Shown: piece by piece, positions 1 to 64,000 of the stretch
How positions within the stretch are numbered: the stretch's first letter is position 1
How the letters are laid out: each line of letters begins with the position of its first letter
Source of the DNA: a virus
Taxonomy: Duplodnaviria > Caudoviricetes
Length of the DNA: 64,000 nucleotides
Virus record (IMG/VR): IMGVR_UViG_3300050821_001527
Span: 64,001 to 128,000 of that record
Reading direction: 5' to 3' (one strand)
Program-made: the position numbers and the translations under genes
The notes under the pieces: model-generated
The model's input: only the letters and a program-made list of their open reading frames with translations
What the model was told of the DNA's origin: nothing
The model's database searches: none

Positions 1-80
1 TTTTAGCCAGTTCCGGGGTTGATTATGACGTAGAAGACGGGGAAATCCTTGTCTTTAACGATAACTCTCTAGTAGAAACG

Positions 81-608
81 TTGACCGTGAGCTACTCCGT
101 GAACCCTGCGATTTCCATGTATTACACCGGACAATTTCCTGTAGATGGTGGTGGGGGTATTTGGGTATCGGCCTCGGGTGTATTGGTCGAAAATCAAGAC
201 GTTTACCTGAATGGCCAGAAGCTTGTCAGAGGCATTGATTTCGAGCATGGGGTGTCTGGGACTTTGTTTAATTCGGGCGTTTTGGAAACTGGATGTGAGA
301 TTGTTTTCATAGCTATGGATGACATACCAATTCAACAAGTGGCGCAATACAACTCCACGTCTTATTTGGTGACTGGCATTTGGGGATTTTCAGAACAGAT
401 ATGGCTTAATGGAGTTTTGCAGACACGCGGGGAGGACTATTATTTGGTTCAACCCTGCACCCCTCCTGAATACTTTTTCTCAGCGAATAACACTCAGCTA
501 GTCTATAATAATGACGGCTACTATCTGAATTTTGTTGACTTTCCGTTTTTGACGGATATTAACGGGGACATCATTTATGATGGCGACGGTTTCCCGATTA
601 CGGTTTAA
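81..608 (+). CDS. Virion structural protein, C-terminal part (ORF probably begins upstream of the window)
   Basis: Repeated YLNGQ/WLNG-x-L-x-RG-x-D motif typical of phage structural beta-repeat proteins; co-oriented with the downstream large ORFs. Confidence 0.55.
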   Translation: MTVSYSVNPAISMYYTGQFPVDGGGGIWVSASGVLVENQDVYLNGQKLVRGIDFEHGVSGTLFNSGVLETGCEIVFIAMDDIPIQQVAQYNSTSYLVTGIWGFSEQIWLNGVLQTRGEDYYLVQPCTPPEYFFSANNTQLVYNNDGYYLNFVDFPFLTDINGDIIYDGDGFPITV

Positions 609-611
609 TTT

Positions 612-3600
612 ATGGCGTTCCAAGCACTCAAAGGCGTAAGCATAATCCCCAAAGGGGCGAACAACAGGTATGTCAGTCAGAACTGGCAGACCTCGCAGGC
701 TTTTGGCGGCTGGATTTTCAAGGCTGATTGCAAAATAGGATTCAGCGATAAGCCTACAGAAATCTCCATGCAGATAGTATTGGAGACGAATTCGGACTTG
801 AGCAACCTTGTTCCGCAGGTTTTCGATATTTCCCCGAACGATTTGCAATGCGGGGCCGGGGCCGGTGGAACCGAACAGGAAAGTCTTTACGATATTGACT
901 TCAATGGAGTGCTTCTGAGCGACTTTGTTTTGTTCAGTTACGACATGGATATTCAACCAAACCAGAAGACCCTTTCCGTAGTCTTCAAGGACTACTCCAT
1001 CGTTCTGGACAAAATCTATGTCGGGCTTATCAAGCGTCAAGGAACTGAATTCATAAAGTCGGCGCAGGCGTCCGGCATTATCCCGGTCGTATGTCCTGAC
1101 TGTGAATTCGGCTCATGGACAGGCGATGGGGCGGTGGTCAGGGATATTGATTACGGCTCTTACGTGGGCATTGGAGGAAAGACCTACGACAACTTGGCCG
1201 GAACCCCAATCACCAATGCTCTCTCGGCTTGGCAATATCTTTACGAACTTCCGACGCAGCAACCGACTTTCGACCTGAACGGTGGTTATATCATCTTGGG
1301 AATGGAGCAGATGTATTCGGATGTTTGTTCCACTGTGCCCGAAATGAAATACACGTTCCACCAACTCCTTGCTTCCTTGAGAGTTAGGGGTCTGAATTTT
1401 GACGGAGCCTTTACAGGATTCCTGCTGACGGGAACGCCATACATGCAGAATTATGTTGGCACTTTGAGGGAAGTGCTTAATAACTGGTGTTCGGATTTCG
1501 GATTACAGTTCTATACCACGGGCAGAACTTTCATCGGACTCAACATGGTCAACCAGATTGACATTGAGAGAATCATGTCAATCGCAGACCCGAAGACGAC
1601 CTTGGGTGCGGAGTTTGACGGGTCTTCTCAAGTGGCCTTGAGCAACTACCGCGAATCCCACACGCTCGAAAATACTTTCAAGCAGTCCGTTATCACGGCT
1701 GACGTTCGCCCGCGTCAAATCAACAATGAATCTAGGGATGTAAAGAACTTCGTCTCGTTCCAGCCTTTGCATCCTTTGGACTTCTACAGCCCTGACTTCT
1801 CCCCTTTGTTTGCGGAAGTATTGCAGAATCATCTGTCAACAGTCAGGCACAGGACAACCGGCGTCCAGTTTGCAAACGATTTCATGGCGACGAAAAAGAG
1901 ATTCTCGTCGTTCACAAACAGATACTTCAAGGATATTGACATCTCGATTGCCTTGACGAAATATGACCCTGATATGAGGGACATCTACTGCGCGAACAGG
2001 GCCATCCAAGCCAACATTGATGAAGGCGGTGTTTTCGACCCGAACACGACCAGTAACGACAATGTTTCGGATTTCTACGCGAACTTTGCAGCCCTTGGTT
2101 TCATTCCTCAGATTCAGATTACCAACGTTACAGCCAAGGAAGCGGCTATCAGAAAGTTACTGGGAGGAAATCTCAGCCAGAATATTTCCCTCAACCCGGA
2201 CTTCTACGAGGTCTTCGTGGGATATTATCAGCCTTACTTGAAGCAGGAAGTCACGTCCTTTGAAGGAACATGGGCCGGGGCGATGTATAAATACGGGGTA
2301 TTGAACATTGGAACTACTGACGTTCCCCCGTTCGTCCACAAAGACTTTAACCAATGGGACACTCCGACAGGGGGGCTATACGGTGTTTCTGGCGATTATC
2401 TAACTAAATTGGTAAACACGTTCACGCCAGCAGCGAATTTCTACCCGATTTATCAAGACGCTCCATATTACGATTTGATGCCGTATCACATCCTCGGTTT
2501 CAATCCTAACGCTTACACGGGCGCGTCACTTGGAAATATCGGGTTCGACTCCAACCAATACTATGTTGGTTCTCTAAGTAACGAATGGGGAACGCTGGAC
2601 TTCCAATACAAACAGGAGCTATACGATGCCCTTTCCCCTGTCTGCGAACAGATGTTCAGCGTGTCTGATAACCTTCAGAAAATCCAGAGGGAACTTCCGC
2701 AAAGCATCCAGCACTTCAATATCAAAGACTTCATGCCAACGTTCCATCCGAACATCGGTGAAGTTTACAACGACTTGAAGGCGGAATTGGACAACCTTTC
2801 CACAACGGCGACAGATGCCATTGGTATCTTGGCTGTCGGAACTGACAGTCGAATCCATCAGGAGTGTGCCAAGTTGCACGTTTGCATCGTTCCTAACATC
2901 GAGACACACCCGAATGCCAGAATCTCGTTCAATATGAACGACTACTATGATTCGTATAATGCAATCATGGCCCGTAATTTGTTCCTGCAATACGAAACCC
3001 AGCGTCTTGAATTGTTAAAGCAGGTTCCACCGAACATCTGTAAATATTCCCCTGTGTCCGTGGTCTGCAATACCGGGCTTCTGCTTAGTGGCGAGGCTCA
3101 TTCAGGGGACTCGAAATTCTCCTGCACGAACATTGATGACCCTATTTCTATTCTGTGGGCGGGATGGCCGTCGGGATTCGCGTCGGGAAACAACGCTCGT
3201 TCCCTGTCCATTACCGTGGAGAGAAACCCGGTAACGAGCATGGAGCAGAAGGGACTGGACGGAGAATATTACTATGACGAGGCTTTGCAGGCAGTCCCAT
3301 CGTTGATTCACAGAATCGCCTCCACCAAAATCATCTACCCAATCTCAAACAAGCCGAACGACCTGTTCGAGTATATCGGGCTAATGAGTTCTACCATCAG
3401 CAGAGAATTGAGAACTCCACCGTTCATGGAAATCTACGGTTCTCCGGTAAGTGAGACGGGGAACAACACTTCAATGGTAAAGACCATCAATAACACCATT
3501 GACCCGGACGTAAAGCCAATCCTAGACCCGAATACCATGCGTTTCAAAAACTACGCCACGGTTTACTCTGGGAATGCCAATGGAACTGTTTTGCAGACGA

Positions 3601-3869
3601 TACAGGACTATCACAATTTCATTTCCGAATTGAACTCCTATCAATCTAATTTCCCAATGAAGTCTGCGACATTCAATGTCGTTGGCTCGCCGAACCTGTT
3701 CGGAGACTTTATCAATTCGGTCACACCGTCCAGTGGGCTTACGAGCTTCACTGTGTCAATCGGGGACAATGGAGTAGAGACAAGTCTTTCGTTCTCCAAT
3801 AAGCCGCCGACGCTACCTAAGCAGGAGGCCATCCTCAACAGTATCGGCCCAAGACTCAAGCCTTTGTAA
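612..3869 (+). CDS. Large virion (tail/baseplate-type) protein, 1085 aa
   Basis: Long ORF abutting its neighbours in a structural operon; no enzyme motif recognised. Confidence 0.55.
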   Translation: MAFQALKGVSIIPKGANNRYVSQNWQTSQAFGGWIFKADCKIGFSDKPTEISMQIVLETNSDLSNLVPQVFDISPNDLQCGAGAGGTEQESLYDIDFNGVLLSDFVLFSYDMDIQPNQKTLSVVFKDYSIVLDKIYVGLIKRQGTEFIKSAQASGIIPVVCPDCEFGSWTGDGAVVRDIDYGSYVGIGGKTYDNLAGTPITNALSAWQYLYELPTQQPTFDLNGGYIILGMEQMYSDVCSTVPEMKYTFHQLLASLRVRGLNFDGAFTGFLLTGTPYMQNYVGTLREVLNNWCSDFGLQFYTTGRTFIGLNMVNQIDIERIMSIADPKTTLGAEFDGSSQVALSNYRESHTLENTFKQSVITADVRPRQINNESRDVKNFVSFQPLHPLDFYSPDFSPLFAEVLQNHLSTVRHRTTGVQFANDFMATKKRFSSFTNRYFKDIDISIALTKYDPDMRDIYCANRAIQANIDEGGVFDPNTTSNDNVSDFYANFAALGFIPQIQITNVTAKEAAIRKLLGGNLSQNISLNPDFYEVFVGYYQPYLKQEVTSFEGTWAGAMYKYGVLNIGTTDVPPFVHKDFNQWDTPTGGLYGVSGDYLTKLVNTFTPAANFYPIYQDAPYYDLMPYHILGFNPNAYTGASLGNIGFDSNQYYVGSLSNEWGTLDFQYKQELYDALSPVCEQMFSVSDNLQKIQRELPQSIQHFNIKDFMPTFHPNIGEVYNDLKAELDNLSTTATDAIGILAVGTDSRIHQECAKLHVCIVPNIETHPNARISFNMNDYYDSYNAIMARNLFLQYETQRLELLKQVPPNICKYSPVSVVCNTGLLLSGEAHSGDSKFSCTNIDDPISILWAGWPSGFASGNNARSLSITVERNPVTSMEQKGLDGEYYYDEALQAVPSLIHRIASTKIIYPISNKPNDLFEYIGLMSSTISRELRTPPFMEIYGSPVSETGNNTSMVKTINNTIDPDVKPILDPNTMRFKNYATVYSGNANGTVLQTIQDYHNFISELNSYQSNFPMKSATFNVVGSPNLFGDFINSVTPSSGLTSFTVSIGDNGVETSLSFSNKPPTLPKQEAILNSIGPRLKPL

Positions 3870-3870
3870 C

Positions 3871-5709
3871 ATGTATCTAACAGGCAACATCAAAAAGGTT
3901 TTTCCACTGACCAAGAGCTTCGCTTTTGAGTTGGATAATCTTTTTCTGTTCGGAACAGGCACGGCCCAGATAGGGTTCTCTGGATACGGAAGCCCAAGCG
4001 GGCAGGACGGAACGTTCTACCTTACGCTGACCAATGACAAGCTTTACGATAACAGCGGCATGTTCGTTTGGGGATACGACAAGCCATTCAATCTGCGCGG
4101 AGAGGTCGTCAGCGGACAATCCCAGCTTTTCATCAATGGCGAACCTTTGAGAATAGAGTCCTGCTCGCCAAACTGGTTCAACATACTAAGTGTCACGTTG
4201 GACGGGGCATCCGGGGTCAACGCAGACGTTTACTTATACACGCCCGCAATCCCAATTTCGATTTCAGTTAGCCCGACATATCTGCCGGGTGGAGAACTGA
4301 CCGTAGATGTAACCAACAACTCGGACATGGATGTTCTTGTTTTTGGATATGACATCCAATTTACCGACAATACATTCTTCCTTCCGCCTCCGCTATCTGG
4401 TATAATTTCAGGTATGGTGTTCGCAAGTGGAACGTCTCACTTTAATCTGTTCGATACGTCAAATACCCAAGACGACAAGACTTACCAGTTCGATTTGTTC
4501 TTGAACACAAGCTTAGGTCAGGTGGCTCAGACGTTTTTCACTTCTTCTGTATCTGGATTCAATTACATAGTTCCATCGCTATCCAAATTAAGTCCAGACC
4601 CTAGCATCCCTACGCTGTTTTACGATGTAACTGGATTAAACACTTTGACGTTCGAGAGTAATCCGGCGCAGGGATTCTTAGCAGCTAGAGTATCGAAGTT
4701 CAATGTTTTTACTCAAACTGACGGAACGGGCGTAGTTCATGTTGACTTTTCTCCGGGTTTGCCAGCTACCAACATTTTCTACACACATGAGTATGTGACG
4801 GGGTTTGAAGTTACTGTGACTGGATTCTATGATTCGTGCCCAAACGCTGAATTCACCCAATACTATTCGGTTAGAAATTTTGATTTCGGGCTTAACATTT
4901 TCACGACTGGGTGCCCGGTGGCCATTCCTCTGCTCTTTTCTGGAATCAATGGCATCGGAAGCGGAGCATCGGGTTGGTTGTATTTGAATCCACAACCCGT
5001 GGTTGACCAAGTTGTCTATGGCTCCATCATCAGTCCGGCGTATTTTTACATTGCAACTGGATTTGAAATCTTGGATAAGGGTTCTGGATATGTGGAACCA
5101 CCTTTTGCTTATTTAGGAACAGGAGGGGGCTGCTCAGACTACACGCTGGACAGCGGGGTCAGATTCCCGTTTAGTGCATTTGCCGGTTTACCGGTCATGG
5201 GATTGGACGCGGGATACCTTACTGGATTCCCAATTTGCGGAGCAACGGGAAGTGGTTATTATTTGCAGGGGTTGATTTTCACGAATCCGGGTTCCGGTTA
5301 TTCGTCGGCCTTTTACCCAAAGGTTTCATTCGTAAGACAATCAGGAGACATGCAGGTTGGTGATGCTTCTGGGGTCATAGTATTAAATTCTACTCACAAT
5401 CATTACGTGTTCAATGACGTGTGGCAACTGTCTAGTGGGCTGAATGCAGAATCATTAAGCCCAGTTACGGGTAGTGTAATACCTTATAGTGGCGAGACTC
5501 CTTTGTATTTCGGACTGACTGTGAATCCGATACCTTATACTGGAATAATGACGGCGATTGTGACTTTGACGGCAGATGGCTCATCAATTTCATTCACCGC
5601 CAGTGGATACAAGGCATACTCCACAAACCCGAAAATCTTGATGACAGACCTGAATTATTTCTCAGACTCTTCATCAGTATTAAATTTCCTGAACCAAGGA
5701 TTGACATAA
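3871..5709 (+). CDS. Virion structural protein, 612 aa, S/T-G rich
   Basis: Beta-rich, Gly/Ser/Thr-rich; repeated GSGY motif; starts 1 nt after the previous stop. Confidence 0.55.
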   Translation: MYLTGNIKKVFPLTKSFAFELDNLFLFGTGTAQIGFSGYGSPSGQDGTFYLTLTNDKLYDNSGMFVWGYDKPFNLRGEVVSGQSQLFINGEPLRIESCSPNWFNILSVTLDGASGVNADVYLYTPAIPISISVSPTYLPGGELTVDVTNNSDMDVLVFGYDIQFTDNTFFLPPPLSGIISGMVFASGTSHFNLFDTSNTQDDKTYQFDLFLNTSLGQVAQTFFTSSVSGFNYIVPSLSKLSPDPSIPTLFYDVTGLNTLTFESNPAQGFLAARVSKFNVFTQTDGTGVVHVDFSPGLPATNIFYTHEYVTGFEVTVTGFYDSCPNAEFTQYYSVRNFDFGLNIFTTGCPVAIPLLFSGINGIGSGASGWLYLNPQPVVDQVVYGSIISPAYFYIATGFEILDKGSGYVEPPFAYLGTGGGCSDYTLDSGVRFPFSAFAGLPVMGLDAGYLTGFPICGATGSGYYLQGLIFTNPGSGYSSAFYPKVSFVRQSGDMQVGDASGVIVLNSTHNHYVFNDVWQLSSGLNAESLSPVTGSVIPYSGETPLYFGLTVNPIPYTGIMTAIVTLTADGSSISFTASGYKAYSTNPKILMTDLNYFSDSSSVLNFLNQGLT

Positions 5710-5710
5710 G

Positions 5711-6622
5711 ATGGACATAAAAGTTGAAAAGGCATATTCCGCATCGCCGCTATTGAACGGGGTCAATAGCAATACTCCCCCATGTAAAGCCTATGTCATC
5801 GGAAATGTCGGTGACCCCGGACTGACGAGCGACTACTATGTGGACATTCTTAGCAGATTTGTTCTGGCCATTAAGGAACCTAGAAAACGCCCGATGGTTA
5901 CTGCCGGTTCGGATGGGGCGGGCATATTCCTGCAAGACAACCTGATTCTGGTGGCTAGACCTCAACAACTATGGATTAGCTGCCCCTCTGGAATGAACGT
6001 CGGCGTAACGCAACCGAGTCAATTAACAAGGGTTGACGCACAAGGGAATGTAAACGTGGGAAGTTACGTGGCTTTTTCAACGAACGAAATCACTCCAATC
6101 AACGCCCCTTACAAAGTGGGGGAGGTAATCACTGTCCAGAAAATGAGGGATTATCTGACTGCTGATACGCAGTTTTTCCAGTCTTGGTTCTCCACCAATG
6201 GAATCAATACCCCGTATCTTGGCAGCAACGCGGCAATGCTTGGGCAAACCCTACCGGCGTCACTTGATGATTCAGGAAAGATTGTGGGCGGGGGCAAGGC
6301 CAATGGAACCGTGGGACAGTTCGACCCTGCAAAAAATTACTTTTATATCAACCTGCCAAAAGCAGACTACGAGAATTTCATCAACTCGTATTTCTTGGGC
6401 AGGGGGTATCAGCCGGGAGCGAATATCCCGCCGAACACGGAATACGTTTTCGGTTCAAGGGACTCCATCACGTTCAAGTGTTCCTCTTACGTGGACTTGA
6501 ATGTGGGTGGTAAGGAAAGAGTCGCCGGTGGGTCTTGCTTGCCGACGATAGTAGCCACGCCCGACTCGTTTCTGACTCCAATGGAGAGGCAGACAACCTA
6601 CTTCTACTACACGCAGATTTAA
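5711..6622 (+). CDS. Hypothetical, probably virion-associated protein, 303 aa
   Basis: Last ORF of the + strand operon, converging on 6619..7362. Confidence 0.5.
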   Translation: MDIKVEKAYSASPLLNGVNSNTPPCKAYVIGNVGDPGLTSDYYVDILSRFVLAIKEPRKRPMVTAGSDGAGIFLQDNLILVARPQQLWISCPSGMNVGVTQPSQLTRVDAQGNVNVGSYVAFSTNEITPINAPYKVGEVITVQKMRDYLTADTQFFQSWFSTNGINTPYLGSNAAMLGQTLPASLDDSGKIVGGGKANGTVGQFDPAKNYFYINLPKADYENFINSYFLGRGYQPGANIPPNTEYVFGSRDSITFKCSSYVDLNVGGKERVAGGSCLPTIVATPDSFLTPMERQTTYFYYTQI

Positions 6623-7362
6623 GCCGGTTCGGGCTTCTCTTTGTTGGAGACGGCCTTTTTGATGCGCTCGATAAGCTCGAATTTCTTGAAGTTCGGAATA
6701 TCCTCGACACGCGTGAATAGCTCGGCTCCGGGGAATTGCTCTTTGACGAGAGTGCTTTTGACCTTCTCGAAGGATACGTTGTGTGCGGCCATGACCGCCA
6801 AAAGGGTAGCAGATGTTTGGTCGGTTTCAGGAGCGTCCTGCGTAGGGCCAGCAGTCCCGCCCAATTCGTCTTGACCAACGATGTTGACCTTGAGGAAGTT
6901 GCGGACGGCACGAACGAAGGCACGATTTTCCGCACAGGCTCCAAGGAAGTTCTTGCCGAAATTAGTAGTGTTGAATGGAGTGGCATCACCAATCGCGCTA
7001 AAAGTGACTGGTCGGTTTTCCGTTTCGTAGTTTGGAAGCCAGCTAATAGCGCAGGAAGAAATAATGCAATCTGCGGCGGGGGATTGAACTGTATGTCTAA
7101 CCTCACTGTAGCCGCGAAGCGCAGCCAAATCCTTGATTCCCCCAAGGAGAATAATCAAGTCCCTGTCTTCCAATCCTTCAATGGATTCTGGAATCTGCTT
7201 GCCGCGACGTTCAAAAGCCTGTTTGTTTGGGACGAGGAATTCGGGTTTGACCATCTTGCGCCAGTTGACCGAACCGTCTTCGTTAAAGACGTATGATATG
7301 GATTCGTCATCAATCAGACCAAACTCGTTTCGCTTGAACAGTTTCGGAGGCGTATTGCTCAT
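6619..7362 (-). CDS. Putative Rad52/Sak-like single-strand annealing protein
   Basis: AIGDA...AENRAFVRAVRNFL resembles the A-E-T-R-A-x-x-R-A helix of Rad52/Sak-type SSAPs; has its own sigma70-like promoter. Confidence 0.4.
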   Translation of the reverse strand: MSNTPPKLFKRNEFGLIDDESISYVFNEDGSVNWRKMVKPEFLVPNKQAFERRGKQIPESIEGLEDRDLIILLGGIKDLAALRGYSEVRHTVQSPAADCIISSCAISWLPNYETENRPVTFSAIGDATPFNTTNFGKNFLGACAENRAFVRAVRNFLKVNIVGQDELGGTAGPTQDAPETDQTSATLLAVMAAHNVSFEKVKSTLVKEQFPGAELFTRVEDIPNFKKFELIERIKKAVSNKEKPEPA

Positions 7363-7368
7363 GGTATA

Positions 7369-7397
7369 AGATTACGGTATGTTTCGGGTTTTGTCAA
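7369..7397 (-). promoter_or_regulatory. Sigma70-like promoter, 6 nt upstream of the ATG (leaderless)
   Basis: TTGACA-N17-TAATCT-N6-ATG on the minus strand. Confidence 0.75.
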
Positions 7398-8562
7398 GCA
7401 TTTCCACAAACATGCAGTTTTCGGCTTCATCGTTCCAGAAGTCCGGGGAGTCAATGACGGGCTGGAAACCCTCAGTTTTGACGACTCCTGCGATTTGGGA
7501 GGCTCGGGAGGCATAAACCTTGCCCTCGCTGTGGACGTTGCGGCAGGATTTAAAATGCAAATTATTGATTTTTTTTAGCTTTTCCAGCAACTCGGGCTTG
7601 ATTTTAGGAATCACGTTGATGTTGGCGTGTTCGTAATAGTCAATCTTTTTGCGCTCGATTTGCTCGGATGGCAAATTACACAGAAGGGCACAGCGAATCC
7701 CAAGTTCGGCCACTTCCCTGACGAAAGCGGGTTCGTCGTTTTCGCGGATAAAGTAGAACATGCCCTCAATCGCGGCCTTGTTTGCGGCGAGGATTTGGAG
7801 ATTGATTCTCCTGTCTGTGAAGATGCGGCAGCGATTCACGCGTAGCTGACGGGCAAGGATTTCTTCGTCGAACAGATAATCCATGCGGACATCCAAAACC
7901 GCCTTCTTGTCATGGACATTGACCACTTGATTAGGCACGAAGTCATTGATTTGAATACGGCCATAACCATCCCCAATGTGGATTGTGCGGAACGCAGGCG
8001 CGTAAGCGATGCCGAGAAGCTTCAAAATGGCTTCGACTATTTCTTCTGGAAAAATAGTGTTGATGGTCTTTGGGTTTTCGTCGGAGGCATACGAAGGCTT
8101 TTGACCAAGACGTTCATAGCATTTGAATACGATGTGCTGGCTCTTGTCGCCGAAATAAGGGCCAGCGTTCTCTGGCTGGATGATGTTGTAGAGGGCAACG
8201 ATGGGGATGTTGAACGCGGAGGCAAGGTGAATGGCGAAACTATCGCATCCAAAATGGAGCGCGGAACGTTTCACGATATAAGCCAACTGGTTGACTGTGG
8301 TTCTTCCGCGATAGTCAATCGCCCCCGCGATTGCTGGGTCGTTAGGGCCACCCGTTTGGACAATCTTGATGTTCTCCTTCGCAAGAATGGGCAGGAGAAG
8401 GCCGATTACGTCCTGCCAGTAATCGTAGTTCTTGGAGTTGAACTTGGTGTTCGTGTGGAAAGAAATGTATTTTCCTTCCGGCAACGGAGTGAAAGACTCG
8501 TAGATAAACGGCTCGTCAATCTTGGCTCCGCAAGCTAGGGCGTATGTTTCAATCAGGTGCAT
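7372..8562 (-). CDS. GT9 (heptosyltransferase-like) glycosyltransferase with C-terminal extension
   Basis: K-x-Y-x-Y-W...VQTGG...DYRGRTTVNQLAYIVKRSALHFGCDSFAIHLASAF is a GT9 signature. Confidence 0.8.
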   Translation of the reverse strand: MHLIETYALACGAKIDEPFIYESFTPLPEGKYISFHTNTKFNSKNYDYWQDVIGLLLPILAKENIKIVQTGGPNDPAIAGAIDYRGRTTVNQLAYIVKRSALHFGCDSFAIHLASAFNIPIVALYNIIQPENAGPYFGDKSQHIVFKCYERLGQKPSYASDENPKTINTIFPEEIVEAILKLLGIAYAPAFRTIHIGDGYGRIQINDFVPNQVVNVHDKKAVLDVRMDYLFDEEILARQLRVNRCRIFTDRRINLQILAANKAAIEGMFYFIRENDEPAFVREVAELGIRCALLCNLPSEQIERKKIDYYEHANINVIPKIKPELLEKLKKINNLHFKSCRNVHSEGKVYASRASQIAGVVKTEGFQPVIDSPDFWNDEAENCMFVEMLDKTRNIP

Positions 8563-10478
8563 TAGTGGTAGCTTTCTAAATCAAAATCAAGCTTATCTTC
8601 CCCGTTGTGCTGATAAGTGAAAATTCTCTGCGTGGGGACGTGCGGAAGATAGGCGATATTGAAATATCCCTTGTTAGTTCCATTGCCTTCCAGCCATAAG
8701 AGATTGTCCATGATTGGATTGTATTCAAGCCAGTGGTCAACGTGCGGGTTTCCATCCAGCACCGACCTGTATTCCGGCTTCGTGGCAACGTAAAGGGCAT
8801 AATCCGGGTAACGGCGTTTGATGGACGGGAAGACGCTCGACAGTAGGAACAAGTCCCCCGCGCTTTCGGGCATGACCACAAGGATTCTGCCCTTGTCGTT
8901 TTTATTCAAGAGTTCATTGAAGTCCGTCTTATTTTTCTCCTGTAGTTCCTTGGCGGCGGTTTGACGGAAGAATTGCTCGATGACTTCGCGCTTCTGGCCC
9001 TTGCTCAATTCCCCAATCCAATACTTGACGCCATCGTCCTCCTTGTCAATGTCTTGACGATTCAGGATTTCCTTATACAGACTGATGACCCATTCCGTGT
9101 TGTCTTCGATTGGCTGGATGGAAACGAATGGATTTGGCAGCGACTCCTTTTCAAGATTGGAGAAGTCCGCTGGCGGGCAGTTGTCAATAAATTCCTCGAA
9201 AATGCCGCCTACGGTCTGCGTGGAGAAATTTTTGATAGTCCATTCCCTCGCCTGCTTGCCCATCGCGGTTTTCTTGGAGGCGTCCATCTTCAATACCTTG
9301 CCCAGTTGTTTGGCGATGGAGGCGGGATAAGTAGAAGCCTTGATGAATTCAGTTTGATGCTCGCGGTATTCCGCCCAGTCTAGGGGGATGGAACCTGCGT
9401 CCGGTTCGCACATTTCTTCACCACACGAATAGTTCGTGACGAGAGTAATCAGTTCGGTAAGCTTTGCTTCCTGAATGGGGATTTCCTGACCGCCCGAAGT
9501 GAACGGGTGACAGTAAACATCCATCAGGTTGTAAATCTCGTTCAGGTATTTTTCGGAAACCCCAAGACCCGGCCCGGTTGTGATTTGGGACTTTTCCGTT
9601 TTACAATGCTTGCAGTTCTGGTCGTGACCCGTGAAAGGCTTGACTTCGTATTTCAGGCACGACTTGCAGACGTAGGTGGTAAGAATCTCGTTCTTGTTGA
9701 CCCCGTATTCGGCGGCAAGCTTATGAATGTCCCAACCCTCAGACCAGTTGGTATGCAGGAGCAAGCGCGGATTCTTGACTTCGGGATGCTCCTTCGTGAA
9801 CATCTTATATCCTTCAAGAAGGTTAGGGACGCTCTTTCTTAGCTGATTACGGAACACGAAACCAACGATGAAGGCATCAAGGGGGATGCCGTTTTTCTTT
9901 CGCAGTTCCGTTCTTTGCAGATTCGGAAGCTTGCAGAAATGCGACGTATCAACCGCACCGTGAACTGTCCTGACGTGAGTATGACCCAGCTTGTGCAGGG
10001 CGTTGGTGGCGAAGCTGCTCCAAATCCAGAAATTCTTGATTTTTGGGGCAATTTTAATGTCGCTTGGTCGCAGAGGAAGTGAGTCAAGAGTAGTCCAAAT
10101 GACCGAATTGGTCTTCTTGAACCATTTCTTTTCGACAGCGAAATCAACGCCCCAAATATCTTGCGAGGCAACGTAAACGTCCGGCTTTTCTTCAAGGATT
10201 ACCTTGTCGAGATTCCATGCCCCGTATCCGGCCTGACGAGCGATGTGAGGGTCTTTATTTAACTCCTGAATCTGTCTTGGGTCGTTGGGGAGACAGCCCA
10301 CGCTTTTCCAAGGGGTGCGGGCGAGTTCTGGATGCCCCACTGGGACTCCGATACAATAATGAACCAAGTCATACTTGCCCGTGCGGAACAGGTATTCAAG
10401 TATGGCTCGGATATTGCGTCCGAACCCGGTTTTAGCTAGGCTAAAATCGGTTTGGAAAACGATTTTCTTTTTCTTCAT
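8562..10478 (-). CDS. GT4 glycosyltransferase fused to a C-terminal GT9-like fragment, 638 aa
   Basis: TGFG N-terminus; VFRNQLRKSVP; YNLMDVYCHPFTSGGQEIPIQEA; C-terminal GDLFLLSSVFPSIK...NPHVD. Confidence 0.8.
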   Translation of the reverse strand: MKKKKIVFQTDFSLAKTGFGRNIRAILEYLFRTGKYDLVHYCIGVPVGHPELARTPWKSVGCLPNDPRQIQELNKDPHIARQAGYGAWNLDKVILEEKPDVYVASQDIWGVDFAVEKKWFKKTNSVIWTTLDSLPLRPSDIKIAPKIKNFWIWSSFATNALHKLGHTHVRTVHGAVDTSHFCKLPNLQRTELRKKNGIPLDAFIVGFVFRNQLRKSVPNLLEGYKMFTKEHPEVKNPRLLLHTNWSEGWDIHKLAAEYGVNKNEILTTYVCKSCLKYEVKPFTGHDQNCKHCKTEKSQITTGPGLGVSEKYLNEIYNLMDVYCHPFTSGGQEIPIQEAKLTELITLVTNYSCGEEMCEPDAGSIPLDWAEYREHQTEFIKASTYPASIAKQLGKVLKMDASKKTAMGKQAREWTIKNFSTQTVGGIFEEFIDNCPPADFSNLEKESLPNPFVSIQPIEDNTEWVISLYKEILNRQDIDKEDDGVKYWIGELSKGQKREVIEQFFRQTAAKELQEKNKTDFNELLNKNDKGRILVVMPESAGDLFLLSSVFPSIKRRYPDYALYVATKPEYRSVLDGNPHVDHWLEYNPIMDNLLWLEGNGTNKGYFNIAYLPHVPTQRIFTYQHNGEDKLDFDLESYH

Positions 10479-11026
10479 TACACGTCGAGACTGGTGGCCT
10501 CGATTGTTTGACCGTCGGAAGCGGCGGGCGATTCACTTTTTGGAGATTTTGCAGCGTAATTGGCAACGTCAATTTCGATGGCCTTGCGGATAAACAAGGT
10601 GAGGGCTTCCTTCAAAAGCCTGCCTTCGCCGAAGTTCAGACCGATGACGAAATTGGTTTTCTTCGAGGAGTCCTCCTTCGAGGATTTGACGACTGAGAAA
10701 GAGTGACCAATCTGCACCCCATCCTTCATATACGGCTCGAATTTGATGGACGTGGAAAACTGGGTGACTGCGCCGTCATGGTAGGCCGAGAATGCACGGC
10801 CCGTGTCAATAGAGTCAAGGATTCCCCCGATTTCAGTGTGGGAGAACTTGACCACAGCCTTCTTCGCCGGGTCTTTTGCGTTTTGGGAGAAGGAGCCGGT
10901 GCGGGTCGCAGGGTTCCATGAGTCTTGTTTGAGGATTTCCGCGTAAAAGCGGTTATCTTGGTTGGATAGTTTGAATGAGCAGGCGTGGCCGGTATTTCTT
11001 GGGTTTGGTTTATAGAAGTTTATCAT
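10478..11026 (-). CDS. Putative PC4/Whirly-like ssDNA-binding protein
   Basis: Two beta-beta-beta-alpha repeats (VKFSHTEIG; GLNFGEGRLL) and an acidic low-complexity tail. Confidence 0.35.
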   Translation of the reverse strand: MINFYKPNPRNTGHACSFKLSNQDNRFYAEILKQDSWNPATRTGSFSQNAKDPAKKAVVKFSHTEIGGILDSIDTGRAFSAYHDGAVTQFSTSIKFEPYMKDGVQIGHSFSVVKSSKEDSSKKTNFVIGLNFGEGRLLKEALTLFIRKAIEIDVANYAAKSPKSESPAASDGQTIEATSLDV

Positions 11027-11071
11027 AGCTTATGTGTATTATAGTATAGAAGGTCGAAGGAATCTAAAAAA

Positions 11072-14000
11072 ATGCAGTTTGTGTTCACAGGTTTCAGGAG
11101 CGGGGACGTGCTGGATTATGCCCCGGCAAGCGGAGGCGAAAACTCCGGGGTTTTCCGTGGCCTGACCCGAGCAAAGACCGCCCCGACTGGCATAAGCTAC
11201 GGCCTCGTTTTCACGACTTCCCCTCCCGACAGTTCGATTGACATTTTCGATTCCAACTTCACAGGCCCGTATTATCTCTATGGATGGGCGGGCGCGGGAA
11301 GGACTTTTTCGGGCGAATACGTTACCCCGTCCTGTTCCATTTACGAAACCTGCCACGGTATCAGGCAACCCGACAAGCCGTTCAAGAACTTCTACAACGC
11401 CTACTATCGTCATGGATTCTTTGAATCTCCGTGGGGAGCAAATCCGACCCGAACATCGGTATTGTCGAACTTTGGAACGTCCAGAACGCTTACCCAATCC
11501 GATGCCGGGGATGCGATAAATTTCGCAGACGCATTCCAAATCACCGTAGAAGAATACCATCAGTTGAACGGAATCGTTCCTATTAACTGTGGTGGTGGAA
11601 AGTCCCCCGAAAACTGCAATCCACTTATCTCCCCCTTGCAGCACTTTCGCTACTTCTATTACGAATGCCCGAGTGACATTGACGCGAATTGTCCGACCTA
11701 TCAGGAAGCGGAAATCAAATGGGTTCCGGGCAACGGAATTGAATATGCGGGGCCGAGTGGTTATCCTTCCTATATCTTCGGGGGAAGCCTATACAACAAT
11801 TCTCCCATCCCTACCGTATTGGACTTGGATGGAAACTTCTTCATGCAGGATGTGTGCGCCGTGGGAGGCAACATCAACATCTACAATAACAATCTCTGCC
11901 CTGCTCTGGTATTGGAAACGGACACGTCCATACTTAGAGGCAGCAACGACCTAATGGCTACCTTCGTGGCCAACGCCATCGCTGGTTTTGGATTCGCCGG
12001 ACTGGGTGGGAATGGCAAGGGCGGAAACGTTGATGGATATGGAGCGGGAGCGCAAGACCTTGGCAATGAAGACTGGTGGTTCTGGAACTTCGTGTATCAA
12101 GAAAACGCGGACACATTTCCGTTTGATAACAGCCCCGACGAAGGAAGGGTAATCGGCAAGCCTGTCACCAGTAACATAGTCAATTCAGACGGCTCTGTTA
12201 CCGTGGTGACTACTCAGAGAACGGACGGAAATAACCCAACCCCTCAGACCTTTGACTCGTCTATCGCTTGGGAAAGCTGGTATTGGCAGCACCGTCTTTG
12301 CGCGGACTATCCGAAATACCTGCCTTGGACTTTCGGGGCCAACATCTTTGCCTCGCCTGAAACCTACTTTGAAGTTCCGTATTACTCTGCCATTGGTAAA
12401 TATGGATTCTATGGAGTGAGGTTCCTTGAGTCTGCCGGGACGTTAATCAACCCGGATGGAACAGTGAACAGTGGATGCACGACGGGAGACAACGCGAATC
12501 CCTTTGATAACGCGACTGTGGGACTCGGCGGGCCTGAAATTTATAACAGGCTGCTGAAGACTTCCGCCCTACAGAGGAAATACAGCGATTACTACGCCGG
12601 AAATCAAGGATTGTTCTTGGCCCTGAACTACGACTTCCTTACCGGGGACGCGGGATACAACAGGCTACAGAACTTCACAAAGAGCGGAATCAAAGTCCTG
12701 CATGACAAGTTTTGGATTGAATGCAAATACTCCCAGATGGGTGAGCCTTACTTGTTGACGGCTTGGATTAACGACATCCCAACGCTCTACAATGACAACG
12801 GCTATCTTGAAATCAACCCTAATGGCTCTGTCACAGACCCAATCAATAACGTCACCCATACTGGGTATTACAGGTCTGGTGTTCCTGACAGTTATCTATA
12901 TACCAACAATCTGTTCGAGAGTGTGTTCTTTAATCAGGGGGACTTGCCTGCCTTCGACGCCGGTTTCATTGGTAAGTATGGCAACTACATCGTTCGTGAC
13001 ACGCAGGGGAGTCTCAACACCGGAAGCTACAACTTCATGGCGAATGTCCAGAGGAATCTTTCCCATAAGAGAAACTTGGGTAACGAATCCTACGGAACGC
13101 CGGTTGACCTGTATCCAATGGGCAGGATTTATTACGGAATGGACGACCCTTCGGGATATTACAATGCGTTCTGGCTGGTCGCCCCGAACAGCAAGAGTAA
13201 GCCCCCGCAAATCCCAAGAAGATATTTCGAGGGGTATTACGCGTCGAACTCGGGAGTATTCCCTAATCTATCCGCACTCCAAACCTACACTCCGGTTGGG
13301 GAGCCATTGGGATTCAACGCCGGGTTCTACAACAAAATTGGCAATGGGAAAATGCACCCGAAACGCGGTTATGTTCCAGTGGCCTCTGGCAACGGACTTA
13401 CGAATAACAATACACATGTGCATTTGGATTATACAGGCGTTCTGCAAGTTTTGGGCTACCACCAAATCGGGGTTTTAGACCCGAGCTTCTCATGCTTTAA
13501 CCCAATCTTTGTTCAACAGCCAAACGACATTATCTGCAAGGTTGGGCAAACGCCTACGTTCAGGTCGCTCGCGGTTGATTACCACACCTTGCCGGAAGAC
13601 AAAGTTCAGGATGGGCGATGGCCGGAAATCAATTATTGGGCTGACAGACTCAAGCTGACCGATGATAATGGAAAGATTATATCCAAGCTTTCCTATAAGT
13701 GGGGAAGGTTCCCTACTGGGCTATACGCTAATTACAACTTGGGGAATCTGAGCGGAGTGGAATGGTCTAATCCCACGGGCGAATGGTGTAACCTAGAAGG
13801 CGACGGAAGCAATAACTGCACAGTCATCCACCCAAATGAATGCGTCCCGAAACTAACGGGATACAGAACTTCAATCACTCCGGGGCTTCCTAACCAATTC
13901 GCTGAGTTTGTAAAGGGTGCCAAGGTGGGTATTGACGACCAATATTACTACTTCTGCGTAGTCTCGGGCATCTTCGGGGAAAGAAGAAGCGAGCCTGCCC

Positions 14001-15931
14001 GATTGATTATTGATGATACTTTGATTTTGGACGTAGCAGTAAAGAACGGAAGTTCCCAAGGATGGCCGTCAAAGCTTGTGTTCACTTCAATGGATGGAAG
14101 TGGGAACCAGAAGAATATCGCCCTGTCCAGTTACACCGGCCCGTATTATGGATACACGCCGAACACAGATGCCATTCCAGAAACGGCGTTTGCGGAACGC
14201 AGGACTCCAAGTGCCGTGGGATGTCTGCCTAGCTGGTCGCCTTGCTGTGACGACAATAAGAAACGAACGATGGGGATGATTGGATACGATACGTGGAACT
14301 TCACTTGGCAACCACCAGCCATTCAGGATTTGCCGCTTCTGAACACTAACTGGGGTCAGGTCGTCCCTTACGGTGCGTTGGTGACGTTCTCGAAAATTCT
14401 GACTCAGGAAGAAGGAGACGCCATGTATGGTAGAACGGCCCTGCCTAAAGTTTCGGAGGGTCAGTTCTTGGGAGATTATTTCGGTATTCCGTTTGACTTG
14501 TATCTGAATGGCGGCACGAAAGTCAAGCATTGGTCTGTTGAGGAGCCAGCTTGGGCTACAGATAATACCAAGCAAGGCATTCCGTTCAACGCCGGGGACA
14601 TAGTTTCCGCCCTGTATCCCGCGTCAGAAGGAGCGAAGAAGTGGTCGGCGTTCCCAACCAAATCGGCCAGTCAAAATTACGGCAAGGGACAATGGCAGTT
14701 TAGCAATAACCTCGGACTTATCAAGAGGCTTGGATATACAGACCTTGTTGGCAAGGATGATACTTGGGACGGAAAAGACAGCCGTGGCGAGACGCTGATT
14801 ACGTTCTCAAATATCCTAACGGATAAGAATAAACTTCTGGATAACATCAGAACCAGCTTGAAGTCCTATCCGGGCGGAAATGCCGGATGGAGGAAAAGTT
14901 CTTTGGGTAGGCACATGGCATACTTCGTGGAAGGATTTAGCTCGTTCTACATATTCTGCGGAAATAAGAAGAAGGAGTTCGTTACCAACTGGTCTTACAT
15001 CGCGCCGGGGCTGCGAGTCGGCAATGCTGGTTTCCAGTATTCTTGGGTCGGGCAACCGAATAGCTCTTACCTTACGCGCCAAACCATGCCGGGGCCATAC
15101 TCGTTCTTCTGGAAGATGAACAGGCACAACCGCGACAAGAATGGCAACGGAATGCCATTGGGTATGTATGCCTATTCTACAGACGGCCCATACACAATGA
15201 TGTATGACCTTCCTGCGGTCTATGGATTGTATATCCGTAACTTCGACAGGGTGAGTAAGAACGACGCGCTGTTTGAAGAAATTAGAAGCATTAGAACCGA
15301 TGCGGCGGGGGGGCAGCCAAACTACATCAACGCTGGCGCGGCGGTGTGGACACAGAAATTTGAGTTCAATCAGACGACCAATGATGACGGGACTATTAGC
15401 TGGTGCGGCGTTCCGTTCGGGACTTGGAGAAACAGGTGCAGCGGTTTGGCCCCGGCAGACGGAACCGACGCCAGATATTGCCAGTATCCGAATGATGCCA
15501 TAGCTGTGGCGGGTTCTCAGGACTTGGACATTTATGAATGTCCTACTTTGGGGGTAAAGGCTAACGTATGTTTCCCGCCATGCCTAAGCCTTAGATACGA
15601 CCAAGGAATTCTACCGGGTGGAAAGAGTCTCGATTTGTTTGGAAATTTGTCATCGAAATACGGGCCTGATAAGATTGTCTCCGACGCGAGATATAACGGC
15701 TTGGACGCAACGAGGGTTCTTGGGCCAGCACAAACGCCTTGGGCGCAGGCTGTTGAGGGGTTCTTGGCCCCGGACTTGCTGCCGAAGCTGGCTGAATACC
15801 AGTCCATAGACCCGTGCCACGGTGGGGGTTCCGACCATTGCAACTACGTGACTCCTACGGCTTGGATTGGTTCGACGCAAAAGGCTTACTCAAACATGAA
15901 CTATATGTCCGATTTGATTAACGGTTTCTAA
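11072..15931 (+). CDS. Very large virion protein (1619 aa) with Ig-like domain(s)
   Basis: PIFVQQPNDIICKVGQTPTF...YYFCVVSG...SEPARLII is an Ig-fold pattern; Cys-rich segments. Confidence 0.6.
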   Translation: MQFVFTGFRSGDVLDYAPASGGENSGVFRGLTRAKTAPTGISYGLVFTTSPPDSSIDIFDSNFTGPYYLYGWAGAGRTFSGEYVTPSCSIYETCHGIRQPDKPFKNFYNAYYRHGFFESPWGANPTRTSVLSNFGTSRTLTQSDAGDAINFADAFQITVEEYHQLNGIVPINCGGGKSPENCNPLISPLQHFRYFYYECPSDIDANCPTYQEAEIKWVPGNGIEYAGPSGYPSYIFGGSLYNNSPIPTVLDLDGNFFMQDVCAVGGNINIYNNNLCPALVLETDTSILRGSNDLMATFVANAIAGFGFAGLGGNGKGGNVDGYGAGAQDLGNEDWWFWNFVYQENADTFPFDNSPDEGRVIGKPVTSNIVNSDGSVTVVTTQRTDGNNPTPQTFDSSIAWESWYWQHRLCADYPKYLPWTFGANIFASPETYFEVPYYSAIGKYGFYGVRFLESAGTLINPDGTVNSGCTTGDNANPFDNATVGLGGPEIYNRLLKTSALQRKYSDYYAGNQGLFLALNYDFLTGDAGYNRLQNFTKSGIKVLHDKFWIECKYSQMGEPYLLTAWINDIPTLYNDNGYLEINPNGSVTDPINNVTHTGYYRSGVPDSYLYTNNLFESVFFNQGDLPAFDAGFIGKYGNYIVRDTQGSLNTGSYNFMANVQRNLSHKRNLGNESYGTPVDLYPMGRIYYGMDDPSGYYNAFWLVAPNSKSKPPQIPRRYFEGYYASNSGVFPNLSALQTYTPVGEPLGFNAGFYNKIGNGKMHPKRGYVPVASGNGLTNNNTHVHLDYTGVLQVLGYHQIGVLDPSFSCFNPIFVQQPNDIICKVGQTPTFRSLAVDYHTLPEDKVQDGRWPEINYWADRLKLTDDNGKIISKLSYKWGRFPTGLYANYNLGNLSGVEWSNPTGEWCNLEGDGSNNCTVIHPNECVPKLTGYRTSITPGLPNQFAEFVKGAKVGIDDQYYYFCVVSGIFGERRSEPARLIIDDTLILDVAVKNGSSQGWPSKLVFTSMDGSGNQKNIALSSYTGPYYGYTPNTDAIPETAFAERRTPSAVGCLPSWSPCCDDNKKRTMGMIGYDTWNFTWQPPAIQDLPLLNTNWGQVVPYGALVTFSKILTQEEGDAMYGRTALPKVSEGQFLGDYFGIPFDLYLNGGTKVKHWSVEEPAWATDNTKQGIPFNAGDIVSALYPASEGAKKWSAFPTKSASQNYGKGQWQFSNNLGLIKRLGYTDLVGKDDTWDGKDSRGETLITFSNILTDKNKLLDNIRTSLKSYPGGNAGWRKSSLGRHMAYFVEGFSSFYIFCGNKKKEFVTNWSYIAPGLRVGNAGFQYSWVGQPNSSYLTRQTMPGPYSFFWKMNRHNRDKNGNGMPLGMYAYSTDGPYTMMYDLPAVYGLYIRNFDRVSKNDALFEEIRSIRTDAAGGQPNYINAGAAVWTQKFEFNQTTNDDGTISWCGVPFGTWRNRCSGLAPADGTDARYCQYPNDAIAVAGSQDLDIYECPTLGVKANVCFPPCLSLRYDQGILPGGKSLDLFGNLSSKYGPDKIVSDARYNGLDATRVLGPAQTPWAQAVEGFLAPDLLPKLAEYQSIDPCHGGGSDHCNYVTPTAWIGSTQKAYSNMNYMSDLINGF

Positions 15932-15956
15932 ACGAAAAATCTATAATAGAGGGAAA

Positions 15957-18900
15957 ATGTCACAGGAATTCTTAACGATGGTAAACGGCAGCAACGAACC
16001 TTTGGATTCGGCGCTGGCGCAAAGCGTTCGCAAGCTGGCTATGGCTATGGCCAGTCTGGACGCCAAGGGCGACCTGAGAAAGTCCTCCATCATTTCCACG
16101 ACATACAACGGAATCGCCAGCGGATTCAGCGTCACATATTCTGACGAAAGCGCGGTCAGTCTGTTCAACACAAACGTTCTTAGCAAGGCCGATTCTCTAG
16201 TATTCGGCGGATACTTGGGATACGATGGTCTTGTCCATGACACCCTCACTGGCTTTGTAACCGAACTTGGGGGAGACACGAATCCGAATTTTGAATCATT
16301 GTTGAGTGCTGTCAACGCCCTTTTCTGTTCCGCAAGCGTAAACAGGTTGAGCCAGTGGCAAACCAAACAGTTACTCACCGCGACTTTCTCCTATTATGCT
16401 TCCGTATATCCAGAGCAGGCTTCGCAGCTTAATGCCACGGGATTCAGGGACGGCGTAATTTCCCGAATCCTTTCGCAGCCGTATAATCTGGTCTTGAGCG
16501 GCATAGCCTTGAACAGCCCGAAGGACGACGAGGTTGATGTTTACCATTATCCATTCTATGATACGACGGGATTGTTTTCGCAGACCGTTGACTATCAAAT
16601 TATGGGGGATTCCGAAACCCAATACTACTATGTATCCGGGGGAATCATCTATGACAACATGCCGTCCTTGGATAACCCCTGCATAAAACAGGCGGTAACT
16701 GGAGAGGATAATACCGTATTCTATGTCTATACCAATCTGCCTTGCACCGACGATGGAAATTCCGTATATCCGGTCAACAACATTTCTTTCTACAGAAAAT
16801 TCCCAGATGCGCCAAATGTTATTGGCTCAGAGGATTTGTCAGAAGTCTTTGCTGGCTTTAACGTTTCGGCGGCACCAGAACTCTACGACCAAAGAACCGG
16901 CTTATGGTCTGACCCTGCTAGACAATACCTGCTAGGCAGAATCAATGTGGACTTGCCGGTTTACGAATCAATCAATACTATTGAGACGGGTCAAGTCCCT
17001 CAAGCTCCTAACCCTACGGGATATAGTCTCTCTCATATCGGGGGAAATAGCCCGCGATGGAGAATCACCGGATACACGAACGACATGCCGCCACAGCCGC
17101 TTTATGATTTCGTGCCGATGACCGGATTCAAAATCATACCTTTGTCTCTGGACAAGAATGTATGGGGCGCGGATTACGCGAAGCTAAGAACCAATCCTGA
17201 TGTCATTCTCGACAAGCTTCTGATTCGTTCCCTAAGTCTGGTGGACTATTTGGATACTGGGACGGTTGGAGGGCCAGCGGTCAACTCTACCTCTTTCGAG
17301 TTGCCGTGTTTGTATGTTAGCGAGCAGCTATACAACAAGACCATGAGCGGCTTTCAAAGCGGGGACTTCTTCTTTGGGACTTTCCAAAATGGTGGAAGCT
17401 TTGATTCTGCTTTGCGTCCGGTTATTAACGGCATGAAATATACCGGCGTTGGCAATTCCGGGGCTTCCTACGATATTGGGGCTACGGGCAACAAACCTAA
17501 GATTTCATTCATGTGGACTGTCCCGAATACGGGATTAACCGGGGCTAACGCGGCATACGCAAAAAAGTGCCTTGGCATGGGAGACGGCGGGGGTGGTATT
17601 CTTTCGACGGAAAGCGGAGCAACCGGATACAATGCCAGTCATCCATACCAAAGCTTTATAGCCAAGAGTGGGGAATCGGTAATCTCAATGGGAGACTTCT
17701 TTAGGGAATTACTGCCGAATGTCATCGGGGCGAATCAGGGGCCAACGCTAAGATTTATTGATGGTTACACTTCCGTTCTCCCGGCGTCCACGACAAATCT
17801 TTGGGGGTATAGCGAAAGTGGCGACCTAATCTCTTTCCACTATTTTCCGGCTTGGGACGGAGGGGTATTGAGTGGTTGGGAAACGCCATTCCCGCAGTCC
17901 GGGCTATTGACTCCAATTATAGTCGAGCAGGATAGAGAAAATTATCTTCCAAGATATTCCACCGGGCCATTCAGTTCGGAAGCCGTGACATTCCTCTACC
18001 CAAGCGCAAGCGGTGTGAATGAGGATTACCCAACCGGATTTCCTTTGGAGGTTATGGTCAATCTTACTGTATCAGAACAGATTGCCAGAGTATTCCATAA
18101 GTCATCCGTAATTTCGAGGGTCTATGTGGGAGGGGTTCCTGTTCTATCTGATAAATTTGACTTGGTGGATAATGACGTATTTGACAGTTACGGCAATTTC
18201 TCAGAGGCTATGCTATGGGCCACGGAGAACAATCCTAACACGGGATTCCTAGAAGCTCTGCCGCCTCCGAATTCGGCCTACGTTGATAACTACTGGTCTG
18301 ACGCTTCTGCTGTATGGGAACACTTTTACGCGGGTGGCGGTGTATCCGCAATGTATTCGGGGCAATGCAGTCAGCCGGGAAAGACTGGGATACTTGTTAC
18401 AAAGGCTCTCGGACTGAATGGTGTGGTTTCCTTGGGCACATACCCTTCTGGTTTCTACGTTTTTGAATACGTGACCGGATGCTATCAGGCCACCGATAAT
18501 CCTTCAACGCCATTTCAGATACAATCAGCAGACCCGCAATCCGGTTATTTCCTGACATATTCTGATGGGGCGGAAATGCAAAAGTTGCCGCTTGATTCGA
18601 CTTTTCATTCGACTGTTCCGGTTTACTCGAACCAGCACCTATCTATTTTCCATACCGGGGGCGCAATGTTTATCTCGGGCAATTTCCCAAGCACTTATTC
18701 AAATCCTTCTAGGGTCGCCCCTGTGACGATAAGGCTTGAAAAGGATTGCGACTCATGCCTGCAAGTATTCCAAGTCATTTCTCCGAATCAGGTTAGCGGA
18801 GGTGGCTGTAAATACCTTGGTGAATCCCAGAATTTCGCATGTTGCCCAATCGTGAAGACTTATCCGAGCGGAATGCTACAGGCTTATTCTGCTAGGGGAA

Positions 18901-20606
18901 ATTCTGTCCCTTCATTTGTCAAGGGGCTTAGGGAAATCTCTTTGGAAAGAGTCGCGGCGTGTGGTGGTCAATGTTTCGCATTTCACTTCGCTAGGCACCG
19001 TTATTCTGCTGATGGCCCGGACTACTACTCAATCATGCCGGACTTGGACAGGGATTTGCCATTCCACGGGCAGCAGAGCCAGAACGTCAACGTTACGCTG
19101 AAATATACATTACCAGCCACAAGTCTGCGAGACATGAACCTGCACCCTGAATACGCCGACAATGCGTTACAGACATTCTTCTGTGGCAGTTCGGGTTCTC
19201 CGATTTCAGCACTTGCAGGATGCTCTAACCCGATTTACAATAGGTCTGGTGAGTTGATTCAAGATGGGTATGACTTGATTTGGTTGGAGAGGGTCGCTGG
19301 TAATTTGGGGGTGGATGGGCAATATCACTCGCAGGGGCTTTACGGGGACGCTTGGTTCGGCATGACCGGGGGTTATGGACTGGATACTTCCGATTGTGAT
19401 TGCGTCAAGAGAAATCCTTCCGCCGACCAATCGCTCATCGAATTAAATCTGCGCCCCGGTTTTGAGGTTGCCCTGCATACTAGAGCCATGAATTTGACAC
19501 CGGGCTTCTATGCCGTTGAGCCGCAGGACGGGCAGAATTGGTTCTACAACTTCGACCTCACTGGAATCGAACGCGCCCATCGTATCGGAGGAGCTTCATC
19601 CTCAATCTCGGAGGCGATAAAAGCTTTCGTGACTACCGGATTTAGCGAGTATGCCTACGAATCCCCGGATTACATCTGGCCTGCTCCGGGCGATGACTAC
19701 GCAACGATTTGCAGCGGGATGGACTCAAGGGGTAATGCCACCACCAAGGGCGTGAAATACTACTGGCAACAGAAGGTTTTGGAGAATGGGGTGCCTATTA
19801 CGGGCTTCCGTTTCCGCGATAAGGCGAGGCTCAACTTCAAAATAAATTCAATAAAATTCAATAAATATGGAAGTCAGCCCATAGACTATGAGCAAAACAT
19901 CCAACTGACCGGCCAATGCAGGATTTCCGGGGAGTTCGGATACGACAGTCAGGCCGAGTCTGCTGTATTCTCGGAGGGCATTTTCCTCAAAGACGTATCC
20001 AAGAACGCTCCATTAGCCTCATTCTATGCCCCTAGCTTCGCTTCTGACGTGCTTTTGAGGCTTCCGCTAGTGGAATCAGGCTCCCCTACCTCTCCGATTC
20101 AACCTGCGCCATCCAAGTGCGTTACGAGGGTGAACGTGCCCCACATCAGCAACAGGGGCAATATCTACGCCCCTCACTTGACACAAGGCCCATTTTACTA
20201 CAACCGTTACGTGGTTCCGGCCATGAGCGACCTATCGGTGTTGAACGAGGGCAACGATTTCGCCGGGTTTGAGCAAGTTCTTGCCAACGACGGCACCATA
20301 TTCCCCAACTCCGTGTTCCTGTTGAGCGCATCCATTTCTCAACATACCGGAACTCCTTATGAGCCATTTATGAGGATTCCGAATGCTCCGAAGATTTACT
20401 ACTTGGAAGACATGAGGCAGTTCTATGATTCATCCGTAACCGACGCCATTCTGAACAGTGGGTGGTTCGTAACGACTGGTAGGGGGCCGAAAGTCACGCT
20501 GAATCAATCCGACGCATCGGGATTCATGGGGCCGTTAAACGCATCCTACAATCTCTGGCAGTTGGGCATATACGACGTGGCCGAATACACGGGTTATTCC
20601 TCCTGA
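15957..20606 (+). CDS. Very large virion protein (1549 aa)
   Basis: Long S/T-G rich ORF co-oriented with 11072..15931. Confidence 0.55.
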   Translation: MSQEFLTMVNGSNEPLDSALAQSVRKLAMAMASLDAKGDLRKSSIISTTYNGIASGFSVTYSDESAVSLFNTNVLSKADSLVFGGYLGYDGLVHDTLTGFVTELGGDTNPNFESLLSAVNALFCSASVNRLSQWQTKQLLTATFSYYASVYPEQASQLNATGFRDGVISRILSQPYNLVLSGIALNSPKDDEVDVYHYPFYDTTGLFSQTVDYQIMGDSETQYYYVSGGIIYDNMPSLDNPCIKQAVTGEDNTVFYVYTNLPCTDDGNSVYPVNNISFYRKFPDAPNVIGSEDLSEVFAGFNVSAAPELYDQRTGLWSDPARQYLLGRINVDLPVYESINTIETGQVPQAPNPTGYSLSHIGGNSPRWRITGYTNDMPPQPLYDFVPMTGFKIIPLSLDKNVWGADYAKLRTNPDVILDKLLIRSLSLVDYLDTGTVGGPAVNSTSFELPCLYVSEQLYNKTMSGFQSGDFFFGTFQNGGSFDSALRPVINGMKYTGVGNSGASYDIGATGNKPKISFMWTVPNTGLTGANAAYAKKCLGMGDGGGGILSTESGATGYNASHPYQSFIAKSGESVISMGDFFRELLPNVIGANQGPTLRFIDGYTSVLPASTTNLWGYSESGDLISFHYFPAWDGGVLSGWETPFPQSGLLTPIIVEQDRENYLPRYSTGPFSSEAVTFLYPSASGVNEDYPTGFPLEVMVNLTVSEQIARVFHKSSVISRVYVGGVPVLSDKFDLVDNDVFDSYGNFSEAMLWATENNPNTGFLEALPPPNSAYVDNYWSDASAVWEHFYAGGGVSAMYSGQCSQPGKTGILVTKALGLNGVVSLGTYPSGFYVFEYVTGCYQATDNPSTPFQIQSADPQSGYFLTYSDGAEMQKLPLDSTFHSTVPVYSNQHLSIFHTGGAMFISGNFPSTYSNPSRVAPVTIRLEKDCDSCLQVFQVISPNQVSGGGCKYLGESQNFACCPIVKTYPSGMLQAYSARGNSVPSFVKGLREISLERVAACGGQCFAFHFARHRYSADGPDYYSIMPDLDRDLPFHGQQSQNVNVTLKYTLPATSLRDMNLHPEYADNALQTFFCGSSGSPISALAGCSNPIYNRSGELIQDGYDLIWLERVAGNLGVDGQYHSQGLYGDAWFGMTGGYGLDTSDCDCVKRNPSADQSLIELNLRPGFEVALHTRAMNLTPGFYAVEPQDGQNWFYNFDLTGIERAHRIGGASSSISEAIKAFVTTGFSEYAYESPDYIWPAPGDDYATICSGMDSRGNATTKGVKYYWQQKVLENGVPITGFRFRDKARLNFKINSIKFNKYGSQPIDYEQNIQLTGQCRISGEFGYDSQAESAVFSEGIFLKDVSKNAPLASFYAPSFASDVLLRLPLVESGSPTSPIQPAPSKCVTRVNVPHISNRGNIYAPHLTQGPFYYNRYVVPAMSDLSVLNEGNDFAGFEQVLANDGTIFPNSVFLLSASISQHTGTPYEPFMRIPNAPKIYYLEDMRQFYDSSVTDAILNSGWFVTTGRGPKVTLNQSDASGFMGPLNASYNLWQLGIYDVAEYTGYSS

Positions 20607-23158
20607 GATTTACAGTCGGATAGCTTGGTGTAAATTTTGTTCTGCTGGACTGCGATAAGGTCGGCGAAAATCGTGCCTTCCTTTTTCGTGCCCTTGACGA
20701 TAACAATGTCGCCCTCTTTGGGTAAGCGGATATTCAAACTTTCGCATTCTTCAAGTTTCTTATTGAAAATCATTACCTTGGTCGAGCCGGTTTCGTCGGC
20801 TACGAACATGGATGCGTATTTGCTGCCCTTGCCTCTGGATACGCCGCGCTTGACTTCCTCGGAGATTTTACCGATGAACACGACACGCGAATCCATGTCG
20901 CTGTCGTTGACCTTGCCGACTTCGGTAAGACCTTCAATCTTCTCCTGAAAAATATCAATCAGTCGGCAGCTAGAAGCATAGCCCAACAAGGAGTTCTCAT
21001 ACCACCAATTAGCGAATCTTTCGCAAAGTATGTTCTGTTCGTAAATGACCTTGTAGTTCTTGGCCTTTTCACGGATGGTGGCGACTCGCGTTTCCTTGAT
21101 TATCAGTTTGCCCTTTTCATTTCTCAACGTGGTCAGATGCTTGAGTGTCTTGACCAAATCGTAGTTGAATGTCGGGGCATACTGCAAGACAAGCGGCTTC
21201 TCCCTGTCCGTGAGGACGTTCCAAAGTTGGGCTTCGTAAACGGTCTTGACGCGGGAATTTTTATAGTCTTCGAGCGCACCGGCTTGGACAAGCGCGGAGA
21301 GAATACCAATGGACAGCCCACACTGTTTAGCCGCCTCAAACATTTCCAACTTGGAGAGCGACTTGGATTTGAATTTGAGAAGCTTGTCAATCGTCTTTTC
21401 GGAAACCCCCTTGATGGATGAAAGACCGAAGCGAATGTTGTTGCCTTCAATGGAAAAGTCCACTTCCGACTTCTGCAAGTGCGGCGGTAAAAGCTTGAGG
21501 TCGAAATGAGCCATTTCTTTCTGGATGATGGAGATTTCCCCAATCGGGTCAGGTTCGTGTCTGCTCATTTGGAGCAACGCCAAGAAAAATTCCTTCGGGT
21601 GGTTGAATTTCAGATAGACCGTCGAGGCGGCGAGGGCGGCATAGGAACAGGAGTGCGACTTGTTGAATGAGTAGTTCGCCGAGTCTTCCAGAACCTTCCA
21701 CAGCACGTCACCGACTTCGACGGGAAGATTACTCTCTTTGACCTTATCGGAAATGCGCTGCTTCCAAGCCTTGACTTCCTCAACCTTTTTCTTACCGACG
21801 ATTCGGCGTAGAATTTCAGCTTCGTCGAGTGTGAAGCCAATCTTGTGAGCCATCTGCATCATCTGCTCCTGATAAAGACAGACGCCGCCCGTAACTTTCA
21901 GGATACTGTCGAAGAACGGATGAATGGCTTCATATTCCCCGTTGTTCGTGTAAGCAGCGAATTTGTCCACGAACGCCATAGCACCGGGGCGGGCCAGAGC
22001 GAGAATCGCGCTCAATTCTTCCATGTTCTTAGGCTTGACCTTCTGCGTAACCTTGAACGCTAGGTCGGCTTCGATTTGGAATAACCCGTGAGGACACTTC
22101 AAGTCGTAGAGATTTTGATAGATGGTAGGATGCTCCAAGTCAAGGTCGGCAACTTTCTTGCCTAGAAGCTTGCATACTCTGTCAATGACGGAAACGCTGC
22201 GAAGACCGAGGGCGTCAAGTTTGACGTTCGACAACGCCACCCAATTCATGTCGTATGACGATACAATGTCTCCATCCGAGGATAGCTCTGTCGGGGAATT
22301 CCCGTCCAAATCGTCGTAGGAAAGCAGGATGCCGGAAGCATGGACGCCTTTGTTCTTAATAAGGTCGCGCAGTTTTAGGGCCGTCTGATAGACTCGCGGA
22401 TTTGCGTCTGCCCATTTTTTGAATTCCTCGGAGTGGGAGTAGGCTACTTCCAAGTCTTCGACGTTGCCGAAAATCTTGGGAATCATGGCCGAGACTTCCT
22501 TCATTTCTTCCTCGGACTTGCTGCCGATGATTTTACCGCACTCCTTGATTAGCAGTTTGCCGCTCAAGGTGGTCAGCGTAAGAATTTTCCCGGTCTTGCC
22601 TTTGAATTTTTGGTCGAGGTATTCGAGAACCTTGTGACGGCTGTAAAAGCAAATGTCCAAGTCAATATCACACATGAGCGAACCATCGAGATACGTCACG
22701 CCGTCAACCACCTGTTTCTTGGCACGGGTCTTGGATATGAAACGCTCGAAATACAAACCATACTTGATAGGGTCAATCTTGGTGACGCCAATCAGGTAGA
22801 GAACCAAACTGCCCGCCGCGCTACCACGACCCACCCCTGTCGGAATGTCATTTTCCACGCAGAAGTTGATTACGTCCCAAACCAGCAGCATGTAATCCAC
22901 GAAGCCAAGCTCGTTGATGATGTTGAGTTCAAGTTTAACCCTGTCCGCATATTGGGCATAGGCAGGGGACTTTTTATCCAATTTTAATGCCTTGAAGCCC
23001 TTGAGACAAAGGCCGTGGAGGAATTCGTAATTGGTGCAGTCATTGTCCAGACCGATTTGTTTCTTGTAGCGAGGCTCAATTTTGAACTGAGGAAGTCTGA
23101 CGCCGTGCATAGGAATATCCACAGTCTCGAAAGACGATATGAAGTTTGATGGTGTCAT
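20594..23158 (-). CDS. dnaE: DNA polymerase III alpha, catalytic core lacking most of the PHP domain
   Basis: GRGSAAGSL, FERF, DIDLD, HASG, KLDALGL, YSFNKSHS motifs; C-terminal OB fold. Confidence 0.95.
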   Translation of the reverse strand: MTPSNFISSFETVDIPMHGVRLPQFKIEPRYKKQIGLDNDCTNYEFLHGLCLKGFKALKLDKKSPAYAQYADRVKLELNIINELGFVDYMLLVWDVINFCVENDIPTGVGRGSAAGSLVLYLIGVTKIDPIKYGLYFERFISKTRAKKQVVDGVTYLDGSLMCDIDLDICFYSRHKVLEYLDQKFKGKTGKILTLTTLSGKLLIKECGKIIGSKSEEEMKEVSAMIPKIFGNVEDLEVAYSHSEEFKKWADANPRVYQTALKLRDLIKNKGVHASGILLSYDDLDGNSPTELSSDGDIVSSYDMNWVALSNVKLDALGLRSVSVIDRVCKLLGKKVADLDLEHPTIYQNLYDLKCPHGLFQIEADLAFKVTQKVKPKNMEELSAILALARPGAMAFVDKFAAYTNNGEYEAIHPFFDSILKVTGGVCLYQEQMMQMAHKIGFTLDEAEILRRIVGKKKVEEVKAWKQRISDKVKESNLPVEVGDVLWKVLEDSANYSFNKSHSCSYAALAASTVYLKFNHPKEFFLALLQMSRHEPDPIGEISIIQKEMAHFDLKLLPPHLQKSEVDFSIEGNNIRFGLSSIKGVSEKTIDKLLKFKSKSLSKLEMFEAAKQCGLSIGILSALVQAGALEDYKNSRVKTVYEAQLWNVLTDREKPLVLQYAPTFNYDLVKTLKHLTTLRNEKGKLIIKETRVATIREKAKNYKVIYEQNILCERFANWWYENSLLGYASSCRLIDIFQEKIEGLTEVGKVNDSDMDSRVVFIGKISEEVKRGVSRGKGSKYASMFVADETGSTKVMIFNKKLEECESLNIRLPKEGDIVIVKGTKKEGTIFADLIAVQQNKIYTKLSDCKSQEE

Positions 23159-23159
23159 G

Positions 23160-23807
23160 TTAGATTTCGATTTGAAACTTCTGCTTGTTCCAGACTTTCA
23201 CGTTCAACTGTAAGTCAACGATGGCGTTGTGCAGGTTTGCGTAGTCATGGTCAATATTATACTCTTTACCAAGGGCGGTCAAGGATGTTTTTGTTCCTCT
23301 GACTGACCTGTTGAGCATTCGATATTGATACTCGATAAGCGACCCCATGTTTCTGTCGTATGGAATGCTGAGTTTCATTCCGAGAGCCAAGCATCGGGTG
23401 TCAATCATCTTGGGGGTGAAATGCTTCCAAGGTCTGTTCAGATATTCCGCCCAGCCTTTTAGGATATAGGCGTCGAAGTTGAGGATGTTGTGTCCGGCGA
23501 TAAAGTCGCATTCCTCAAAATATTTTTCGGCGGTCATCCAAACTTCCTTGGGGTCTTTGCCTAGCGCAAGAAGCTTGCTGTGGTCGTATCGCGTAATGCG
23601 GGCGGCTTCGGCACCGACTCTCAAGTCAGTCTGCTTCGTCCAGTTGACTAGCATGTCCTCCGACCCAATGATGTTGTCGCCTTGGACTTTGACGATACCC
23701 AACTGCCACGCCCTATTCTGCCTGAAATTCAGGCAGAGATTAAAAGTTTCCGCGTCGAAGAAGCAATACGTCTTTTTCTTGTCAAACCTAAGCAGTTCTT
23801 CAAACAT
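23160..23807 (-). CDS. DnaQ-like DEDDh 3'-5' exonuclease
   Basis: ExoI FFDAET, ExoII GHNILNFD, ExoIII LHNAIVD; the ATG overlaps the PHP stop. Confidence 0.9.
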   Translation of the reverse strand: MFEELLRFDKKKTYCFFDAETFNLCLNFRQNRAWQLGIVKVQGDNIIGSEDMLVNWTKQTDLRVGAEAARITRYDHSKLLALGKDPKEVWMTAEKYFEECDFIAGHNILNFDAYILKGWAEYLNRPWKHFTPKMIDTRCLALGMKLSIPYDRNMGSLIEYQYRMLNRSVRGTKTSLTALGKEYNIDHDYANLHNAIVDLQLNVKVWNKQKFQIEI

Positions 23808-24588
23808 TCGCGGCCTCCTTCCATGCTTCAAAGCAAAAATCGTCGCTGCACAAATGGTCTAGGTCTGGATTTTCCAGAGTGGAGCGGTTATTGATACATC
23901 TGGCCGTGAGATAGGCAATGAAGTCATCGCGGTTCTCGTAGAAGATGCTCTTGGCCGCAATTTCCTGATACTTGTTCGTCGCCAAATACTCGGTAAGGCG
24001 CGTTTGCAGGAATTGGTCGAACGGCATGTTATTGTCCTCACGAAAGAACACGGGTTCGATTGAAGAAAAGTCAGGGACGCATGAACCGCAGCTAAGAGTG
24101 TTCATGTAGAGGAACGAATCGTAGAACGGAACCGCCAGTTGCAGATTTTTCGTCCACAGTTTCTTGAGGGTGGGATAATCAATATGTGGAACCTTTGCCT
24201 GCTGGCTGACACCGGAGAAAAGACCTTGTGAAGCGGCAAGGCTCCAAATCCTGCATAGGTCGCCGTAGCCTTCGGTGTTGCGAATGAAGATTATGATTTT
24301 TGACCTTTTGCAGACCGAGGCGGGCGTCATGTCGGCGAGGGATTCGGTTACAAACATCCTGATACCGTAAATCAGCTTCATCTTGGCGGCTTTGGCGTTC
24401 TTAAAAGCTTCCAAAAAGCTTGAAAAATTGTCCTCTACCAAGACAAGCTCCCCAAGACCGGCTTCCTTAGCCAAGGAGATAATCGAAACCGGCGAGTGCG
24501 GCTTCTTCTCGGAGTTTTCCAAGGTTAGGATGGATTTGCCAATGGAGTAGTGAGACTTCCACAACGGCAAGACTTTAAAATCGGTCAT
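23800..24588 (-). CDS. Stand-alone PHP domain of DnaE
   Basis: KSHYSIGKS, LVED, GIR, RNTEGY patterns match the DnaE N-terminal PHP domain; metal ligands degenerate. Confidence 0.85.
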   Translation of the reverse strand: MTDFKVLPLWKSHYSIGKSILTLENSEKKPHSPVSIISLAKEAGLGELVLVEDNFSSFLEAFKNAKAAKMKLIYGIRMFVTESLADMTPASVCKRSKIIIFIRNTEGYGDLCRIWSLAASQGLFSGVSQQAKVPHIDYPTLKKLWTKNLQLAVPFYDSFLYMNTLSCGSCVPDFSSIEPVFFREDNNMPFDQFLQTRLTEYLATNKYQEIAAKSIFYENRDDFIAYLTARCINNRSTLENPDLDHLCSDDFCFEAWKEAANV

Positions 24589-24594
24589 TGTAAT

Positions 24595-24623
24595 ATACTG
24601 GCACGTTTTTCACAAAAAGTCAA
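24595..24623 (-). promoter_or_regulatory. Sigma70-like promoter, 6 nt upstream of the PHP ATG
   Basis: TTGACT-N17-CAGTAT-N6-ATG. Confidence 0.6.
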
Positions 24624-24628
24624 GGGAT

Positions 24629-25669
24629 TTAAAACGTGTCAATCGGAGGGCGGTATTTAGGGCATCCGGCGTAGTGGAGCTTGATGATTGATTGACCCTC
24701 TTTGGCGGTTAAATCATCCTTTAGACTGGTTTGGACGACCTTTCCGTCCTTGTCCTTGAGGGCGTAGTAAAAAAATGGAAATTTATATGGGCAATGCCAC
24801 ATAGGGGTTCCATCCTTCTTTAACTGGTCGGGTCTGGTGGCAAATCCGCAGGCCAGCCTGCCGTGGAACGAGCCGTCCTTGGGGATTGGGTGGTCGGCGG
24901 CGAAATTTGCGTAAGCATCATTGATGTGGAAATTGTCAACCCTTTTCTGCACATCAGCAAGGTAATACTCAAATCCTTTGAGTGTCTGGTCGGAGAATGC
25001 GACTTCCTGATGCGGCTCCTTCGGATACTGCAAAAAGATGAACCTGACTTTGGGAGTCAAATCTGGCCAGAGCTTCTTGCAGGCCAGTGAATACATGAGA
25101 GCCTGAACGCTAGAATTGATGTCCTCGCCGGAATATTTCAGCTTCGAGGATTTGAAGTCGTCAATGACTATGTGCGTTTTGGTTAGGGCGATTTTGTCAA
25201 TCGTTCCGTAAATGAAGTATCTCGGAGTCTCGCTTTGGATTTTAAAACGATGCTCCTTACCCACGACTTTTCCGCCCTTAACGAAGAAGTCCGTCTTTAG
25301 CCCGACGAGAATCATGCCGTCAATCTTCTCGAAGGTTTCCTTATCGTCGAGAAGATGATTGTTCCTAATCAGCTTTCTGACCAGCCTTTCAGTGGAGGGC
25401 TTGGCGCAAATGGTTCCCGCTTTGACTATGGCGGTGAATGTTTTCTTGCGTCTTGGATTAAGCAGGCACTCAAAGAATGAGTGGCAGACGTTCCCCATTA
25501 ACGCCCCTCGGTTGTCCTTCTGCGGGAGCTTGAGAATGTAGTTGCAGTAATAGAGCCAGCTACACGTCTCAAGAGATTTGAGCGCGGAACTTCTGAGGAA
25601 ATTCTCTCCGTCTGACTGATAGAACGAAGCATCTGTTTCGCGCTTCATCCCAACTGGTGCTTTTTCCAA
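24629..25669 (-). CDS. PD-(D/E)XK RecB/Cas4-like nuclease
   Basis: IYGTIDKI...IDDFKSS...QALMY; N- and C-terminal cysteines. Confidence 0.85.
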   Translation of the reverse strand: MEKAPVGMKRETDASFYQSDGENFLRSSALKSLETCSWLYYCNYILKLPQKDNRGALMGNVCHSFFECLLNPRRKKTFTAIVKAGTICAKPSTERLVRKLIRNNHLLDDKETFEKIDGMILVGLKTDFFVKGGKVVGKEHRFKIQSETPRYFIYGTIDKIALTKTHIVIDDFKSSKLKYSGEDINSSVQALMYSLACKKLWPDLTPKVRFIFLQYPKEPHQEVAFSDQTLKGFEYYLADVQKRVDNFHINDAYANFAADHPIPKDGSFHGRLACGFATRPDQLKKDGTPMWHCPYKFPFFYYALKDKDGKVVQTSLKDDLTAKEGQSIIKLHYAGCPKYRPPIDTF

Positions 25670-26544
25670 AGTGCTATCTCCTCATAATTCATCGCTCCGA
25701 AATCCTTCTTAGTAGGAAGGCCAATTTTTATCTGTCTTTCATCAAAGTGTTGCAAGAGTTGCTCGCGGGCATCCTCGGCGGCGTTATTGCCTATCCTATT
25801 ATTGTCTGGTTCGTTGTTAAACGCTAGAATGATTTCATCCATGTCGAATTTGATGAACGTGGAGATAATCGCGGAACTTAGCTCCGTTCCAAAAGAGACA
25901 ATGACATTTTTGATGCTGGAATCCCACAGCGCGAGCAAATCGCCAATACTTTCAACGATGACTACCTTTCTCTCTCGCAGGATGATTTCCTTGTTGAAAA
26001 TCAATGGATAGCACCAACGAGATTTTGAGCCGATGTGTTTCCATTTCGGCCTATAGTCGGAATTCGGCAGAAGGTCGCGCCCGCTGAATCCCACAATATC
26101 CTGCTTGTCGTCGAAGATTGGGAATACGAATCTGTTGGCCATCTTCCCCGTGGACACGACGCCCCCTTGAAATAGTTCGAGCGTCTGTCTTGAAACCCCT
26201 CGGCCTTCCCAATAGGAGTAATCCTTCTGCAACTTGACGAGAAGTTCCTTGGAGAAAATCTTCGGTTGCTCCAATCTGACACACTCGCTGGCGGGAACCG
26301 GGGTGAACCCATCCATGTATTTCCCCATTTCCGTTCCATCGGGCAGTCTCAGGGTAAGCTTGATTAACGATGAAAGGTCGCCGTGCTGGTTTGTGCTAAA
26401 GTCATGCCACTCACCTGTTTCCTTGTTGATGACAAGGCTGGTGTTGTTGCCGGACTCTCGGTAAAGGGGTTTGGCGCGATAAGAGCGTCCAAGGTCGCGC
26501 AAATCGTATCCGATACCAGATAGAATGTCCCTTACGGAACTCAT
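25645..26544 (-). CDS. dnaG: DnaG-type primase (TOPRIM)
   Basis: Degenerate Zn-finger, VFPI.D...VGFSGR, IVESIGDLLAL; adjacent to DnaB. Confidence 0.85.
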   Translation of the reverse strand: MSSVRDILSGIGYDLRDLGRSYRAKPLYRESGNNTSLVINKETGEWHDFSTNQHGDLSSLIKLTLRLPDGTEMGKYMDGFTPVPASECVRLEQPKIFSKELLVKLQKDYSYWEGRGVSRQTLELFQGGVVSTGKMANRFVFPIFDDKQDIVGFSGRDLLPNSDYRPKWKHIGSKSRWCYPLIFNKEIILRERKVVIVESIGDLLALWDSSIKNVIVSFGTELSSAIISTFIKFDMDEIILAFNNEPDNNRIGNNAAEDAREQLLQHFDERQIKIGLPTKKDFGAMNYEEIALWKKHQLG

Positions 26545-28028
26545 ATAGTTTCCGACTCGCCTCTTTCTTTGGCACCTTCGTCAATAACTTCAAACTGGGC
26601 GTTCTGTCGGGCAATGGAATCCCTCAAGGAACCGCGTTCTTCAACGTGGAAGTCTTGAATGTTGATGTTGATGAAGTTCTTGACCCACTTCACTTTTCCG
26701 TTCGGGAATTTCCTTCTGATAAGGTCTTGGTGACCCGCCGCTTCTCGGCCTTGGTGACGAACCACCAACTCGATTAGCTTGTGCGTTCCGCTTTCGGGGG
26801 TGTCCAATACGATTTCCTCCTCGACGCGTCTGCGGAGAATATGAACGGAAGACGCATACCAAGTGATACGGTCAGAGATACCAACCGAGCTTTCGTCGTC
26901 AATAATATCCTCGACTGCTCTGGACGTGGTAATGCCGCTACGGTTGTTCTGAACTGCGGTGACGATTGGAAGGTCAAGTTCTTCCGCCAGTTTTTTCATG
27001 GCGTCAATCTTGTCACCCATCATCTGATATTCTTGCTTATTGCCGGTAAGGGCGTCAACTGCCTTGACATAATCAAGGACAACCATGCACTTCTTGTCGC
27101 GGCCCTGTTTGAGCCTCCAACGGCGGCAGATGGATTTGATTTGCTCGACGTTCTTGTTGCCGACAAAGCGGTGCGTCACCTTATAGCAGGTAACGTCCTT
27201 GAGAAGACCCCTGATTTTCGCCACCATCTGCGGGTGCTTGCGCCAGTTTCCGGTTTCCACAAACCACATTGGGACTCCGGTTTTGGCAGAAATAGCGCGG
27301 AACCTTTGTTCCTCGGTGGACATTTCGGTGTCCAGATACAAGACAGCCATGTCGTGCATCTTGCTCATTTCAGCAGCGACGGCGTTTAGGTATGTGGACT
27401 TACCGGCTTTGGCGCGGGCGGCGATGATGTAGAGGTTTTTCTTGCGGTAGCCACCGTAAAGGCGGTTGTATTCGGGGAATGGCGTGGCATACCCGACTTC
27501 CTCCTGTGGATTGTTTCCGCGTTCCTCGGCCAAGTTCAGAAGACCGGCGAACAAATCTTCGTCCTCGTCATTGAGTGAAAGATGCTGGATTTCCTCCCCG
27601 TAGATTTCGTCAATGGCCGCGACCACTTCGTCCAGCGTGTCGTTTACATGCCTTTCGATGTGAGTCTTGATTGCGTCGGCGTTTTGAGAAAGTTCACGAA
27701 AGACACGTAGCTTGGCTAATTCGCGGAATGCTTCGATGGTAGCCTCCGGGGAAACCGGAATGAAGCTAAGGCTGTCAATATAGTCGAAGATGTTGATTTC
27801 GGACTTGAATGAAATTCCGAGGTTCTTGATTTTTTGGGCGAGAAGAACCTTATCCGGCTTTTCGTTCAGGAGGATGGAATTTTTCAGACAGTTGAAGATT
27901 GTCTGGTGAACGTCAACGAAATAGTCCCTGTCAGAAACAAAACGGTCAATGTCCGCGAAAATATGCGGATTTCGCATCAAGCCCGCGAGAGAGTGTTTTT
28001 CGACTTGGAGGGAGTAAAGCTTAGACAT
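26541..28028 (-). CDS. dnaB: Replicative DNA helicase
   Basis: Walker A AARAKAGKST, YLDTEM, VVLDYV, AVQNNR. Confidence 0.93.
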   Translation of the reverse strand: MSKLYSLQVEKHSLAGLMRNPHIFADIDRFVSDRDYFVDVHQTIFNCLKNSILLNEKPDKVLLAQKIKNLGISFKSEINIFDYIDSLSFIPVSPEATIEAFRELAKLRVFRELSQNADAIKTHIERHVNDTLDEVVAAIDEIYGEEIQHLSLNDEDEDLFAGLLNLAEERGNNPQEEVGYATPFPEYNRLYGGYRKKNLYIIAARAKAGKSTYLNAVAAEMSKMHDMAVLYLDTEMSTEEQRFRAISAKTGVPMWFVETGNWRKHPQMVAKIRGLLKDVTCYKVTHRFVGNKNVEQIKSICRRWRLKQGRDKKCMVVLDYVKAVDALTGNKQEYQMMGDKIDAMKKLAEELDLPIVTAVQNNRSGITTSRAVEDIIDDESSVGISDRITWYASSVHILRRRVEEEIVLDTPESGTHKLIELVVRHQGREAAGHQDLIRRKFPNGKVKWVKNFININIQDFHVEERGSLRDSIARQNAQFEVIDEGAKERGESETI

Positions 28029-28034
28029 ACTATC

Positions 28035-28063
28035 ATACTATCGGATTATGCGGTAAAAGTCAA
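28035..28063 (-). promoter_or_regulatory. Sigma70-like promoter, 6 nt upstream of the dnaB ATG
   Basis: TTGACT-N17-TAGTAT-N6-ATG. Confidence 0.75.
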
Positions 28064-28065
28064 GG

Positions 28066-28317
28066 TTATTCAGGTTCTTCGGTATTGGGCTGTTCCTGAT
28101 AGATTTGCTCCATTGAGTTTTCAAGATTCAGGTTGTCAACGACGGCAAGCCAGTTTTGGATGTATTTCTGCATACCAAGCCCGCGAGCAGGGTCGTCGAA
28201 TGTAGCGTATGGCTTTGGCCTTCCTTCATTATCGTAGATAAAAAGGATGAATCCCCCTCCCGAGTATTCGTTCAATTCGCTCAGGATACTATCTGGAACG
28301 CGAAATTTTTCAGGCAT
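28066..28317 (-). CDS. Hypothetical protein, 83 aa
   Basis: ORF fills the gap in the operon; GTGTAAT motif upstream. Confidence 0.6.
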   Translation of the reverse strand: MPEKFRVPDSILSELNEYSGGGFILFIYDNEGRPKPYATFDDPARGLGMQKYIQNWLAVVDNLNLENSMEQIYQEQPNTEEPE

Positions 28318-28338
28318 CTTACCTATAATTACACTGTC

Positions 28339-28752
28339 CTATAGGGATATACCAAATTTATCGAGAAAAAATGCAGGAGAAATCAAATCAACTTCCTTAG
28401 TGTATATCACCACCAAGGTAAAACCGTTCTTTTCTAGCCATTCGGTTTTGATAACGTCATTTTTAATTCCTTTTAAGTAATTAAATCGAGATTTATTGTG
28501 AAAGTAATGGAACTCCTCATGCTGCGGGCCATGTATCTCTACACCGACTTTCTTAGTGGCATTGAGAATGTCAACCTTGAGACGAGAGCCAAAAACGGGA
28601 AATTCCTCATAACACATATCAAACTGCCAATATGGTTTGAGGAATTGTTTGACCTTGAACTGCGGGGAAGATAGAGAGTCGCCGTCCCATTTGATAGCGA
28701 ATCGGGCGACGTTTAGATTGGTTGGCTTCCCGCGAACATTCAGTAGTCTCAT
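28339..28752 (-). CDS. Vsr/DUF559-like small endonuclease
   Basis: EEFPV...KVDIL...VEIHGPQH...D..K..WLEKNG. Confidence 0.7.
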   Translation of the reverse strand: MRLLNVRGKPTNLNVARFAIKWDGDSLSSPQFKVKQFLKPYWQFDMCYEEFPVFGSRLKVDILNATKKVGVEIHGPQHEEFHYFHNKSRFNYLKGIKNDVIKTEWLEKNGFTLVVIYTKEVDLISPAFFLDKFGISL

Positions 28753-29918
28753 TACGAGGGCAGGATATTCCTGAACTTCTCGACTAGAAATTTTGAGGCT
28801 TCGGGCTTGGACTCAAGATATTCAAGCGCGACTCTGGTTCCCCTAAACTTGTCGGGAATGTCAGCGTCAATTTTCTTGAGTTCTTTGAGCAAACCGGCCT
28901 CGACGTTGAATGACCCCTTGGCGCTTTCACGCTTTAGGAACTCCCAAGCGATAAGCTGGTCGAGAATGTCGCGCTCAATCCAAACGCTGTTACCGTTGGT
29001 TCTGCCATACTTGACGGCATACTCGAACCTTGTATCGTATTTTTCGTTGTCAGACTTGCGGACGATACCCTTGACCAAATGGCCTACTTTGGGGTTTTTC
29101 TTTTCGTCGTATTTGGCGTCCCCGGATTCGTCGGCGAGGATGTAGTCCCCCTCGTAGCGGAGGGAGAAGTCAAGGACGAGGGAGGCTTGATATTGGACGT
29201 TCGTGCCACCGCTGGAACCGCCCTGACGGAGCGGGTCTTTGGCGTATGGGTCAATCTTCGGGGCCGCGCTCTGTTGTGACGTGGCGAGAAGGATGTGCTG
29301 TCCAGAATTGAAAGGCAGGGCAATCTTAGACCAAAGCATCTTGGTCATGTATTGGGGGCCAGCGACCTTGCGGCTCTTGCCGATTTCCTTGTCCATGTCA
29401 TCGGCCAGCATGAGGTAGTCCATGCAGTCAATCATCACGATGAAGTTCTCCCTGTCCTCCATGTCTTTAAGCTCGTTCGTTTTAACGAGCGTCCAAATGA
29501 AGTTGGCGAGCTTATCGTAAATATTCATCGGCAGAATCAAGCAAGTGCCATTCTCCCATTCCTCTGGCGAATGCACGAACTTGACGCCGGAACGTGATTT
29601 TATTTTCTCGGTGAGTCGGGCTTCCGTGGGGATGATAAGGCCACGGCCTTTCTTGCGCGTCTCCAAGAAGTTCTTGATAATCAGCAGACCTTCGGATGAC
29701 TTTCCAGTGGTCGGCGGGCCGAGCAAACGAACGAGGGTGCCGCTTTGGACGCCACCCCCCAACATCGTGTCAAGCCCGATAACGCCCGTGGAGACGTAGA
29801 ATGGCTTAGAGGCTCTGTCCTCTGTGTAAATGTCATCCTTGTGGGCCTTGAAGAAGCTGGTGGCAGCGACCTTTACAGAATCAACTACTTCCTCTTTTTC
29901 TTTAGCTTTTGGTGGCAT
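28752..29918 (-). CDS. recA: RecA/UvsX-family recombinase
   Basis: STGVIGLDTMLGGG, Walker A GPPTTGKS, IDCMD, GG...QYQAS. Confidence 0.9.
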   Translation of the reverse strand: MPPKAKEKEEVVDSVKVAATSFFKAHKDDIYTEDRASKPFYVSTGVIGLDTMLGGGVQSGTLVRLLGPPTTGKSSEGLLIIKNFLETRKKGRGLIIPTEARLTEKIKSRSGVKFVHSPEEWENGTCLILPMNIYDKLANFIWTLVKTNELKDMEDRENFIVMIDCMDYLMLADDMDKEIGKSRKVAGPQYMTKMLWSKIALPFNSGQHILLATSQQSAAPKIDPYAKDPLRQGGSSGGTNVQYQASLVLDFSLRYEGDYILADESGDAKYDEKKNPKVGHLVKGIVRKSDNEKYDTRFEYAVKYGRTNGNSVWIERDILDQLIAWEFLKRESAKGSFNVEAGLLKELKKIDADIPDKFRGTRVALEYLESKPEASKFLVEKFRNILPS

Positions 29919-30297
29919 ATAAATTTAGAAAATCTTTCAGGGACTTCGGCTTCTGCGGGGAAAGAACAGCGTCTTCCCCAATTTTGTCAGTATCTAATAC
30001 TATAGCCGGTTTTTCCGGCATTGTCAAGGTGTTCTTCTTGAAGTTGAAGAATTGCTCCATGAGATACTGCTTCCCGTAATCCGCCATGAAATAAGCCAGC
30101 GACGGAACCGGCTTGCCGTATGGTGGGATGACCCACATTAAAAATTCAATATTATACTCGGCCACCAATTTTGAGGCCATTTTCATCTCCCTTGGCCAAA
30201 AACCCTTGTCTGCGCGGCGGGCGGGGCCAACGAACTTACCAATGAGGACTTGCTGCTTATTGGGCTGTCTTGGCTTTTTCGGCACGGCAGTATTCAT
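29902..30297 (-). CDS. Hypothetical protein
   Basis: ORF between gmd and recA; start reassigned to the ATG at 30297. Confidence 0.55.
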   Translation of the reverse strand: MNTAVPKKPRQPNKQQVLIGKFVGPARRADKGFWPREMKMASKLVAEYNIEFLMWVIPPYGKPVPSLAYFMADYGKQYLMEQFFNFKKNTLTMPEKPAIVLDTDKIGEDAVLSPQKPKSLKDFLNLYATKS

Positions 30298-31354
30298 CAA
30301 TATCTGATAATACCATGACTTCCACCAGTTTGTCAAATGAAATTTCCGGTTTCCAACCCAATTCCGTTCGGGCGGGTGTTGAATCACCCAGTAACAAATC
30401 TACTTCCGCTGGGCGGTAGAATTTGGGGTTGACGCGCACCAGCAAGGGGTAAGCCCCATTTGGCTGGCGTTGGGCGAAAACATCCTTCTGAGGGTCGTAG
30501 GGGCGACTGTCTTGCAGTTCTTGACCGTTGACCCAGTATCCTTCGATGCCAGCGACCCTGAACGCCTGCTCAACAAAACTTCTAATCGAGTGAGTCTCCC
30601 CGGAAGATAGCACGTAATCCTTGGGCTTGGGCTGGTTAATGACCATCCAAATTCCGCGAATGAAGTCCTTGGCGTGTGACCAGTCTCGCTTTGAATCCAA
30701 GTTTCCAAGCTCTAAAGGCTCAAATTGACTTCCGGTATCCAAGGCGTGTTTGATGCGAGCTACGTTCCTTGTGATTTTCCTTGTGACGAATTCAATTCCT
30801 CGGCGTTCGCTTTCGTGATTGTAGAGAATGCAATGGACTGCGTAGAGATTGTAGGATTCTCGGTAAACCTTCGTCAAGTGACGAGCGGCGGCTTTGGCGG
30901 CACCATAAGGGGAGCGGGGGCGAATTGGATGATTGATGTCTTGAGGGCTATAAAGAACGTCTCCCATTTCCTCCGAACTGCCCGCGCTGTAGAAACGGCA
31001 TTGAGGGGCGAATTTACGAATGGATTCCAGACACCTTAGAGTGCCCATAGCCACGGACTCGAAAGTCTGTTCGGGAATCTTCCAGCTATCCCCCACGAAC
31101 GACTGGGCGGCGAAGTTAAAAAGGTAGTCGGGCTGGATTTCACGAACCATTGACTCGATTGATTGCGAGTCAGAAAGGTCGCCAGTAACCAAAGAGAAAC
31201 GAGGGTTCTCCAAGGCATCTTTGAGATTTGAATAGTCCGGCTTCGAGGTTCGGCGAACCATGCCGAAGACTTGGTGGTCGGTATTCTCAAGCAGGTAATC
31301 GGCCATATACGACCCATCCTGTCCGGTCACGCCAGTAATGATTACCTTTTTCAT
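30257..31354 (-). CDS. gmd: GDP-mannose 4,6-dehydratase
   Basis: ITGVTGQDGSY, AAQSFV, SPYGAAK, NHESERRG..FVTRK, GNLDSKRDW, RPAEVDLLLGD. Confidence 0.97.
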   Translation of the reverse strand: MKKVIITGVTGQDGSYMADYLLENTDHQVFGMVRRTSKPDYSNLKDALENPRFSLVTGDLSDSQSIESMVREIQPDYLFNFAAQSFVGDSWKIPEQTFESVAMGTLRCLESIRKFAPQCRFYSAGSSEEMGDVLYSPQDINHPIRPRSPYGAAKAAARHLTKVYRESYNLYAVHCILYNHESERRGIEFVTRKITRNVARIKHALDTGSQFEPLELGNLDSKRDWSHAKDFIRGIWMVINQPKPKDYVLSSGETHSIRSFVEQAFRVAGIEGYWVNGQELQDSRPYDPQKDVFAQRQPNGAYPLLVRVNPKFYRPAEVDLLLGDSTPARTELGWKPEISFDKLVEVMVLSDIDEYCRAEKAKTAQ

Positions 31355-31361
31355 GCTTATA

Positions 31362-32066
31362 CTAACCGTCTTGTATGTCGTAGAAAAATCTTTTTTTGTC
31401 AAAAAACTCTTGGAACTTGCTCGGGAATATCTTTTTCGTCAGAGTTGACGAGTCCAGAGAGCGGTTTGACGAGTGCCATTGATATATGGAAACAAGACGA
31501 TTGATGTGTTTAAACTTACCCAAACGGTATATCGTCTTGGCTAATTCCCAGTCGCATCCCCTTTTAGGGAAGGTGATTGGAATGGTGTGGTAAACGGAAG
31601 CCTTATACATCAACTGCCCGTTATCAACTCCCCATCCGTTAGGCAGGGTGGGATTCCAATGGGGGTTATATATCTCGGGAGAGAGGACTCCATTCCTAAA
31701 ATCCTGTCTGTTGCCATAACACAGCACCGTATATTCATCGAACCCGGAAACCAGATGCTCAAATTTATCAACCAGATTAACCACATCGTCGTCAATCGGA
31801 GCGATGAACTCTCCGTTTGACTGGGAGATACCAACGGCCCTTGGAATGGAAACGCATCCAGAGTTCAGTGGTAGATTGATGACCTTGACCCTTGGGTCGT
31901 TAATGGAATTTAGAAATTCAAAAGTTCCGTCCGTGGAGTAGTCATTGACTACAATTAGTTCCCAATTCTCATAGGTCTGAGCCAGTATCTCTGGCAGGCG
32001 AACCCTGAGAAAGTCGCAGCGGTTGAATGTCGGAAGAACCGCAGATATGAGTCCCTTAGTATTCAT
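31362..32066 (-). CDS. GT2 glycosyltransferase
   Basis: ISAVLPTFNR...LIVVNDYSTDGT...IAPIDDD. Confidence 0.9.
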   Translation of the reverse strand: MNTKGLISAVLPTFNRCDFLRVRLPEILAQTYENWELIVVNDYSTDGTFEFLNSINDPRVKVINLPLNSGCVSIPRAVGISQSNGEFIAPIDDDVVNLVDKFEHLVSGFDEYTVLCYGNRQDFRNGVLSPEIYNPHWNPTLPNGWGVDNGQLMYKASVYHTIPITFPKRGCDWELAKTIYRLGKFKHINRLVSIYQWHSSNRSLDSSTLTKKIFPSKFQEFFDKKRFFYDIQDG

Positions 32067-32691
32067 GCACGAATTTGAATTCAACCGGATGTTCGGAAAG
32101 GAATCTTTCCATCGTCAGGAAGGTCTGCTTGATTCCATTATCACAAACGTTCCATGTGTGTCCGTGGCCGACTATAACATCTGCTTCCGGCGCAGCTTCG
32201 TCTTTCAGGTTCCAGTTATAGATGACGCTTTTGATTTTTGATTCAGATGGAATAAACCCCTTGAACATTTCATGTGTGTAGAAATGGGAGTATCCAAGAG
32301 ACTCCAAGGCTGGGTAGATTGTTCTGTTGCAAGTCCACTGTGGACAGCGGAATGCTTTGACGAAAGGAAGCCCAGCGTTACCAAATTCCCTCTCAGCCGC
32401 GCCAATCGTATCCCTTGATTCGGCGTAGCTCTTATCCTTAAACTCCTCGGTAGAATGAAAAAGTCCATGAACCGCCAAACAGATATTGCCAGAAGATATG
32501 AAACTTCGGATTGCATCGCACCATTTCCTGTTCCTAGACAACGGAAGGTAACTGTGCATTGGAGTGCAGAAAAAAGACATCTTGATACTTGGATACCTGC
32601 TGACTGCCTTCTCAATAACATCGAGGCAGTTCTCCGGGCTTTTCCAATGCAAGTCGTCGTATTCGAGTATTAGGGTTTTCTTACCAGACAT
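32056..32691 (-). CDS. Polysaccharide deacetylase-like (CE4/DUF2334) protein
   Basis: LEYDD, AVHGLFH, FRCPQW, GHGH. Confidence 0.75.
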   Translation of the reverse strand: MSGKKTLILEYDDLHWKSPENCLDVIEKAVSRYPSIKMSFFCTPMHSYLPLSRNRKWCDAIRSFISSGNICLAVHGLFHSTEEFKDKSYAESRDTIGAAEREFGNAGLPFVKAFRCPQWTCNRTIYPALESLGYSHFYTHEMFKGFIPSESKIKSVIYNWNLKDEAAPEADVIVGHGHTWNVCDNGIKQTFLTMERFLSEHPVEFKFVHEY

Positions 32692-33173
32692 GATGTTAGG
32701 TTGTCGGTTGATGTAACATGAAGGATGTCAAAATACGGGCTAAACAGTTCTCGCATTCCGTCCTTGCTGATTCTCCAATAATCTCCGAATCCGGGTTCTG
32801 CATGGTATGGATATAACCAAGGTGTGTCAACAATGGCATATCCTCCCCTGCATAGAATCCTGTTGATTTCTTTGGGGGCTGTCCAGATGGACTTTACATG
32901 TTCCAAAACCTGAACACACACCACTACCCCCCATTCTCCGTCCTCAAACGCGGTTTGCGTTATGTCTCCAACAATGTCTGGGCGAAAGGAGGCATTAACG
33001 TCGAACGTCTTAACCTGAAAGTCTCCCCTGAACAAAGGTGTGTATTCGCCTCCGGGCGGGTCGCCAGCGATGCCCACATAGAGCATGTTCTTTTTCTCTG
33101 GTGGGTTCTTCTTTATTTCCTTCGTGTAGAAGGCCACGGCGTTGTCACAATCAATTCTGGTTTTGCTTCTCAT
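32670..33173 (-). CDS. Class I SAM-dependent methyltransferase
   Basis: LYVG, PDIVGDI, VLEHV, YPYHAEP..DYWR. Confidence 0.85.
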   Translation of the reverse strand: MRSKTRIDCDNAVAFYTKEIKKNPPEKKNMLYVGIAGDPPGGEYTPLFRGDFQVKTFDVNASFRPDIVGDITQTAFEDGEWGVVVCVQVLEHVKSIWTAPKEINRILCRGGYAIVDTPWLYPYHAEPGFGDYWRISKDGMRELFSPYFDILHVTSTDNLTSCLVRKP

Positions 33174-33865
33174 TAAAATCGTCCTTTGAAATAGGCTTCC
33201 CCGTATCGGGCGTGTTGACCCAAAGTGCTTTCCTGATGCTCTACAATTAGGGCGTTCTCCAAGTAATACATCGGGATGTTATTCCTGCCGCAGAACTGGG
33301 AAGTCTCCGTGTCCTCCATCCTGCCATCCGAGAAATTAACCTGCTGCAAGAGATTGGTGGGGATGATTTTGGCAAAGCCCCCTATGTGGTGGACTTTTCT
33401 GAATATGTAATACGTGTCCGTGTCCGGGGAGTATTTGACGGAATGGTCTTTGGATAACACTCCACCGGGGTTATTGATTAACCCAACTGGATACGGGCTA
33501 AACATGGCATTGGGAACCAGCTTGTTAATGGCCAGCACATGATTGAAGTAATCAGGGCTTCTCATTACCGCATCGTCGTCCATCTTCATGGTTAGCGGGA
33601 ACACGCACTTCTTTTTGAGGATGTTCATTGCTGCCCCGTCTTGCTTGACATCCTCCCAATGTTCAGTAGTTATCTTACTGGCGAAGCTAAGATTACTGAT
33701 GAACTTCTCCATATCCGGCGTTGGTCGCGCACCCATGAAAATCAAAAGGTGTTGGAAATCGCAGGCGGTAACATTGCCAAGCTGCTCCATAGACAGTAAC
33801 AGCTTTTTCAGGTAGTATTCCCTACTTATCGTTTTGGTAATAATGCTTATCATATAACAGACCAA
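33173..33865 (-). CDS. GT-A fold (GT2-like) glycosyltransferase
   Basis: MKMDDD acidic motif; GG in the acceptor region; context. Confidence 0.65.
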   Translation of the reverse strand: MVCYMISIITKTISREYYLKKLLLSMEQLGNVTACDFQHLLIFMGARPTPDMEKFISNLSFASKITTEHWEDVKQDGAAMNILKKKCVFPLTMKMDDDAVMRSPDYFNHVLAINKLVPNAMFSPYPVGLINNPGGVLSKDHSVKYSPDTDTYYIFRKVHHIGGFAKIIPTNLLQQVNFSDGRMEDTETSQFCGRNNIPMYYLENALIVEHQESTLGQHARYGEAYFKGRF

Positions 33866-34545
33866 TCAATTACTGGCGACACCCAAGGCTCGTCAGCGTG
33901 AGTTGAATAACCCGGAATCGGGGTGTATAACTTTCTCCCCATTCTTGCCAACTCAAGAAATTTGTCATGGTCGCGTGTTATCGGCCCCATAGTGGAAAAT
34001 CTCTTATGAATTTCCATGTCCTTCATCAGAGTCCCAAAGCGACACGCGTATGTATTAGTGGTTGACGGCGTAGTTCTCCAATGGGAACTCTTTGTCACCC
34101 TAACCTCGGACAAAATCGGCGGATAATACAGAGCCTCGCTGTATTTGTCCGCATGGTCAAACAACGATATATAGTCGGCCTTTAGCTCGTCAATGCCTTC
34201 CAGCAGAATCGTGGGCCATCCGGGTCTATGCAGATAATCGTCTTCAACGATGTAGATTATTGTATCGTCAGGGAACTTAAACGACTTAACAAAATCCAAT
34301 AAAGATAGGAAGGCCGAGGCTTCGGTTCCGCAATTAGCAATCATGTTGGCTTTTCCGTTAAGGAAGTGCCCTTCGATTCCTCCCGCCGCCTCGTCGTAGA
34401 AAAAGTGCAAATCTGTCACCGACCTGTCCGCGCTCTTGAGCAGATTTTCAAAGCATCTCTCCCTGCTAAACCACGCAGGCTTTTCCTTGCTGGCCCCAAC
34501 ATCGGAGAAGTAGCAATGTCTGTTAAATACTTGTAGTCTTTTCAT
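33850..34545 (-). CDS. GT-A fold glycosyltransferase-like protein
   Basis: IYIVEDDYLH, YISLFDHADKY; start reassigned to MKRLQ. Confidence 0.65.
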   Translation of the reverse strand: MKRLQVFNRHCYFSDVGASKEKPAWFSRERCFENLLKSADRSVTDLHFFYDEAAGGIEGHFLNGKANMIANCGTEASAFLSLLDFVKSFKFPDDTIIYIVEDDYLHRPGWPTILLEGIDELKADYISLFDHADKYSEALYYPPILSEVRVTKSSHWRTTPSTTNTYACRFGTLMKDMEIHKRFSTMGPITRDHDKFLELARMGRKLYTPIPGYSTHADEPWVSPVIDWSVI

Positions 34546-35179
34546 GCAGCATGGATAGGTATTCTTTGTGCCAAGGCAAATGCCTGCCGTGGAACCCGAA
34601 TGAGTTTTTTGGCTGGTTTTCCTCCACATCATTCTCCAAAGCAAAGCGAGCGGCCACTTCAACAGGGGCGAATTTTATTCCATTTTTTTGTAAATAAATT
34701 CGGTTATGCAAACACAGAATGTTATCCTCTGGTTCCTTGTAGTCGAAAGTCGCGGGAACATTTTGGTTCAGGAGTTTCTTGCTCCTTAATGAAAACCCAC
34801 CATTGCCGACTCTGGCTATGCGGTTGGGCCATTGCCTCGGCCAAGGCGCACCGATGTAATCGTATTTGAGAAATTCCTTGTCCCACAGATGGGGATTGAC
34901 GATAAAACCATCCCACTGGACGAGAAGAACAAAGTCAGCCCCAACGTAACTCCCCAACTCACAGAGCATGAACTTGTTATATCCCACCAAATCCAATGGC
35001 TTTATTTTAACATGTAGAATTCTCGGGTCACGTAAGGGGTCAATGGGGGAAAGCAATCTGACGGAATTGAAGGTCATGCCCTGAGTCGAATGAATTAAGG
35101 CTCTGGATGAAGCGGCGACTTTATCGTCCTCGCTCCTTCCGTCCACGCAGATAAGGTCAACGTTGGTTAGGTCTTGCAT
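34523..35179 (-). CDS. DUF5672-type glycosyltransferase-like protein
   Basis: LLVQWDGFIVNP..W..EFLKYDYIGAPW...VGNGGFSLRS...PED. Confidence 0.8.
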   Translation of the reverse strand: MQDLTNVDLICVDGRSEDDKVAASSRALIHSTQGMTFNSVRLLSPIDPLRDPRILHVKIKPLDLVGYNKFMLCELGSYVGADFVLLVQWDGFIVNPHLWDKEFLKYDYIGAPWPRQWPNRIARVGNGGFSLRSKKLLNQNVPATFDYKEPEDNILCLHNRIYLQKNGIKFAPVEVAARFALENDVEENQPKNSFGFHGRHLPWHKEYLSMLHEKTTSI

Positions 35180-35919
35180 GGCTTCATATTTGCCCTGACA
35201 ACATCCAAGGAGTAGTTCGGGTGCCAAGAGGCTGTCCCGTATTCTTGGGTGGCGTCGTTCATAGTTATGATTTCGACTTCCGCCTCGGGGCTGGCTAACG
35301 CTCCAATCCAAAATGAATATGAACCAAGGGACAAAACCATCTTGCGGTGGGAGGCTCCTATGACCAAGGTTTCGGAGGCGTTGTTGTATTTTAGTGTCTT
35401 GAACCCATATTTCTTCACCAGAGCGCGGGTGATGTCGTCATTCTCGTCGTGGCTGGCTATTACCCCGTTCTTAAAATCCATCAACGATAATCTGCGGTCA
35501 TAGTATTCAAACGGAAGGACACATGACTTTGGGACGGGGGCGGCAGGGCAACTATTCCTAATATGGATGAACACTGTCTCCGGGTCTGTATCCACCTTCT
35601 TGAAGGAAAACAGGTCGGCTAAATGCTCACCAAAGGCTCGGTGATTAACAACGGAAGGTTGTTGGCAATACGAGAGAATCATGGCTCCTCCATTCAGTTT
35701 CCTATCCATGAACTCGCCAGCGTTGTTTTCGTCTATTCGGTGGACTATCGAAAGCTTTCTTCCGAGTCTCAAGAATTTTGAACGCGCCAGATTGAAGGAC
35801 TGTTCGATGTCGCAATCCCAATACAGGTCGTTATTCTTGGATAGAAAACTAGCGTAGGCGTGGCGAAAAAGCTTGTTGCCTAAGTTAGTGTTCCATATCC
35901 CGAATGGGACGGTAATCAT
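35167..35919 (-). CDS. GT11 (alpha-1,2-fucosyltransferase-like) protein
   Basis: NLGNKLFRHA (cf. GLGNQMFQY), FIHIR, SLGSYSFWIGAL. Confidence 0.7.
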   Translation of the reverse strand: MITVPFGIWNTNLGNKLFRHAYASFLSKNNDLYWDCDIEQSFNLARSKFLRLGRKLSIVHRIDENNAGEFMDRKLNGGAMILSYCQQPSVVNHRAFGEHLADLFSFKKVDTDPETVFIHIRNSCPAAPVPKSCVLPFEYYDRRLSLMDFKNGVIASHDENDDITRALVKKYGFKTLKYNNASETLVIGASHRKMVLSLGSYSFWIGALASPEAEVEIITMNDATQEYGTASWHPNYSLDVVRANMKPCKT

Positions 35920-36260
35920 TACGGGCCTTTCGCTTGAGGGTGTGGCTTCTTCGTTCTCTTGGAATAGTCCGACTTGGCCTTTTCCTTGATTGGGTCATTG
36001 CCTAAAACACGCGCCCTCTTTTCGGACATTTCCGCACTCTTATCCCACATATCCCCTATCGTGTAATTCTTCTTGGAGGTTTTATCCGTGAAGTCTTTTT
36101 GGGAATGAGGATTGATTTTAGTGTCAATGGAGGCGTTGGGAATTGTGAAAATCCTATTCCATTTCACTCCGTTCTCCTCAAAGGTATGCGACTCGTTCAC
36201 TCTTTGAACGATTTCTCTGACCTCTTTCGAGGATGGGTGCTGGAATATGTAGATTGGCAT
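35919..36260 (-). CDS. FmdB-like small regulatory protein
   Basis: MPIYIF N-terminus (cf. MPIYEY); Zn ligands absent. Confidence 0.45.
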   Translation of the reverse strand: MPIYIFQHPSSKEVREIVQRVNESHTFEENGVKWNRIFTIPNASIDTKINPHSQKDFTDKTSKKNYTIGDMWDKSAEMSEKRARVLGNDPIKEKAKSDYSKRTKKPHPQAKGP

Positions 36261-36445
36261 TAGTTAGCCCAAATGAACTTCACCTTTTCAAGCGGGACGG
36301 TCACCCACTTGTTTTCCTTGTTCAAGACTTCCACGGTGACCTGTTCGGTTTTTCCGATAATCTTAGGCTCGCTGCAAGCCAGTTGATTGACCAAAATACC
36401 GGCGACTTCCGCCCCGGTTAGTTCTGCGCTAATGTTGAGTTTCAT
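36260..36445 (-). CDS. Hypothetical protein, 61 aa
   Basis: ORF coupled to its neighbours. Confidence 0.5.
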   Translation of the reverse strand: MKLNISAELTGAEVAGILVNQLACSEPKIIGKTEQVTVEVLNKENKWVTVPLEKVKFIWAN

Positions 36446-36446
36446 G

Positions 36447-36755
36447 TTATTTTAGATGCTTCCCTTCGACGCCACGTTGCTGACGCTCATACGTCCTCGA
36501 TTGCTGGGCATATAATGCCGACTTGAGATGACCGATAGAGCAAAGAGTTTCCTCGGACGGGAACTTGTTGTAGAGACTCTGCATACGGTCAATCAACATT
36601 TTGAGGACTTCCTCGTTGGTTGTCCCGTCGTTGAGGGTGACAAGCTCGCCGGGATTGGCCGTAGGAGTCTTCTCGATAAACTGGATGGTCTGTCCAGCTT
36701 CCTTGTTCTCGAAATTCTCAAGAACGTATTTGTGTCCGGGTGTTAGGATTTTCAT
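36447..36755 (-). CDS. tad1: Tad1-like anti-defence sponge protein
   Basis: GH.Y...TIQF...G...E.L....DR.......F.S.E....HL..AL.....R...R..R.V.G matches the Tad1 pattern as recalled. Confidence 0.72.
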   Translation of the reverse strand: MKILTPGHKYVLENFENKEAGQTIQFIEKTPTANPGELVTLNDGTTNEEVLKMLIDRMQSLYNKFPSEETLCSIGHLKSALYAQQSRTYERQQRGVEGKHLK

Positions 36756-36758
36756 AAA

Positions 36759-37100
36759 TTAGTCAACCTTGAAGTGCATCAGTTCTCCGATGGGAGCCTT
36801 TGCTTCGGTTTCTACTGCAAGTTCCGATAAACGTGCGGGTGCGCCGTTTTGCTCCATGCAGGCGACGGCGATTCCGGCAATTTTTCTGATATTGTCCAGA
36901 CTTGGCCTTTCCGCTACCGGGCCTGAATCTGACTCCTTGATATACGCATCCTCCGCTTTTCGCAGGTAGGCGCGAAGGATGGTCAGATACTCACCGACAC
37001 GCTTGGGGTCAATCCAACCGTTTTCCTTGATAAGAGCGTCCTGATAATCCCTTTCGCCGTCAATCAGGGAGTAAACTTGCTGTCTAGTTAGAGGGTTCAT
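36759..37100 (-). CDS. MazG-like all-alpha NTP pyrophosphohydrolase family protein
   Basis: I..ER.YQD...E.L.....YL.KA......IRKIA..AVACME helical pattern. Confidence 0.55.
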   Translation of the reverse strand: MNPLTRQQVYSLIDGERDYQDALIKENGWIDPKRVGEYLTILRAYLRKAEDAYIKESDSGPVAERPSLDNIRKIAGIAVACMEQNGAPARLSELAVETEAKAPIGELMHFKVD

Positions 37101-37818
37101 AATTTCTTGATTTCAAATCTTCCACGTCAAATGCGTCCGTCAGTTTATTCTTTGAGAAAAATCCCAAGAATCCAAAATTTTGTCCCTTGTCTTTCAGTTC
37201 AAGAACAAGGTTATCGGAGAATCCAATGGACGCCAGCTTGGACTTCAAATATTTAAGCTCGTTCGGGGAGTGTGGAATTTCAAAACATACGTTCTCCACG
37301 TTCCCAAAAGCCTGCTCATTCAACGATACGAAATCAAACAGGTAGGCACCAATGTTGATTTTTAAAAGATTGATACGCTGCTCGGTTATTAGTCCTTGTA
37401 GTATCTCAATCATGGACAGGGACAGAACATTCTCTCCGCTATCCGACGGCTGGATAGTCCCGTAGTCGAGGACGTGTTGGGAATTGATTTTTGGTTCAGG
37501 AAGCTTGAACGTGGTGTGTCTGTGAAACGCGGCAATCTGGTAAGGCGAAACTGCGTCAGTGAATACTTCCGTATTCTTCAACAGCATCCTGTAATTGTCC
37601 GCGAAAGGCTCGAAGGCGTAGCATTTCGTGTAATTCGCGGCCAAAGCAGCCAGAACAAAATACCCGCAATGTGCCCCAATATCAACAGCCACTATCCTGC
37701 TTCCGGCTTGGGGGTCAACATCCAATTTCTTGAGGCGATAAAAATTGGAATAAAATACCTTGTCCAAGTAATACTGGTCAGTGGAGTAGCTGCGGATATG
37801 GATGTTAGGCGTTTGCAT
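37084..37818 (-). CDS. FkbM-family methyltransferase
   Basis: VDIGAHCGYF...AFEP...N...L..N...LLKINI. Confidence 0.85.
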   Translation of the reverse strand: MQTPNIHIRSYSTDQYYLDKVFYSNFYRLKKLDVDPQAGSRIVAVDIGAHCGYFVLAALAANYTKCYAFEPFADNYRMLLKNTEVFTDAVSPYQIAAFHRHTTFKLPEPKINSQHVLDYGTIQPSDSGENVLSLSMIEILQGLITEQRINLLKINIGAYLFDFVSLNEQAFGNVENVCFEIPHSPNELKYLKSKLASIGFSDNLVLELKDKGQNFGFLGFFSKNKLTDAFDVEDLKSRNYEPSN

Positions 37819-38914
37819 CGAAGGTCTTGATTATGGATTCAGCGAGCTTCTCCTTGGAGAATTGGGTTTGTAACTTGAGTCCGGGAGAATTGAGTCTGCT
37901 CTGACCGACTCGCGCAATCACCTTTTCACATGCCGCGATAAAGGCTTCCTCGTCCCAAGTGAAGATGGAGCCTTGGTTGAATGGCTGTCCCTTTTGGAAG
38001 AACATTCCGTCGTATGCTTCTTCCTTGCCGTTAGTAGGAACGATAACAGAGTTTGACTCGTTTGACCAATCCGAATATCCGGGGCCGTCGAGGATTACCG
38101 CGTGTTTTCCGAGGGCGACAGATTGGAACTCTGGTAGCCCCCAGCCTTCGCCACCAGACATGCCAAGCACAATATCTCCCGAGTTGAGGAACTCGTTATA
38201 CGAGGCGTTTTCCTGCATGGAAGGAAGGAAAGTAACGTTGAACGGCTTTGGCTTTCCTTCAAGAATCAGATTGGCCGCGATATGGTTATTCTGTTGAGCG
38301 TTGATGAAGGGGTTGTAGATGGCACATTGCAGGGCGTAGCGGGAGTTGTTCCCATATTTCTTAATCCAAGCCTTAATCATCTTCAAGTGCTGCTTGCGCT
38401 TTTCAAACTTTCCGCAAATATTGAACACGATTCTCCCGTCGGGGAAGTATGTCTTGTTCGTGTTTTGGAAGTTATAAGAGTCGAACGCCAGCGGCATGTG
38501 CGACGTTTCAACCCCGAATTTCTTGAAGACTTCGCAGGTAAACTTGCTTGAGAAGAACGTCTTGTTATTTCTGGCGATGTTAAGCTCGACTGGCGTGGGA
38601 GCATCAAGTTCATAGAATGATAACAGGGTTTGCTTCTCCGAGAACGACTCCATTGAGCCATTAAGATGCCACAGCTTGAAAATGGGATTCGAGCGTTCGT
38701 GCATGTTGTAGGCTGCGTGAATACAGTCCTCCAACCATTTGAGAAATTCAGGGTCTTGCTTTTGAGAGGCGAGGTCGTATCCGCCACCCACCGGGAAAAG
38801 CCTGACATCATAATCTGCGCCCGTCTTTATCAGGTCATAGATAGTCCTGAGAATCAATACGGATGTTTGTCCGAACGATACTCCATTAACGGGTAGATTG
38901 AATGTCAGAATCAT
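37805..38914 (-). CDS. GT4 glycosyltransferase
   Basis: GKFEKRK, EGWGLPEFQSVALGK. Confidence 0.88.
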   Translation of the reverse strand: MILTFNLPVNGVSFGQTSVLILRTIYDLIKTGADYDVRLFPVGGGYDLASQKQDPEFLKWLEDCIHAAYNMHERSNPIFKLWHLNGSMESFSEKQTLLSFYELDAPTPVELNIARNNKTFFSSKFTCEVFKKFGVETSHMPLAFDSYNFQNTNKTYFPDGRIVFNICGKFEKRKQHLKMIKAWIKKYGNNSRYALQCAIYNPFINAQQNNHIAANLILEGKPKPFNVTFLPSMQENASYNEFLNSGDIVLGMSGGEGWGLPEFQSVALGKHAVILDGPGYSDWSNESNSVIVPTNGKEEAYDGMFFQKGQPFNQGSIFTWDEEAFIAACEKVIARVGQSRLNSPGLKLQTQFSKEKLAESIIKTFDANA

Positions 38915-39116
38915 TTTTTCTTTGTTCGAGCGTTGATTTTATCTCGGCCCATAGGGTTTCCCATCGCTCCTTGAAGATTCCGCCTTTCGCATATCCATCT
39001 TCTCGGATTTTATCCACTCTCCAATAGCATGGAGAGCAGTAAAGGGCGTCCGTTGGTATCCTACACGGACATAGTAGGCAAACTTTCATAAGCGAAACGG
39101 GCGGCGGGATTGCCAC
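38886..39116 (-). CDS. Small Cys-containing hypothetical protein
   Basis: CxxC...CxxC; true start possibly internal. Confidence 0.45.
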   Translation of the reverse strand: MAIPPPVSLMKVCLLCPCRIPTDALYCSPCYWRVDKIREDGYAKGGIFKERWETLWAEIKSTLEQRKNDSDIQSTR

Positions 39117-39133
39117 CGCCCGTCACGAAGACA

Positions 39134-39451
39134 TTAAATGTCCAGTTCGGTCGGTTCGAGGACGGGCGCGGCAGCAGGCTTCGCGGCTGGTGCCTGAGCC
39201 TTCGGAGCCGGGGATGCGGCGGCAGGAGCGGGCTGACCGTTCCCTTCGCGGTTGGACAGGTAAATCTTGAAGTCCGGGTGCTTTGGTTCCTTCTTACCCT
39301 TGTTCTTGAATGCAACAAGGTTTACCTTCTGGTTGATTCCCCACTGATTGAGGTCAATGGAGAGAGAGATGAACTGTGCGCCGGATGCGGCCTTCTTGAC
39401 CCATACTGCGCCCAAGTCCTTCTCGAACTGCTTTTCATTTGGATTTTCCAT
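39134..39451 (-). CDS. DUF736-like small protein with Ala/Pro-rich tail
   Basis: LGAVW.K....G..F.S......F.N..K....PDF.I; acidic C-terminus resembles SSB tails. Confidence 0.6.
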   Translation of the reverse strand: MENPNEKQFEKDLGAVWVKKAASGAQFISLSIDLNQWGINQKVNLVAFKNKGKKEPKHPDFKIYLSNREGNGQPAPAAASPAPKAQAPAAKPAAAPVLEPTELDI

Positions 39452-39467
39452 GTTATTTAGTTTCGGT

Positions 39468-40070
39468 TTATACTATGTCAGCGAAGTCCGTGCTACGGAG
39501 CTTCGTGCGAAGAAAATTCATTCCTCGCTCATGTAGATTGATTACCGTCTGAGACGAAATATTCATTTTTTCTGCAATTTGTTTCCACTCCTTCTTTTCC
39601 GGGGACAAATGGCGCATTTCAATGATTTGCGGGATTCTCTTATCCTTCATTTGGGACAGTAGATTTTTCAGGAAGTCGTAAGTCTCTTTGTTTTCCTCTT
39701 TCTCCCTTGAGCCGTGCATGGAGTCTGCATTATCCAGCATTTCCCTCATTTCGTCAGTGTCAACACTTATCAGACACTTCCTCTTGGTTATCGAATTCAG
39801 ACACAGAAATCTCGCGTAGTTGCAGATGTGGGTGGACAATTTCGCGCCCCTTTTAGGGTCGTATGTTTTAATGCAGTTAAATATAATGATATTTTTCTCA
39901 TTAAATATGTCCGTCGGACTGATACCTGAGTTGATTAACGCCGGGGTAAATTTGTGGCACATCTTGTAAAAGACGTTTTCATACCTTCGGCATAGTTCGA
40001 GGAAACTGTCATTACAACCGTCCTTCTTGACTCTACGAATCAAGGTTTTATCGGGGATATTGGTCATCAA
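39468..40070 (-). CDS. Sigma70-family phage sigma factor
   Basis: Region 2 (YDPKRGAKLSTHI) and region 4 HTH (WKQIAEKMNISSQTVINLH). Confidence 0.88.
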   Translation of the reverse strand: MMTNIPDKTLIRRVKKDGCNDSFLELCRRYENVFYKMCHKFTPALINSGISPTDIFNEKNIIIFNCIKTYDPKRGAKLSTHICNYARFLCLNSITKRKCLISVDTDEMREMLDNADSMHGSREKEENKETYDFLKNLLSQMKDKRIPQIIEMRHLSPEKKEWKQIAEKMNISSQTVINLHERGMNFLRTKLRSTDFADIV

Positions 40071-40675
40071 TAAGGATAGACCATTTTTTTGAAATAAAAT
40101 TCACGAACGCACGGGACTGCCCCTGTATGATGTTTCTTAGCAAATATAGGCAGACATCCCCTTACCGGAGTAATGGTTACACTACTCTAGTAAGGAGATT
40201 CTGTATGCCGTTTCTTGAGGGCTTGAAATATTTAATGTGGTAAGCCACTCCACGCAGCATTGAAACTTTGTTAGTCAGCAGCTACCGGAAGTCCGGGGAT
40301 GCGAAAGGTCTTAAAACGCATTTACGCTGCCGTCCCCGTGCTTACGCACAACGGCGGGTGAGCCTCTACGATTTCTCGTAGCCTTTTTATTTTCTCGTCA
40401 AATCGAGAGCCTAGCCCTTGTTGCGTCTGTTTGGCTTCAGCGCGTCCGCGATGGAGCAACGTGGGAAAACCTTACTGTTTGTTCTCAGCAGGCTGAAAAT
40501 GGATACAACCATTTGTTCTATACTACGGAAAGTTTACAAAGGAGTCAAGGATAAAATTCCGCTTGACAAAACTTCTGGTTATCAATTACACTTGAAAGGT
40601 GAACATTGGCCCTTTAATATTCTTCGGTTTGATTTTCTTGTATGCGGCTATTTTCTTCGCTAATATAAGGAAGAC

Positions 40676-41029
40676 ATGATAGACCAATTTCTAATTTGGG
40701 CGGTAGCTCTGGTGATGATTTTCATTTGGCTGGACACGGACGCGGTTGTGGAATATGCGGTTTTGCTCAATATTCCGCTGCCCCTCATCGTGGATTATCT
40801 GGCTTACAAGCAAACCCAAAACGTAACTTACCCCGATTTCCTAGCGTTTCACATGAATTCGTTCGGAACCCGCCTGCTGACGTGCCCATATTGCCTCACC
40901 GTGGTCTTGAACGCCATGTTCTACAGCATCTACGCGGGACTGCATTATACTTTCAACCCCATCGTCCTGTGTGTAAACATTGTAGTAGGGTGGGCGGTTT
41001 ACCCGTTCTTGTCCAAGGTCAGCAAGTAA
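40676..41029 (+). CDS. Membrane protein (DUF1360-like, CPYC motif)
   Basis: Three hydrophobic segments; LLTCPYCL. Confidence 0.55.
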   Translation: MIDQFLIWAVALVMIFIWLDTDAVVEYAVLLNIPLPLIVDYLAYKQTQNVTYPDFLAFHMNSFGTRLLTCPYCLTVVLNAMFYSIYAGLHYTFNPIVLCVNIVVGWAVYPFLSKVSK

Positions 41030-41030
41030 A

Positions 41031-41507
41031 ATGCAGAGATTCATTAACAGGCTTAACGCCCAAAAGAGGGCGAATATAGGAGAACCTGTTGCAGCAAAGC
41101 AGACCGGGCTGGACGATACCTGTGCCTCCCAAACGGTTCTCGATGAGCCGCTATCAGCAAAAGAGATTGAATTTTATTTAAAAAAATTGGACACGCAAGC
41201 CAACACTTTACCGGAGAATACGGTTGTTTTTGACTCAATACAGGCTTTCGCGTCTTGGTATGAGGGTAATAAGCATAGCTTTAACGATAAACAGAACGTG
41301 GCCTTGGGAACGCTCGTCACCGTAAGGAACCAAATCAACCTCGGGTGTTCGTGCCGACTGCATATTCGTCAAAACATGGGCAACGATTACTTCAAGCACT
41401 TCTTCATTAAGAACGCTAATACCGACATTATTCCCTCCATCAAACAGGCGTTCGCAGGTCAAAACGTCATCTTGAAAGTCGGAGACGTTGAGTTCATGCG
41501 AATCTGA
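41031..41507 (+). CDS. Hypothetical protein, 158 aa
   Basis: ORF coupled to 40676..41029. Confidence 0.6.
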   Translation: MQRFINRLNAQKRANIGEPVAAKQTGLDDTCASQTVLDEPLSAKEIEFYLKKLDTQANTLPENTVVFDSIQAFASWYEGNKHSFNDKQNVALGTLVTVRNQINLGCSCRLHIRQNMGNDYFKHFFIKNANTDIIPSIKQAFAGQNVILKVGDVEFMRI

Positions 41508-41586
41508 TACACCTAATTCCAACAGTGGGAGTTGCTACGAAACAATTCTTTACACTCATGGAAAAATGCTGTAATATCTTCTTGCA

Positions 41587-44166
41587 ATGGATAATAAATT
41601 TGGTTACGAAGAATCTCTGGAAGCCTCGATTTCTTACTTTAACGGCGATGAACTGGCCGCGAAAGTCTTTCTCGACAAATACGCCCTGAAAAACGAGCAG
41701 TCCGAAATCTTGGAGAAGTCGCCGTATATGATGCACAGCAGACTGGCGAAGGAGTTTGCCCGCATCGAGAAAAACAAATTCAAGGTCGCCCTCACCGAAG
41801 CTGAAATATTTTCGTTCTTCGACAGGTTCAAATACATCGTCCCTCAAGGGTCGCCGATGTTCGGCATCGGTAACAATTTCCAAATCATTTCGCTGTCCAA
41901 CTGCTACGTTGTGGAAACGCCGAGTGACAGCATCGGCGGCATTCTAAAGACCGACCAGCAGCTTGCTCAGATTTCCAAGCGCAGGGGCGGCAATGGAGCA
42001 TCACTCAATTCACTTCGCCCTTCCGGTGCGCCGACCAAAAACTCCTCCCGTTCTTCAACCGGAGTTCCGTCTTTCGCAGAAAGATACTCCAACACGATTC
42101 GTGAGATTGGACAGTCTGGTCGTCGTGGAGCCTTGATGCTTACCTTGTCAGTTCATCACCCGGACTGCTGCAAGATTGACGACGCCCAATGGGAATCTCC
42201 TAAGAAAATCGTTCTCAAGGGTGACGCCGAAAAACAGGAGCGCGACATTGTTACCGACTCCCGATTCTACGACGAGAACAACGTTGACTTTTGCTCAATG
42301 AAGTTAAACAGAAAGAAAGTCACGGGAGCAAATATCTCCATCCAGCTTTCGGACGAGTTTCTCAACGCCGTTAAGAAGGGCACAAAATACGAGCAGCGTT
42401 TCCCTCTCGACTATAAGGAGAAGGGTGTCAAGCCGATGGTATCGAAGATGGTTGACGCCCGCAAGGTGTGGCAAAAAATCATTCATTGCGCGTGGCAGTC
42501 TGCCGAACCCGGATTGCTTTTTTGGGATTTGATTAGACAGTTCAACGCGGTTGACTGCTATGCAAAACATGGGTTCGCCACGGAGTCCACAAACCCTTGT
42601 TCCGAATTGCCGCTCTGCATACTCGACTCTTGCAGGCTGATGGTGCAGAACCTATACTCTTACGTTCTCCATCCGTTTTCCAAAGACGCAAGGTTTGACT
42701 ACGACTTGTTCTACGCCCACGCGAAAATCTCGCAGAGGCTCATGGATGATTTGATTGACCTTGAACTCGAAAAGATTTATCAGATTATCGCCAAAATCAA
42801 GTCAGACCCGGAACCCGAAGAAATCAAGAGAGAAGAACTGACGCTGTGGGAAAAGATAGCTGAGAAATGTTCCTCTGGTCGAAGGACTGGGCTTGGCGTT
42901 ACTGGTGAAGGCGATGCCATTGCCGCCGTAGGTCTGAAATACGGTTCCGACGAAAGCATTAAGTTCGTGGAAAAAATCCACAAGACTCAGAAACTTGCCT
43001 CATTCGATTCGTCCTGTGAAATGGCCCAAGAGATTGGGGCTTTCCCTGTTTGGGATTGGGAATTGGAAAAGGATTCGGCGTTTCTTCTTCAAATCAAAAA
43101 GGAGGATGAAGCTCTTTATGAGCGCATCAAGAAATACGGACGCCGTAATATTGCGAACCTGACGATTGCCCCTGCGGGAACAGTTAGCATTATGACGCAG
43201 ACTACTTCCGGCGTAGAGCCGTTGTTCGACATTAAGCCATACGAACGCCGCAAGAAAATCAACCCCAACGACAGTTCCTCTAGGGTGGACTTCACCGATA
43301 CTAACGGAGACAAGTGGCAGAAGTTCGAGGTTAAACATCCCAAGCTCCAAATATGGATGGATGTAACCGGGGAGAAGGACTGGAAGAAGTCCCCTTGGTA
43401 TGGTTCCTGCGCTCCTGATATTGACTGGAAGCAGCGCGTCAAACTGCAAGCCGCCGCGCAGAGGCACATTGACCACGCCATTAGCAGCACCATCAATCTC
43501 CCGGCAGAAGTCACCGAAGAAAAGGTAGCCGAGATTTATCTTGAGGCTTGGGAGAGTGGGTGCAAGGGGATTACGGTTTATCGTGAAGGATGCCGTAGTG
43601 GAGTCCTTATCCGCAAGGACAAGGAAGAAGGCCCGAAGATTACCAAGACCGTAGCTCCTAAAAGGCCAAAGAGTCTGGAAGGAAAGCTTCACTTCTTCAA
43701 TTTCCGTGGCGACAAGTATTTCGTTGCCGTGGGGTTATTGGGTGGAACACCGTATGAAATCTTCACCGGATTCAACAGCGAGAAAAAGCGCGACTTTATC
43801 CCGAAAGACTGTAATACTGGGCAAATCAAAAAGCACCGCAGAGGGCATTATGTATTCGAGTCCGCAACGGATGGCGAGACGTATGCTCTTAACAATGGTC
43901 ACTCCGACGACAACGCCGACGCTTTGACCCGCATGATTTCTTGCAGTCTTCGCCACGGCAGCGACATTGCCTTCGTCATTCACCAGCTTGAAAAAACTTC
44001 CGGCGACTTGTCCTCGTTCTCGAAGTGCTTGGCTAGAACGCTAAAGTGCTACGTCGAAAACGGTAAAGAGGTTTCCGGCGAAGAATGTTCGGAATGCGGA
44101 AGCAAGCTCCACAGGGAGAACGGCTGCATTATTTGCAAGAACTGCGGAAACTCAAAATGTGGATAA
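41587..44166 (+). CDS. nrdJ: Class II (adenosylcobalamin) ribonucleotide reductase
   Basis: LSNCY, KRRGGNG, GRRGALM, TNPCSE, IAPAGT, C-terminal TSCPD domain plus Zn ribbon. Confidence 0.93.
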   Translation: MDNKFGYEESLEASISYFNGDELAAKVFLDKYALKNEQSEILEKSPYMMHSRLAKEFARIEKNKFKVALTEAEIFSFFDRFKYIVPQGSPMFGIGNNFQIISLSNCYVVETPSDSIGGILKTDQQLAQISKRRGGNGASLNSLRPSGAPTKNSSRSSTGVPSFAERYSNTIREIGQSGRRGALMLTLSVHHPDCCKIDDAQWESPKKIVLKGDAEKQERDIVTDSRFYDENNVDFCSMKLNRKKVTGANISIQLSDEFLNAVKKGTKYEQRFPLDYKEKGVKPMVSKMVDARKVWQKIIHCAWQSAEPGLLFWDLIRQFNAVDCYAKHGFATESTNPCSELPLCILDSCRLMVQNLYSYVLHPFSKDARFDYDLFYAHAKISQRLMDDLIDLELEKIYQIIAKIKSDPEPEEIKREELTLWEKIAEKCSSGRRTGLGVTGEGDAIAAVGLKYGSDESIKFVEKIHKTQKLASFDSSCEMAQEIGAFPVWDWELEKDSAFLLQIKKEDEALYERIKKYGRRNIANLTIAPAGTVSIMTQTTSGVEPLFDIKPYERRKKINPNDSSSRVDFTDTNGDKWQKFEVKHPKLQIWMDVTGEKDWKKSPWYGSCAPDIDWKQRVKLQAAAQRHIDHAISSTINLPAEVTEEKVAEIYLEAWESGCKGITVYREGCRSGVLIRKDKEEGPKITKTVAPKRPKSLEGKLHFFNFRGDKYFVAVGLLGGTPYEIFTGFNSEKKRDFIPKDCNTGQIKKHRRGHYVFESATDGETYALNNGHSDDNADALTRMISCSLRHGSDIAFVIHQLEKTSGDLSSFSKCLARTLKCYVENGKEVSGEECSECGSKLHRENGCIICKNCGNSKCG

Positions 44167-44168
44167 TT

Positions 44169-44372
44169 ATGGACGAGCAACTTACATTTCCCTTCGATAA
44201 AAAGGTATTCGCCACGCAATTCCTTAGTGGGCTTGATATAAAATGCAATTTATCGAAAGCACTTGGCAAGGCTTACTGCCCCAAATGCGTCATCAGGCAG
44301 GTAGGAACCTGTAGTTGCCGTTTCTGCATGATTTGCCCAAAGTGCGGCGGGCACATGGAAGAAATTACTTGA
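44169..44372 (+). CDS. Cys-rich zinc-finger protein, 67 aa
   Basis: CPKC...CSC.FC.ICPKCGG. Confidence 0.55.
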   Translation: MDEQLTFPFDKKVFATQFLSGLDIKCNLSKALGKAYCPKCVIRQVGTCSCRFCMICPKCGGHMEEIT

Positions 44373-44401
44373 CTTAAACCGCAATCCGTGTAGAATAGTA
44401 T

Positions 44402-44602
44402 ATGAAGAAGTCATTTGATTACGCCATCGGCGAGACAGTGGAATGGAACGGCATGACGTTGGTAAAGACCGTTCAAGGCACGGGTGAATTGACCAACCAA
44501 GAATCGGAAGAAATTTGGAAGTGCAAGAAGTCGGGGAAGAAGTATTCCCCCGCACTCCGATTCGAGCAGGGGTTGAGTGGCCCTGACTTCGAGAGTTACT
44601 AA
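44402..44602 (+). CDS. Hypothetical protein, 66 aa
   Basis: TTGACT-N16-TAGAAT promoter 5 nt upstream. Confidence 0.55.
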   Translation: MKKSFDYAIGETVEWNGMTLVKTVQGTGELTNQESEEIWKCKKSGKKYSPALRFEQGLSGPDFESY

Positions 44603-44617
44603 TTTGTTCTTTGTAAT

Positions 44618-45001
44618 GGGGACGTAATGGTTTCGACATTTATTGTTGAAAGCCGAACGCAAGCACGGGATGATTGTTGGCCCGTTAAAAATTCAATCAA
44701 AACATAAATGCTAACAAAGTAGCACTTAGAAATGCAGTTGACTGCGGAGTAGTTCGCGGTTTTGCAGCATTTGCGATGGCTTAATGCCGTCCCGTCCACC
44801 ACTCCGATTCTCGCTACGAGTGAATGGGCGTAAAAACAGCGGGAAAAAACCCTAGAGCCGGTTCGAGGGTAACGGAACCGGATATTGATGGTGAGTTTTG
44901 CTGCCAGTGTAGCCAATCAAGAATATCAAAGGCTGATAAGCTTGTAGTGTTTTTCTTGCAAACGTAAGTGGACGCGGGTTCAACTCCCGCCGTCTCCACC
45001 A
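44618..45001 (+). ncRNA. ssrA: tmRNA, tag ORF 44710-44784 (A)ANKVALRNAVDCGVVRGFAAFAMA*
   Basis: 5' GGGGACG...GGTTTCGAC and 3' GCGGGTTCAACTCCCGCCGTCTCCACCA; G3.U70, A73; TA-N3-GCT resume context. Confidence 0.95.
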
Positions 45002-45006
45002 TTTTC

Positions 45007-45122
45007 GGGGCTACTGGTCAGACTTGATGAACGAAAGCTAATACCGACAAACCGGATTGCTAGAGAATAGCATTTACGCAGGCCGTCATTGAGGCACGGT
45101 TTAACTCCGTGTAGCTCCACCA
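45007..45122 (+). ncRNA. Mini tmRNA-like RNA (tRNA-like domain plus about 55-nt insert)
   Basis: GGGGCTA/TAGCTCC-A-CCA with G3.U70; stemless D loop ending GAC; 8-bp P2 CTTGATGA/TCATTGAG; T arm CACGG-TTTAACT-CCGTG. Confidence 0.75.
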
Positions 45123-45123
45123 A

Positions 45124-45504
45124 TTACGCCTGCTGGTTTACTTCGACATTGACTCCCAATGCCTTCAAACGGCTGACGAGAGAATCAACTTCCGCGCTTG
45201 CGGCATCAGCGGCAGTCTTAACGGCTTGTTGGGCGGTTGCTTGAGCAGTCTGGATGGCATCCTTGGCCACCTGAACCGGCTGATACTTTTCCTGAAACTT
45301 GGTCAACTGGTGACTGGCAATGCCGATTAACAGCAGCTTCCAATTCGCCTGAGTCAAATCAGCCCCGCTGGATTCGATAGCCGCCTTCACTTGAGGGAAC
45401 AGCGCGGTCAAGGTCGTGAGCAAAGCAATAACACGGCCCATTGAAATGTTGCCTTCCCCGTCCCCAAGGCCAAGGGTGTGCAGAAAATTCTGGAGTGCTT
45501 TCAT
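45124..45504 (-). CDS. Holin-like membrane protein
   Basis: Two hydrophobic helices (SMGRV..LL motif) plus Ala/Gln-rich coiled tail; GTGTAAT-N7-ATG. Confidence 0.5.
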   Translation of the reverse strand: MKALQNFLHTLGLGDGEGNISMGRVIALLTTLTALFPQVKAAIESSGADLTQANWKLLLIGIASHQLTKFQEKYQPVQVAKDAIQTAQATAQQAVKTAADAASAEVDSLVSRLKALGVNVEVNQQA

Positions 45505-45543
45505 ACCTTTTATTACACTAAAAGTAAATAAAAATTCAATTTA

Positions 45544-45831
45544 ATGGGTCTATTAGGTATGGAACTTGATAAATCATCGGTGGCCGAGAAGGATATATTT
45601 AACACCTTGCTCGCGCTGAAAAGTGTGACGTTTTTGGAGGAAGAATCCGCAAAGCTTCTCCGAAAGATGGACAGGCTTGAAGTGAGGCGTTCACTGAGCC
45701 GAGATTATGCGGAAAGGGAGCGTCTCTTGGCGCAGATAGAATCCCACCTACCCCAGTTGAGAGTCCTCAAGGCCAGATGTGACGTGGAGTATAGAAATAT
45801 TACCAACCTGTCTCGCCGCAAGATACAATAG
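45544..45831 (+). CDS. Hypothetical coiled-coil protein
   Basis: Helical charged ORF. Confidence 0.5.
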   Translation: MGLLGMELDKSSVAEKDIFNTLLALKSVTFLEEESAKLLRKMDRLEVRRSLSRDYAERERLLAQIESHLPQLRVLKARCDVEYRNITNLSRRKIQ

Positions 45832-45978
45832 TCGTGAAAGACTATATTCTGGTTCTTGAAAAGAAAAAGCGTTACCAATACGGAGCCTTCCCCCGCACGA
45901 AGGCCGGTAGGGAGAACGCGAAGAAATACGTGAAGAAGCTTAAAAAGGAACACAATATGGACTTCGTTTTGAAGTAAC

Positions 45979-46164
45979 ATGAAAGACCTTGACGACATTA
46001 TTGCCCTTTTGAACGACATCATTCTGGTAAGCCGCGTCCAAGATGCGAAGCTTGACCCCATGAGGCCGGGGGAGGGTTTCGTGACTTTTCATATCAAGCT
46101 GGTGCGAGACAGATTACAGGAGATGAACGCCGGTTCGGGCAATCAGGAGACGAAAACATGCTAA
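45979..46164 (+). CDS. Hypothetical protein, 61 aa
   Basis: ORF overlapping the next start. Confidence 0.45.
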   Translation: MKDLDDIIALLNDIILVSRVQDAKLDPMRPGEGFVTFHIKLVRDRLQEMNAGSGNQETKTC

Positions 46165-46439
46165 CGGTTGGGGTAATCAGGGAGTTGAATTTCATGTCAG
46201 AGTTGACCAGCCTGCCGCTCAAGGCGGATTTGTGCCTTTCTGACGTTTTGTGCCTGACGGTCAATATATCGAATAAAATTCTGACCGTCCATCACGAAGG
46301 GGAACTCATTTGGGAGGAGTCCTTGGATGATGAATTTGGGAACTTTGGCATCGAATCCTGCCACCGTATCGCTCAAATTCTGCAAGCCAAACACTCCAAA
46401 AGTGACTATAAACACCTGATTTACAGAGAAAAATCTTGA
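46158..46439 (+). CDS. Hypothetical protein, 93 aa
   Basis: ORF in operon. Confidence 0.45.
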   Translation: MLTVGVIRELNFMSELTSLPLKADLCLSDVLCLTVNISNKILTVHHEGELIWEESLDDEFGNFGIESCHRIAQILQAKHSKSDYKHLIYREKS

Positions 46440-46473
46440 CCGTAACGGAAAACTCGTATATGCTGGTATTACG

Positions 46474-47061
46474 ATGTCGTGTGAAAAAACTCTGATTGAA
46501 AGAATCCAGACTGGGAAAGATGAAAAAGCGTTTGAAGAACTTATGGAGTTACATAGGGAAAGAACGCTTGGCTCCATAAAAAGCCAATGCCGTTTCTCTC
46601 CGGTTGACCCAAATGAAGTCTGGAATATCGCGCTCGTCAAGGTCTGGAACTCAATCGGGGCTTTTCGAGGCGACAGCAAATTCAGCACATGGCTGTATCA
46701 TATTGTCCGAAACGTCATTTATAATGAGTGGGCCAAACTGAATCGAATTTCCCGCAACGAGGTTCATCTTGAAAATATTGACACTCAGACCAGCGAATTT
46801 TCCACGTCAGAAACCCCGTTGTCAACAATTTCCAAGGAGGAATTTCAAGCCGAACTGGGTAATAGAATTTGCGGGTTGAAAATGGAGTTGGGGGAAAAGC
46901 ACAGGAAGGTTTTTGAATTAGTGTTTGAACAGGGCAAGTCTTACTCCGAAGTCGCGCAGTTGCTTGATTGCCCGCGTGGAACCGTAATGAGTCGAGTCTT
47001 TGCTGTCAGGAGAAAACTCCAAGCCGCCCTTGAAAAATATGAACATATTACAGCTAACTAA
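46474..47061 (+). CDS. ECF (RpoE-like) sigma factor
   Basis: AFEELM..H, FRGDSKFSTWLYHI..N, region 4 SYSEVAQLLDCPRGTVMSR. Confidence 0.92.
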   Translation: MSCEKTLIERIQTGKDEKAFEELMELHRERTLGSIKSQCRFSPVDPNEVWNIALVKVWNSIGAFRGDSKFSTWLYHIVRNVIYNEWAKLNRISRNEVHLENIDTQTSEFSTSETPLSTISKEEFQAELGNRICGLKMELGEKHRKVFELVFEQGKSYSEVAQLLDCPRGTVMSRVFAVRRKLQAALEKYEHITAN

Positions 47062-47587
47062 CAGCCCCAGCCGAATCGTGGTTGATTACGCGCTTCCCAA
47101 TCTTCCCGAGGAAGTCAAGGCTGCGGTTGCCGCCCCGGAATACTGCTTCTATGTCATGGGGTTCTTGGAGGCGAATACTATGTATGATTTCTCCGCTCAA
47201 CAGCTTTACAAGAAAAAAAAGGACGGCATCGAGGCCACGTATCACACCGGGATAATATTCTTCGGCGACACGTTCTACCTTGAAGGAGCCAAAGACCTGA
47301 ACCTTATCTACCGCGCTGTTTTTCACAAGGGAGTCCTTGAAGAAATTGAATTGCATTCGGCGGAATGGTATGACAATTCGGAACGAAAGCGCACGATGAA
47401 AAAGGTCATCGCCCGAATCGAGAACAAGGGCAAGCTGGAAAAGAACTGTCTCTATCGCTGGCTCTACGTTCCCTATAAGGTTTGCGCGGACGTTGTGCTG
47501 AAACTTGTCAGAACCTTGTTGTTCCTGATTTTTAGCTGGATTGATTATGGGTTTCTGTGGCTGCACAATCTTTTGACTCCGCTGTGA
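47039..47587 (+). CDS. Hypothetical protein with C-terminal TM helix (possible anti-sigma position)
   Basis: Overlaps the ECF sigma stop; hydrophobic C-terminus. Confidence 0.5.
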   Translation: MNILQLTNSPSRIVVDYALPNLPEEVKAAVAAPEYCFYVMGFLEANTMYDFSAQQLYKKKKDGIEATYHTGIIFFGDTFYLEGAKDLNLIYRAVFHKGVLEEIELHSAEWYDNSERKRTMKKVIARIENKGKLEKNCLYRWLYVPYKVCADVVLKLVRTLLFLIFSWIDYGFLWLHNLLTPL

Positions 47588-47605
47588 AAATCCGTATGAT
47601 AGACT

Positions 47606-47830
47606 ATGGAAACCGCTCCTAAAATTAAACTCGATGAAATGGAAGAATTGAACTGTGGCTCTTGCGGCCATAACCGATTTGTCCAGAAGATTACCATGCG
47701 CCGAATCAGCCCGCTTCAAATGACCGCCCTGACCGGGGGCGCGACGGACGCGAAGATTCAACCCTTCGGAATCATCTGCTGCGACAAGTGCGGAGCCATC
47801 TACGAAGCTCCCAAAATCATCACGAAATAA
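47606..47830 (+). CDS. Zinc-ribbon protein, 74 aa
   Basis: CGSCG...CDKCG. Confidence 0.65.
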   Translation: METAPKIKLDEMEELNCGSCGHNRFVQKITMRRISPLQMTALTGGATDAKIQPFGIICCDKCGAIYEAPKIITK

Positions 47831-47854
47831 GGGCAATCTGGTGTAATAGATAGT

Positions 47855-48442
47855 ATGCCCATCCCAACACCTAGAACCGGCGAGCAGCAAAAGGACTTCA
47901 TCAACCGATGTATGTCGGACAAGACCATGATGGGGGATTTTACTCAGAACGACCAGCGTTTCGCCGTGTGCATCAACAAATGGGAAAAGTCGCATCTGAA
48001 AGAAAACTCCACCGCTGGACTCAGCATTGACGCTACCCAGCCCTTCAAAGTCCAGTTTTCCATCGAAGCCTCAACAGGAACCGAGGTACTCGGAAACGTT
48101 CTTACCAACATCATCCAGATGCAGGAACAGTTCCGCCTTTTTCGTTACAACCATAAGGCCAACGCAAGTGTTCTGGCCGCTTACGACAAGATGGACAAGG
48201 AGCTTGGAAGCATGGTTGACTATTTCATTGATACCTTTGGCAAAAGTCTGAAAGACTCCGAAGTCGAAATCAATGTGCTGGATTTCAAAAGCGGCCTTGC
48301 TCGTCAAGCCGTTGCCCGTCAATACAAGGACTACATGGTAAATATTCCCCAATTCCTGTCCGTGGGGTATGCCGAAGTCTTAGCGTTCAGGGATAGGGTC
48401 GTGGATGACCTTAGCGAGCTACAAACACTTTTAAGCGCGTGA
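47855..48442 (+). CDS. Phage protein: MP.P...E....FI.RCM N-terminal module plus ferritin-like helical bundle
   Basis: Recurrent phage N-terminal motif; four-helix C-terminal pattern. Confidence 0.55.
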   Translation: MPIPTPRTGEQQKDFINRCMSDKTMMGDFTQNDQRFAVCINKWEKSHLKENSTAGLSIDATQPFKVQFSIEASTGTEVLGNVLTNIIQMQEQFRLFRYNHKANASVLAAYDKMDKELGSMVDYFIDTFGKSLKDSEVEINVLDFKSGLARQAVARQYKDYMVNIPQFLSVGYAEVLAFRDRVVDDLSELQTLLSA

Positions 48443-48984
48443 AACTAACCGCAAAGCTTTGCACTATCCTTCTGCTATTTTTGGCCTGCCAGTCTTTCGC
48501 CGGGACAAACTCTTGGTTCACCACGTTTAAGCAAAGGGTTCTTCTCTCCACCAACCAGTTCTATGCCGCGAAGGAGATGACTTATGAAATCACTCCTACG
48601 ATTTCCGCCCCCTCTTTCTTAGGCAAGCCCAATTACACCATTGGTATGTCTATGGAATATGAGTATTGGCAGACCCCAAGCATGGGCACGGGAATGGAAA
48701 TCGGCACCTACGACTACAAGCACTTCGTTGACCATATTTCTGTGATGGAAGATTACCGTATCGTTCCGTTCATTTCCCCGATTTGGAACCGCGTGGCTTT
48801 GGAGGGCAAGATTGCCACCGAACACTTCTTCGTGGACAACTCCCACGACATTGGATTCGGCCTTGGAGTGGACTTTGCTTTCACCAGAAGGATTCGAGGG
48901 GAGTTCGATTTCATGCAGCATTACCGCCTAGATAGCTCGAAAAACGGGGCTACTTTAAGGGTGGGACTGCAATGGGTATTTTAA
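48439..48984 (+). CDS. Small outer-membrane beta-barrel protein
   Basis: Signal peptide, alternating beta strands, C-terminal beta-signal LRVGLQWVF. Confidence 0.7.
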   Translation: MKLTAKLCTILLLFLACQSFAGTNSWFTTFKQRVLLSTNQFYAAKEMTYEITPTISAPSFLGKPNYTIGMSMEYEYWQTPSMGTGMEIGTYDYKHFVDHISVMEDYRIVPFISPIWNRVALEGKIATEHFFVDNSHDIGFGLGVDFAFTRRIRGEFDFMQHYRLDSSKNGATLRVGLQWVF

Positions 48985-49020
48985 TTTGGATTTTGGATAG
49001 GAGGTTGTGTAATATAGGTT

Positions 49021-49518
49021 ATGAAATATTTCAATAAATTCATTCTCGGTTTGGCCTTGGTTGCCTCGCTGTTCCTTGGTGTTGGCTGTGCCACTGGCCC
49101 TCAAATCAACCCAGCCTTGGAACAGGCCGGTATCACCACGGCTGCTGCCGTTGGAACGCAAATCGCCATTACCCCGCCAACGGGTAACGCTGCAAATATC
49201 CCTTATTTCAAGGCCGGGGAAAGCGCCCTGAACGTCCTTTCGGGCGAAACCAACCAGCTTTCCATCGCGGATATTACTGCCGCCTTGGATAAGGCCATCG
49301 GCAACAACCAATATGCGAATCTAATTGCCCCATTGGTTTTGAACATCCTGAACGCTGACTTGCAGAACACTGGCACCAACTCTGTCGTCCAGAACCAGCA
49401 ATTACGCGATGCCTGCGGTTGGATTGCCACGGGTATTGGTGAAGGTTTGGGCAACGCCAATCTGCCACCGGCTTCCGTCGCGCTCAAGTTGAGCCTCGTC
49501 AAGCCGAACAAGAAGTAA
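49021..49518 (+). CDS. Lipoprotein
   Basis: Signal peptide with lipobox LGVG-C. Confidence 0.75.
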   Translation: MKYFNKFILGLALVASLFLGVGCATGPQINPALEQAGITTAAAVGTQIAITPPTGNAANIPYFKAGESALNVLSGETNQLSIADITAALDKAIGNNQYANLIAPLVLNILNADLQNTGTNSVVQNQQLRDACGWIATGIGEGLGNANLPPASVALKLSLVKPNKK

Positions 49519-50426
49519 TGAAAGCGTTGTGCTTGCAGGGTGGCGGTATCCTCGGATACGGCCAGTCTGTGATGTTGAGCGAGCTAGAGTCGGGGCTTAA
49601 CAGCCCTAGCTCTGGCTTGTTTGACATTATAGGGGGCACATCTGTTGGTTCTATCGTCGGAGCGCACCTAGCTCTTGGCATCCCCGCCTCTACCTGCAAG
49701 CAGTTCTTTACTACTCACTCTCCGCTTATCTTCAAGAAAAACTGGCTTTCGCTTATCTCGGTGTTATGGGGAGCTAAATACAATTCCTCAATTATCGAAG
49801 CAAAGCTTCAAGAATGTTTGGGTGATGCAACCCTTGCAGATTGCAAGACCAGATTTATCGCCACGTCCTACGATTGGGCAACCGACAGGCCGGTCTATTT
49901 CAAGTCGTTCGAGAAGTCTTCTGAAACGAAAGATTGGGTGGTCTTGGGCTACGATAGCCCGATAAAGCTTTGGCAGGTTTGCCGAGCGTCGTCAGCCGCC
50001 CAAACCTATTTCCCGGCCTACAAGTATCAAGATATGATTTTGATGGACGGCGGGAACATCGGGGATAACGCCTGTGACATGCTCGTTATCTCAGAGTGCG
50101 CTCAAATCGCGCCATTGACCGAATGGCAGGTTTTGTCGCTTGGGGCGGGTGATACCGTCTGGAAGGAGCGTCCGAGCCTCATGGTCAATCCTAGTGCGGC
50201 TGTAGCGGGTTTGGCAACCATCAAAATTATCTTTTCAGCCGGGGAGTCCTCGGACGTTTACAAAGCTTACCAAATACTTGGGGATAAAAATTACTTGAGG
50301 GTGTCGCCTGACTTGGGGAATGGCTATGCTATTGACGACGCTTCCGTGAAAACCTTGAACGCTCTCGGTGCCGCTGCTGACAAAGCAGGAATCTTGAAAC
50401 TGTTCAAAGACTCGTTCGGGGCTTAA
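49518..50426 (+). CDS. Patatin-like phospholipase
   Basis: QGGG oxyanion loop, GTSVG nucleophile, DGG catalytic Asp. Confidence 0.92.
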   Translation: MKALCLQGGGILGYGQSVMLSELESGLNSPSSGLFDIIGGTSVGSIVGAHLALGIPASTCKQFFTTHSPLIFKKNWLSLISVLWGAKYNSSIIEAKLQECLGDATLADCKTRFIATSYDWATDRPVYFKSFEKSSETKDWVVLGYDSPIKLWQVCRASSAAQTYFPAYKYQDMILMDGGNIGDNACDMLVISECAQIAPLTEWQVLSLGAGDTVWKERPSLMVNPSAAVAGLATIKIIFSAGESSDVYKAYQILGDKNYLRVSPDLGNGYAIDDASVKTLNALGAAADKAGILKLFKDSFGA

Positions 50427-51004
50427 TCCAGCCTCAAAATCGAACCAATATAGCCCCCCTGCGTCTTGTTGGCTATAACCTTCACCTTGACTACCCTGTC
50501 CTTTGCCAGAACCCTGAACGTATCTTCTGCGTCAATCCCATCCCTAATACACTCGTTCCAATGAGCCTCTACGCGCTCTCGGTCATCCGGGTGAATAATG
50601 TTCTTCCATCCGTTCCCTAAAAACACCGTCGAACTTTTGCCAAAGAACTGGGCATACTTCTCATTGACCCAAGTGCAGAAACCTGTGGGGTCGCTTTCAA
50701 AAATCGGGATTTCTTGGTTTTCCATAATCCAACGCTGGCGATAGAAGATTTTTTCAGTAAGCTCGTTGTTACGGGTAATGTCTTTCTCCATTTTGGAGAT
50801 TTTATCTTTCAGGGAGGAGCCGTGGTTCGGGGTAAGTTCAGTAAATACAACCATCAGCCTTTCTCTATCCTGCTTGAGAGATACCACAGTTTTTCGCAGC
50901 CACCTAATCATAACATGGCCCGTTTTCCACAGAAAGCCTAGTCCAGCTATGGCAGCAGCGATAGTATAGTAGATATTCTCCGGTGATGTCAAGTGAAAAG
51001 TCAT
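50423..51004 (-). CDS. TM helix plus coiled coil plus PAS domain protein
   Basis: PNHGSSLKD motif; PAS pattern IFESD..G.CTWVN......G......LG.GW..IIHPDDR..V. Confidence 0.75.
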   Translation of the reverse strand: MTFHLTSPENIYYTIAAAIAGLGFLWKTGHVMIRWLRKTVVSLKQDRERLMVVFTELTPNHGSSLKDKISKMEKDITRNNELTEKIFYRQRWIMENQEIPIFESDPTGFCTWVNEKYAQFFGKSSTVFLGNGWKNIIHPDDRERVEAHWNECIRDGIDAEDTFRVLAKDRVVKVKVIANKTQGGYIGSILRLD

Positions 51005-51167
51005 ATTGTTCCTGCCAATAATTACACACATTGATTGGATAAGAGACATTTGTAGGGTAAATACGGACAAATTTTTTGAATAAAACACCCGTTCCGTGTA
51101 TCATATACTTGAAGGCGGAACTGTGTTCCCCTTCGTAAAAGTCGCCCAAGGGCGCAGAAAGGCAAAA

Positions 51168-52028
51168 ATGTATCGCTACGATACCGAAGTAGAAATACTG
51201 GTCAATGGGAAACCAGTCCGCAAATACTCCCACGAAGGCAAAACCTTCATTCAGGCCAACCGAGGCACTCCCTACGCAATCAGAGTCAAGAACAACTCCC
51301 CAAACAGGCGCATGTTCAATGTTTCTGTTGACGGGGTAAATGTCGTCAACGGTCAGCCCGCAGGTTCCTCGAACCTTGGATACGTCATTCCCGGTTATTC
51401 GTCTTACGAAGTCGTCGGTTTCCGCACGTCCAACGAGGAAGTCCACCCGTTCAAATTCAACATCAAGGAGCGCAGCTATGCCGCGAAATCCGATGAAACC
51501 CAAGGTGATACGTCGAATTGTGGCGTGATTGGGGTTGAGGTTTACGAGGAAAAAGAGAAGCCACAGCCTGTCGTTAAGCACGTTCACCACTACCACAAGG
51601 AGAAGGAATACATTCCTTACGACCCATATCCGTGGCGTTCAAGACCTTGGCGTCCTTGGAGCGAGCCTATCTGGACGTGTAATTTGGGCGACTCTGGTGC
51701 TGGGGAAATGCTCCGCAGTTCTTCCGCGACACGCGGCCTGAGTGCGGGAAACATCACCGCCAAGTGTGCGAACATGAGCTTCTCGGCGGAATCCGCTAAT
51801 CTGGCCGGTGCCGAATCATGGAGTGCCGGGACAGAATTCTCGAAAGATGCTGTGGAAGACCGTGTTACCACAACCAGTTTCGAGATTGGAAGCCTGTTGA
51901 CGACCTTTGAAATCTTCTACGACTTCAAGGAAGGCTTGCTCAAGACTGGCGTTCCTATCACGAAGGAGGCTAAAGTCGCAGCCCCTTCCGCGTTCCCGAG
52001 CCGCTTCTGCAAGCCGCCAAGGGATTAA
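51168..52028 (+). CDS. Conserved phage hypothetical protein
   Basis: EILVNGK..R.Y...YAIRVKNN...VSVDG.NV..G; followed by a terminator. Confidence 0.7.
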   Translation: MYRYDTEVEILVNGKPVRKYSHEGKTFIQANRGTPYAIRVKNNSPNRRMFNVSVDGVNVVNGQPAGSSNLGYVIPGYSSYEVVGFRTSNEEVHPFKFNIKERSYAAKSDETQGDTSNCGVIGVEVYEEKEKPQPVVKHVHHYHKEKEYIPYDPYPWRSRPWRPWSEPIWTCNLGDSGAGEMLRSSSATRGLSAGNITAKCANMSFSAESANLAGAESWSAGTEFSKDAVEDRVTTTSFEIGSLLTTFEIFYDFKEGLLKTGVPITKEAKVAAPSAFPSRFCKPPRD

Positions 52029-52046
52029 AATTCAATAAATATGCAG

Positions 52047-52076
52047 CCCGCCCTTAGAGATGGGGGCGGGTTTTTT
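52047..52076 (+). terminator. Intrinsic terminator
   Basis: CCCGCCC/GGGCGGG hairpin plus T6. Confidence 0.85.
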
Positions 52077-52091
52077 CTTTTCAGAAAGCCC

Positions 52092-52120
52092 TTGACACAA
52101 ACAGAAAACTCGCGTAATCT
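52092..52120 (+). promoter_or_regulatory. Sigma70 promoter P1 of the tRNA array
   Basis: TTGACA-N17-TAATCT. Confidence 0.75.
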
Positions 52121-52181
52121 TAGTAAAGATGAGCGAAGTTCGAGAGTCGAAAAAGATTCTTGAAAAAAGTTCAAAAAAGAT

Positions 52182-52210
52182 TTGACATTAGGTGAAAATC
52201 TGTGTAATAT
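52182..52210 (+). promoter_or_regulatory. Sigma70 promoter P2 (overlaps a GTGTAAT motif)
   Basis: TTGACA-N17-TAATAT. Confidence 0.8.
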
Positions 52211-52220
52211 AGTTTTGAAG

Positions 52221-52334
52221 ATGAAATTTAGTTCGACAATTAGTAAACAGCGTAGAGGCGAGAGCCTCGATAGGGCTTTGTGCCCCGTGCTGCAAACTAA
52301 TTATGCGTGGACGGGGGAAACTATGGGCGGCTAA
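52221..52334 (+). CDS. Putative 37-aa leader peptide MKFSSTISKQRRGESLDRALCPVLQTNYAWTGETMGG
   Basis: Lies between P2 and a terminator; its last codons can pair with the terminator 5' strand. Confidence 0.45.
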   Translation: MKFSSTISKQRRGESLDRALCPVLQTNYAWTGETMGG

Positions 52335-52362
52335 TCGAACCCTAAAAAGGTAAGAAAGGTCG

Positions 52363-52395
52363 CCCGAGAGAGAAATCTTTCGGGTTTTTTGTTTT
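52363..52395 (+). terminator. Intrinsic terminator / attenuator
   Basis: CCCGAGAG/CTTTCGGG hairpin plus TTTTTTGTTTT. Confidence 0.8.
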
Positions 52396-52432
52396 GTCGG
52401 TAAGTCGGAAAGTCAGGCAGAAAAGAAAAAGC

Positions 52433-52461
52433 TTGACAAGGTTAGAAAAGTCGGATACAAT
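52433..52461 (+). promoter_or_regulatory. Sigma70 promoter P3 of the tRNA array
   Basis: TTGACA-N17-TACAAT. Confidence 0.8.
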
Positions 52462-52681
52462 GGGTTGAGCGGTGAGTGAAGCTCCCCAAAAAGAATTTAG
52501 GCTTAGACCAGTAGATGTGCCTTAAACATCATGCTGCGTTCGGTATCGCCAGCAGGGTTGTCCCTGAACAGATATTTGAGCGACTGAAACAGGTGTTCTC
52601 CTTGTATCGTTTACCCGAGCAAGTCGAGATACTGTTAAGTGTTATGGGATTCATCAGTCTAGCAGAAAAATCCCAATATTT

Positions 52682-52755
52682 GCGGTAGTGGTGAAATAGT
52701 ATCACACGACGTTGCCAACGTTGAAGCGTCGGGGCAGAACCGACTTACCGCACCA
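52682..52755 (+). tRNA. trnG-GCC: tRNA-Gly(GCC)
   Basis: Cloverleaf, CCA; T loop GGCAGAA. Confidence 0.85.
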
Positions 52756-52833
52756 ATTACTTCTCGCAGGAGTGCGATGGGCCAATCCAAAAGGTTCGCC
52801 CGCTAAAAACTCCCCGTCCAACGACGGGCATAC

Positions 52834-52905
52834 ATCCAGTTGTTCAAGAGAACAATGCGAACTCCAAATCCGCAGAGCAGGGCGCGATACCTTGACTGGA
52901 TGCCA
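52834..52905 (+). tRNA. trnW-CCA: tRNA-Trp(CCA), miniature D arm
   Basis: Loop CTCCAAA, G73, T loop CGCGATA. Confidence 0.65.
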
Positions 52906-52906
52906 T

Positions 52907-53386
52907 TTAATGAGGGTTGTGTTTGACGACCCTTTCGCATAGAGCGATAAACTCGTCAACCGAAAGGTCTTGTTTAGCGTAGTTCACTTCGCTAGTAACC
53001 AAGCCACAGTTCGCCAGAGATGATTCGCCGCCTTTTGAAACTGCGACGATATGGTCTAGGGAATAGGTTTCCGGCTTGGAAATGTCAATTCTTTCACCAG
53101 TAAGATAGCAGCGTGGCTCACTTCCGATTTTATCCTTGAGTTGTTGAACGGTGAATTTGACGACTTTTGGGCGCACAGAACTTCTTCGATTGCCCCTGTA
53201 AAACGTCGCAATCTTAGAAACGAGAGGATTAGTTTCTCGGTAGTTTTTGGTGTTCTTTTGCATAGAAAGCTTTCTGTTCGGGCTGAAACGGTAGATAAGA
53301 GTCCATTTTGAGATTCCGGTTTCCTTGGCAACCGCGTCATAGCTCATTCCGTCAGTAAGCATTTTTTGAATTTTTTCATCGTTCAT
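52907..53386 (-). CDS. HTH-HNH endonuclease inserted antisense in the tRNA array
   Basis: CYLTG...SLDHIV..SKGG...LANCGL....N.AK; GTGTAAT-N7-ATG start. Confidence 0.88.
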   Translation of the reverse strand: MNDEKIQKMLTDGMSYDAVAKETGISKWTLIYRFSPNRKLSMQKNTKNYRETNPLVSKIATFYRGNRRSSVRPKVVKFTVQQLKDKIGSEPRCYLTGERIDISKPETYSLDHIVAVSKGGESSLANCGLVTSEVNYAKQDLSVDEFIALCERVVKHNPH

Positions 53387-53437
53387 ACAAGATATTACAC
53401 TTGCAAATTGCCAGTGGGAACTTGCAATGACGATTTT

Positions 53438-53509
53438 GGGCGTGTGTAGAAGGCTACTGGTTTGCTTTGCAAGCAAATTGTCGGGGAGCGTTACCCCGCA
53501 TGTCCACCA
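53438..53509 (+). tRNA. trnA-UGC: tRNA-Ala(UGC)
   Basis: G3.U70, loop TTTGCAA, T loop AGCGTTA. Confidence 0.85.
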
Positions 53510-53515
53510 ATTTTA

Positions 53516-53678
53516 CGGGTGTTGGCGAAAGTCAGTCAAGCTGACAGCGGAACCGTTAGAAAACCCGCCAAACGCAACCTCAAGTGTGGAGAATACTGGC
53601 TCATATAATTGCCTGAAAAGGCGATACAATGGGGGTTTTTAATGTCTCCTTGTGGGTATAACTCCCACACACCCGCCA
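53516..53678 (+). ncRNA. tRNA shell with about 90-nt structured insert in the anticodon arm (Lys-UUU-like if excised)
   Basis: GGGTGT/ACACCC-G-CCA, D arm, GACA/TGTC stem, T arm GTGGG-TATAACT-CCCAC. Confidence 0.55.
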
Positions 53679-53679
53679 A

Positions 53680-53875
53680 TTTCAGTAGCATTAGCGGTTA
53701 AGGCAATACGATTAGTTACGTGAGCCTCCGTCCACAAGGTAGTGGGTATAATCAAGAAACAAGTGACTCGGTGCCTAAAAGGAGTCATCCCAATGAGCGG
53801 GCGAAAGCTTGTCGCGTTCACCGATTACAAGGTGCATTGGTGCGATAAATGCAGGGTGCGAATCCCAAGCTGAAA
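53680..53875 (+). ncRNA. Multi-hairpin RNA with 3' T-arm mimic
   Basis: TTTCAGT/GCTGAAA closing stem, at least 5 internal hairpins, GGG-TGCGAAT-CCC. Confidence 0.5.
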
Positions 53876-53997
53876 GTATTTCTATCGGCATCAACACAAT
53901 GAACACACCGGCTTAAATGAGTTTCATAACTATGTTGAGTTAGCCGCGTGGTGCTGGTGAGTCGGCGGGTAATCAATCCCGTATGGAGAAAAGTTTC

Positions 53998-54071
53998 GGG
54001 GTTGTGGTTCAATAGCAGAACGGCGGATTCGCAATTCGCAGACGACGGCGCGATACCGTCCTACTCCACCA
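53998..54071 (+). tRNA. trnA-CGC: tRNA-Ala(CGC)
   Basis: G3.U70, loop TTCGCAA. Confidence 0.85.
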
Positions 54072-54081
54072 ATTTCAATTT

Positions 54082-54158
54082 CCGGCCTGCCGTTTGGGTG
54101 CGAGTCCCAAGTTTAAGCAAGTGAAAGCGGCTAACTAGCATAGGTCAATGGTCGGCCA
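54082..54158 (+). ncRNA. T-arm-first (permuted) tRNA-like RNA ending in CCA
   Basis: CCGGCC/GGTCGG-CCA; TTGGG-TGCGAGT-CCCAA near the 5' end. Confidence 0.45.
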
Positions 54159-54162
54159 ATTT

Positions 54163-54236
54163 GGGGTCATAGTTCAATAGTAGAACGCGAGGCTGGCAGT
54201 CTTGTAATCAGAGTGCGATTCTCTGTGGCTCCACCA
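54163..54236 (+). tRNA. trnA-GGC: tRNA-Ala(GGC)
   Basis: G3.U70, loop CTGGCAG. Confidence 0.85.
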
Positions 54237-54343
54237 ATTTCTGAAACGTTCGGGATGGTGTAACGCGCTTTGGCGGTTCATTCGCCATTGCGAACTTCCG
54301 TTGTATCGAGAGAAGCGAAACGGCGTTTCGGGCAAACTTTAAT

Positions 54344-54437
54344 GGCCGGTGTCCCCATCGGGAGTCTGTAAAACTTCTATGCTTACAAATGTGATGGGAA
54401 GTTGCACCGAAGGAGCGTTACCTTCACCGCGCCACCA
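54344..54437 (+). tRNA. Atypical tRNA-Tyr(GUA), D-armless
   Basis: Loop CTGTAAA, bulged acceptor, T loop AGCGTTA, ACCA. Confidence 0.55.
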
Positions 54438-54651
54438 ATTTCTTCTTGACCGAAAACCAGACCTGTAAACCGAATGTCCCGGTAGGTTGCACGTATTGGT
54501 GAGTAAGAGGACACAGGAAGGAAAATTTTCATCCACTGGCGCACTGGCGCTAGTGCGAGATTCGGGGTGGGTGGCAATGAAGACCGAAGCCCCGACAACG
54601 CGAAACCTGCAAAAAGTGGTTTAACTACCGAGAGAGAGGACTCGGCGTAAT

Positions 54652-54727
54652 GGTGGTATTGATGTAATAGTTAGCATCTTCCCCTGTGAAGGGAACTGTG
54701 CGGGTGCGAATCCCGTATATCACCCCA
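54652..54727 (+). tRNA. trnH-GUG: tRNA-His(GUG)
   Basis: Encoded G-1:C73, loop CTGTGAA. Confidence 0.9.
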
Positions 54728-54767
54728 ATTTCATTCACGTAGAACATGAAAGTGTGTAATAAAAGTT

Positions 54768-55214
54768 ATGAGCAGCGTTGACTCACTCGAAAACCACGAC
54801 CAGTTCCATTTGGAACAACTGCACAAGCTTTCCTGTCAAAGCGGCTCGAAGGACATTCTCGTTATTGACGATAGCACGGGCGACTTGATGGACATTCAGA
54901 AGATTATGAACCTCAAGTATGCAGACCAATTTCACGTAAGGTATTGTCTGGACGCTGAAAAGGGGATTGAGATTCTCAAGGAAAACAATTTCTTTTTGGT
55001 TTTGCTCGATTTCAAGATGCCGAAGTTGAACGGTCTTGAAGTAATCGAGACGGTAAACAAGATGAAGCAGAACGTTCCGTTCGTAGTTTTGACGGGATAC
55101 GGCGACCCATCCATGCGCGAAGCATTGACAAGATTGGGCGTAATGCTCCTGTTGGACAAGCCAATCACGGAGAAGAAGCTGGACATGCTCCTGACTTTGA
55201 CTCACGCGAAATAA
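54768..55214 (+). CDS. Stand-alone CheY-like receiver domain
   Basis: IDD, LLD.KMP..NG, LTG, DKP all intact. Confidence 0.92.
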   Translation: MSSVDSLENHDQFHLEQLHKLSCQSGSKDILVIDDSTGDLMDIQKIMNLKYADQFHVRYCLDAEKGIEILKENNFFLVLLDFKMPKLNGLEVIETVNKMKQNVPFVVLTGYGDPSMREALTRLGVMLLLDKPITEKKLDMLLTLTHAK

Positions 55215-55219
55215 TTTCT

Positions 55220-55296
55220 GGCCGCATAGCTCAAATAGATAGAGCAGCACCCCGCGAAGGTGAAGGTTGTAGGTGCGACTCCTACTGTGGCTACCA
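55220..55296 (+). tRNA. trnR-GCG: tRNA-Arg(GCG), C33
   Basis: Loop CCGCGAA; D loop AAATAGATA; T loop TGCGACT. Confidence 0.75.
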
Positions 55297-55493
55297 TTTT
55301 CCCGCATAGTCCGTTGAGCAGCCCCGTAGCAACGAGGAAACAAAAGCTTGATGGTTCAGCCAAGCCGTGCGCCAGCGCGGTATTTGCGTGGTGCGAGTCC
55401 ACGGGGAACGATTTATCCCCCTGCTGGTATAGTCCAGCGAAGTAGGTGAGGCTAACCTATGAGTGGTTCGTAACGCACAAGAGGGAATTTTAT

Positions 55494-55576
55494 GGGCATG
55501 TAACCGAAGCAGTCCTCGAAACTGATTAACCGTAATTATGTTGCAAATGTGGGTGAGATTCCCTCCATGCCTACCA
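55494..55576 (+). tRNA. tRNA-like gene, anticodon unresolved (possible pseudo-tRNA)
   Basis: GGGCATG/CATGCCT-A-CCA and T arm present; anticodon stem poorly paired. Confidence 0.45.
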
Positions 55577-55662
55577 ATTTCTCTGTTTGACAATCGAGCC
55601 TAAATAGTCTGCACAGACGGCGCGGGTTCGTAGATGTTGTGCGAAACGGAGGATTCATTTCT

Positions 55663-55755
55663 GTTCCCGTAGCTGAAAGACAGCCGGTGCCCTTATAAAG
55701 CACTTAATCGCTAGATTGGCGTAAGACTCAGGAGCGTTACCTGACGGGAATACCA
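55663..55755 (+). tRNA. tRNA with UAU anticodon and long variable arm
   Basis: Loop CTTATAA; TAATC-GCTA-GATTG variable hairpin. Confidence 0.7.
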
Positions 55756-55762
55756 AATTTTA

Positions 55763-55846
55763 CGCATCGTGACATAAGCGCGAATAGCACAGCCACACGT
55801 CTCAAAAATGTGAGTTTTAAGGGTGCGAGTCCCTTCGATGCGACCA
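55763..55846 (+). tRNA. trnL-CAA: tRNA-Leu(CAA), short V region, insertion before the D stem
   Basis: Loop CTCAAAA, A73. Confidence 0.75.
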
Positions 55847-55852
55847 ATTTAT

Positions 55853-55928
55853 GTGCCTATGATGGAATAGCATACATACCAGCCTCAGAAGTTGGGTTTT
55901 GCAGGTGCGAGTCCTGCTAGGCATACCA
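55853..55928 (+). tRNA. trnL-CAG: tRNA-Leu(CAG), class I-like short V loop
   Basis: Loop CTCAGAA. Confidence 0.8.
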
Positions 55929-55933
55929 TTTCC

Positions 55934-56017
55934 CGCTCCGTGACCTTGTAGCGAACAGCACAGCTTGCCGTCTTAGACACGGTGGTTTTGCAGGTGCGAG
56001 TCCTGTCGGAGCGACCA
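55934..56017 (+). tRNA. trnL-UAG: tRNA-Leu(UAG), short V region, insertion before the D stem
   Basis: Loop CTTAGAC. Confidence 0.75.
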
Positions 56018-56022
56018 ATTTA

Positions 56023-56110
56023 GCCAGTGTGGTGAAAGAGCAGACACACCATCTTGAGAAGGTGGCGCGAATAAAGTAGCGTGTAGGTGCGAATCCTATC
56101 ACTGGCACCA
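56023..56110 (+). tRNA. trnL-GAG: tRNA-Leu(GAG), long V arm
   Basis: Loop TTGAGAA. Confidence 0.85.
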
Positions 56111-56192
56111 ATTTCCTAATGGAAGGTCTGTTAGGACACAGTAGCAGTCGAGATTCTAACCGCCTCGCCGGGGCGTTGCTACACGGCATTAC

Positions 56193-56267
56193 GGTCTATT
56201 GTTGAATGAGTTATCATAGTTCCCTGTCACGGAGCAATAACGGGTGCGAGTCCCGTATAGACCGCCA
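56193..56267 (+). tRNA. trnD-GUC: tRNA-Asp(GUC)
   Basis: Loop CTGTCAC, G73. Confidence 0.85.
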
Positions 56268-56272
56268 TTTTA

Positions 56273-56340
56273 CGGCTGAGTTAGCGATTCCTGCGCGTGG
56301 GAACGAGACGATTCACTTCGTTTAACTGATGAAGCCGCCA
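56273..56340 (+). ncRNA. 68-nt CCA-ended RNA with a T-loop-like hairpin first
   Basis: CGGCT/AGCCG-CCA; AGTTAG/TTAACT; TTCC-TGCGCGT-GGGA. Confidence 0.4.
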
Positions 56341-56345
56341 ATTTT

Positions 56346-56422
56346 GGGATAGAAGGTAAAGTAGTGGAACCGTTCCGTTGTCTGCGGAAAAAAAGTGGGT
56401 GCGACTCCCATCTATCTCGCCA
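56346..56422 (+). tRNA. trnD-GUC: tRNA-Asp(GUC), second copy, U37
   Basis: Loop TTGTCTG, G73. Confidence 0.75.
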
Positions 56423-56517
56423 TTTTGTCAGAGAAGTCCGTCAACCATGCGGTTGACCCGTATGGAGAACGTCGAGTTCAGACATATTGTATAGCTGGCC
56501 ACTTAGGACTTCCGTTC

Positions 56518-56595
56518 AGTCAGTGAGGGAGTAAGATAACCCCGACGCCTGCAAAGCGTTTCGTATAGTCGGAGCATTACCGACACTGACTTCCA
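56518..56595 (+). tRNA. trnC-GCA: tRNA-Cys(GCA)
   Basis: Loop CTGCAAA, U73, T loop AGCATTA. Confidence 0.85.
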
Positions 56596-56599
56596 TTTC

Positions 56600-56676
56600 G
56601 TCCTAATGGTGTAAGGGAATTACAACACGGTAGTCTTCGGACTACAGATGCAAGCCAACTATTGCAAGGGACTCCA
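56600..56676 (+). ncRNA. tRNA-like RNA with a cUUCGg tetraloop replacing the anticodon loop
   Basis: GTAGTC-TTCG-GACTAC; D and T arms; CCA end. Confidence 0.5.
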
Positions 56677-56680
56677 ATTT

Positions 56681-56757
56681 CGGTTTGTCGCCTAGTGTTC
56701 ATGGCACTCGCCTTGGGAGCGAGCATAACGCGGGTTAAAATCCCGCCAAGCCGACCA
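56681..56757 (+). tRNA. trnP-UGG: tRNA-Pro(UGG)
   Basis: Loop CTTGGGA; T loop TTAAAAT with D-loop GT (U19-A56). Confidence 0.85.
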
Positions 56758-56766
56758 TTTTTTAGA

Positions 56767-56843
56767 CGGGGTATAATGTCAGCAGCTAGACGGCTCCCTT
56801 CGGAGGGGAGAGGCCGTGGGTGCGAATCCCACTACCCCGACCA
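56767..56843 (+). tRNA. trnP-CGG: tRNA-Pro(CGG)
   Basis: Loop TTCGGAG. Confidence 0.85.
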
Positions 56844-56847
56844 TTTA

Positions 56848-56918
56848 TGCAGGAAGAATGAGATTCAAGCGGGCCTCATAAGCCTACCCCCGTGGACGCG
56901 ACTTCCACTCCTGCTTCC
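56848..56918 (+). tRNA. tRNA-Met(CAU)-like, 1:72 mismatch, short D arm
   Basis: Loop CTCATAA; T loop CGCGACT. Confidence 0.55.
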
Positions 56919-56963
56919 ATTTTTTATCGAACAGAAACCGTTCTCCGATATAATAGATATTTA

Positions 56964-57041
56964 CGCGGGGTGGACAAGTAGTAAGTCGTTGGCCTCATAA
57001 GCCAAATATCGTCAGGTGCGATTCCTGACCTCACGCAACCA
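56964..57041 (+). tRNA. trnfM-CAU: Initiator tRNA-fMet(CAU), bulged acceptor
   Basis: CGCGGGG 5' end, C1:A72, loop CTCATAA. Confidence 0.8.
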
Positions 57042-57044
57042 TTT

Positions 57045-57461
57045 ATGGAAGACGCCGTTCTCAACACGCAAAAAGCCTTGGACACCGCATTGGCATCATT
57101 GAATGCGCTGGCTAAAAAAGATTACGTTCCTCCGACAACCCCCGACATTGACCCCGAAACTGAAATGCCGATTAAAGGGAATGGCACGGAAGAATATGAT
57201 ACCGAAGACGCTTACGAGGATGGGGAAGAAGCAGTCCGTCTGTGCATTGAAATTGCCCAGTTGAGGCTAGAGGTCGAGGGCCAGCCCCGCCGTGCTATCG
57301 TCAACACGGAAAAGGCGGCAGAAATCCGAGCAAGGGGAGCGATTGACAAGGTAAGACCAGAGCGTCACCTGAGCGTTTCTCCCGAACTTATCAAGAGTAT
57401 CGAACATTCCGTAGCTAAACCGGAAATGATGTTCTTCGTTTTGGAAGAACCCAAGGAATAA
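57045..57461 (+). CDS. Hypothetical acidic protein, 138 aa, within the tRNA array
   Basis: ORF exactly fills the gap between two tRNAs. Confidence 0.65.
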   Translation: MEDAVLNTQKALDTALASLNALAKKDYVPPTTPDIDPETEMPIKGNGTEEYDTEDAYEDGEEAVRLCIEIAQLRLEVEGQPRRAIVNTEKAAEIRARGAIDKVRPERHLSVSPELIKSIEHSVAKPEMMFFVLEEPKE

Positions 57462-57467
57462 GATTTC

Positions 57468-57542
57468 GCGTTGTTGGCAGAGAAGTGATGCGCTTGCCTT
57501 CCAAGCAAGTTTAAGTGGGAGCATTACCCACACAACGCTCCA
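57468..57542 (+). tRNA. trnG-UCC: tRNA-Gly(UCC)
   Basis: Loop CTTCCAA, U73. Confidence 0.85.
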
Positions 57543-57545
57543 ATT

Positions 57546-57970
57546 TGTCCGAAGCTATAATCCCCGTGCGTAATAGCACTAAGCGCAAGTAGGCCGAAAG
57601 GCAGAACCGTGATGGTGGATGAACTGCTCGTCTAAAATATCGGCTACATAATTTAGTCAGGTCGTCGGTCTGTCGTTGCGGTGAGCAATCACCAAGCCTA
57701 TGGGACGGCGGCTCGAAAAGGTATCCGTAAGCTGGCAGGAATCGCTTGTGCAAGATTCCACTACCGAAGGAGAATGCGGCGAAAGCCAAGTTCGTTCGCA
57801 CTTGTAGTAGGTCAGTCATCTCAGCCGAGGCAGGCATTTTCAAAATCGTTAGGGTTAGTCCAACCACGGTAAAACGTGAGAGGGGTCATAAAAGACTGCA
57901 AGCGTCACCCTGCCTAAAACCCCCTGTTGGTGAGTGGATAGTTGAAAACGAGGTCAGCGATGACCTGACT
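57546..57970 (+). ncRNA. Large ornate structured RNA (GOLLD/ROOL-like candidate)
   Basis: 13-bp long-range helix 57655-57667/57958-57970; several GNRA-capped hairpins. Confidence 0.6.
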
Positions 57971-57973
57971 TTT

Positions 57974-58049
57974 AGCCGCATGGTGAAATTACAATCACAC
58001 AATCCTGCGAAGATTGAAGTCCCGGTGAGATTCCGGGTGCTGGCTACCA
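57974..58049 (+). tRNA. trnR-GCG: tRNA-Arg(GCG), second copy, bulged acceptor
   Basis: Loop CTGCGAA. Confidence 0.75.
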
Positions 58050-58053
58050 TTTT

Positions 58054-58128
58054 GCGACATAGGTGTTTATAGATACACGCGAGTCTTCCAAACTTGAGTA
58101 GTGAGTGCGATACTCACACGTCGCTCCA
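58054..58128 (+). tRNA. trnG-UCC: tRNA-Gly(UCC), second copy
   Basis: Loop CTTCCAA, U73. Confidence 0.8.
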
Positions 58129-58133
58129 ATTTA

Positions 58134-58186
58134 TGCACCCAAAACTTGCAAGTTACTCGACCCATGAATCGAGTGTGGTGCAACCA
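58134..58186 (+). ncRNA. 53-nt two-hairpin RNA ending in ACCA (armless tRNA-like)
   Basis: TGCACC/GGTGCA-A-CCA; ACTCGA-CCCATGAA-TCGAGT. Confidence 0.4.
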
Positions 58187-58192
58187 ATTTAT

Positions 58193-58267
58193 TCCCTAGT
58201 AGTGTCAAAGTAGCACGTCTCCCTGTTAAGGAGTTTAGTGTTGGTGCGAGTCCAACCTTCGGAACCA
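58193..58267 (+). tRNA. trnN-GUU: tRNA-Asn(GUU), mismatched acceptor
   Basis: Loop CTGTTAA. Confidence 0.65.
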
Positions 58268-58279
58268 TTTAGTCAGCAT

Positions 58280-58364
58280 TCCAGAGTAGGAGAATTGGTA
58301 AACCCAGCGGACTGTTAATCCGCCGCGAAAGCAACTGCTCGTTCAAGTCGAGCCTCTGGAGCCA
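58280..58364 (+). tRNA. trnN-GUU: tRNA-Asn(GUU), canonical elbow, extra variable hairpin
   Basis: D loop GG, T loop TTCAAGT, GC-GAAA-GC variable arm, G73. Confidence 0.9.
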
Positions 58365-58474
58365 TTTTCAAGACATTTCCCCTGACGAAAGCTCTACGAT
58401 GTAGAACATCGCACCAGCAAGTCATGGTTACATGACGTGTCCGTGGACGCACGGAAGCGGGGAGTTTGAATTTT

Positions 58475-58552
58475 GCATCCGTCAACCAAACGCGTAAATG
58501 ACTCGGGCTTTTAACCCAAAGGATGTGGTCACGCAAGCCACCGGATGCACCA
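58475..58552 (+). tRNA. trnK-UUU: tRNA-Lys(UUU)
   Basis: Loop CTTTTAA; divergent T loop. Confidence 0.7.
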
Positions 58553-58670
58553 ATTTCTACCTGAACACAAGTGCTATGTCATCGAGCCAAGTCACGGTTA
58601 TTGTGTATCGTGAAAATTCCGTTGACAATGTAGCAATGCGCGAGAAAGACGCGCACGGGTTCCTTTTCAT

Positions 58671-58744
58671 AGGGATATAGTATAAAAGTAGAACGGCACC
58701 CTGACACGGTGAAGGCGAAGGAGCGTTACCTTCTATCCCTACCA
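58671..58744 (+). tRNA. trnV-GAC: tRNA-Val(GAC)
   Basis: Loop CTGACAC. Confidence 0.85.
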
Positions 58745-58750
58745 TTTTAT

Positions 58751-58830
58751 GAGAATCGAGACGCGGGTGCATATCCCGCCTGCCTGTTTAAATACTTGCA
58801 GTAGCTTAGTAGCAGAGCGCGATTCGTCTC
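58751..58830 (+). ncRNA. YrlA-type Y RNA (permuted tRNA mimic), A18.G55 version
   Basis: Outer GAATCG/CGATTC, T arm, loop-closed acceptor CTGC/GCAG, TA, D arm GCTT-AGTAGCA-GAGC. Confidence 0.75.
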
Positions 58831-58838
58831 CCTTTTAC

Positions 58839-58917
58839 GGAACGGTAACTCAAATGGGTCAAGAGTGTTCGCCCGATTAGCGAAAGGTTGTGGACTCCCA
58901 AGCCACTCGTTCTACCA
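58839..58917 (+). tRNA. trnI-GAU: tRNA-Ile(GAU)
   Basis: Loop CCGATTA. Confidence 0.75.
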
Positions 58918-58922
58918 ATCAC

Positions 58923-58995
58923 GGTTCCATACGATAAAGCAGTCCCCATGCCCGATTAGCGTGGTGTCTTGGTGCGAGTCCAAGTGGAACTACCA
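58923..58995 (+). tRNA. trnI-GAU: tRNA-Ile(GAU), second copy
   Basis: Loop CCGATTA. Confidence 0.7.
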
Positions 58996-59000
58996 TTTAC

Positions 59001-59076
59001 TGCCCTTTAGCTCATTCAGCAGAGCGGCGTCTTGATAAGGCGAAGGTGGTCGGGGCAGAGCCGACAAGGGCAACCA
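59001..59076 (+). tRNA. trnI-GAU: tRNA-Ile(GAU), third copy
   Basis: Loop TTGATAA. Confidence 0.85.
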
Positions 59077-59079
59077 ATT

Positions 59080-59244
59080 ATGAAACCATACGGATTGACA
59101 AAGAAAATCCTACACAACCATCCCGATGTTCACCCGCCGAAGGGCTGGGTCAACTGGTGGGAAAGCGAAACGAGGGACTGTCTCCGCAAGAAAGCAGAAC
59201 GCCAACAGGCGAAAAAACAGATTTTACAAGATTTGGCTTCGTAG
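59080..59244 (+). CDS. 54-aa basic peptide (HPPKGWVNWWE motif); stop lies inside the next tRNA
   Basis: ATG directly after a tRNA CCA-ATT spacer. Confidence 0.6.
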   Translation: MKPYGLTKKILHNHPDVHPPKGWVNWWESETRDCLRKKAERQQAKKQILQDLAS

Positions 59245-59311
59245 CTCAAGCGTCAAGAGCAGCCGCCTTTTAAGCGGAAGCGTCCGGGCAGTCAATCCGG
59301 TGGGGCCACCA
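59235..59311 (+). tRNA. trnK-UUU: tRNA-Lys(UUU), second copy
   Basis: Loop CTTTTAA; T loop CAGTCAA. Confidence 0.8.
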
Positions 59312-59457
59312 ATTTATAAACACCTAGACCGTGTGCGATACCGGCATGGTTTCGTGAGTCGGCTATGTCGAAGCCGAAGAAGATTCGCGGGACTTGGAGT
59401 GTGAAAGAAGCACGGGTGTATTTTTTTGAATAAAAAGCGGATTCGTTTATCATAGGT

Positions 59458-59835
59458 ATGCAAAACGTTTATCTGAACCGCGACGAACTCCTGCCGATTG
59501 TCAAGGAGAACAAGCAAAAGCACGACAACATTTTTTCCACAGCCGTTTCCGGCTATTGGGTCAAGGCCGAAGAAATCCTGAACGGCAAACTGAACAAGGT
59601 CAAAGCCAAGCAGCAAGTTGACAATTACCTTGGACTCAGCTATCCCGAAGACCATTCTGATGAATATGACCGAGTAATCAGGATGCTGGAACTTTCGTCT
59701 GATGACAAGATTCAGCTTACGTCTTCCGAGTTTGATTGCTATGTTCGCAATCAATGGAACTGGCGCAAGGCGTTCTTGACGGTCAATTCAACATACATTT
59801 CGGACTGGAACCCCATTTCCGGGGCTTCATTCTAA
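59458..59835 (+). CDS. Hypothetical helical protein, 125 aa
   Basis: TATCAT -10-like element 4 nt upstream; plausible fold. Confidence 0.7.
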   Translation: MQNVYLNRDELLPIVKENKQKHDNIFSTAVSGYWVKAEEILNGKLNKVKAKQQVDNYLGLSYPEDHSDEYDRVIRMLELSSDDKIQLTSSEFDCYVRNQWNWRKAFLTVNSTYISDWNPISGASF

Positions 59836-59915
59836 CAGTCTTGGTCGAGGCGTGGGTTCGATTCCGCCGTGTGGCTCCATGCCGCACGTAGCTTAGTGGC
59901 AGAGCGCGACCTGTT
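59834..59915 (+). ncRNA. YrlA-type Y RNA, canonical G18.U55 version
   Basis: GGTCG/CGACC outer stem, TTCGATT loop, 7-bp loop-closed acceptor GTGTGGC/GCCGCAC, D arm GCTT-AGTGGCA-GAGC. Confidence 0.8.
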
Positions 59916-59916
59916 C

Positions 59917-59991
59917 GGGGCTATGGTGCAGAAGTAAGCACGTTAGGTTCTCAACCTGAAAACGTCGGAGCGTTACCGACTAGCCCTACCA
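59917..59991 (+). tRNA. trnE-CUC: tRNA-Glu(CUC)
   Basis: Loop TTCTCAA. Confidence 0.85.
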
Positions 59992-59997
59992 ATTTAC

Positions 59998-60073
59998 GGG
60001 GGAGTGGTGCATAAGTAAGCACGGTTGGCTTTCACCCAGCAGAAGCTCGGAGCGTTACCGGCCTCCCCTACCA
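59998..60073 (+). tRNA. trnE-UUC: tRNA-Glu(UUC)
   Basis: Loop CTTTCAC. Confidence 0.85.
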
Positions 60074-60078
60074 TTTCT

Positions 60079-60156
60079 GTAGCTGACCAGTAAGTCGTCG
60101 TCTGCTCTGGCTTTCAACCAGATGTGTAGTGGGTGCGAGTCCCACCAGCTATGCCA
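60079..60156 (+). tRNA. trnE-UUC: tRNA-Glu(UUC), second copy
   Basis: Loop CTTTCAA, G73. Confidence 0.8.
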
Positions 60157-60219
60157 TTTCCGGGGTGCGCCTCGTCAATTCGTTGATAGGACGGCGAATA
60201 TATCACCCCACTTTTTCTC

Positions 60220-60297
60220 GGTTCCGTGGTGTAAATGGATTAAGCACAAGAGACTTTGACCCTCTTAGCTCCGGGTGCCAGCCGGACGGAACTGCCA
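60220..60297 (+). tRNA. trnQ-UUG: tRNA-Gln(UUG)
   Basis: Loop CTTTGAC, G73. Confidence 0.8.
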
Positions 60298-60304
60298 TTT
60301 TTAT

Positions 60305-60380
60305 TCCCTCTTGGATTGTAATAGTAGCAACTCGGGCTTTGAACCCGAAAGCGGTGGGGCAGAACCATCAGAGGGAGCCA
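60305..60380 (+). tRNA. trnQ-UUG: tRNA-Gln(UUG), second copy
   Basis: Loop CTTTGAA, U1-A72, G73. Confidence 0.88.
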
Positions 60381-60465
60381 TTTATCGGGGTAAGGGTGTA
60401 TTCGTGTAACGACCACTCGGAAGGAGTCTGGAAGCTTACGGACAAACTTCGTCCCCATCTATTTT

Positions 60466-60541
60466 CGGAGTGTATTGTCAACAGCAGACGGCCCGCCTTG
60501 GAAGTGGGAGGTAGTTGGGGCAGCACCAACCATTCCGACCA
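60466..60541 (+). tRNA. trnP-UGG: tRNA-Pro(UGG), second copy, A37
   Basis: Loop CTTGGAA. Confidence 0.85.
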
Positions 60542-60545
60542 ATTT

Positions 60546-60728
60546 ATGAACACTGAAAAAATCGTAGGTCAAGAATATCCAGCCGAATGTCTCGTTGATT
60601 CCAAGACGGGTCTGCCGGTGATGATTCGTCATACCGAAGATTCGGACAGGATTCGTCAGTTGGCGAAGGCCAGCGCGGAGAACCTTCTGAGGGCTTTGCG
60701 AGACGAAACGGGGCTGACGCCCATTTAA
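60546..60728 (+). CDS. Hypothetical protein, 60 aa, between tRNAs
   Basis: ORF fills the tRNA spacer exactly. Confidence 0.55.
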   Translation: MNTEKIVGQEYPAECLVDSKTGLPVMIRHTEDSDRIRQLAKASAENLLRALRDETGLTPI

Positions 60729-60733
60729 TTTAC

Positions 60734-60809
60734 GGGTCTATAACTCAAATAGATAGAGCCTCGCCTTCTAAGCGATGGGATTCAGGTGCGACTCCTGATA
60801 GACCTACCA
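60734..60809 (+). tRNA. trnR-UCU: tRNA-Arg(UCU)
   Basis: Loop CTTCTAA. Confidence 0.88.
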
Positions 60810-60866
60810 TTTCTAGTATAGCCACATGGCGTTTCACAAGTGCTTCAACTAGGTGTAATTCTAGGT

Positions 60867-61343
60867 ATGGGCCACAAAGCTACAAACGAACAACTGGCGG
60901 TTATTATCGCAGAGTCTATTTCCTTCTCTGAGGCAATGAGAAAATGCGATATGAAGCCAAGGGGAGCGTCTTACCAATGGTTTCAAAAACGAGTTAAGAA
61001 GCTCGGATTAGACACGTCTCATTTTAAGGGATACTCGGCTGGTGGTCTGGAAAGGGCCAAGCAGATAAAGAAGCATTGGTCGGAGATTCTTGTTTTAGGA
61101 GACGGTTCGGGCAGAGAAAGGTCAGAGCCTCTTAGGAGGGCTTTTAAAGAATACTGCTTAGAGCAGGCAGTCCCACATATTTGCAACGTCTGCAACGTCT
61201 GCAAGATGGAACCAATTTGGAATGGCCAGCCAATGATATTTCAAATTGACCACATCAATTCAATCAATTTCGATAACAGACCGCTGAACCTTCAATGGAT
61301 TTGCGGCAACTGTCATCAACAGAAAAATTCTAACGGCTACTAA
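60867..61343 (+). CDS. HNH endonuclease (second) in the tRNA array
   Basis: LDTSHF N-terminal module; C..C...FQIDHIN....DNR..NL.W.C.NCH. Confidence 0.9.
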   Translation: MGHKATNEQLAVIIAESISFSEAMRKCDMKPRGASYQWFQKRVKKLGLDTSHFKGYSAGGLERAKQIKKHWSEILVLGDGSGRERSEPLRRAFKEYCLEQAVPHICNVCNVCKMEPIWNGQPMIFQIDHINSINFDNRPLNLQWICGNCHQQKNSNGY

Positions 61344-61410
61344 GCTAATCAAGTGAAAGCAGCGGACTGAAAATCCGTGGAGTTTGGCGCGATACCAAAA
61401 GTAGCCACCA
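61335..61410 (+). tRNA. trnF-GAA: tRNA-Phe(GAA)
   Basis: Loop CTGAAAA; overlaps the HNH stop. Confidence 0.85.
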
Positions 61411-61415
61411 ATTTT

Positions 61416-61563
61416 GGGTATATGTTGTAATGGCAGCAAAAAGGGCGGGAGAGTCGAGGGAATAGCAGACCAACTATAGCTCTGTAAGCCTAGTAGCTCG
61501 ATTTGAAAACCTGAATACTCGTCTATACGAGTGGCCTCGGTTCGATTCCGGGTATATCCACCA
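61416..61563 (+). ncRNA. 148-nt tRNA shell (G3.U70, canonical elbow) with about 60-nt insert
   Basis: GGGTATA/TATATCC-A-CCA; D loop GG; T loop TTCGATT; variable hairpin; GTCGAG/CTCGAT-closed insert. Confidence 0.65.
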
Positions 61564-61567
61564 ATCT

Positions 61568-61646
61568 CCGTCAGTAGCTCAAATGTGGTAAGAGCGTTGG
61601 TTTGAAACACCAAAGGTTGTCGTTCCCCAAACGACTTGACGGGCCA
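61568..61646 (+). tRNA. trnF-GAA: tRNA-Phe(GAA), second copy, G73
   Basis: Loop TTGAAAC; T loop TCCCCAA. Confidence 0.7.
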
Positions 61647-61666
61647 TTTTAAGTGTATAATTCTGT

Positions 61667-61921
61667 GTGGAAGCACTAGCAAAACAGACCCTTCAATGTG
61701 ATGACTGCAAGAAAGTCATTGACACCCGCCGCGATACTGACCTTGAGGACAGCATCCAAGCGAAGTTGAAGAACCTCAAGGGCGACCCGCAGGTTTATCA
61801 TTTCTGCGCGGAAAGCTGCCTTGCCTCCTTTTTGCAGAAGCGCATCAAGAAAAAGAACGCCCGCGCCTCATACGACGCTTTCGCCTACGAGATTGATTTG
61901 TCCGGGGCAAAGGTTAAATAA
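61667..61921 (+). CDS. Small metal-binding (TRASH-like) protein
   Basis: CDDC...HFC..SC; TATAAT 5 nt upstream of GTG. Confidence 0.6.
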   Translation: MEALAKQTLQCDDCKKVIDTRRDTDLEDSIQAKLKNLKGDPQVYHFCAESCLASFLQKRIKKKNARASYDAFAYEIDLSGAKVK

Positions 61922-62130
61922 TGAAATTTTCATCTTTCGCCAAGCTTGTGTTGATTTTCGGGGCAGCGATTATGCTCCTTGATGGTTGCGCTCTCGTTGG
62001 TTGTAATCACGCATTCCCGCAAGTCGAATGGTATTGGTCAGCCGATGCTAAAGCCTGTCGCAAGGAACACGCGATGGAAGCCCAGTGGCGACAGTCCGCA
62101 ACAAACAATTTAAGGCAGTCGTTCAAGTGA
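61921..62130 (+). CDS. Small predicted lipoprotein
   Basis: Hydrophobic signal plus LDG-C. Confidence 0.5.
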   Translation: MKFSSFAKLVLIFGAAIMLLDGCALVGCNHAFPQVEWYWSADAKACRKEHAMEAQWRQSATNNLRQSFK

Positions 62131-62184
62131 ACAAGATGCTCTCATAAGGCGTCAAGGATGGAGCGTTACCATCGTCTGCTACCA
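62114..62184 (+). tRNA. trnM-CAU: tRNA-Met(CAU), miniature D arm
   Basis: Loop CTCATAA; GTTC-AAGT-GAAC. Confidence 0.65.
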
Positions 62185-62189
62185 ATTTC

Positions 62190-62266
62190 GGATTCGTAGC
62201 TCAAATGCTAAGAGCAGCCGGTTCTTACCCGGAAGGTTGTGGCTCGTCAAGCCACCGAGTCCACCA
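62190..62266 (+). tRNA. trnK-CUU: tRNA-Lys(CUU)
   Basis: Loop TTCTTAC; D-loop GC with T loop TCGTCAA (C19-G56). Confidence 0.85.
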
Positions 62267-62270
62267 TTTA

Positions 62271-62340
62271 TGGCCGTCAGCCTGAACCCCATCAGGCTAG
62301 TCCACCAAGGACGATGCAGAGGGTTATGCAACGGCATCCA
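62271..62340 (+). ncRNA. Three-hairpin cloverleaf ending in TCCA, no canonical loops
   Basis: GCCGT/ACGGC; AGCCTGA/TCAGGCT; GTCC/GGAC; TGCA/TGCA. Confidence 0.4.
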
Positions 62341-62344
62341 TTTC

Positions 62345-62416
62345 GCCAGTGCCGTCAGCACGGATTCGAGTTTTGTAAACTTGAAGCAGTCGGGGCAGCA
62401 CCGACCTCTGGCTCCA
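62345..62416 (+). tRNA. trnT-UGU: tRNA-Thr(UGU)
   Basis: Loop TTTGTAA. Confidence 0.8.
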
Positions 62417-62420
62417 TTTC

Positions 62421-62556
62421 GCCGTTCTAGTTCAATGTAGAACACGTCTCTCGAAAAGCCGATAGGCTCCCTGAACGGAGCAGTTAGTGGGGTGTTTGCC
62501 CTGCGATGTAATAAGGCCAGATGAACTGCTGGTGCCAAGTCCAGCGAACGGCTCCA
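62421..62556 (+). tRNA. tRNA-Ser(CGA)-like with about 65-nt variable region
   Basis: GCCGTTC/GAACGGC-T-CCA; loop CTCGAAA; multi-hairpin variable region. Confidence 0.6.
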
Positions 62557-62626
62557 AACTAGGCTGCGCGTGGTAGCCTCAGAGGGGTGAAAGTCCCTAA
62601 CCACGACAAATTTAATTCAATTTAAT

Positions 62627-62701
62627 CGCCCGTTCTGAATAATAGTAGTTCGTCGCGCTCTGAACGCGAAGGCGGTGGGGCAGAACCATCACGGGTGGCC
62701 A
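62627..62701 (+). tRNA. trnQ-CUG: tRNA-Gln(CUG)
   Basis: Loop CTCTGAA, G73. Confidence 0.85.
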
Positions 62702-62706
62702 TTTAC

Positions 62707-62780
62707 GCGGGATTAGCTCAAAAGTAGAGCGAGTCGTTTACACCGACAGGACGAGGGAGCATTACCTTCATTCCGCACCA
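62707..62780 (+). tRNA. trnV-UAC: tRNA-Val(UAC)
   Basis: Loop TTTACAC. Confidence 0.88.
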
Positions 62781-62785
62781 TTTAC

Positions 62786-62862
62786 GCAATCGAAGCTACA
62801 GCAGACCGGCTCCCGGCTCTTAACCGGATTTGGTGAGGTTGCAACTACCTCCGATTGCACCA
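62786..62862 (+). tRNA. trnK-CUU: tRNA-Lys(CUU), second copy
   Basis: Loop CTCTTAA. Confidence 0.8.
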
Positions 62863-62866
62863 TTTC

Positions 62867-62946
62867 GCGGTCTTAGCTTAAACGGATAAAAGCCCTTCGC
62901 TCTTAACGAATGAGATGTCGCCCTCCAAGCAGGACAGACCGCACCA
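62867..62946 (+). tRNA. trnK-CUU: tRNA-Lys(CUU), third copy, irregular T arm
   Basis: Loop CTCTTAA. Confidence 0.7.
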
Positions 62947-62957
62947 ATTTGATTACA

Positions 62958-62998
62958 CCCCTGCCGCCTCTTGACAATGCGTAATCGCAGGGGTTTTT
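62958..62998 (+). terminator. Probable terminator near the end of the array
   Basis: CCCCTGC/GCAGGGG plus T5. Confidence 0.55.
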
Positions 62999-63006
62999 CC
63001 ATTTAT

Positions 63007-63092
63007 GGCCGTGTGTAGCGTAAGGGAAAAGCAGAACCGATAGACTTAAAATCTGTTGCTACTTGAGGGTGCAAGACCGTCCACGGCTACCA
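63007..63092 (+). tRNA. trnL-UAA: tRNA-Leu(UAA), insertion before the D stem pairing with the V region
   Basis: Loop CTTAAAA; GTAGCG/TGCTAC extra helix. Confidence 0.75.
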
Positions 63093-63111
63093 ATTTAGTG
63101 TAATGTTTGTC

Positions 63112-63189
63112 ATGGACAACTCAAAGCCTTGGTGGAAAGAAGAATGGTTTGAAACTTGGCTGAAAATTGCCCGCCGTCAGTTCTCGTAA
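63112..63189 (+). CDS. 25-aa Trp-rich peptide MDNSKPWWKEEWFETWLKIARRQFS
   Basis: GTGTAAT-N7-ATG start context. Confidence 0.4.
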   Translation: MDNSKPWWKEEWFETWLKIARRQFS

Positions 63190-63207
63190 ATGCGTGTAAT
63201 AAGAAGT

Positions 63208-63966
63208 ATGGGAAAGTTACTAAGACTCGGAAGAAAGCAAGCCCGCTTCGACAAGCGCACTTTGAAGCTGGAAGACTACATTTCTGCTGATTTACAGTTC
63301 CCCCGCAAGGTTGTTTGGCAGAACAAGATTCCAAATTGGGGCATGATGCTTAACGACCAGTTGGGAGATTGCACCTGTGCCGCTGCCGGTCACATGATTA
63401 TGAACTGGACGGCCAATGCGGGCGTCCTCGTCACCCCAAACGACAACCAAATTCTTTCCGCTTACGAAGCCGTTGGGGGATACAACCCAAATGCCGCTCC
63501 CGACGCCAATGGAAACAACCCAACCGATAACGGTGCCGTTGAACTTGACGTTTTGAAGTATTGGCAGGGAACCGGAATCGCCGGTCACAAAATCGGGGCT
63601 TACGTCAGCATTGACCCGAAGAACAGACGCCACTTGAAGTTGGCTATCTGGCTGTTTGGGGGAATTTACACAGGTGTCAACCTCACGCAAGCGGACATGG
63701 ACGCCACCAACGCAAACCAGCCTTGGAAATACACCACCGGTTCCTCGATTGGCGGTCACGCCATTCCTGCCTTGGGATTCAACCAGCACGGCTTTCAATT
63801 CATTACATGGGGAGCCGTTCAAACGGCCACTCCTGAATGGGTCGCCAACCAAACCGAAGAAGTTTACGCCTTGATTTCCGCAGATTGGCTTGAAAACAAT
63901 GGCAATGCTCCCTCTGGTTTTGATGCTCAACAACTTGCCGCCGACTTAAAAAGCGTCCAAAACTAA
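63208..63966 (+). CDS. Papain-like (C1-type) cysteine peptidase
   Basis: NDQLGDCTCA (catalytic Cys), GGHAI (His), ITWG; GTGTAAT-N7-ATG. Confidence 0.8.
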   Translation: MGKLLRLGRKQARFDKRTLKLEDYISADLQFPRKVVWQNKIPNWGMMLNDQLGDCTCAAAGHMIMNWTANAGVLVTPNDNQILSAYEAVGGYNPNAAPDANGNNPTDNGAVELDVLKYWQGTGIAGHKIGAYVSIDPKNRRHLKLAIWLFGGIYTGVNLTQADMDATNANQPWKYTTGSSIGGHAIPALGFNQHGFQFITWGAVQTATPEWVANQTEEVYALISADWLENNGNAPSGFDAQQLAADLKSVQN

Positions 63967-64000
63967 TTCAAAATATTTGCTTGGGCCAAGCCATCCGGGT

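Follow-up and report, generated by a model that had tools for sequence, protein, structure and literature searches.

Gene content and organisation of the locus

The window, that is, the whole 64,000-nucleotide stretch of DNA analysed here, comprises bases 64001-128000 of a 202,882-bp IMG/VR virus record (a 203-kb uncultured phage with a GC content of 47% and a CheckV completeness of 91%), in which replication genes, a ribonucleotide reductase, a tRNA array and a tmRNA indicated a large tailed phage. Positions 36447-37100 are filled by two minus-strand ORFs lying 3 nt apart, one encoding a compact Tad1-family protein of 102 aa (36447..36755; identified by profile, fold and tblastn) and the other a three-helix protein of 113 aa (36759..37100). 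The ORF coordinates and the motifs quoted in a first-pass annotation of this DNA were found to be exact.

Both ORFs belong to a chain of tightly coupled genes, all on the minus strand, which runs from a sigma-factor gene (39468-40070) through two small ORFs to a GT4-like glycosyltransferase gene (37805..38914; phrog_2170, E 1.3e-9), an FkbM-type methyltransferase gene (37084..37818; TIGR01444, E 1.3e-6; phrog_8156, E 6.4e-7), the three-helix ORF and the Tad1-like ORF. These are followed by an orphan 61-aa ORF (36260..36445), translationally coupled on both sides, by a second 113-aa ORF (35919..36260) with a weak FmdB/Zn-ribbon_8 likeness (phrog_385, E 0.002), and by further glycosyltransferase-like genes. 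As read from the sequence, the three-helix ORF overlaps the upstream FkbM gene by 17 nt, the spacer between the Tad1-like and the 61-aa ORFs is 1 nt, and two TAATG overlaps come after it. A promoter consensus scan of the block yielded weak sites only, and the phage-specific GTGTAAT motif was found on the minus strand around the block only at 40585-40591 and 28328-28334. These positions are compatible with, although short of proof for, a single long leftward transcription unit, from which the Tad1-like gene would be expressed together with the glycan-building genes.

A compact Tad1-family protein of 102 aa

Tad1 is a small homo-oligomeric phage sponge that hides the nucleotide-derived signals of the Thoeris (TIR) and CBASS (cGAS-like) defence systems. 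The 102-aa protein carries the motifs TIQF (23-26), DG (43-44), LIDR (54-57), FPSEE (65-69) and HLKSAL (76-81), followed by R87, R91 and RGVEG (94-98). With the single sequence as phmmer query against the PDB, the best six matches were all Tad1 (E 0.005-0.017), and a family profile built from 72 homologs retrieved CmTad1 (E 5.5e-13) and CbTad1 (E 7.8e-11), Tad1 chains being the sole significant PDB matches. The protein also matched phrog_2428 (E 1.5e-16), a pairwise BLASTP comparison with Tad1 gave 3e-13, and 397 homologs were retrieved at E<=1e-3 from a large protein collection. Matches were obtained by tblastn in 81 GenBank phage records, among them an annotated Tad1 in Bacillus phage SPG24 (E 1e-7, 38% identical at 94% query coverage) and the founding member, SBSphiJ7 Tad1 (E 6e-6). 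Some of the Bacillus and Lactococcus phage homologs are annotated as "structural protein".

The Pfam model of the Acb2/Tad1 hairpin domain (PF24729) did not match the window protein at E<=1, which was confirmed at E<=0.01, whereas 33 of the 72 aligned homologs matched it (best E 4.5e-9); the homology to PF24729 is therefore transitive. The positive homologs are mostly of the canonical type described below (54-66% identical to the window protein), together with a few from its own clade. A genome-wide scan of the phage detected neither a second Tad1-like copy nor a PF24729 match, and no Tad2 (PF11195) or Sequestin (PF21825) was found in the phage. The Tad1-like gene is real and under purifying selection; in a comparison with an 85%-identical homolog (L004), 41 codons carried synonymous changes only and 14 specified a different amino acid.

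An AlphaFold (AF2) monomer model of the protein (pLDDT 95.5) consisted of a five-strand N-terminal beta-sheet (strands within residues 2-42) and two long helices (47-64 and 68-94). Only Tad1 chains ranked above E 0.1 in Foldseek, occupying ranks 1-18 with TMq values of 0.52-0.74. VIA-align superpositions on CbTad1 (residues 16-124) and CmTad1 gave Z scores of 9.4-9.7, with an rmsd of 2.3-2.8 Å over 95-96 of the 102 residues, the best being CbTad1 (Z 9.7, 2.3 Å, 96/102 residues, 25% identity). Solved structures of these two proteins include PDB 7UAV, 7UAW, 8SMD, 8KBE and 8KBF for CbTad1 and 8KBB-8KBD for CmTad1. Matches below Z 7.5 covered the helical hairpin alone, and among them was T4 Vs.4/Acb2 (PDB 7UQ2; Z 6.3, 55 residues aligned). 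The likeness to Acb2, a hexamer that binds trinucleotides at its three-fold axis (bioRxiv 10.1101/2023.11.15.567273), is thus confined to the hairpin, since Acb2 lacks the beta-sheet domain, whereas the alignment to Tad1 over nearly the whole length indicates that the entire predicted fold is Tad1-like, beyond the shared hairpin.

On the combined sequence and model evidence, the 102-aa gene encodes a compact Tad1-family member with the whole predicted Tad1 fold. It shares with SBSphiJ7 Tad1, CbTad1 and CmTad1 an antiparallel sheet, a two-helix hairpin and a C-terminal ...R..R..RGVEG tail, but it is shorter than the characterised proteins (102 aa against a range of 125-142; 125 for CbTad1 and 142 for SBSphiJ7 Tad1), lacks about 15-50 of their N-terminal residues and has Tyr-Ala in place of the interface Met-Trp. 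The "Tad1-like" designation of the first-pass annotation, which had been staked on a structural match to Tad1, is supported in that sequence, profile and fold agree and such a match was found.

Ligand-site residues: a partly conserved two-fold pocket and an altered three-fold pocket

Published ligand contacts were placed on the window protein through HMMER and MAFFT alignments to CbTad1, CmTad1 and SBSphiJ7 Tad1. In CbTad1, gcADPR is contacted by F82, F87, N92, R57, R78, R109, R113, G120, N122 and H29 (bioRxiv 10.1101/2022.05.03.490397). The arginines of this two-fold pocket are kept, with R78, R109 and R113 corresponding to R57, R87 and R91 of the window protein, all three invariant in the 72 homologs; F87 and G120 are likewise kept as F65 and G98 (each at least 90% conserved). 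N122 corresponds to H100, a position that is also His in SBSphiJ7 Tad1, and H29 probably to H8, as judged by alignment alone. Two positions are changed: the stacking Phe, F82, is L61, and the adenine-reading (base-reading) Asn, N92, is T70. R57 and G55 of CbTad1 have no obvious equivalent, the beta4-alpha1 lid loop from which they come being about 11 residues shorter, so that the two-fold pocket is not identical to that of CbTad1. An F82A/N92A double mutant loses gcADPR binding or has it severely reduced (bioRxiv 10.1101/2023.11.15.567273), and by analogy the replacement of F82 by Leu and of N92 by Thr may allow the classical ligands to escape binding.

Cyclic trinucleotides are contacted by R90 and T97 of CbTad1, equivalent to R88 and T95 of CmTad1, and a single mutation, R90A or T97A, is enough to remove almost all cA3 binding by CbTad1 (bioRxiv 10.1101/2023.11.15.567273). 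In the alignment, the Arg/Thr pair of this three-fold pocket, which holds the trinucleotide phosphates, is replaced in the window protein by E68 and G75. The CmTad1 hexamer interface, formed by Q98, E99, M102, W103 and K106 (bioRxiv 10.1101/2023.11.15.567273), is also changed, Q98/E99 being K78/S79 and M102/W103/K106 being Y82/A83/S86. Substituted sites have been described in about 12% of Tad1 homologs for the dinucleotide/gcADPR site and in about 6% for the trinucleotide site (Li et al.), and the latter proportion makes E68/G75 compatible with family membership; such substitutions are thus already known in outline. The first-pass reading of these positions (EN changed to ET, and no W) was correct in the alignments to all three references, Asn92 of CbTad1 being T70 and Trp103 of CmTad1 being A83.

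A derived clade with coordinated substitutions

Tad1-like proteins of about 100 aa fall into two states, a canonical one (R/K68-N70-T75-W83) and a derived one (E/D68-T70-x75-A83), and these RNTW and E/D-T-x-A states co-varied across the 72 homologs. The short canonical "CREN...T...W" proteins, frequently encoded on IMG/VR phage contigs (e.g. L033 and P0088-P0120) and including most of the PF24729-matching homologs, have the length and architecture of the window protein, with which they share H8, Y10, Q25, K29, T40, G44-E48, R57, E69, R87 and R91. The window protein differs from them in belonging to a sister clade with E/D68, T70, K78, Y82 and A83. With the four trait columns removed from the alignment, the derived state was still recovered as a clade of 35 of the 72 rows (SH-aLRT 96) that contained the window protein. 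R57, E69, R87 and R91, as well as the GTTNEE loop, were invariant in all 72 homologs, and thus in both clades.

Among 177 distinct sequences, the position pair 68/78 was acid/base in 79, base/acid in 74 and of like charge in none, a covariation that mostly reflects one phylogenetic split; at the pair 82/83 in the same set, Tyr-Ala accounted for 80 sequences and Met-or-Leu/Trp for 79. Because R88 of one CmTad1 protomer touches Q98/E99 of its neighbour (bioRxiv 10.1101/2023.11.15.567273), the swap at 68/78 can be read as a reversed inter-dimer salt bridge, which suggests, at the level of sequence, that the trimer-of-dimers interface has been rebuilt and not lost. Lys78 might take over the phosphate contact, which makes a loss of trinucleotide binding uncertain. 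The suggestion of the first-pass annotation that ligand specificity may differ is accordingly backed at the residue level, by the pocket alignments and by the two subclade states.

These data bear on the simplest functional alternative, namely that the window protein is canonical at both sites, with gcADPR and cyclic trinucleotides each bound as by CbTad1 and SBSphiJ7 Tad1, its substitutions being neutral. The whole-fold match and the conserved Arg clamp agree with this possibility, as do the published observations that ten out of ten diverse Tad1 homologs inhibited Thoeris (bioRxiv 10.1101/2022.05.03.490397) and that trinucleotide binding is broadly conserved among Tad1 proteins (Li et al.). 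However, the very Arg whose mutation in R90A nearly abolishes cA3 binding is Glu here, both of the residues altered in the F82A/N92A mutant differ, and the changes are fixed and coordinated throughout a clade, unlike neutral drift; a canonical dual-site protein was therefore considered very unlikely.

Origin of the Tad1-like gene and its genomic context

The nearest homologs (85% identity) were located in IMG/VR contigs of 38-56 kb with 55% GC over the fetched loci, in neighbourhoods with RecT-like and methyltransferase genes that are unrelated to the window phage. No close relative of this phage was detected by megablast against GenBank phages or by a GT4-based locus search. The sole fragment having backbone genes in common with the window was a 144-kb contig with 37% GC (L033), the synteny of which is partial. 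The common backbone includes the GT4 gene (L033 homolog, E 1.1e-75) and the FmdB-like 113-aa gene, whose homolog adjoins GT4 in L033 (E 2.8e-26); sigma factor, GT4 and FmdB-like genes are adjacent in that contig, and its own Tad1-like gene, of the canonical RNTW type, lies 2.6 kb away on the opposite strand. In the window, by contrast, the FkbM gene, the three-helix ORF, the Tad1-like gene and the 61-aa ORF stand between GT4 and the FmdB-like gene. The block from FkbM to the 61-aa ORF is compatible, in this one sequence comparison, with an insertion into a variable spot, and the Tad1-like gene was probably acquired horizontally. An earlier proposal that these genes were inserted in a glycosylation operon is thus supported in part, for the extra genes between GT4 and the FmdB-like gene, and by a single comparison.

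Neighbour clustering over 80 loci with Tad1-like genes revealed no conserved partner gene. The top neighbour clusters were discarded as partners, being either antisense shadows of the Tad1-like gene itself or derived from one near-identical contig group.

The two small ORFs downstream (35919-36445) had been put forward as candidate anti-defence genes, for which no supporting sign was found. The 61-aa ORF matched only itself among 5.8 billion proteins and had no family match, which leaves it an orphan, and the 113-aa ORF at 35919-36260 belongs to a conserved, phage-wide hypothetical family (Atlas viral clusters scoring 0.94-0.96) that is part of the common backbone; its nearest named Atlas family was Zn_ribbon_8, at 0.82, although the ORF has no cysteines.

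The genomic setting is also relevant to the possibility that the Tad1 scaffold has taken on a role other than that of a sponge (e.g. structural or protein-binding), with no immune signal bound. Such a role would be in line with the alteration of several ligand-contact positions, with the location of the gene inside a glycan-building operon and not in an early anti-defence cluster, and with the "structural protein" labels of some phage homologs. Those database labels, however, lack structural support, the invariance of the diphosphate-clamping Arg and of the GTTNEE loop in 72/72 homologs points to a conserved small-molecule pocket, and the mobility of the gene between unrelated phages is typical of accessory counter-defence genes. 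Taken together, these observations render a non-sponge role highly improbable.

The three-helix neighbour

The 113-aa protein encoded at 36759-37100 has a core of about 85 aa with the motifs ERDYQD and IRKIA..V.CME, and belongs to an unannotated phage family. It had 49 close homologs. At E<=1e-3 the family spanned 3,575 representative clusters, and tandem duplications of the ~85-aa core were frequent among them. Its AlphaFold model (pLDDT 89) consisted of three helices, in agreement with the first-pass description of the ORF as all-alpha. Sequence searches returned no Pfam match at E<=1 and no PHROG, NCBIfam or PDB match, the PDB being negative also with two profiles, and none of the 49 homologs matched PF03819 (MazG), PF01503 (PRA-PH), PF08761 (dUTPase_2) or PF04447 at E<=0.1.

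The MazG-type metal-binding motif is an acidic ExxE(12-28)ExxD. In 66 diverse homologs of the three-helix protein, the invariant residues were R6, E16, R17, R72, K73 and E83, and no conserved ExxE/ExxD pairs were present in helices 2 and 3. Full-length fold matches were restricted to all-alpha NTP pyrophosphatases (DCTPP1/RS21-C6, AF_0060 and YpjD). The values for DCTPP1/RS21-C6 (Z 7.1-7.8 and rmsd 3.6-5.6 Å over 82-97 residues; Foldseek E 0.5-1) were not above those of unrelated helical matches, ribosomal L29 (Z ~7) and other helical hairpins scoring about equally. The nearest named Atlas clusters were MazG/PRA-PH, with TM values of 0.52-0.57, at lead level only. Further weak hints of a link to nucleotides were given by one family representative fused to dCMP deaminase, and by a homolog in a Rhizobium phage that is surrounded by hypothetical genes and has a deoxyribonucleotidase gene about 0.6 kb upstream of it and a dCMP deaminase gene about 4 kb downstream.

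The first-pass annotation had called this ORF MazG-like and had associated it with the removal of alarmones. The corresponding explanation, an active MazG-type NTP pyrophosphatase working with Tad1, e.g. by degrading signalling nucleotides or alarmones, draws on the identity of the full-length fold matches and of the nearest named clusters, on the frequent tandem duplication, as in MazG, and on the deaminase and deoxyribonucleotidase associations. The protein resembles MazG, DCTPP1/RS21-C6 and HisE as a helical bundle of similar size that is found duplicated in tandem, but it differs from them in having three helices instead of four or five, in lacking the acidic tetrad among its invariant residues, and in having no link to them by sequence, profiles included; moreover, its Z values are no higher than the noise among helical proteins. 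The family was also missing from all of the 80 other Tad1-like loci (0/80), from which we conclude that it is not a functional partner of Tad1. A MazG-type enzyme acting together with Tad1 is thus unlikely; the MazG-like label could not be established, for want of a sequence match and a metal motif and with a fold likeness within noise, and nothing was found that connects the three-helix protein to alarmones. What can be said is that the protein may be nucleotide-related, although not demonstrably a MazG. An Acb2-like sponge was not supported as an identity for this ORF, in that none of the 49 homologs matched PF24729 and Acb2 chains were absent among the fold matches listed.

Discussion

The explanation that best accounts for the locus, to which we assign a probability of about 70%, is that of a compact Tad1 sponge in which the Arg clamp of the two-fold pocket has been kept and the trinucleotide pocket rebuilt, encoded next to a separate three-helix neighbour. 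Judged from alignments and the predicted model, the 102-aa protein is most likely an immune-signal sponge acting through its two-fold pocket, with cyclic-trinucleotide binding either lost or re-specified. The invariant Arg clamp of the pocket where two protomers meet is kept. According to this model, the protein would still oligomerise, the two-fold pocket would sequester a signal that is either derived from ADP-ribose or a cyclic dinucleotide, and cA3 or cAAG would no longer be bound in the canonical manner.

The practical gain from the locus is modest, since Tad1 diversity has been well surveyed and the substituted sites are already in the literature. The three-helix family deserves to be flagged as very large (>3,500 representative clusters) and unannotated. 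With respect to Tad1 itself, sponge proteins reveal the host immune signals that a phage must neutralise, and are tools for finding new signalling molecules. The derived clade constitutes a natural set of variants for the evolution of sponge specificity, in which the trinucleotide-binding and adenine-reading residues have been replaced in a coordinated way and the phosphate clamp has been kept. A bolder and, in our estimation, unlikely version of the compact-sponge model is that the clade defined by E/D68-T70-K78-Y82-A83 forms its hexamer through the reversed salt bridge, has both pockets re-specified and binds a signal that canonical Tad1 does not. Were this true, that signal could be another TIR product or some other molecule, and the clade would offer a handle for signal discovery, as Tad1 and Tad2 did for gcADPR and His-ADPR.

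Gene neighbourhood of the Tad1-like gene

The minus-strand gene that precedes the Tad1-like gene (36447-36755), at 36759-37100, encodes a three-helix protein of 113 aa, whose phage family is very large, with 3,575 representatives after clustering at 50% identity, and no model for this family (protein handles P0170-P0314) was found in Pfam or PHROG. Members of 175-200 aa are frequent and represent tandem duplications, and a single form, P0264, was fused to a dCMP deaminase.

Downstream of the Tad1-like gene, a minus-strand ORF of 61 aa (36260-36445), translationally coupled at both ends, had no homologs in a search of 5.8 billion proteins; it is a genuine orphan, or else this stretch is filler that does not code for protein. 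The next minus-strand gene (35919-36260) encodes a 113-aa protein that shares the MPIYIFQ N-terminus of FmdB/Zn_ribbon_8 proteins, although it lacks cysteines. Its counterpart at 3807-4196 (minus strand) in L033, a 144-kb fragment of a distantly related phage, lies directly downstream of the GT4 gene, and the order sigma factor, GT4 and 113-aa gene was conserved. Between the sigma-factor and GT4 genes, the window carries a minus-strand gene (39134-39451) for a 105-aa protein with a weakly DUF736-like N-terminus (E = 3.4e-4), without a counterpart in L033; its tail is Ala/Pro-rich.

Possible transcription unit and probable transfer of the Tad1-like gene

The phage-specific motif GTGTAAT was observed 21 times, against 5.4 expected. 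Around the leftward gene block at 28-40 kb only two minus-strand sites were present (40585-40591 and 28328-28334), suggesting that the Tad1-like gene may be transcribed within a single long unit in which the sigma-factor gene comes first.

Tad1-like proteins 85% identical to the window copy were encoded (match at 8001-8315) by L003 and L004, phage contigs unrelated to the window phage, smaller (38 kb and 56 kb, respectively) and GC-richer (about 55% across the loci retrieved), where RecT-like and methyltransferase genes adjoin them, pointing to recent horizontal transfer between very different phages.

Follow-up and report, generated by a model that had tools for sequence, protein, structure and literature searches.

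A putative tag-less tmRNA-like RNA gene in tandem with a complete tmRNA in a jumbo phage genome

The window analyzed here, a 64,000-nt stretch of a 203-kb jumbo phage genome, contains a complete tmRNA gene (ssrA) that is followed on the same strand by a tmRNA-like element of 116 nt at positions 45007 to 45122, which begins 5 nt 3' of the tmRNA CCA (Table 1). The phage tmRNA is orthologous to the tmRNAs of five relatives (L007, L008, L009, L016, and L018). A sigma-70-like promoter match lies upstream of a small open reading frame that separates it from the tmRNA, and this match is a candidate start for a transcript that would span both the tmRNA and the short element. No terminator-like site was found in the spacer, and no intrinsic terminator was found on either side of the element. 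The orphan open reading frame that converges on its 3' end matched only itself among 5.8 billion proteins and gave a weak match to PHROG 5400. The element is located at the edge of a hypervariable region, with synteny returning only from position 46158, and lies 7.6 kb from the tRNA array. No SmpB gene was found in the phage; the tmRNA and the element would therefore both depend on the SmpB of the host.

Table 1 Features of the tmRNA locus, with positions given in the window
Feature	Position	Strand	Details
Sigma-70-like promoter match	44369..44396	+	TTGACT-16-TAGAAT; 10/12 consensus; upstream of ORF 44402-44602 and tmRNA
Complete phage tmRNA (ssrA)	44618..45001	+	Tag ANKVALRNAVDCGVVRGFAAFAMA and stop; ARAGORN; RF00023, 140.5 bits
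Spacer, tmRNA CCA to G1 of the element	45002..45006	+	TTTTC; 5 nt
Acceptor, 5' strand	45007..45013	+	GGGGCTA; pairs with 45112-45118; G3 with T70
D-loop-like single strand	45014..45022	+	CTGGTCAGA plus C17 (C17 opens the next helix); TGG and GAC kept; no D stem
P2-like helix, 5' strand	45023..45030	+	CTTGATGA; pairs with 45086-45093
Insert	45031..45085	+	55 nt; replaces pseudoknot and mRNA-like domains; possible hairpins CCG/CGG and GCTA/TAGC
ANTDKPDC frame	45037..45063	+	GCT AAT ACC GAC AAA CCG GAT TGC TAG; inside the insert
P2-like helix, 3' strand	45086..45093	+	TCATTGAG; like the P2 3' strand TCATCAATG of the L016 tmRNA
T arm	45095..45111	+	CACGG / TTTAACT / CCGTG; 5/5 stem; abuts acceptor
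Acceptor, 3' strand	45112..45122	+	TAGCTCC, discriminator A73, and encoded CCA
Convergent orphan ORF	45124..45504	-	126 aa; stop 1 nt from 3' end of the element; context, may lie outside the system

The initial annotation described the element as a mini-tmRNA, and its account of the outer architecture agrees with the letters, which contain the 5-nt gap, an acceptor stem with G3.U70, A73, and CCA, a T arm, and a D loop that has no stem and ends in GAC. All seven acceptor positions are paired (GGGGCTA/TAGCTCC), with probabilities of 0.80 to 1.00 per pair, and the AlaRS identity set is present. The T loop is of the TTCRANY type except that it carries a T in place of C at position 56. Both the D stem and the anticodon arm are missing, leaving a D-loop-like segment of 10 nt (CTGGTCAGAC) with GAC at its end. 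The 8-bp P2-like helix that had been described also exists as pairs (CTTGATGA/TCATTGAG, element nt 17 to 24 with nt 80 to 87), two of the eight being G.U, but it is absent from the unconstrained MFE fold (-33.3 kcal/mol, z = -1.77), which retains the acceptor and the T arm. A fold constrained to contain the helix reaches -31.8 kcal/mol, 1.5 above the MFE, and the ensemble probability of the helix is about 0.35.

A strict module scan (GGG start, 7/7 acceptor, U70, A73, CCA, 5/5 T stem, TTNNANN loop, and a length of 60 to 200 nt) matched the 203-kb genome at two places, one of them the element described here and the other a 148-nt element at 61416 to 61563. Raising the length limit to 420 nt added the tmRNA, bringing the genome to three modules, and the strict scan gave no match in 300 shuffled genomes. 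The acceptor/T-arm module of the element is not a product of chance.

Similarities to tmRNA are concentrated in the outer parts of the molecule. The L016 tmRNA has the same acceptor stem (7/7) and also gave the best match to the 3' end of the element among the tRNAs and tmRNAs compared (21/28). The D loop reads CTGGT..GAC, resembling the tRNA-like domains (TLDs) of the clade tmRNAs, and the T loop TTTAACT agrees at 6/7 positions with the clade tmRNA loop TTCAACT, whereas most phage tRNAs carry TGCGANT instead. Compared with the L016 tmRNA, whose TLD is the closest, three pairs of the T stem have other bases, in each case with compensation (CACGG/CCGTG versus ATGGG/CCCAT), and compared with the tmRNA of the phage itself, the acceptor differs at four pairs, all of which still pair; these differences point to helices that are maintained rather than freely decaying. 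The D-loop segment is 3 nt shorter than in the clade tmRNAs (e.g., TACTGGTTTCGAC), at 10 nt versus 13 to 14 nt, and the junction between P2 and the T arm is 2 to 3 nt shorter, at 1 to 2 nt (G/GG) versus 4 nt. Because both are shorter than in any clade tmRNA, the binding of SmpB by the element is uncertain.

Standard RNA models did not assign the element to a class. The initial annotation had put forward a search with a tmRNA TLD model as a check on its description. Covariance-model searches of 128 nt containing the element gave no match at E ≤ 10 with either RF00023 (in local mode) or RF02544, whereas with RF00023 the positive control, the TLD-only RNA of mycobacteriophage DS6A, scored 34.7 bits (E = 1.3e-12) and an element in L016 scored 19.5 bits. 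ARAGORN made no call in tmRNA mode with the threshold lowered to 70%, and canonical tRNA models also failed to recognize the element, with no ARAGORN call at default settings and no RF00005 match at E ≤ 10. Forcing ARAGORN with introns and 90% thresholds produced a tRNA-Ser(aga) with an 18-nt intron, which was rejected for its poor stems (the D stem has only 3 pairs, the anticodon stem contains mismatches, and the variable region does not pair). An att duplicate of the tmRNA 3' end was rejected as well, since the element includes a matching 5' strand of its own and neither its acceptor stem nor its T stem has the sequence found in the tmRNA. A YrlA-type or circularly permuted tRNA mimic was set aside because the free ends form an acceptor with CCA, and the insert contains neither a 5-bp/7-nt T arm nor a 7-bp closed stem. 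Comparison with the tRNA-Ala(GGC) of the phage and with the 148-nt element found no relationship to either. YrlA-type features (an inner T arm and a closed acceptor-like stem) are present elsewhere, in the L016 element and at positions 59834 to 59915 of the window.

The explanation that we favor, with a probability of about 0.5, is that the element is a lineage-specific, tag-less tmRNA-like RNA gene, in which a compact TLD surrounds a nonconserved insert of 55 nt and which probably derives from a TLD. There is good support for a real tRNA-like RNA whose structure is maintained. It is probably a tag-less RNA in tandem with a full ssrA and chargeable with alanine, and an action on trans-translation is something that we only infer. 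The proposal of a working mini-tmRNA is accordingly borne out in part: a genuine tRNA-like gene with alanine identity elements and TLD-like architecture lies on the same strand beside ssrA, but no conserved homologue and no RF00023 match were found, the tag is unsupported, and no discrete RNA was seen in the transcript contigs described below.

The element was not found in any other genome searched. Syntenic loci of six relatives (L007, L008, L009, L010, L016, and L018) all carry the tmRNA without it (6/6); these loci represent five distinct tmRNA sequences, L009 and L010 having the same tmRNA, at RNR identities of 68 to 82%. The tmRNA is followed in these loci by a promoter and a CDS or, in L016, by a different element. 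A blastn search with positions 44600 to 45130 gave no homologue among 50,697 phage records, nor did blastn-short and nhmmer searches with the element in 500 kb of fetched loci. An exact 17-mer of the element had four chance matches in IMG/VR, all inside CDSs, and a 21-mer had none in IMG/VR and genome contigs. An exact RNR peptide used as a handle to relatives in IMG/VR found none, and a pattern for the clade tmRNA found none in IMG/VR and, among metagenome contigs, three distant tmRNA/tRNA loci, all without the element. Across these collections the element is a singleton, with no conservation or helix covariation in related genomes, and the homologues beside phage ssrA genes for which the initial annotation suggested a search were found neither in the loci of the six relatives nor by exact-word scans of viral and genome collections. 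Contigs from RNA libraries (two studies, two runs) cover the element, and one of them bridges the tmRNA and the element; they extend beyond both of its ends and, on the 3' side, into the convergent open reading frame. Depth in one run was 2 over the stretch of the element versus 23.5 over the tmRNA, but such contigs cannot show ends, strand, or level, and neither depth differences nor uncovered parts were used as evidence of absence. The contigs, which are blind to ends and level, gave no sign of a discrete stable RNA.

The initial annotation had linked a lack of conserved homologues to a decayed ssrA duplication; no such homologue was found in the collections searched, and a relic is a live rival, if a doubtful one. 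The element would then be a second copy of ssrA, duplicated or acquired from a relative like the L016 phage, that lost its pseudoknots and tag by deletion and today rides along neutrally on the tmRNA transcript. The absence of conservation in relatives and the position in a hypervariable region fit such a history, as do the missing RF00023 match, the shortened D loop and junction, the change of C56 to T in the T loop, a nonfunctional resume signal, and the lack of any sign of an abundant discrete RNA. The random loss of about 270 nt would, however, be expected to damage helices and the CCA as well, whereas the acceptor (7/7) and T stem (5/5) are both perfect, the differences from the closest TLDs are all compensatory, A73 and the CCA are intact, and the insert is closed by the P2-like helix. 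A recent deletion derivative is also not demonstrable from the interior, for which colinear comparison with tmRNA interiors was not significant (z = 0.35): alignment of the insert with the six clade tmRNAs and with the distant tmRNA of L019 was no better than with shuffled inserts (z = -1.2 to 0.85), and the idea that vestigial pseudoknot or tag segments survive in the element was dropped on this result. Nor did the insert pair in antisense with the tmRNA any better than shuffles did, indicating no special complementarity.

A broader assignment, which appears unlikely, would place the element in an undescribed set of alanine-identity tRNA-like "shell" RNAs of about 100 to 150 nt that are found in the tRNA regions of jumbo phages, have variable bodies, and do not necessarily act through SmpB or trans-translation; AlaRS, EF-Tu, or RNase P could be occupied by such chargeable RNAs acting as decoys or sinks, or the RNAs could donate alanine to some other process. 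Alanine identity is the sole tRNA identity that resides wholly in the acceptor stem, so that any body can be charged, and the same genome holds the 148-nt alanine-identity element. A pattern scan of IMG/VR gave 27 loci, 19 of which hold an RNA of 98 to 124 nt with a 7/7 acceptor, G3.U70, A73, and CCA, and the 5-bp T stem is perfect in 17 of these 19. ARAGORN called none of the 19 over the full span and made shorter or overlapping calls on four (a tRNA-Glu inside L038, a tRNA-Thr overlapping L031, a permuted tmRNA across L016, and an upstream tmRNA reaching 7 nt into L033). The IMG/VR elements sit after tRNA-Ala, tRNA-Tyr, or tmRNA, an adjacency to Ala-type genes that is partly a selection effect since the scan pattern forced an upstream TCCACCA. 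None of them is similar in sequence to the element described here, however. Unlike the 148-nt RNA, this element has no D arm; it resembles tmRNA TLDs in its D loop, T loop, and acceptor, and it sits next to the tmRNA, 7.6 kb away from the tRNA array.

Alanine-type tRNA-like elements also follow the tmRNA CCA by 5 to 9 nt in two other phages, L016 (7542 to 7657, 116 nt) and L033 (110 nt). These share with the present element their position, G3.U70, A73, CCA, a T arm, and the lack of an ARAGORN tRNA call. They differ in having a "double T-arm" body, in which an inner T arm sits on a loop-closed 7-bp acceptor-like stem, and show no sequence similarity to its insert.

A tRNA-like fold lying 3' of another RNA can direct an RNase P cut that forms the 3' end of the upstream RNA, as mascRNA does for MALAT1. 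The element might in this way recruit RNase P to set the tmRNA 3' end, might block convergent transcription from ORF 45124-45504, or both, and the 5-nt gap to the tmRNA CCA, the convergent stop 1 nt away, and the absence of intrinsic terminators on either side would suit such a function. It is nevertheless very improbable, because relatives mature their tmRNA without the element, a bare RNase P handle needs neither G3.U70 and A73 nor an encoded CCA, and there is no T tract for termination.

The insert of the element was correctly described as about 55 nt long and as containing an ANTDKPDC frame whose stop sits in a small hairpin (GCTA-GAGAA-TAGC), and the reported lack of a degron and a resume signal is also right. 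Neither pseudoknots, nor a long helix H2, nor a hydrophobic degron is present, the frame ending in PDC. Upstream of the frame is the sequence ACGAAA, in which the T-5/A-4 present in all six clade tmRNAs is replaced by C/G, the bases before GCT being C-G-A-A-A in the element versus T-A-A-A-T in 6/6 clade tmRNAs. The putative resume codon is at nt 31, compared with nt 93 to 96 in full tmRNAs, and follows the 8-bp helix by 6 nt. The likeness of the resume regions (GCTAATAC versus GCTAACAC) was not significant (P = 0.03 to 0.37, depending on the motif) and was not used as evidence, leaving the suggestion of ANTDKPDC as a working tag without statistical support for either a working or a vestigial frame. 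Since it has neither the U-5/A-4 signal nor pseudoknots, and helix and codon are just 6 nt apart, the element is expected to be incapable of templating tagging, and from its sequence context the frame is probably not translated. A working mini-tmRNA, one rescuing ribosomes with the addition of (A)ANTDKPDC as a nondegron tag, is barely credible: its frame opens with GCT AAT ACC (Ala-Asn-Thr) much as clade tags open with ANT, ANK, or ANA, its stop is placed in a hairpin, and natural tmRNA tags as short as 2 amino acids exist (PMC11915505), but the codon would be too near the TLD for the decoding center, judging from tmRNA-ribosome structures (PMC8363625), the U-5/A-4 signal and pseudoknots are missing, and an open frame of 8 codons in 55 nt is unremarkable.

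The tag-less tmRNA-like RNA that we favor has a close counterpart in the TLD-only (CDS-less) tmRNA of mycobacteriophage DS6A, which is listed as "Phage__Mycobacterium.9" (tmRNA Website ID 11587; PMC4131195, PMC11915505) and which we located at positions 28478 to 28557 of JN698994. A DS6A-like molecule is cited in PMC4131195 as a strong tmRNA inhibitor (Mao et al. 2009, RNA Biol 6:355), and according to PMC11915505, which cites the same study, the endogenous tmRNA was inhibited in E. coli by the DS6A form itself; inhibition of this kind may work through titration of SmpB. The DS6A RNA and the present element are both phage encoded, have an acceptor with G3.U70 and A73 and a stemless D loop with terminal GAC, and use a short P2 to close a small insert in place of pseudoknots and tag, followed by a T arm. 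In neither phage was SmpB annotated or found. The DS6A RNA is 80 nt long with a 20-nt insert and no encoded CCA and is the sole ssrA-like gene of its phage, whereas the present element has 116 nt, a 55-nt insert, and an encoded CCA and stands in tandem with a complete tmRNA; it also has a shorter D loop and junction, TTT in place of TTC in the T loop, and no RF00023 match, as opposed to 34.7 bits. CDS-less tmRNAs are also known from jakobid mitochondria (RF02544) and, in forms of about 65 bp, from Mallomonadaceae plastids (PMC11915505). Like the element, these consist of a tRNA-like domain with no tag frame, and they are presumed to work with SmpB (PMC11915505); unlike it, they are conserved in their lineages, are much shorter, and have no other ssrA beside them in the genome. 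The standard one-piece tmRNA (RF00023) shares with the element its TLD layout, alanine identity elements, and encoded CCA and has the most similar ends, but it possesses the pseudoknots, long H2, resume signal, and degron tag that the element lacks, and the element was missed by both ARAGORN and Rfam. AlaRS minihelices and mascRNA, which are experimental constructs and an element of a eukaryotic lncRNA, respectively, may be likened to it in mode of action, not in family.

In the favored reading, the tmRNA and the element would be made on one primary transcript, from which RNase P would free the element at G1. This cut would leave a 3' trailer of just 5 nt on the tmRNA, and the element would be trimmed back to the encoded CCA. 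The host AlaRS would then charge it with alanine, because G3.U70 and A73 in an acceptor/T minihelix suffice for this enzyme; an acceptor/T-arm minihelix with G3.U70 is a sufficient AlaRS substrate. If the RNA has an activity, this would most likely be competition for SmpB, EF-Tu, or AlaRS against full tmRNAs, by which trans-translation might be damped or tuned, by analogy with the published DS6A type of TLD-only RNA. A decoy that titrates SmpB would handicap the tmRNA of the phage as well, which counts against a decoy role. A further and tentative extension is that the alanine-charged element, made together with the phage tmRNA, reprograms host trans-translation, for example by tying up SmpB, EF-Tu, or stalled ribosomes while adding no tag, and that it belongs to a wider, undescribed range of "shell" RNAs with alanine identity that jumbo phages carry, including the double-T-arm forms found after tmRNA, all of which would exploit an identity borne by the acceptor.

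Few phages are known to carry a tmRNA, and it has no settled role in them. Inhibition of trans-translation by a TLD-only tmRNA from a phage has been published for DS6A, and the present element differs in its tandem arrangement with a full ssrA. A full tmRNA and a stripped TLD-like RNA on one transcript would form a natural pair for two questions: do phages boost, retune, or block the rescue of ribosomes, and do TLD-only RNAs compete for SmpB in nature, as a DS6A-type construct does in E. coli? Even if the element is a relic, it documents a tmRNA whittled down to its TLD. A side result may outweigh the element itself: dozens of jumbo-phage contigs carry RNAs of 100 to 125 nt with perfect alanine acceptors that standard finders miss, some of them directly 3' of a tmRNA, which suggests an unannotated class of chargeable RNAs.

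The 202,882-bp virus record, of which the window is bases 64001 to 128000, contains a large tRNA array (ARAGORN, Rfam) and a complete tmRNA followed directly by a 116-nt element. The initial annotation had described this element as a mini-tmRNA, and its description of the sequence (stems, G3.T70, CCA, T arm, and P2-like helix) matched exactly on re-reading. The acceptor stem (GGGGCTA/TAGCTCC) is paired at 7 of 7 positions, including G3.T70, and is followed by a discriminator A and an encoded CCA; the T arm (CACGG/TTTAACT/CCGTG) abuts the 3' strand of the acceptor directly. A 10-nt D-loop-like segment (CTGGTCAGAC) has no D stem, the P2-like helix (CTTGATGA/TCATTGAG; element nt 17 to 24 with 80 to 87) has 8 pairs, 2 of them G.U, and the insert is 55 nt long. 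The unconstrained minimum free energy is -33.3 kcal/mol, in a fold that keeps the acceptor and T arm and replaces the P2-like helix with a 4-bp hairpin; imposing the skeleton first proposed gives -31.8 kcal/mol, a penalty of only 1.5 kcal/mol, and the P2-like helix has an ensemble probability of about 0.35. The fold z-score against shuffles is modest (-1.77).

Coordinates of the tmRNA-related features (window positions unless another record or locus is named)
Feature	Position	Strand	Source or remark
Complete tmRNA	44618-45001	+	ARAGORN; RF00023, 140.5 bits
Spacer TTTTC, 5 nt, between tmRNA and element			Sequence
116-nt element	45007-45122	+	Sequence, fold
Frame ANTDKPDC* in the element	45037-45063	+	Sequence
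Orphan ORF	45124-45504		Convergent with the element
DS6A TLD-only ssrA	JN698994 28478-28557, between gp33 and gp34		Structural scan, RF00023; not annotated in GenBank record
L033 element	L033 5374-5483	-	Pattern scan

A strict scan of the whole genome (GGG start, 7/7 acceptor with U70, A73, CCA, 5/5 T stem, and TTNNANN loop) matched three modules only: the tmRNA, the 116-nt element, and one of 148 nt (61416-61563). Because 300 shuffled genomes gave no matches, the module is no chance occurrence. The 148-nt element, the only other strict Ala-type module of the genome, lies on the + strand inside the tRNA array and has a GGGTATA/TATATCC acceptor (G3.U70), A73, CCA, a canonical T loop (TTCGATT), a D arm, and a large insert at the anticodon region.

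Related phage contigs were found through homologs of the class II ribonucleotide reductase (RNR) encoded upstream (41587-44166), with identities of 82% (L007), 81% (L008), 80% (L009/L010), and 68% (L016/L017 and L018). In all of these syntenic loci, a tmRNA occupies the corresponding position immediately 3' of the RNR gene, and the full tmRNA of the window, which aligns with them along its whole length, is by sequence their ortholog. The tags of the L008, L009, L016, and L018 tmRNAs have a common core, ..F(I/V)P(A/V)ME(F/M)....V(V/T/A)A (ARAGORN gave no tag for L007); the tag of the window tmRNA, ANKVALRNAVDCGVVRGFAAFAMA, is quite unlike it, though outside the tag the orthology of the RNA is clear.

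Of all the RNAs compared, the tRNA-like domains (TLDs) of tmRNAs are the most similar to the ends of the 116-nt element. The L016 tmRNA has the identical acceptor stem and is also the best match to the last 28 nt of the element (21/28, versus 19/28 for the phage tRNA-Ala). The D loop (CTGGT..GAC) parallels CTGGTTTCGAC of the clade, and the T loop, TTTAACT, resembles the TTCAACT of clade tmRNAs, most phage tRNAs having TGCGANT. Three T-stem pairs differ from the closest TLD, all by compensatory change, and four acceptor pairs differ from the adjacent tmRNA with pairing kept in all of them. What the sequence shows is an acceptor/T-arm module whose structure has been maintained and which carries the full alanine identity set; it is TLD-like both in its layout and in its closest relatives and lies 5 nt downstream of ssrA in the same orientation. 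The interior aligned with tmRNAs no better than shuffled interiors did (z, -1.2 to 0.85).

The element is absent from the loci of all the relatives, and the search for homologs beside their ssrA genes, proposed initially, found none among L007, L008, L009/L010, L016/L017, and L018; as far as these sequences go, it is a singleton without covariation. In L007, L008, L009, and L018, a promoter-like sequence and then a + strand CDS follow within 40 to 70 nt of the tmRNA. Synteny with the window returns only at an ORF at 46158-46439 and a sigma-factor gene at 46474-47061, so that the element and the orphan ORF lie in a hypervariable stretch. The interval 45002-46157 differs in every relative (L007, L008, L009, L016, and L018) and constitutes a hypervariable accessory slot. 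A decayed second copy of ssrA, with which the singleton status and the hypervariable location are consistent and against which the preserved pairing of both stems and the unalignable interior argue, is unlikely but carries appreciable weight.

Standard models do not recognize the element. There was no call from ARAGORN at default settings, from its tmRNA mode at a 70% threshold, or from Rfam at the gathering threshold, and the tRNA, tmRNA, and mt-tmRNA models, including the RF00023 covariance model, gave no match at E ≤ 10 in 901-nt and 128-nt searches. With introns allowed and 90% thresholds, ARAGORN offered a "tRNA-Ser(aga) with 18-nt intron," rejected for its 3-pair D stem, mismatched anticodon stem, and unpaired variable region; the element is no normal tRNA. 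The positive control for RF00023 was the TLD-only RNA of mycobacteriophage DS6A, located by a structural scan of JN698994. Hudson, Lau, and Williams list "Mycobacterium phage DS6A (TLD only)" and, citing Mao et al. 2009, state that tmRNA is strongly inhibited by a similar molecule (PMC4131195), and Nawrocki, Petrov, and Williams repeat this case alongside CDS-less tmRNAs in mitochondria, forms of about 65 bp in Mallomonadaceae plastids, and natural 2-aa tags (PMC11915505). The DS6A RNA, with its GGGGCCG/CGGCTCC acceptor, D loop ending in GAC, 5-bp P2 closing a 20-nt insert, and T arm, scored 34.7 bits (E = 1.3e-12), the model skipping the interior. This known TLD-only RNA thus passes a model-based membership test that the element fails. 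The two RNAs have the same architecture, but the element is the more distant from the tmRNA consensus, with a D loop of 10 nt instead of 13 to 14 nt, a P2/T junction of 1 to 2 nt instead of 4 nt, and T instead of C at T-loop position 56. The insert begins with ACGAAAAC in DS6A and ACGAAAGC in the element, probably a coincidence.

A different 116-nt element lies 9 nt after the L016 tmRNA (7542-7657; ENA ERZ19026949 scaffold_67). Inside an outer acceptor (GGGTGCG/CGCATCC; G3.U70, A73, and CCA) and T arm, it has a further T arm, which stacks on a 7-bp stem closed by a loop (AAAGTCC-ACCATAC-GGGCTTT; the third pair is again G.U), and a capped palindromic hairpin. Its RF00023 score is 19.5 bits, and it shares no similarity in sequence with the insert of the window element. 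Cleavage at the inner ACCA would leave two chains joined by two alanine-type acceptor helices. Permuted tRNA-like units of the window at 59834-59915 and 58751-58831 (+), consisting of a T arm, a loop-closed acceptor stem, and a D arm, have the same body plan as its inner unit.

An IMG/VR scan for TCCACCA, 1 to 15 nt, GGG..., a canonical T loop, and ...TCCACCA, with a second element of 97 to 127 nt, returned 27 loci (L026-L052; for example, L033, L031, L038, and L027/L037/L040/L049/L052). At 19 of the 27 there is a 98- to 124-nt RNA with a 7/7 acceptor, G3.U70, A73, and CCA (17 with a perfect 5-bp T stem). These elements sit 2 to 14 nt after tRNA-Ala, tRNA-Tyr, or a tmRNA (L033; gap, 5 nt), an adjacency that is partly a selection effect because the pattern forces an Ala-type 3' end (TCCACCA) upstream. 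ARAGORN made no full-span call on the 19 and shorter or overlapping calls on four: a tRNA-Glu inside L038, a tRNA-Thr overlapping L031, a miscalled permuted tmRNA* across L016, and the upstream tmRNA, extended by 7 nt into the element, in L033. Several have the double T-arm body of L016; in the other plan, the T arm is single and the insert is long and structured. One 109-nt family occurs in five contigs of 54 to 303 kb, and its L037 variant differs by a compensatory change in the T stem. Such RNAs are possibly an unannotated class. Membership of the window element in a broader class of Ala-type "shell" RNAs unrelated to SmpB is rather improbable, the 148-nt element and the RNAs at the 19 loci pointing to it and the TLD-like D and T loops away from it.

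Five public runs, labelled soil metagenome, hold the stretch, and three of them are metatranscriptomes. In RNA run X3, a 745-nt contig (44714-45458; depth, 24) starts within the tmRNA, of which it includes the 3' two-thirds, and extends across the element and through most of the convergent ORF. In a second RNA run, the depth is 23.5 for the tmRNA and 2 for a contig of its own at 45018-45168; the third run has the tmRNA only. The element thus occurs in the RNA libraries of two studies, in one case bridged to the tmRNA, in contigs that reveal neither ends nor strand and give no sign of a discrete abundant 116-nt species. Neighboring genes in X3 have depths of 2.5 to 3.2 versus 24 for the contig, so transcription of the orphan ORF region may be strong in that sample, contig depth being only a rough guide. 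Upstream of the tmRNA, a promoter-like match occurs only at 44369-44396; a further one falls inside the tmRNA (44646-44674), and no terminator-like site was found between tmRNA and element or just after the element. The 5-nt gap to the tmRNA and the lack of terminator-like sites are compatible with a processing or insulating element, a role that, given the full alanine identity, seems very improbable.

The frame within the element opens like clade tags (ANT.., ANK.., and ANA..), a likeness that is not significant (P = 0.03 to 0.37). Positions -5/-4 before the resume codon are T/A in 6/6 clade tmRNAs and C/G in the element, which bears out the missing resume signal noted initially. The frame starts at element nt 31, 6 nt beyond the 8-bp helix and without a preceding PK1, versus nt 93 to 96, behind PK1, in full tmRNAs, so that, judging from tmRNA-ribosome structures (PMC8363625), it could probably not be placed in the decoding center. 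These comparisons speak against the proposed ANTDKPDC tag, and a true short-tag mini-tmRNA is the least credible reading.

The observation of the element is thus confirmed and its interpretation partly supported. The favored reading, with a probability of about 0.5, is a TLD-like RNA that would be cotranscribed with the tmRNA, cut by RNase P at G1 (so that the tmRNA, too, would keep a trailer of only 5 nt), trimmed to its encoded CCA, and alanylated by host AlaRS and would template no tag. If active, it would most likely be of the DS6A type, competing for SmpB, EF-Tu, or AlaRS and so tuning trans-translation; an SmpB gene was not found in the phage. The SmpB decoy suggested initially is, given the published DS6A inhibitor, of a known kind, and for this element it is a prediction. 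Three features are new: the element stands in tandem with a full tmRNA gene, its insert is larger, and its TLD has diverged further. As a gene, it is clean and unusual, a singleton with a functional precedent in the literature.

Follow-up and report, generated by a model that had tools for sequence, protein, structure and literature searches.

The contact between G18 of the D loop and U55 of the T loop is a near-universal feature of the tRNA elbow. Both bases are targets of modifying enzymes, U55 of TruB (giving Psi55) and G18 of TrmH (giving Gm18), and the exposed face of the 19:56 pair is used by the ribosome, RNase P and other elbow readers. In a T-loop of the YGNRA type the G of loop position 2 acts as a clamp for an adenosine intercalated between positions 4 and 5. 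A survey of such motifs gives YGNRA as consensus with an intercalating base that is almost exclusively adenosine (bioRxiv 10.1101/2022.12.26.521914), and non-tRNA T-loops have the G clamp, the tRNA being the U-clamp exception (PMC2615604). A non-proteogenic cell-wall tRNA-Gly of staphylococci is known to lack both G18-G19 and U55 (PMC13443448). In the literature no description of a swap to A18-G55 was found. Here, we describe this swap in a soil jumbo phage. Since hundreds of accessory tRNAs from phages and bacteria share it, it seems to be a functional alternative design of the tRNA, apparently an undescribed one.

The window (the whole stretch of 64,000 nucleotides of phage DNA that was analysed) contains 49 co-oriented tRNA or tRNA-like units. 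They were delimited by manual curation and by our own cloverleaf parser, which demands acceptor and T stems of 7 and 5 bp, a T loop of 7 nt and the presence of D and anticodon arms. In 39 units T-loop position 55 is G (37 G55-C56 and two G55-A56), and their D loops show A-G in place of the usual G18-G19; such tRNAs are called rewired below. This agrees well with the first-pass annotation, which had counted A18.G55 in about 40 of about 50 tRNAs.

52682..63092, +: tRNA array, 49 units, 39 with G55; runs on past the window end
52682..52755, +: tRNA-Gly(GCC), rewired; D loop AATAGTA, T loop GGCAGAA; Rfam 46.8 bits
52834..52905, +: tRNA-Trp(CCA), rewired; T loop CGCGATA; ARAGORN relaxed
53438..53509, +: tRNA-Ala(TGC), G3:U70; T loop AGCGTTA (A54/U58, G55)
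53998..54071, +: tRNA-Ala(CGC), G3:U70; D loop AATAGCA, T loop CGCGATA; Rfam 51.4 bits
54163..54236, +: tRNA-Ala(GGC), G3:U70; D loop AATAGTA, T loop TGCGATT
54653..54727, +: tRNA-His(GTG), G-1 and C73; D loop AATAGTTA, T loop TGCGAAT
55220..55296, +: tRNA-Arg(GCG); D loop AAATAGATA, T loop TGCGACT
55494..55576, +: tRNA-like, atypical core; T loop TGAGATT (G55-A56); Rfam 22.2 bits, below cut-off
55663..55755, +: tRNA-Ile(TAT)-like, long variable region; T loop AGCGTTA
55763..55846, +: tRNA-like; T loop TGCGAGT; ARAGORN relaxed: Leu CAA, 8-nt insert
55853..55928, +: tRNA-Leu(CAG), short variable loop; D loop GAATAGCATA, T loop TGCGAGT
55934..56017, +: tRNA-like, atypical core; T loop TGCGAGT
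56023..56110, +: tRNA-Leu(GAG), long variable arm; T loop TGCGAAT
56193..56267, +: tRNA-Asp(GTC), G73; D loop ATGAGTTA, T loop TGCGAGT
56346..56422, +: second Asp(GTC)-like tRNA; T loop TGCGACT; Rfam 36.4 bits
56518..56595, +: tRNA-Cys(GCA), U73; T loop AGCATTA
56681..56757, +: tRNA-Pro(TGG), exception G18-U19 / U55-A56; T loop TTAAAAT
56767..56843, +: tRNA-like, GGA at anticodon position, odd anticodon loop; T loop TGCGAAT; Rfam 46.6 bits
56848..56919, +: tRNA-Met(CAT)-like; T loop CGCGACT
56964..57036, +: tRNA-Met(CAT); T loop TGCGATT; two extra bases, then CCA
57468..57542, +: tRNA-Gly(TCC); T loop AGCATTA
57975..58049, +: tRNA-Arg(GCG)-like; T loop TGAGATT (G55-A56); Rfam 36.6 bits
58054..58128, +: tRNA-Gly(TCC); D loop TTATAGAT, T loop TGCGATA
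58193..58267, +: tRNA-Asn(GTT), rewired; D loop CAAAGTA, T loop TGCGAGT
58280..58364, +: tRNA-Asn(GTT), canonical exception G18G19; D loop GAATTGGTAAA, T loop TTCAAGT
58475..58552, +: tRNA-like, weak D and anticodon arms; T loop CACGCAA
58671..58744, +: tRNA-Val(GAC); D loop AAAAGTA, T loop AGCGTTA
58839..58917, +: tRNA-Ile(GAT)-like, G18G19 D loop; T loop CTCCCAA (C-rich class)
58923..58995, +: tRNA-Ile(GAT); T loop TGCGAGT
59001..59076, +: tRNA-Ile(GAT); D loop ATTCAGCA, T loop GGCAGAG; Rfam 38.3 bits
59235..59311, +: tRNA-Lys(TTT), other elbow type A55-G56; T loop CAGTCAA
59917..59991, +: tRNA-Glu(CTC); D loop AGAAGTAA, T loop AGCGTTA
59998..60073, +: tRNA-Glu(TTC); D loop ATAAGTAA, T loop AGCGTTA
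60079..60156, +: Glu(TTC)-like tRNA, third Glu; T loop TGCGAGT
60220..60297, +: tRNA-Gln(TTG), other type, G18G19 D loop; T loop GTGCCAG; Rfam 32.6 bits
60305..60380, +: tRNA-Gln(TTG); D loop GTAATAGTA, T loop GGCAGAA
60466..60541, +: tRNA-Pro(TGG); D loop CAACAGCA, T loop GGCAGCA
60734..60809, +: tRNA-Arg(TCT); D loop AAATAGAT, T loop TGCGACT
61335..61410, +: tRNA-Phe(GAA); T loop CGCGATA
61416..61563, +: tRNA-like, insert of about 51 nt, canonical G18G19; T loop TTCGATT; ARAGORN relaxed: Ser TGA
61568..61646, +: tRNA-Phe(GAA), G18G19; T loop TCCCCAA (C55-C56 class)
62114..62184, +: tRNA-Met(CAT)-like, reduced D arm; T loop AGCGTTA
62190..62266, +: tRNA-Lys(CTT), exception G18-C19 / C55-G56; T loop TCGTCAA
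62345..62416, +: tRNA-Thr(TGT), short D arm; T loop GGCAGCA
62627..62701, +: tRNA-Gln(CTG); D loop TAATAGTA, T loop GGCAGAA
62707..62780, +: tRNA-Val(TAC); D loop AAAAGTA, T loop AGCATTA
62786..62862, +: tRNA-Lys(CTT)-like; T loop TGCAACT
62867..62946, +: tRNA-like (CTT), G18G19 D loop, T arm poorly paired
63007..63092, +: tRNA-like, atypical core; T loop TGCAAGA

Besides GC and GA, positions 55-56 read TC in three units, CC in two and TA, CG, TG, AG and AC in one each. Ten units of the window thus depart from the main pattern by other elbows or atypical cores. The four exceptions singled out beforehand (Asn 58280, unit 61416, Pro 56681 and Lys 62190) all hold. The array has 58 copies of the motif CCA(A)TTT on its plus and two on its minus strand. 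Soil metatranscriptome assemblies from two studies contain the array, covered unevenly compared to the flanking genes; these data are assembled contigs from which transcript ends are not readable.

The 18/19 dinucleotide was assigned by rule (with 2 nt or more of the D loop on either side of it, GG outranking AG). Applied to eight cultured phages this rule returned 126 of 133 tRNAs as canonical, and in two array-bearing Verrucomicrobiae genomes all 29 best-scoring dispersed tRNAs; therefore, it is not the source of the swap signal. Among the 31 high-confidence cloverleafs of this phage 21 combine a D-loop A-G with G55-C56, three combine G-G with U55 and none is mixed (Fisher test 3/0/0/21, p=5e-4). 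The same holds within a mixed relative, G004 (8/0/0/16, p=1.4e-6), so that the proposed systematic 18-55 swap is confirmed as covariation inside single genomes. When 1604 distinct array tRNAs are pooled across this phage family, GTDB genomes and other IMG/VR contigs, 985 are AG/G55C56, 399 are GG/U55C56 and only 29 are mixed (27 GG/GC and two AG/TC); pooled p-values overstate independence because the counts include related sequences. Conservation of the 19-56 Watson-Crick pair, also claimed before, is found as well and the pair itself covaries: 56 of 88 tRNAs without C56 have exactly the predicted 18-19 dinucleotide (shuffled controls 9.6 +/- 2.9 and 23 +/- 3.9).

Many unrelated viral contigs have rewired elbows, and so do accessory tRNA arrays on bacterial chromosomes, mostly of Verrucomicrobiota, Myxococcota and Planctomycetota. 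This means that the idea of a chemically distinct "self" elbow stands only in part, as the rewired state differs from the carriers' dispersed tRNAs and is no private mark of this phage. Nor is A18.G55 the ordinary state of the likely hosts, judged from the 29 canonical dispersed tRNAs of the two Verrucomicrobiae genomes.

The rewired form occurs for all 20 amino-acid specificities and retains identity features. G3:U70 is present in 60 of 60 rewired Ala tRNAs versus 3 of 925 other rewired ones, and the discriminator bases agree with bacterial identity rules (U73 in 46/46 Cys, G73 in 29/30 Asp and 40/41 Asn, A73 in 66/66 Val). G53:C61 is kept in 98% and R57 in 100%. The 51:63 pattern per amino acid equals that of canonical tRNAs (overlap 0.400 vs 0.292 +/- 0.009 when shuffled), with a G:C or C:G fraction of about 1.0 for Asp, Glu, Gly and Ala and of 0.1-0.2 for Asn and Gln. 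Part of the agreement in 51:63 and identity elements could come from shared ancestry. As far as sequences can tell, the suggestion of a translation-competent set is supported by these features.

We consider it rather probable that these are working, aminoacylatable tRNAs on an alternative elbow, which may be spared by enzymes reading T-Psi-C/GG. The inner contact between D loop and T loop would change from G18-Psi55 to A18-G55, with the outer stacking pair 19:56 remaining Watson-Crick. Rewired T loops, most of them UGCGA or UGCAA and some CGCGA, fit the generic YGNRA T-loop, and A18 would represent its intercalating adenosine. Since the 19:56 face, the identity elements and the 51:63 tuning are kept, processing, charging and translation should persist; having neither U55 nor G18, rewired tRNAs should therefore carry no Psi55 (TruB) or Gm18 (TrmH). 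They would thus form a chemically distinct accessory pool in phage genomes and bacterial accessory arrays. RNA-repair genes near rewired arrays are in line with this reading: of 79 such loci, 15 have Ro60/TROVE and 7 have RtcB at a distance of up to about 4 kb, loci that were gathered by a pattern requiring rewired T arms and have no canonical-array control. This phage possesses RtcB but no TROVE gene, and G004 lacks both; neither is consistent among rewired relatives. Any protective benefit is speculative, including the evasion of elbow-reading toxins and the sparing of phage tRNAs during destruction of host tRNAs that were suggested beforehand: most likely, enzymes that read the universal signature, with nucleases, toxins and modification-dependent surveillance as candidates, would skip this pool, which would sustain translation while canonical tRNAs are under attack. 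A nuclease directed at the elbow or the T loop was identified neither in this phage nor in any carrier.

It is possible, albeit clearly less probable, that A18-G55 is just a second stable elbow solution of no specific benefit, which arose in accessory tRNAs freed of constraint and spread via duplication, gene conversion and horizontal transfer of whole arrays. YGNRA with its adenosine is a stable module (bioRxiv 10.1101/2022.12.26.521914), and arrays move as modules: by DnaE, the relatives G002 and G003 (59-60% identity) are fully canonical and G004 (46%) is rewired. Also the 54:58 pair is relaxed in rewired tRNAs (U:A 73% vs 97%), being absent from about a quarter of them. However, at the 44 loci where both elbow types share an array 278 and 335 tRNAs are concordant and only 12 of 625 intermediate, which argues for strong selection on the 18-55 pair. 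The swap dominates many independent arrays for every amino acid, yet it is absent from the 29 dispersed carrier tRNAs and from the 133 tRNAs of the eight cultured phages; such a sharp partition is unexpected under neutrality.

Less probable still is a benefit of speed or independence from host maturation enzymes instead of evasion, i.e. that with a G clamp in the elbow about 50 tRNAs produced in one burst can fold without needing TruB, TrmA and TrmH. The replaced bases are exactly the TruB and TrmH targets, U54 is also gone in about 27% of rewired tRNAs, and large arrays would put a heavy load on host modification enzymes. But canonical elbows are retained in the arrays of the eight cultured phages, most of which comprise about 14 to 24 tRNAs, and the swap occurs in bacterial chromosomal arrays too, whose cells modify their own canonical tRNAs.

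Very unlikely is a role outside translation, as Ro60/Y-RNA-type partners, nuclease decoys or donors in non-ribosomal aminoacyl transfer. Several window units have inserts or atypical cores, and the Ro60 genes next to 15 of the 79 rewired loci would suit such partners. The near-complete anticodon set, identity elements matching all 20 amino acids and the retained G19:C56 speak against such roles, as does the lack of a TROVE gene in this phage. Decaying pseudogenes or a parsing artefact, although two thirds of the units are missed by ARAGORN (16 tRNAs detected at default settings) and Rfam scores are low (27 tRNAs at or above the 29-bit cut-off, 32-55 bits), can practically be dismissed, being already contradicted by covariation and identity-element counts, by intact stems, by canonical parser controls and by conservation in dozens of unrelated contigs.

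The rewired tRNAs can also be compared with the cell-wall tRNA-Gly of staphylococci. Like the latter they lack G18-G19 and U55, which counts for a non-translational role; in contrast with it, as described, they keep the 51:63 tuning, which counts against one (PMC13443448).

The 49 tRNA or tRNA-like units of the array lie within 10.4 kb on a single strand, and with 20 or more densely packed co-oriented genes they qualify as a large accessory or viral array. With default settings ARAGORN called 16 tRNAs, and the Rfam tRNA model placed 27 of the 49 units above its gathering cut-off of 29 bits (scores 32-55), the others being below this value or unreported. A CCA-anchored parse yielded 43 genuine units; it needed an acceptor stem of 6-7 bp, a T loop of 7 nt and a T stem with all 5 bp formed. 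Less strict criteria and curation by hand brought the total to 49. A cloverleaf with an acceptor stem of 7 bp, a T arm of 5 bp closed by a loop of 7 nt, and U33 and R37 in the anticodon arm is fitted by 41 units. A covariance model from a MAFFT alignment (R1) caught only 9 base pairs and was dropped, and a second one from 5 sequences (R2) was overly specific with 26 matches and was replaced by an explicit cloverleaf parser with controls. The features concerned are as follows.

44618-45001: tmRNA of the phage
52682-63092, plus strand: array of 49 tRNA or tRNA-like units
52907-53476, minus strand: HNH endonuclease ORF inside the array
54768-55214: stand-alone response-regulator receiver-domain ORF between tRNAs
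55763-55846, plus strand: tRNA-like unit with an insert of about 8 nt
57652-57971: raiA-motif-like RNA between two tRNAs
58839-58917, 61568-61646 and 62867-62946, plus strand: units with a C-rich T loop
60840-61343, plus strand: HNH endonuclease ORF inside the array
61416-61563, plus strand: tRNA-like unit with an insert of about 51 nt
62421-62556: tRNA-like unit with an insert of about 62 nt
155372-156463 of the genome, beyond the window: RtcB RNA ligase gene

The dinucleotide at positions 55-56 is GC in 37 units, GA in 2 and TC in 3, and the other 7 units have dinucleotides that occur once or twice each. This means that G55 occurs in 39 of 49 units, with A at position 18, while G19 and C56 are retained in 37; these units thus depart from the near-universal set of G18, G19, U54, U55 and C56 seen in tRNAs of RF00005. 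In the D loops of these units, here called rewired in distinction from canonical tRNAs with G18-G19 and U55-C56, A-G stands at the G18-G19 site (e.g., AATAGTA, AAATAGATA). The first-pass annotation had estimated about 40 of about 50 tRNAs with G55, which agrees with the count, and its T-loop classes (TGCGAxT, AGCGTTA, GGCAGAA and CGCGATA) were recovered, AGCATTA being grouped with AGCGTTA. The array parse also returned its four exceptions as described, namely Asn 58280 and the unit at 61416 with GG and TTC, Pro 56681 with G18-U19 and U55-A56, and Lys 62190 with G18-C19 and C55-G56.

Several further peculiarities of the units were observed. In a third elbow type, G18-G19 in the D loop goes together with a T loop rich in C (TCCCCAA, CTCCCAA), and 18:55 and 19:56 may both be Watson-Crick pairs; the combination of GG with C55-C56 was counted 12 times in the pooled set described below. 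The inserts of the three insert-bearing units, detected by ARAGORN in relaxed mode, are located in or near the anticodon loop, and no group I intron was matched in them with Rfam. In nearly all array units the 3' end is an encoded CCA, after which (A)TTT follows; between 52600 and 63100, CCA(A)TTT was counted 58 times on the plus strand and twice on the minus strand. As the arrays of cultured T5-like and FelixO1-like phages carry similar CCA and A/T-rich trailers, the motif probably reflects tRNA processing in general and is unrelated to the rewired elbow.

The central observation is that positions 18 and 55 are exchanged together. Among the 31 best cloverleafs of the source phage, 3 are GG/U55, 21 are AG/G55 and none is mixed (p=5e-4), and in the related phage contig G004 a single array holds both types, with 8 GG/U55, 16 AG/G55 and again no mixed tRNA (p=1.4e-6), so that the proposed swap of 18-55 as a pair stands in both genomes. 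A scan of IMG/VR for two TGCGA-type T arms at a spacing of 65-95 nt returned 46 stretches, compared with a handful expected by chance on a rough estimate; several were chance matches without any tRNA, including a giant-virus MAG contig. The parsed stretches gave 480 AG/G55C56, 123 GG/U55C56, 7 GG/G55C56 and 3 AG/U55C56 tRNAs. In the pooled set of 1604 distinct array tRNAs from the phage family, other IMG/VR contigs and GTDB genomes, the corresponding numbers are 985, 399, 27 and 2. These sequences are related and pooled p-values overstate their independence, so the within-genome and within-locus tests are the fair ones; in the 44 loci with at least two tRNAs of each type, 613 tRNAs are concordant and 12 discordant.

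The outer pair follows its own rule. Among the 88 tRNAs without C56 (50 loci), 56 bear the exact predicted D-loop dinucleotide, i.e., the A or G partner of residue 55 followed by the Watson-Crick complement of residue 56, compared with 9.6 +/- 2.9 and 23 +/- 3.9 in shuffled controls. Examples are A18-U19/G55-A56, A18-C19/G55-G56 and G18-U19/U55-A56, and the earlier claim of a preserved 19-56 Watson-Crick pair is thereby borne out. Two further positions differ between both types in the pooled set: 54:58 is U:A in 73% of G55 tRNAs and 97% of U55 tRNAs, the other pairs with G55 being G:G, A:U, C:A, C:C and A:A, and position 60 is A in 21% of G55 but 2% of U55 tRNAs.

Cultured phages served as control. 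Eight arrays, reached by blastn with the source array and with a rewired array of 29 tRNAs, were parsed under the same rule (T5-like S130, FelixO1-like SME50, phiPsa374, MrDarsey, Vibrio Pylo, Caulobacter CcrPW, Stenotrophomonas Pokken and Roseobacter DSS3P8). Of their 133 tRNAs 126 are G18G19/U55C56 and 0 are A18/G55, all eight arrays being canonical without any rewired elbow found. Therefore, the signal is neither an artefact of the parser nor a general trait of phage tRNAs.

It could be argued that the units are tRNA pseudogenes, which the first-pass annotation had named as a possible refutation. Random loss is, however, contradicted by matched substitutions together with intact stems and identity elements. 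In the window, G3:U70 and A73 are present in 3 of 3 Ala tRNAs, and the His tRNA has G-1 and C73. Among the pooled rewired tRNAs, 60/60 Ala tRNAs but 3/925 others have G3:U70, and the discriminators are U73 in 46/46 Cys, G73 in 29/30 Asp and 40/41 Asn, and A73 in 66/66 Val tRNAs. R37 occurs in 966/985 and U33 in 835/985 of these tRNAs, and they agree with canonical array tRNAs in G53:C61 (98%), in the purine at position 57 (100%) and in their combinations at 15:48. The rewired form is known for all 20 amino-acid specificities, with a share from 26% (Ser) to 78% (Gly). Judged by these features, the array units are very likely functional alternative-elbow tRNAs.

The pair 51:63 varies with the amino acid in rewired tRNAs just as it does in canonical ones, being nearly always G:C/C:G in Asp, Glu, Gly, Ala, Lys and His and mostly A:U/U:A in Asn, Gln, Arg and Tyr; the overlap between both types is 0.400, compared with 0.292 +/- 0.009 for shuffled labels, and the adjacent pair 52:62 lacks such a pattern in the same comparison. 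According to the thermodynamic compensation of Uhlenbeck and co-workers, 51:63 is reportedly the main pair tuning tRNA bodies to EF-Tu. If this role holds, the pattern argues for EF-Tu-dependent use of the rewired tRNAs, and common ancestry may contribute to the agreement.

The public runs with the array all come from soil, as metagenomes and metatranscriptomes. In two soil studies the array is present in metatranscriptome assemblies, one of them with 94% of sampled words, and its cover is uneven relative to upstream genes. This is consistent with transcription of the array, the runs being assembled contigs that give no RNA ends, strand or level and may include DNA carry-over.

In tRNA, residue 18 is inserted between residues 57 and 58, where it bonds to Psi55, and the outer pair 19:56 lies exposed (PMC4810234). 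A T-loop survey describes most of these motifs as a U:A handle with a UNR/GNR turn in which the intercalating base meets a “G clamp”, tRNA being singled out by its “U clamp” (PMC2615604). A riboswitch study gives YGNRA as T-loop consensus and adenosine as the almost exclusive intercalating base (bioRxiv 10.1101/2022.12.26.521914). Most G55 pentaloops of the pooled set fit this consensus (UGCGA 485, UGCAA 302, CGCGA 32, CGCAA 27), and GGCAG (69), AGCGU (62) and AGCAU (24) fall outside it. The donor likewise corresponds, since A-G is found at 18-19 in 985 and G-G in 27 of the G55-C56 tRNAs, and the 54:58 variants C:A, G:G, A:A and C:C are among those listed in PMC2615604. Because UGCGA, UGCAA and CGCGA together with A18 match the module of YGNRA and adenosine, we infer from the sequences an elbow of unchanged shape, in which the inner layer differs and the outer face is unaltered; A18 would intercalate between loop positions 4 and 5 and form a hydrogen bond to the G at position 2. 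The elbow would thus keep its form, and the ribosome, RNase P and other readers would meet the same surface. As U55 and G18 are absent, rewired tRNAs cannot carry Psi55 or Gm18, and U54 is also missing in 27% of them.

The source virus record comprises 202,882 bp with an estimated completeness of 91%, and the window, its positions 64001-128000, codes for a DnaE-type polymerase, DnaB and ribonucleotide reductase. No near cultured relative was found by DnaE (at most 33% identity among the matches listed), and megablast gave 0 matches of the array to cultured phages. DnaE relatives occur on 44 viral contigs. Among five large relatives examined, the arrays of G001 and G004 are rewired and those of G002 and G003 entirely canonical, although the DnaE of G004 is the most distant (46% identity, compared with 59-60% for G002 and G003). 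Since the rewired state disagrees with DnaE similarity, the tRNA arrays seem to have been gained or swapped as modules.

Species representatives of GTDB were scanned with the same T-arm pattern, which gave at least 120 stretches. Of 120 listed, 48 contained no tRNA and are chance matches, and at least 46 stretches have five or more rewired tRNAs. Among the matches listed, these 46 carriers divide into Verrucomicrobiota (28), Myxococcota (8), Planctomycetota (6) and others (4), and some arrays are found on megabase contigs and closed chromosomes. On one closed Verrucomicrobiae chromosome (G011:C1:346000-361000 and 2429000-2435500, loci L256 and L258) rewired arrays alternate with genes of cellular type (GH106 rhamnosidase, cupin, hydrolase) as well as with those for RtcB and Ro60, without an obvious prophage look. 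That A18-G55 might be the ordinary state of host tRNAs, raised earlier as a counter-argument, is contradicted in the two Verrucomicrobiae carriers checked, where 29/29 distinct dispersed tRNAs with the best scores (about 70-77 bits) are canonical and the low-scoring ones cluster in arrays. For the host of the source phage the only pointers are the taxa of these chromosomal carriers and a 57-nt part of the His tRNA, which shares 89-91% identity with array tRNAs of Verrucomicrobiae contigs; both are hints.

The neighbourhood was surveyed for 79 rewired arrays only, over a span of about 4 kb. An HNH endonuclease of the same family as the minus-strand ORF of the window adjoins 21/79 of them, and this ORF is probably a homing endonuclease moving together with the arrays. 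Ro60/TROVE is near 15/79, RtcB near 7/79 and an SPFH protein near 5/79 arrays, and no elbow-directed nuclease was found. Such RNA-repair neighbours fit a spare tRNA pool for periods of tRNA damage. Among the five related phages, the presence of RtcB and TROVE is uncorrelated with the rewired state: G001 has TROVE beside its array and G004 neither of the two genes. The source phage itself encodes RtcB (Pfam 276 bits), and a TROVE/Ro60 gene is absent from its genome. Its tmRNA (Rfam 140.5 bits) has an unusual tag of 24 residues ending AFAMA, and the receiver-domain ORF between the tRNAs matches PF00072 with E 2.5e-18. The raiA-motif-like RNA (RF03072, E 2.6e-11) scores 54.9 bits at a cut-off of 101.3 bits. 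Since a 350-nt contig of depth 242 from one soil metatranscriptome links 57971 back to 57652, this RNA may be circular or tandem, and in a contig from a second soil study it has the top depth of the 20 kb examined. A phage RNase P RNA without the elbow reader, considered about 9.9 kb past the window, gave no Rfam RNase P match with E up to 10.

Taken together, A18-G55 might define a widespread orthogonal “G-clamp elbow” class that provides full spare decoding sets, a possible but, as a whole, somewhat doubtful proposal. Such tRNAs would be out of reach of Psi55 and Gm18 modification and invisible to any reader of the T-Psi-C/GG signature. The sets would be exchanged among large phages and chromosomes of Verrucomicrobiota, Myxococcota and Planctomycetota, and they would maintain translation while canonical tRNAs are attacked. 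A protective role of the rewired pool is plausible but unproven.

In the open-access literature we found no description of A18/G55 tRNAs or of phage tRNAs with G55, and a review of T-loop modifications mentions neither “G55” nor “A18”. The textbook invariants G18, U55 (Psi55) and the T-Psi-C loop have a matched alternative in hundreds of natural tRNAs that span all 20 amino acids and retain the other checked features. The “universal” elbow would be one among at least two workable designs, and the rewired tRNAs represent a natural test of the roles of Psi55, Gm18 and m5U54. They suggest a new axis of phage-host conflict, or a stress back-up, at the tRNA elbow instead of the anticodon loop, and the elbow could act as an orthogonality handle in synthetic biology. 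As ARAGORN at default missed two thirds of the units and Rfam scores are low, gene finders likely under-call rewired tRNAs, and the tRNA counts of phage and metagenome surveys may be too low.

With canonical bacterial and phage elongator tRNAs (RF00005) the rewired tRNAs share cloverleaf, anticodon repertoire and identity elements, but A18 and G55 jointly replace G18 and U55, 54:58 is often not U:A, and Rfam scores are 20-30 bits lower. Large phage arrays (T5-like, FelixO1-like, Caulobacter CcrPW) have the encoded CCA with A/T-rich trailer and the dense co-orientation in common with them, as well as interspersed small ORFs and HNH endonucleases. Bacterial tRNA array units or L-arrays, such as the trn operon of Anabaena, consist of dozens of extra co-oriented tRNA genes on accessory or mobile DNA beyond the housekeeping set. 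This arrangement is shared, whereas the rewired carriers are mainly Verrucomicrobiota, Myxococcota, Planctomycetota and presumed phages, and to our knowledge a systematic A18/G55 elbow has not been described for L-arrays. The generic T-loop module of FMN and cobalamin riboswitches and rRNA (PMC2615604; bioRxiv 10.1101/2022.12.26.521914) likewise combines YGNRA with an adenosine from another loop; in the rewired tRNAs the module would, by its predicted geometry, sit within the tRNA elbow alongside the 19:56 Watson-Crick pair, and the AGCGU and GGCAG classes deviate from YGNRA.

Among known tRNAs, the staphylococcal cell-wall tRNA-Gly without G18-G19 and U55 comes closest as a precedent, but it is excluded from translation. 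Its three non-proteogenic species (NP1-3) are hypomodified and kept out of translation by weak EF-Tu determinants (PMC13443448). Both are natural bacterial tRNAs without U55 and G18-G19, but an assignment of the array to this single-amino-acid type disagrees with the 20 specificities of the rewired tRNAs, the retained G19:C56 and a 51:63 pattern that tracks canonical tRNAs. Finally, mimicry of the kind known from bacterial Y RNAs (YrlA), which have a tRNA-like domain and are encoded next to rsr (Ro60) and rtcB (PMC4201824), was considered, as Ro60 and RtcB genes recur at rewired arrays. The source phage has no TROVE match, and Y RNAs are uncharged and lack an anticodon arm, whereas most array units form a complete cloverleaf and possess both an anticodon and identity elements.
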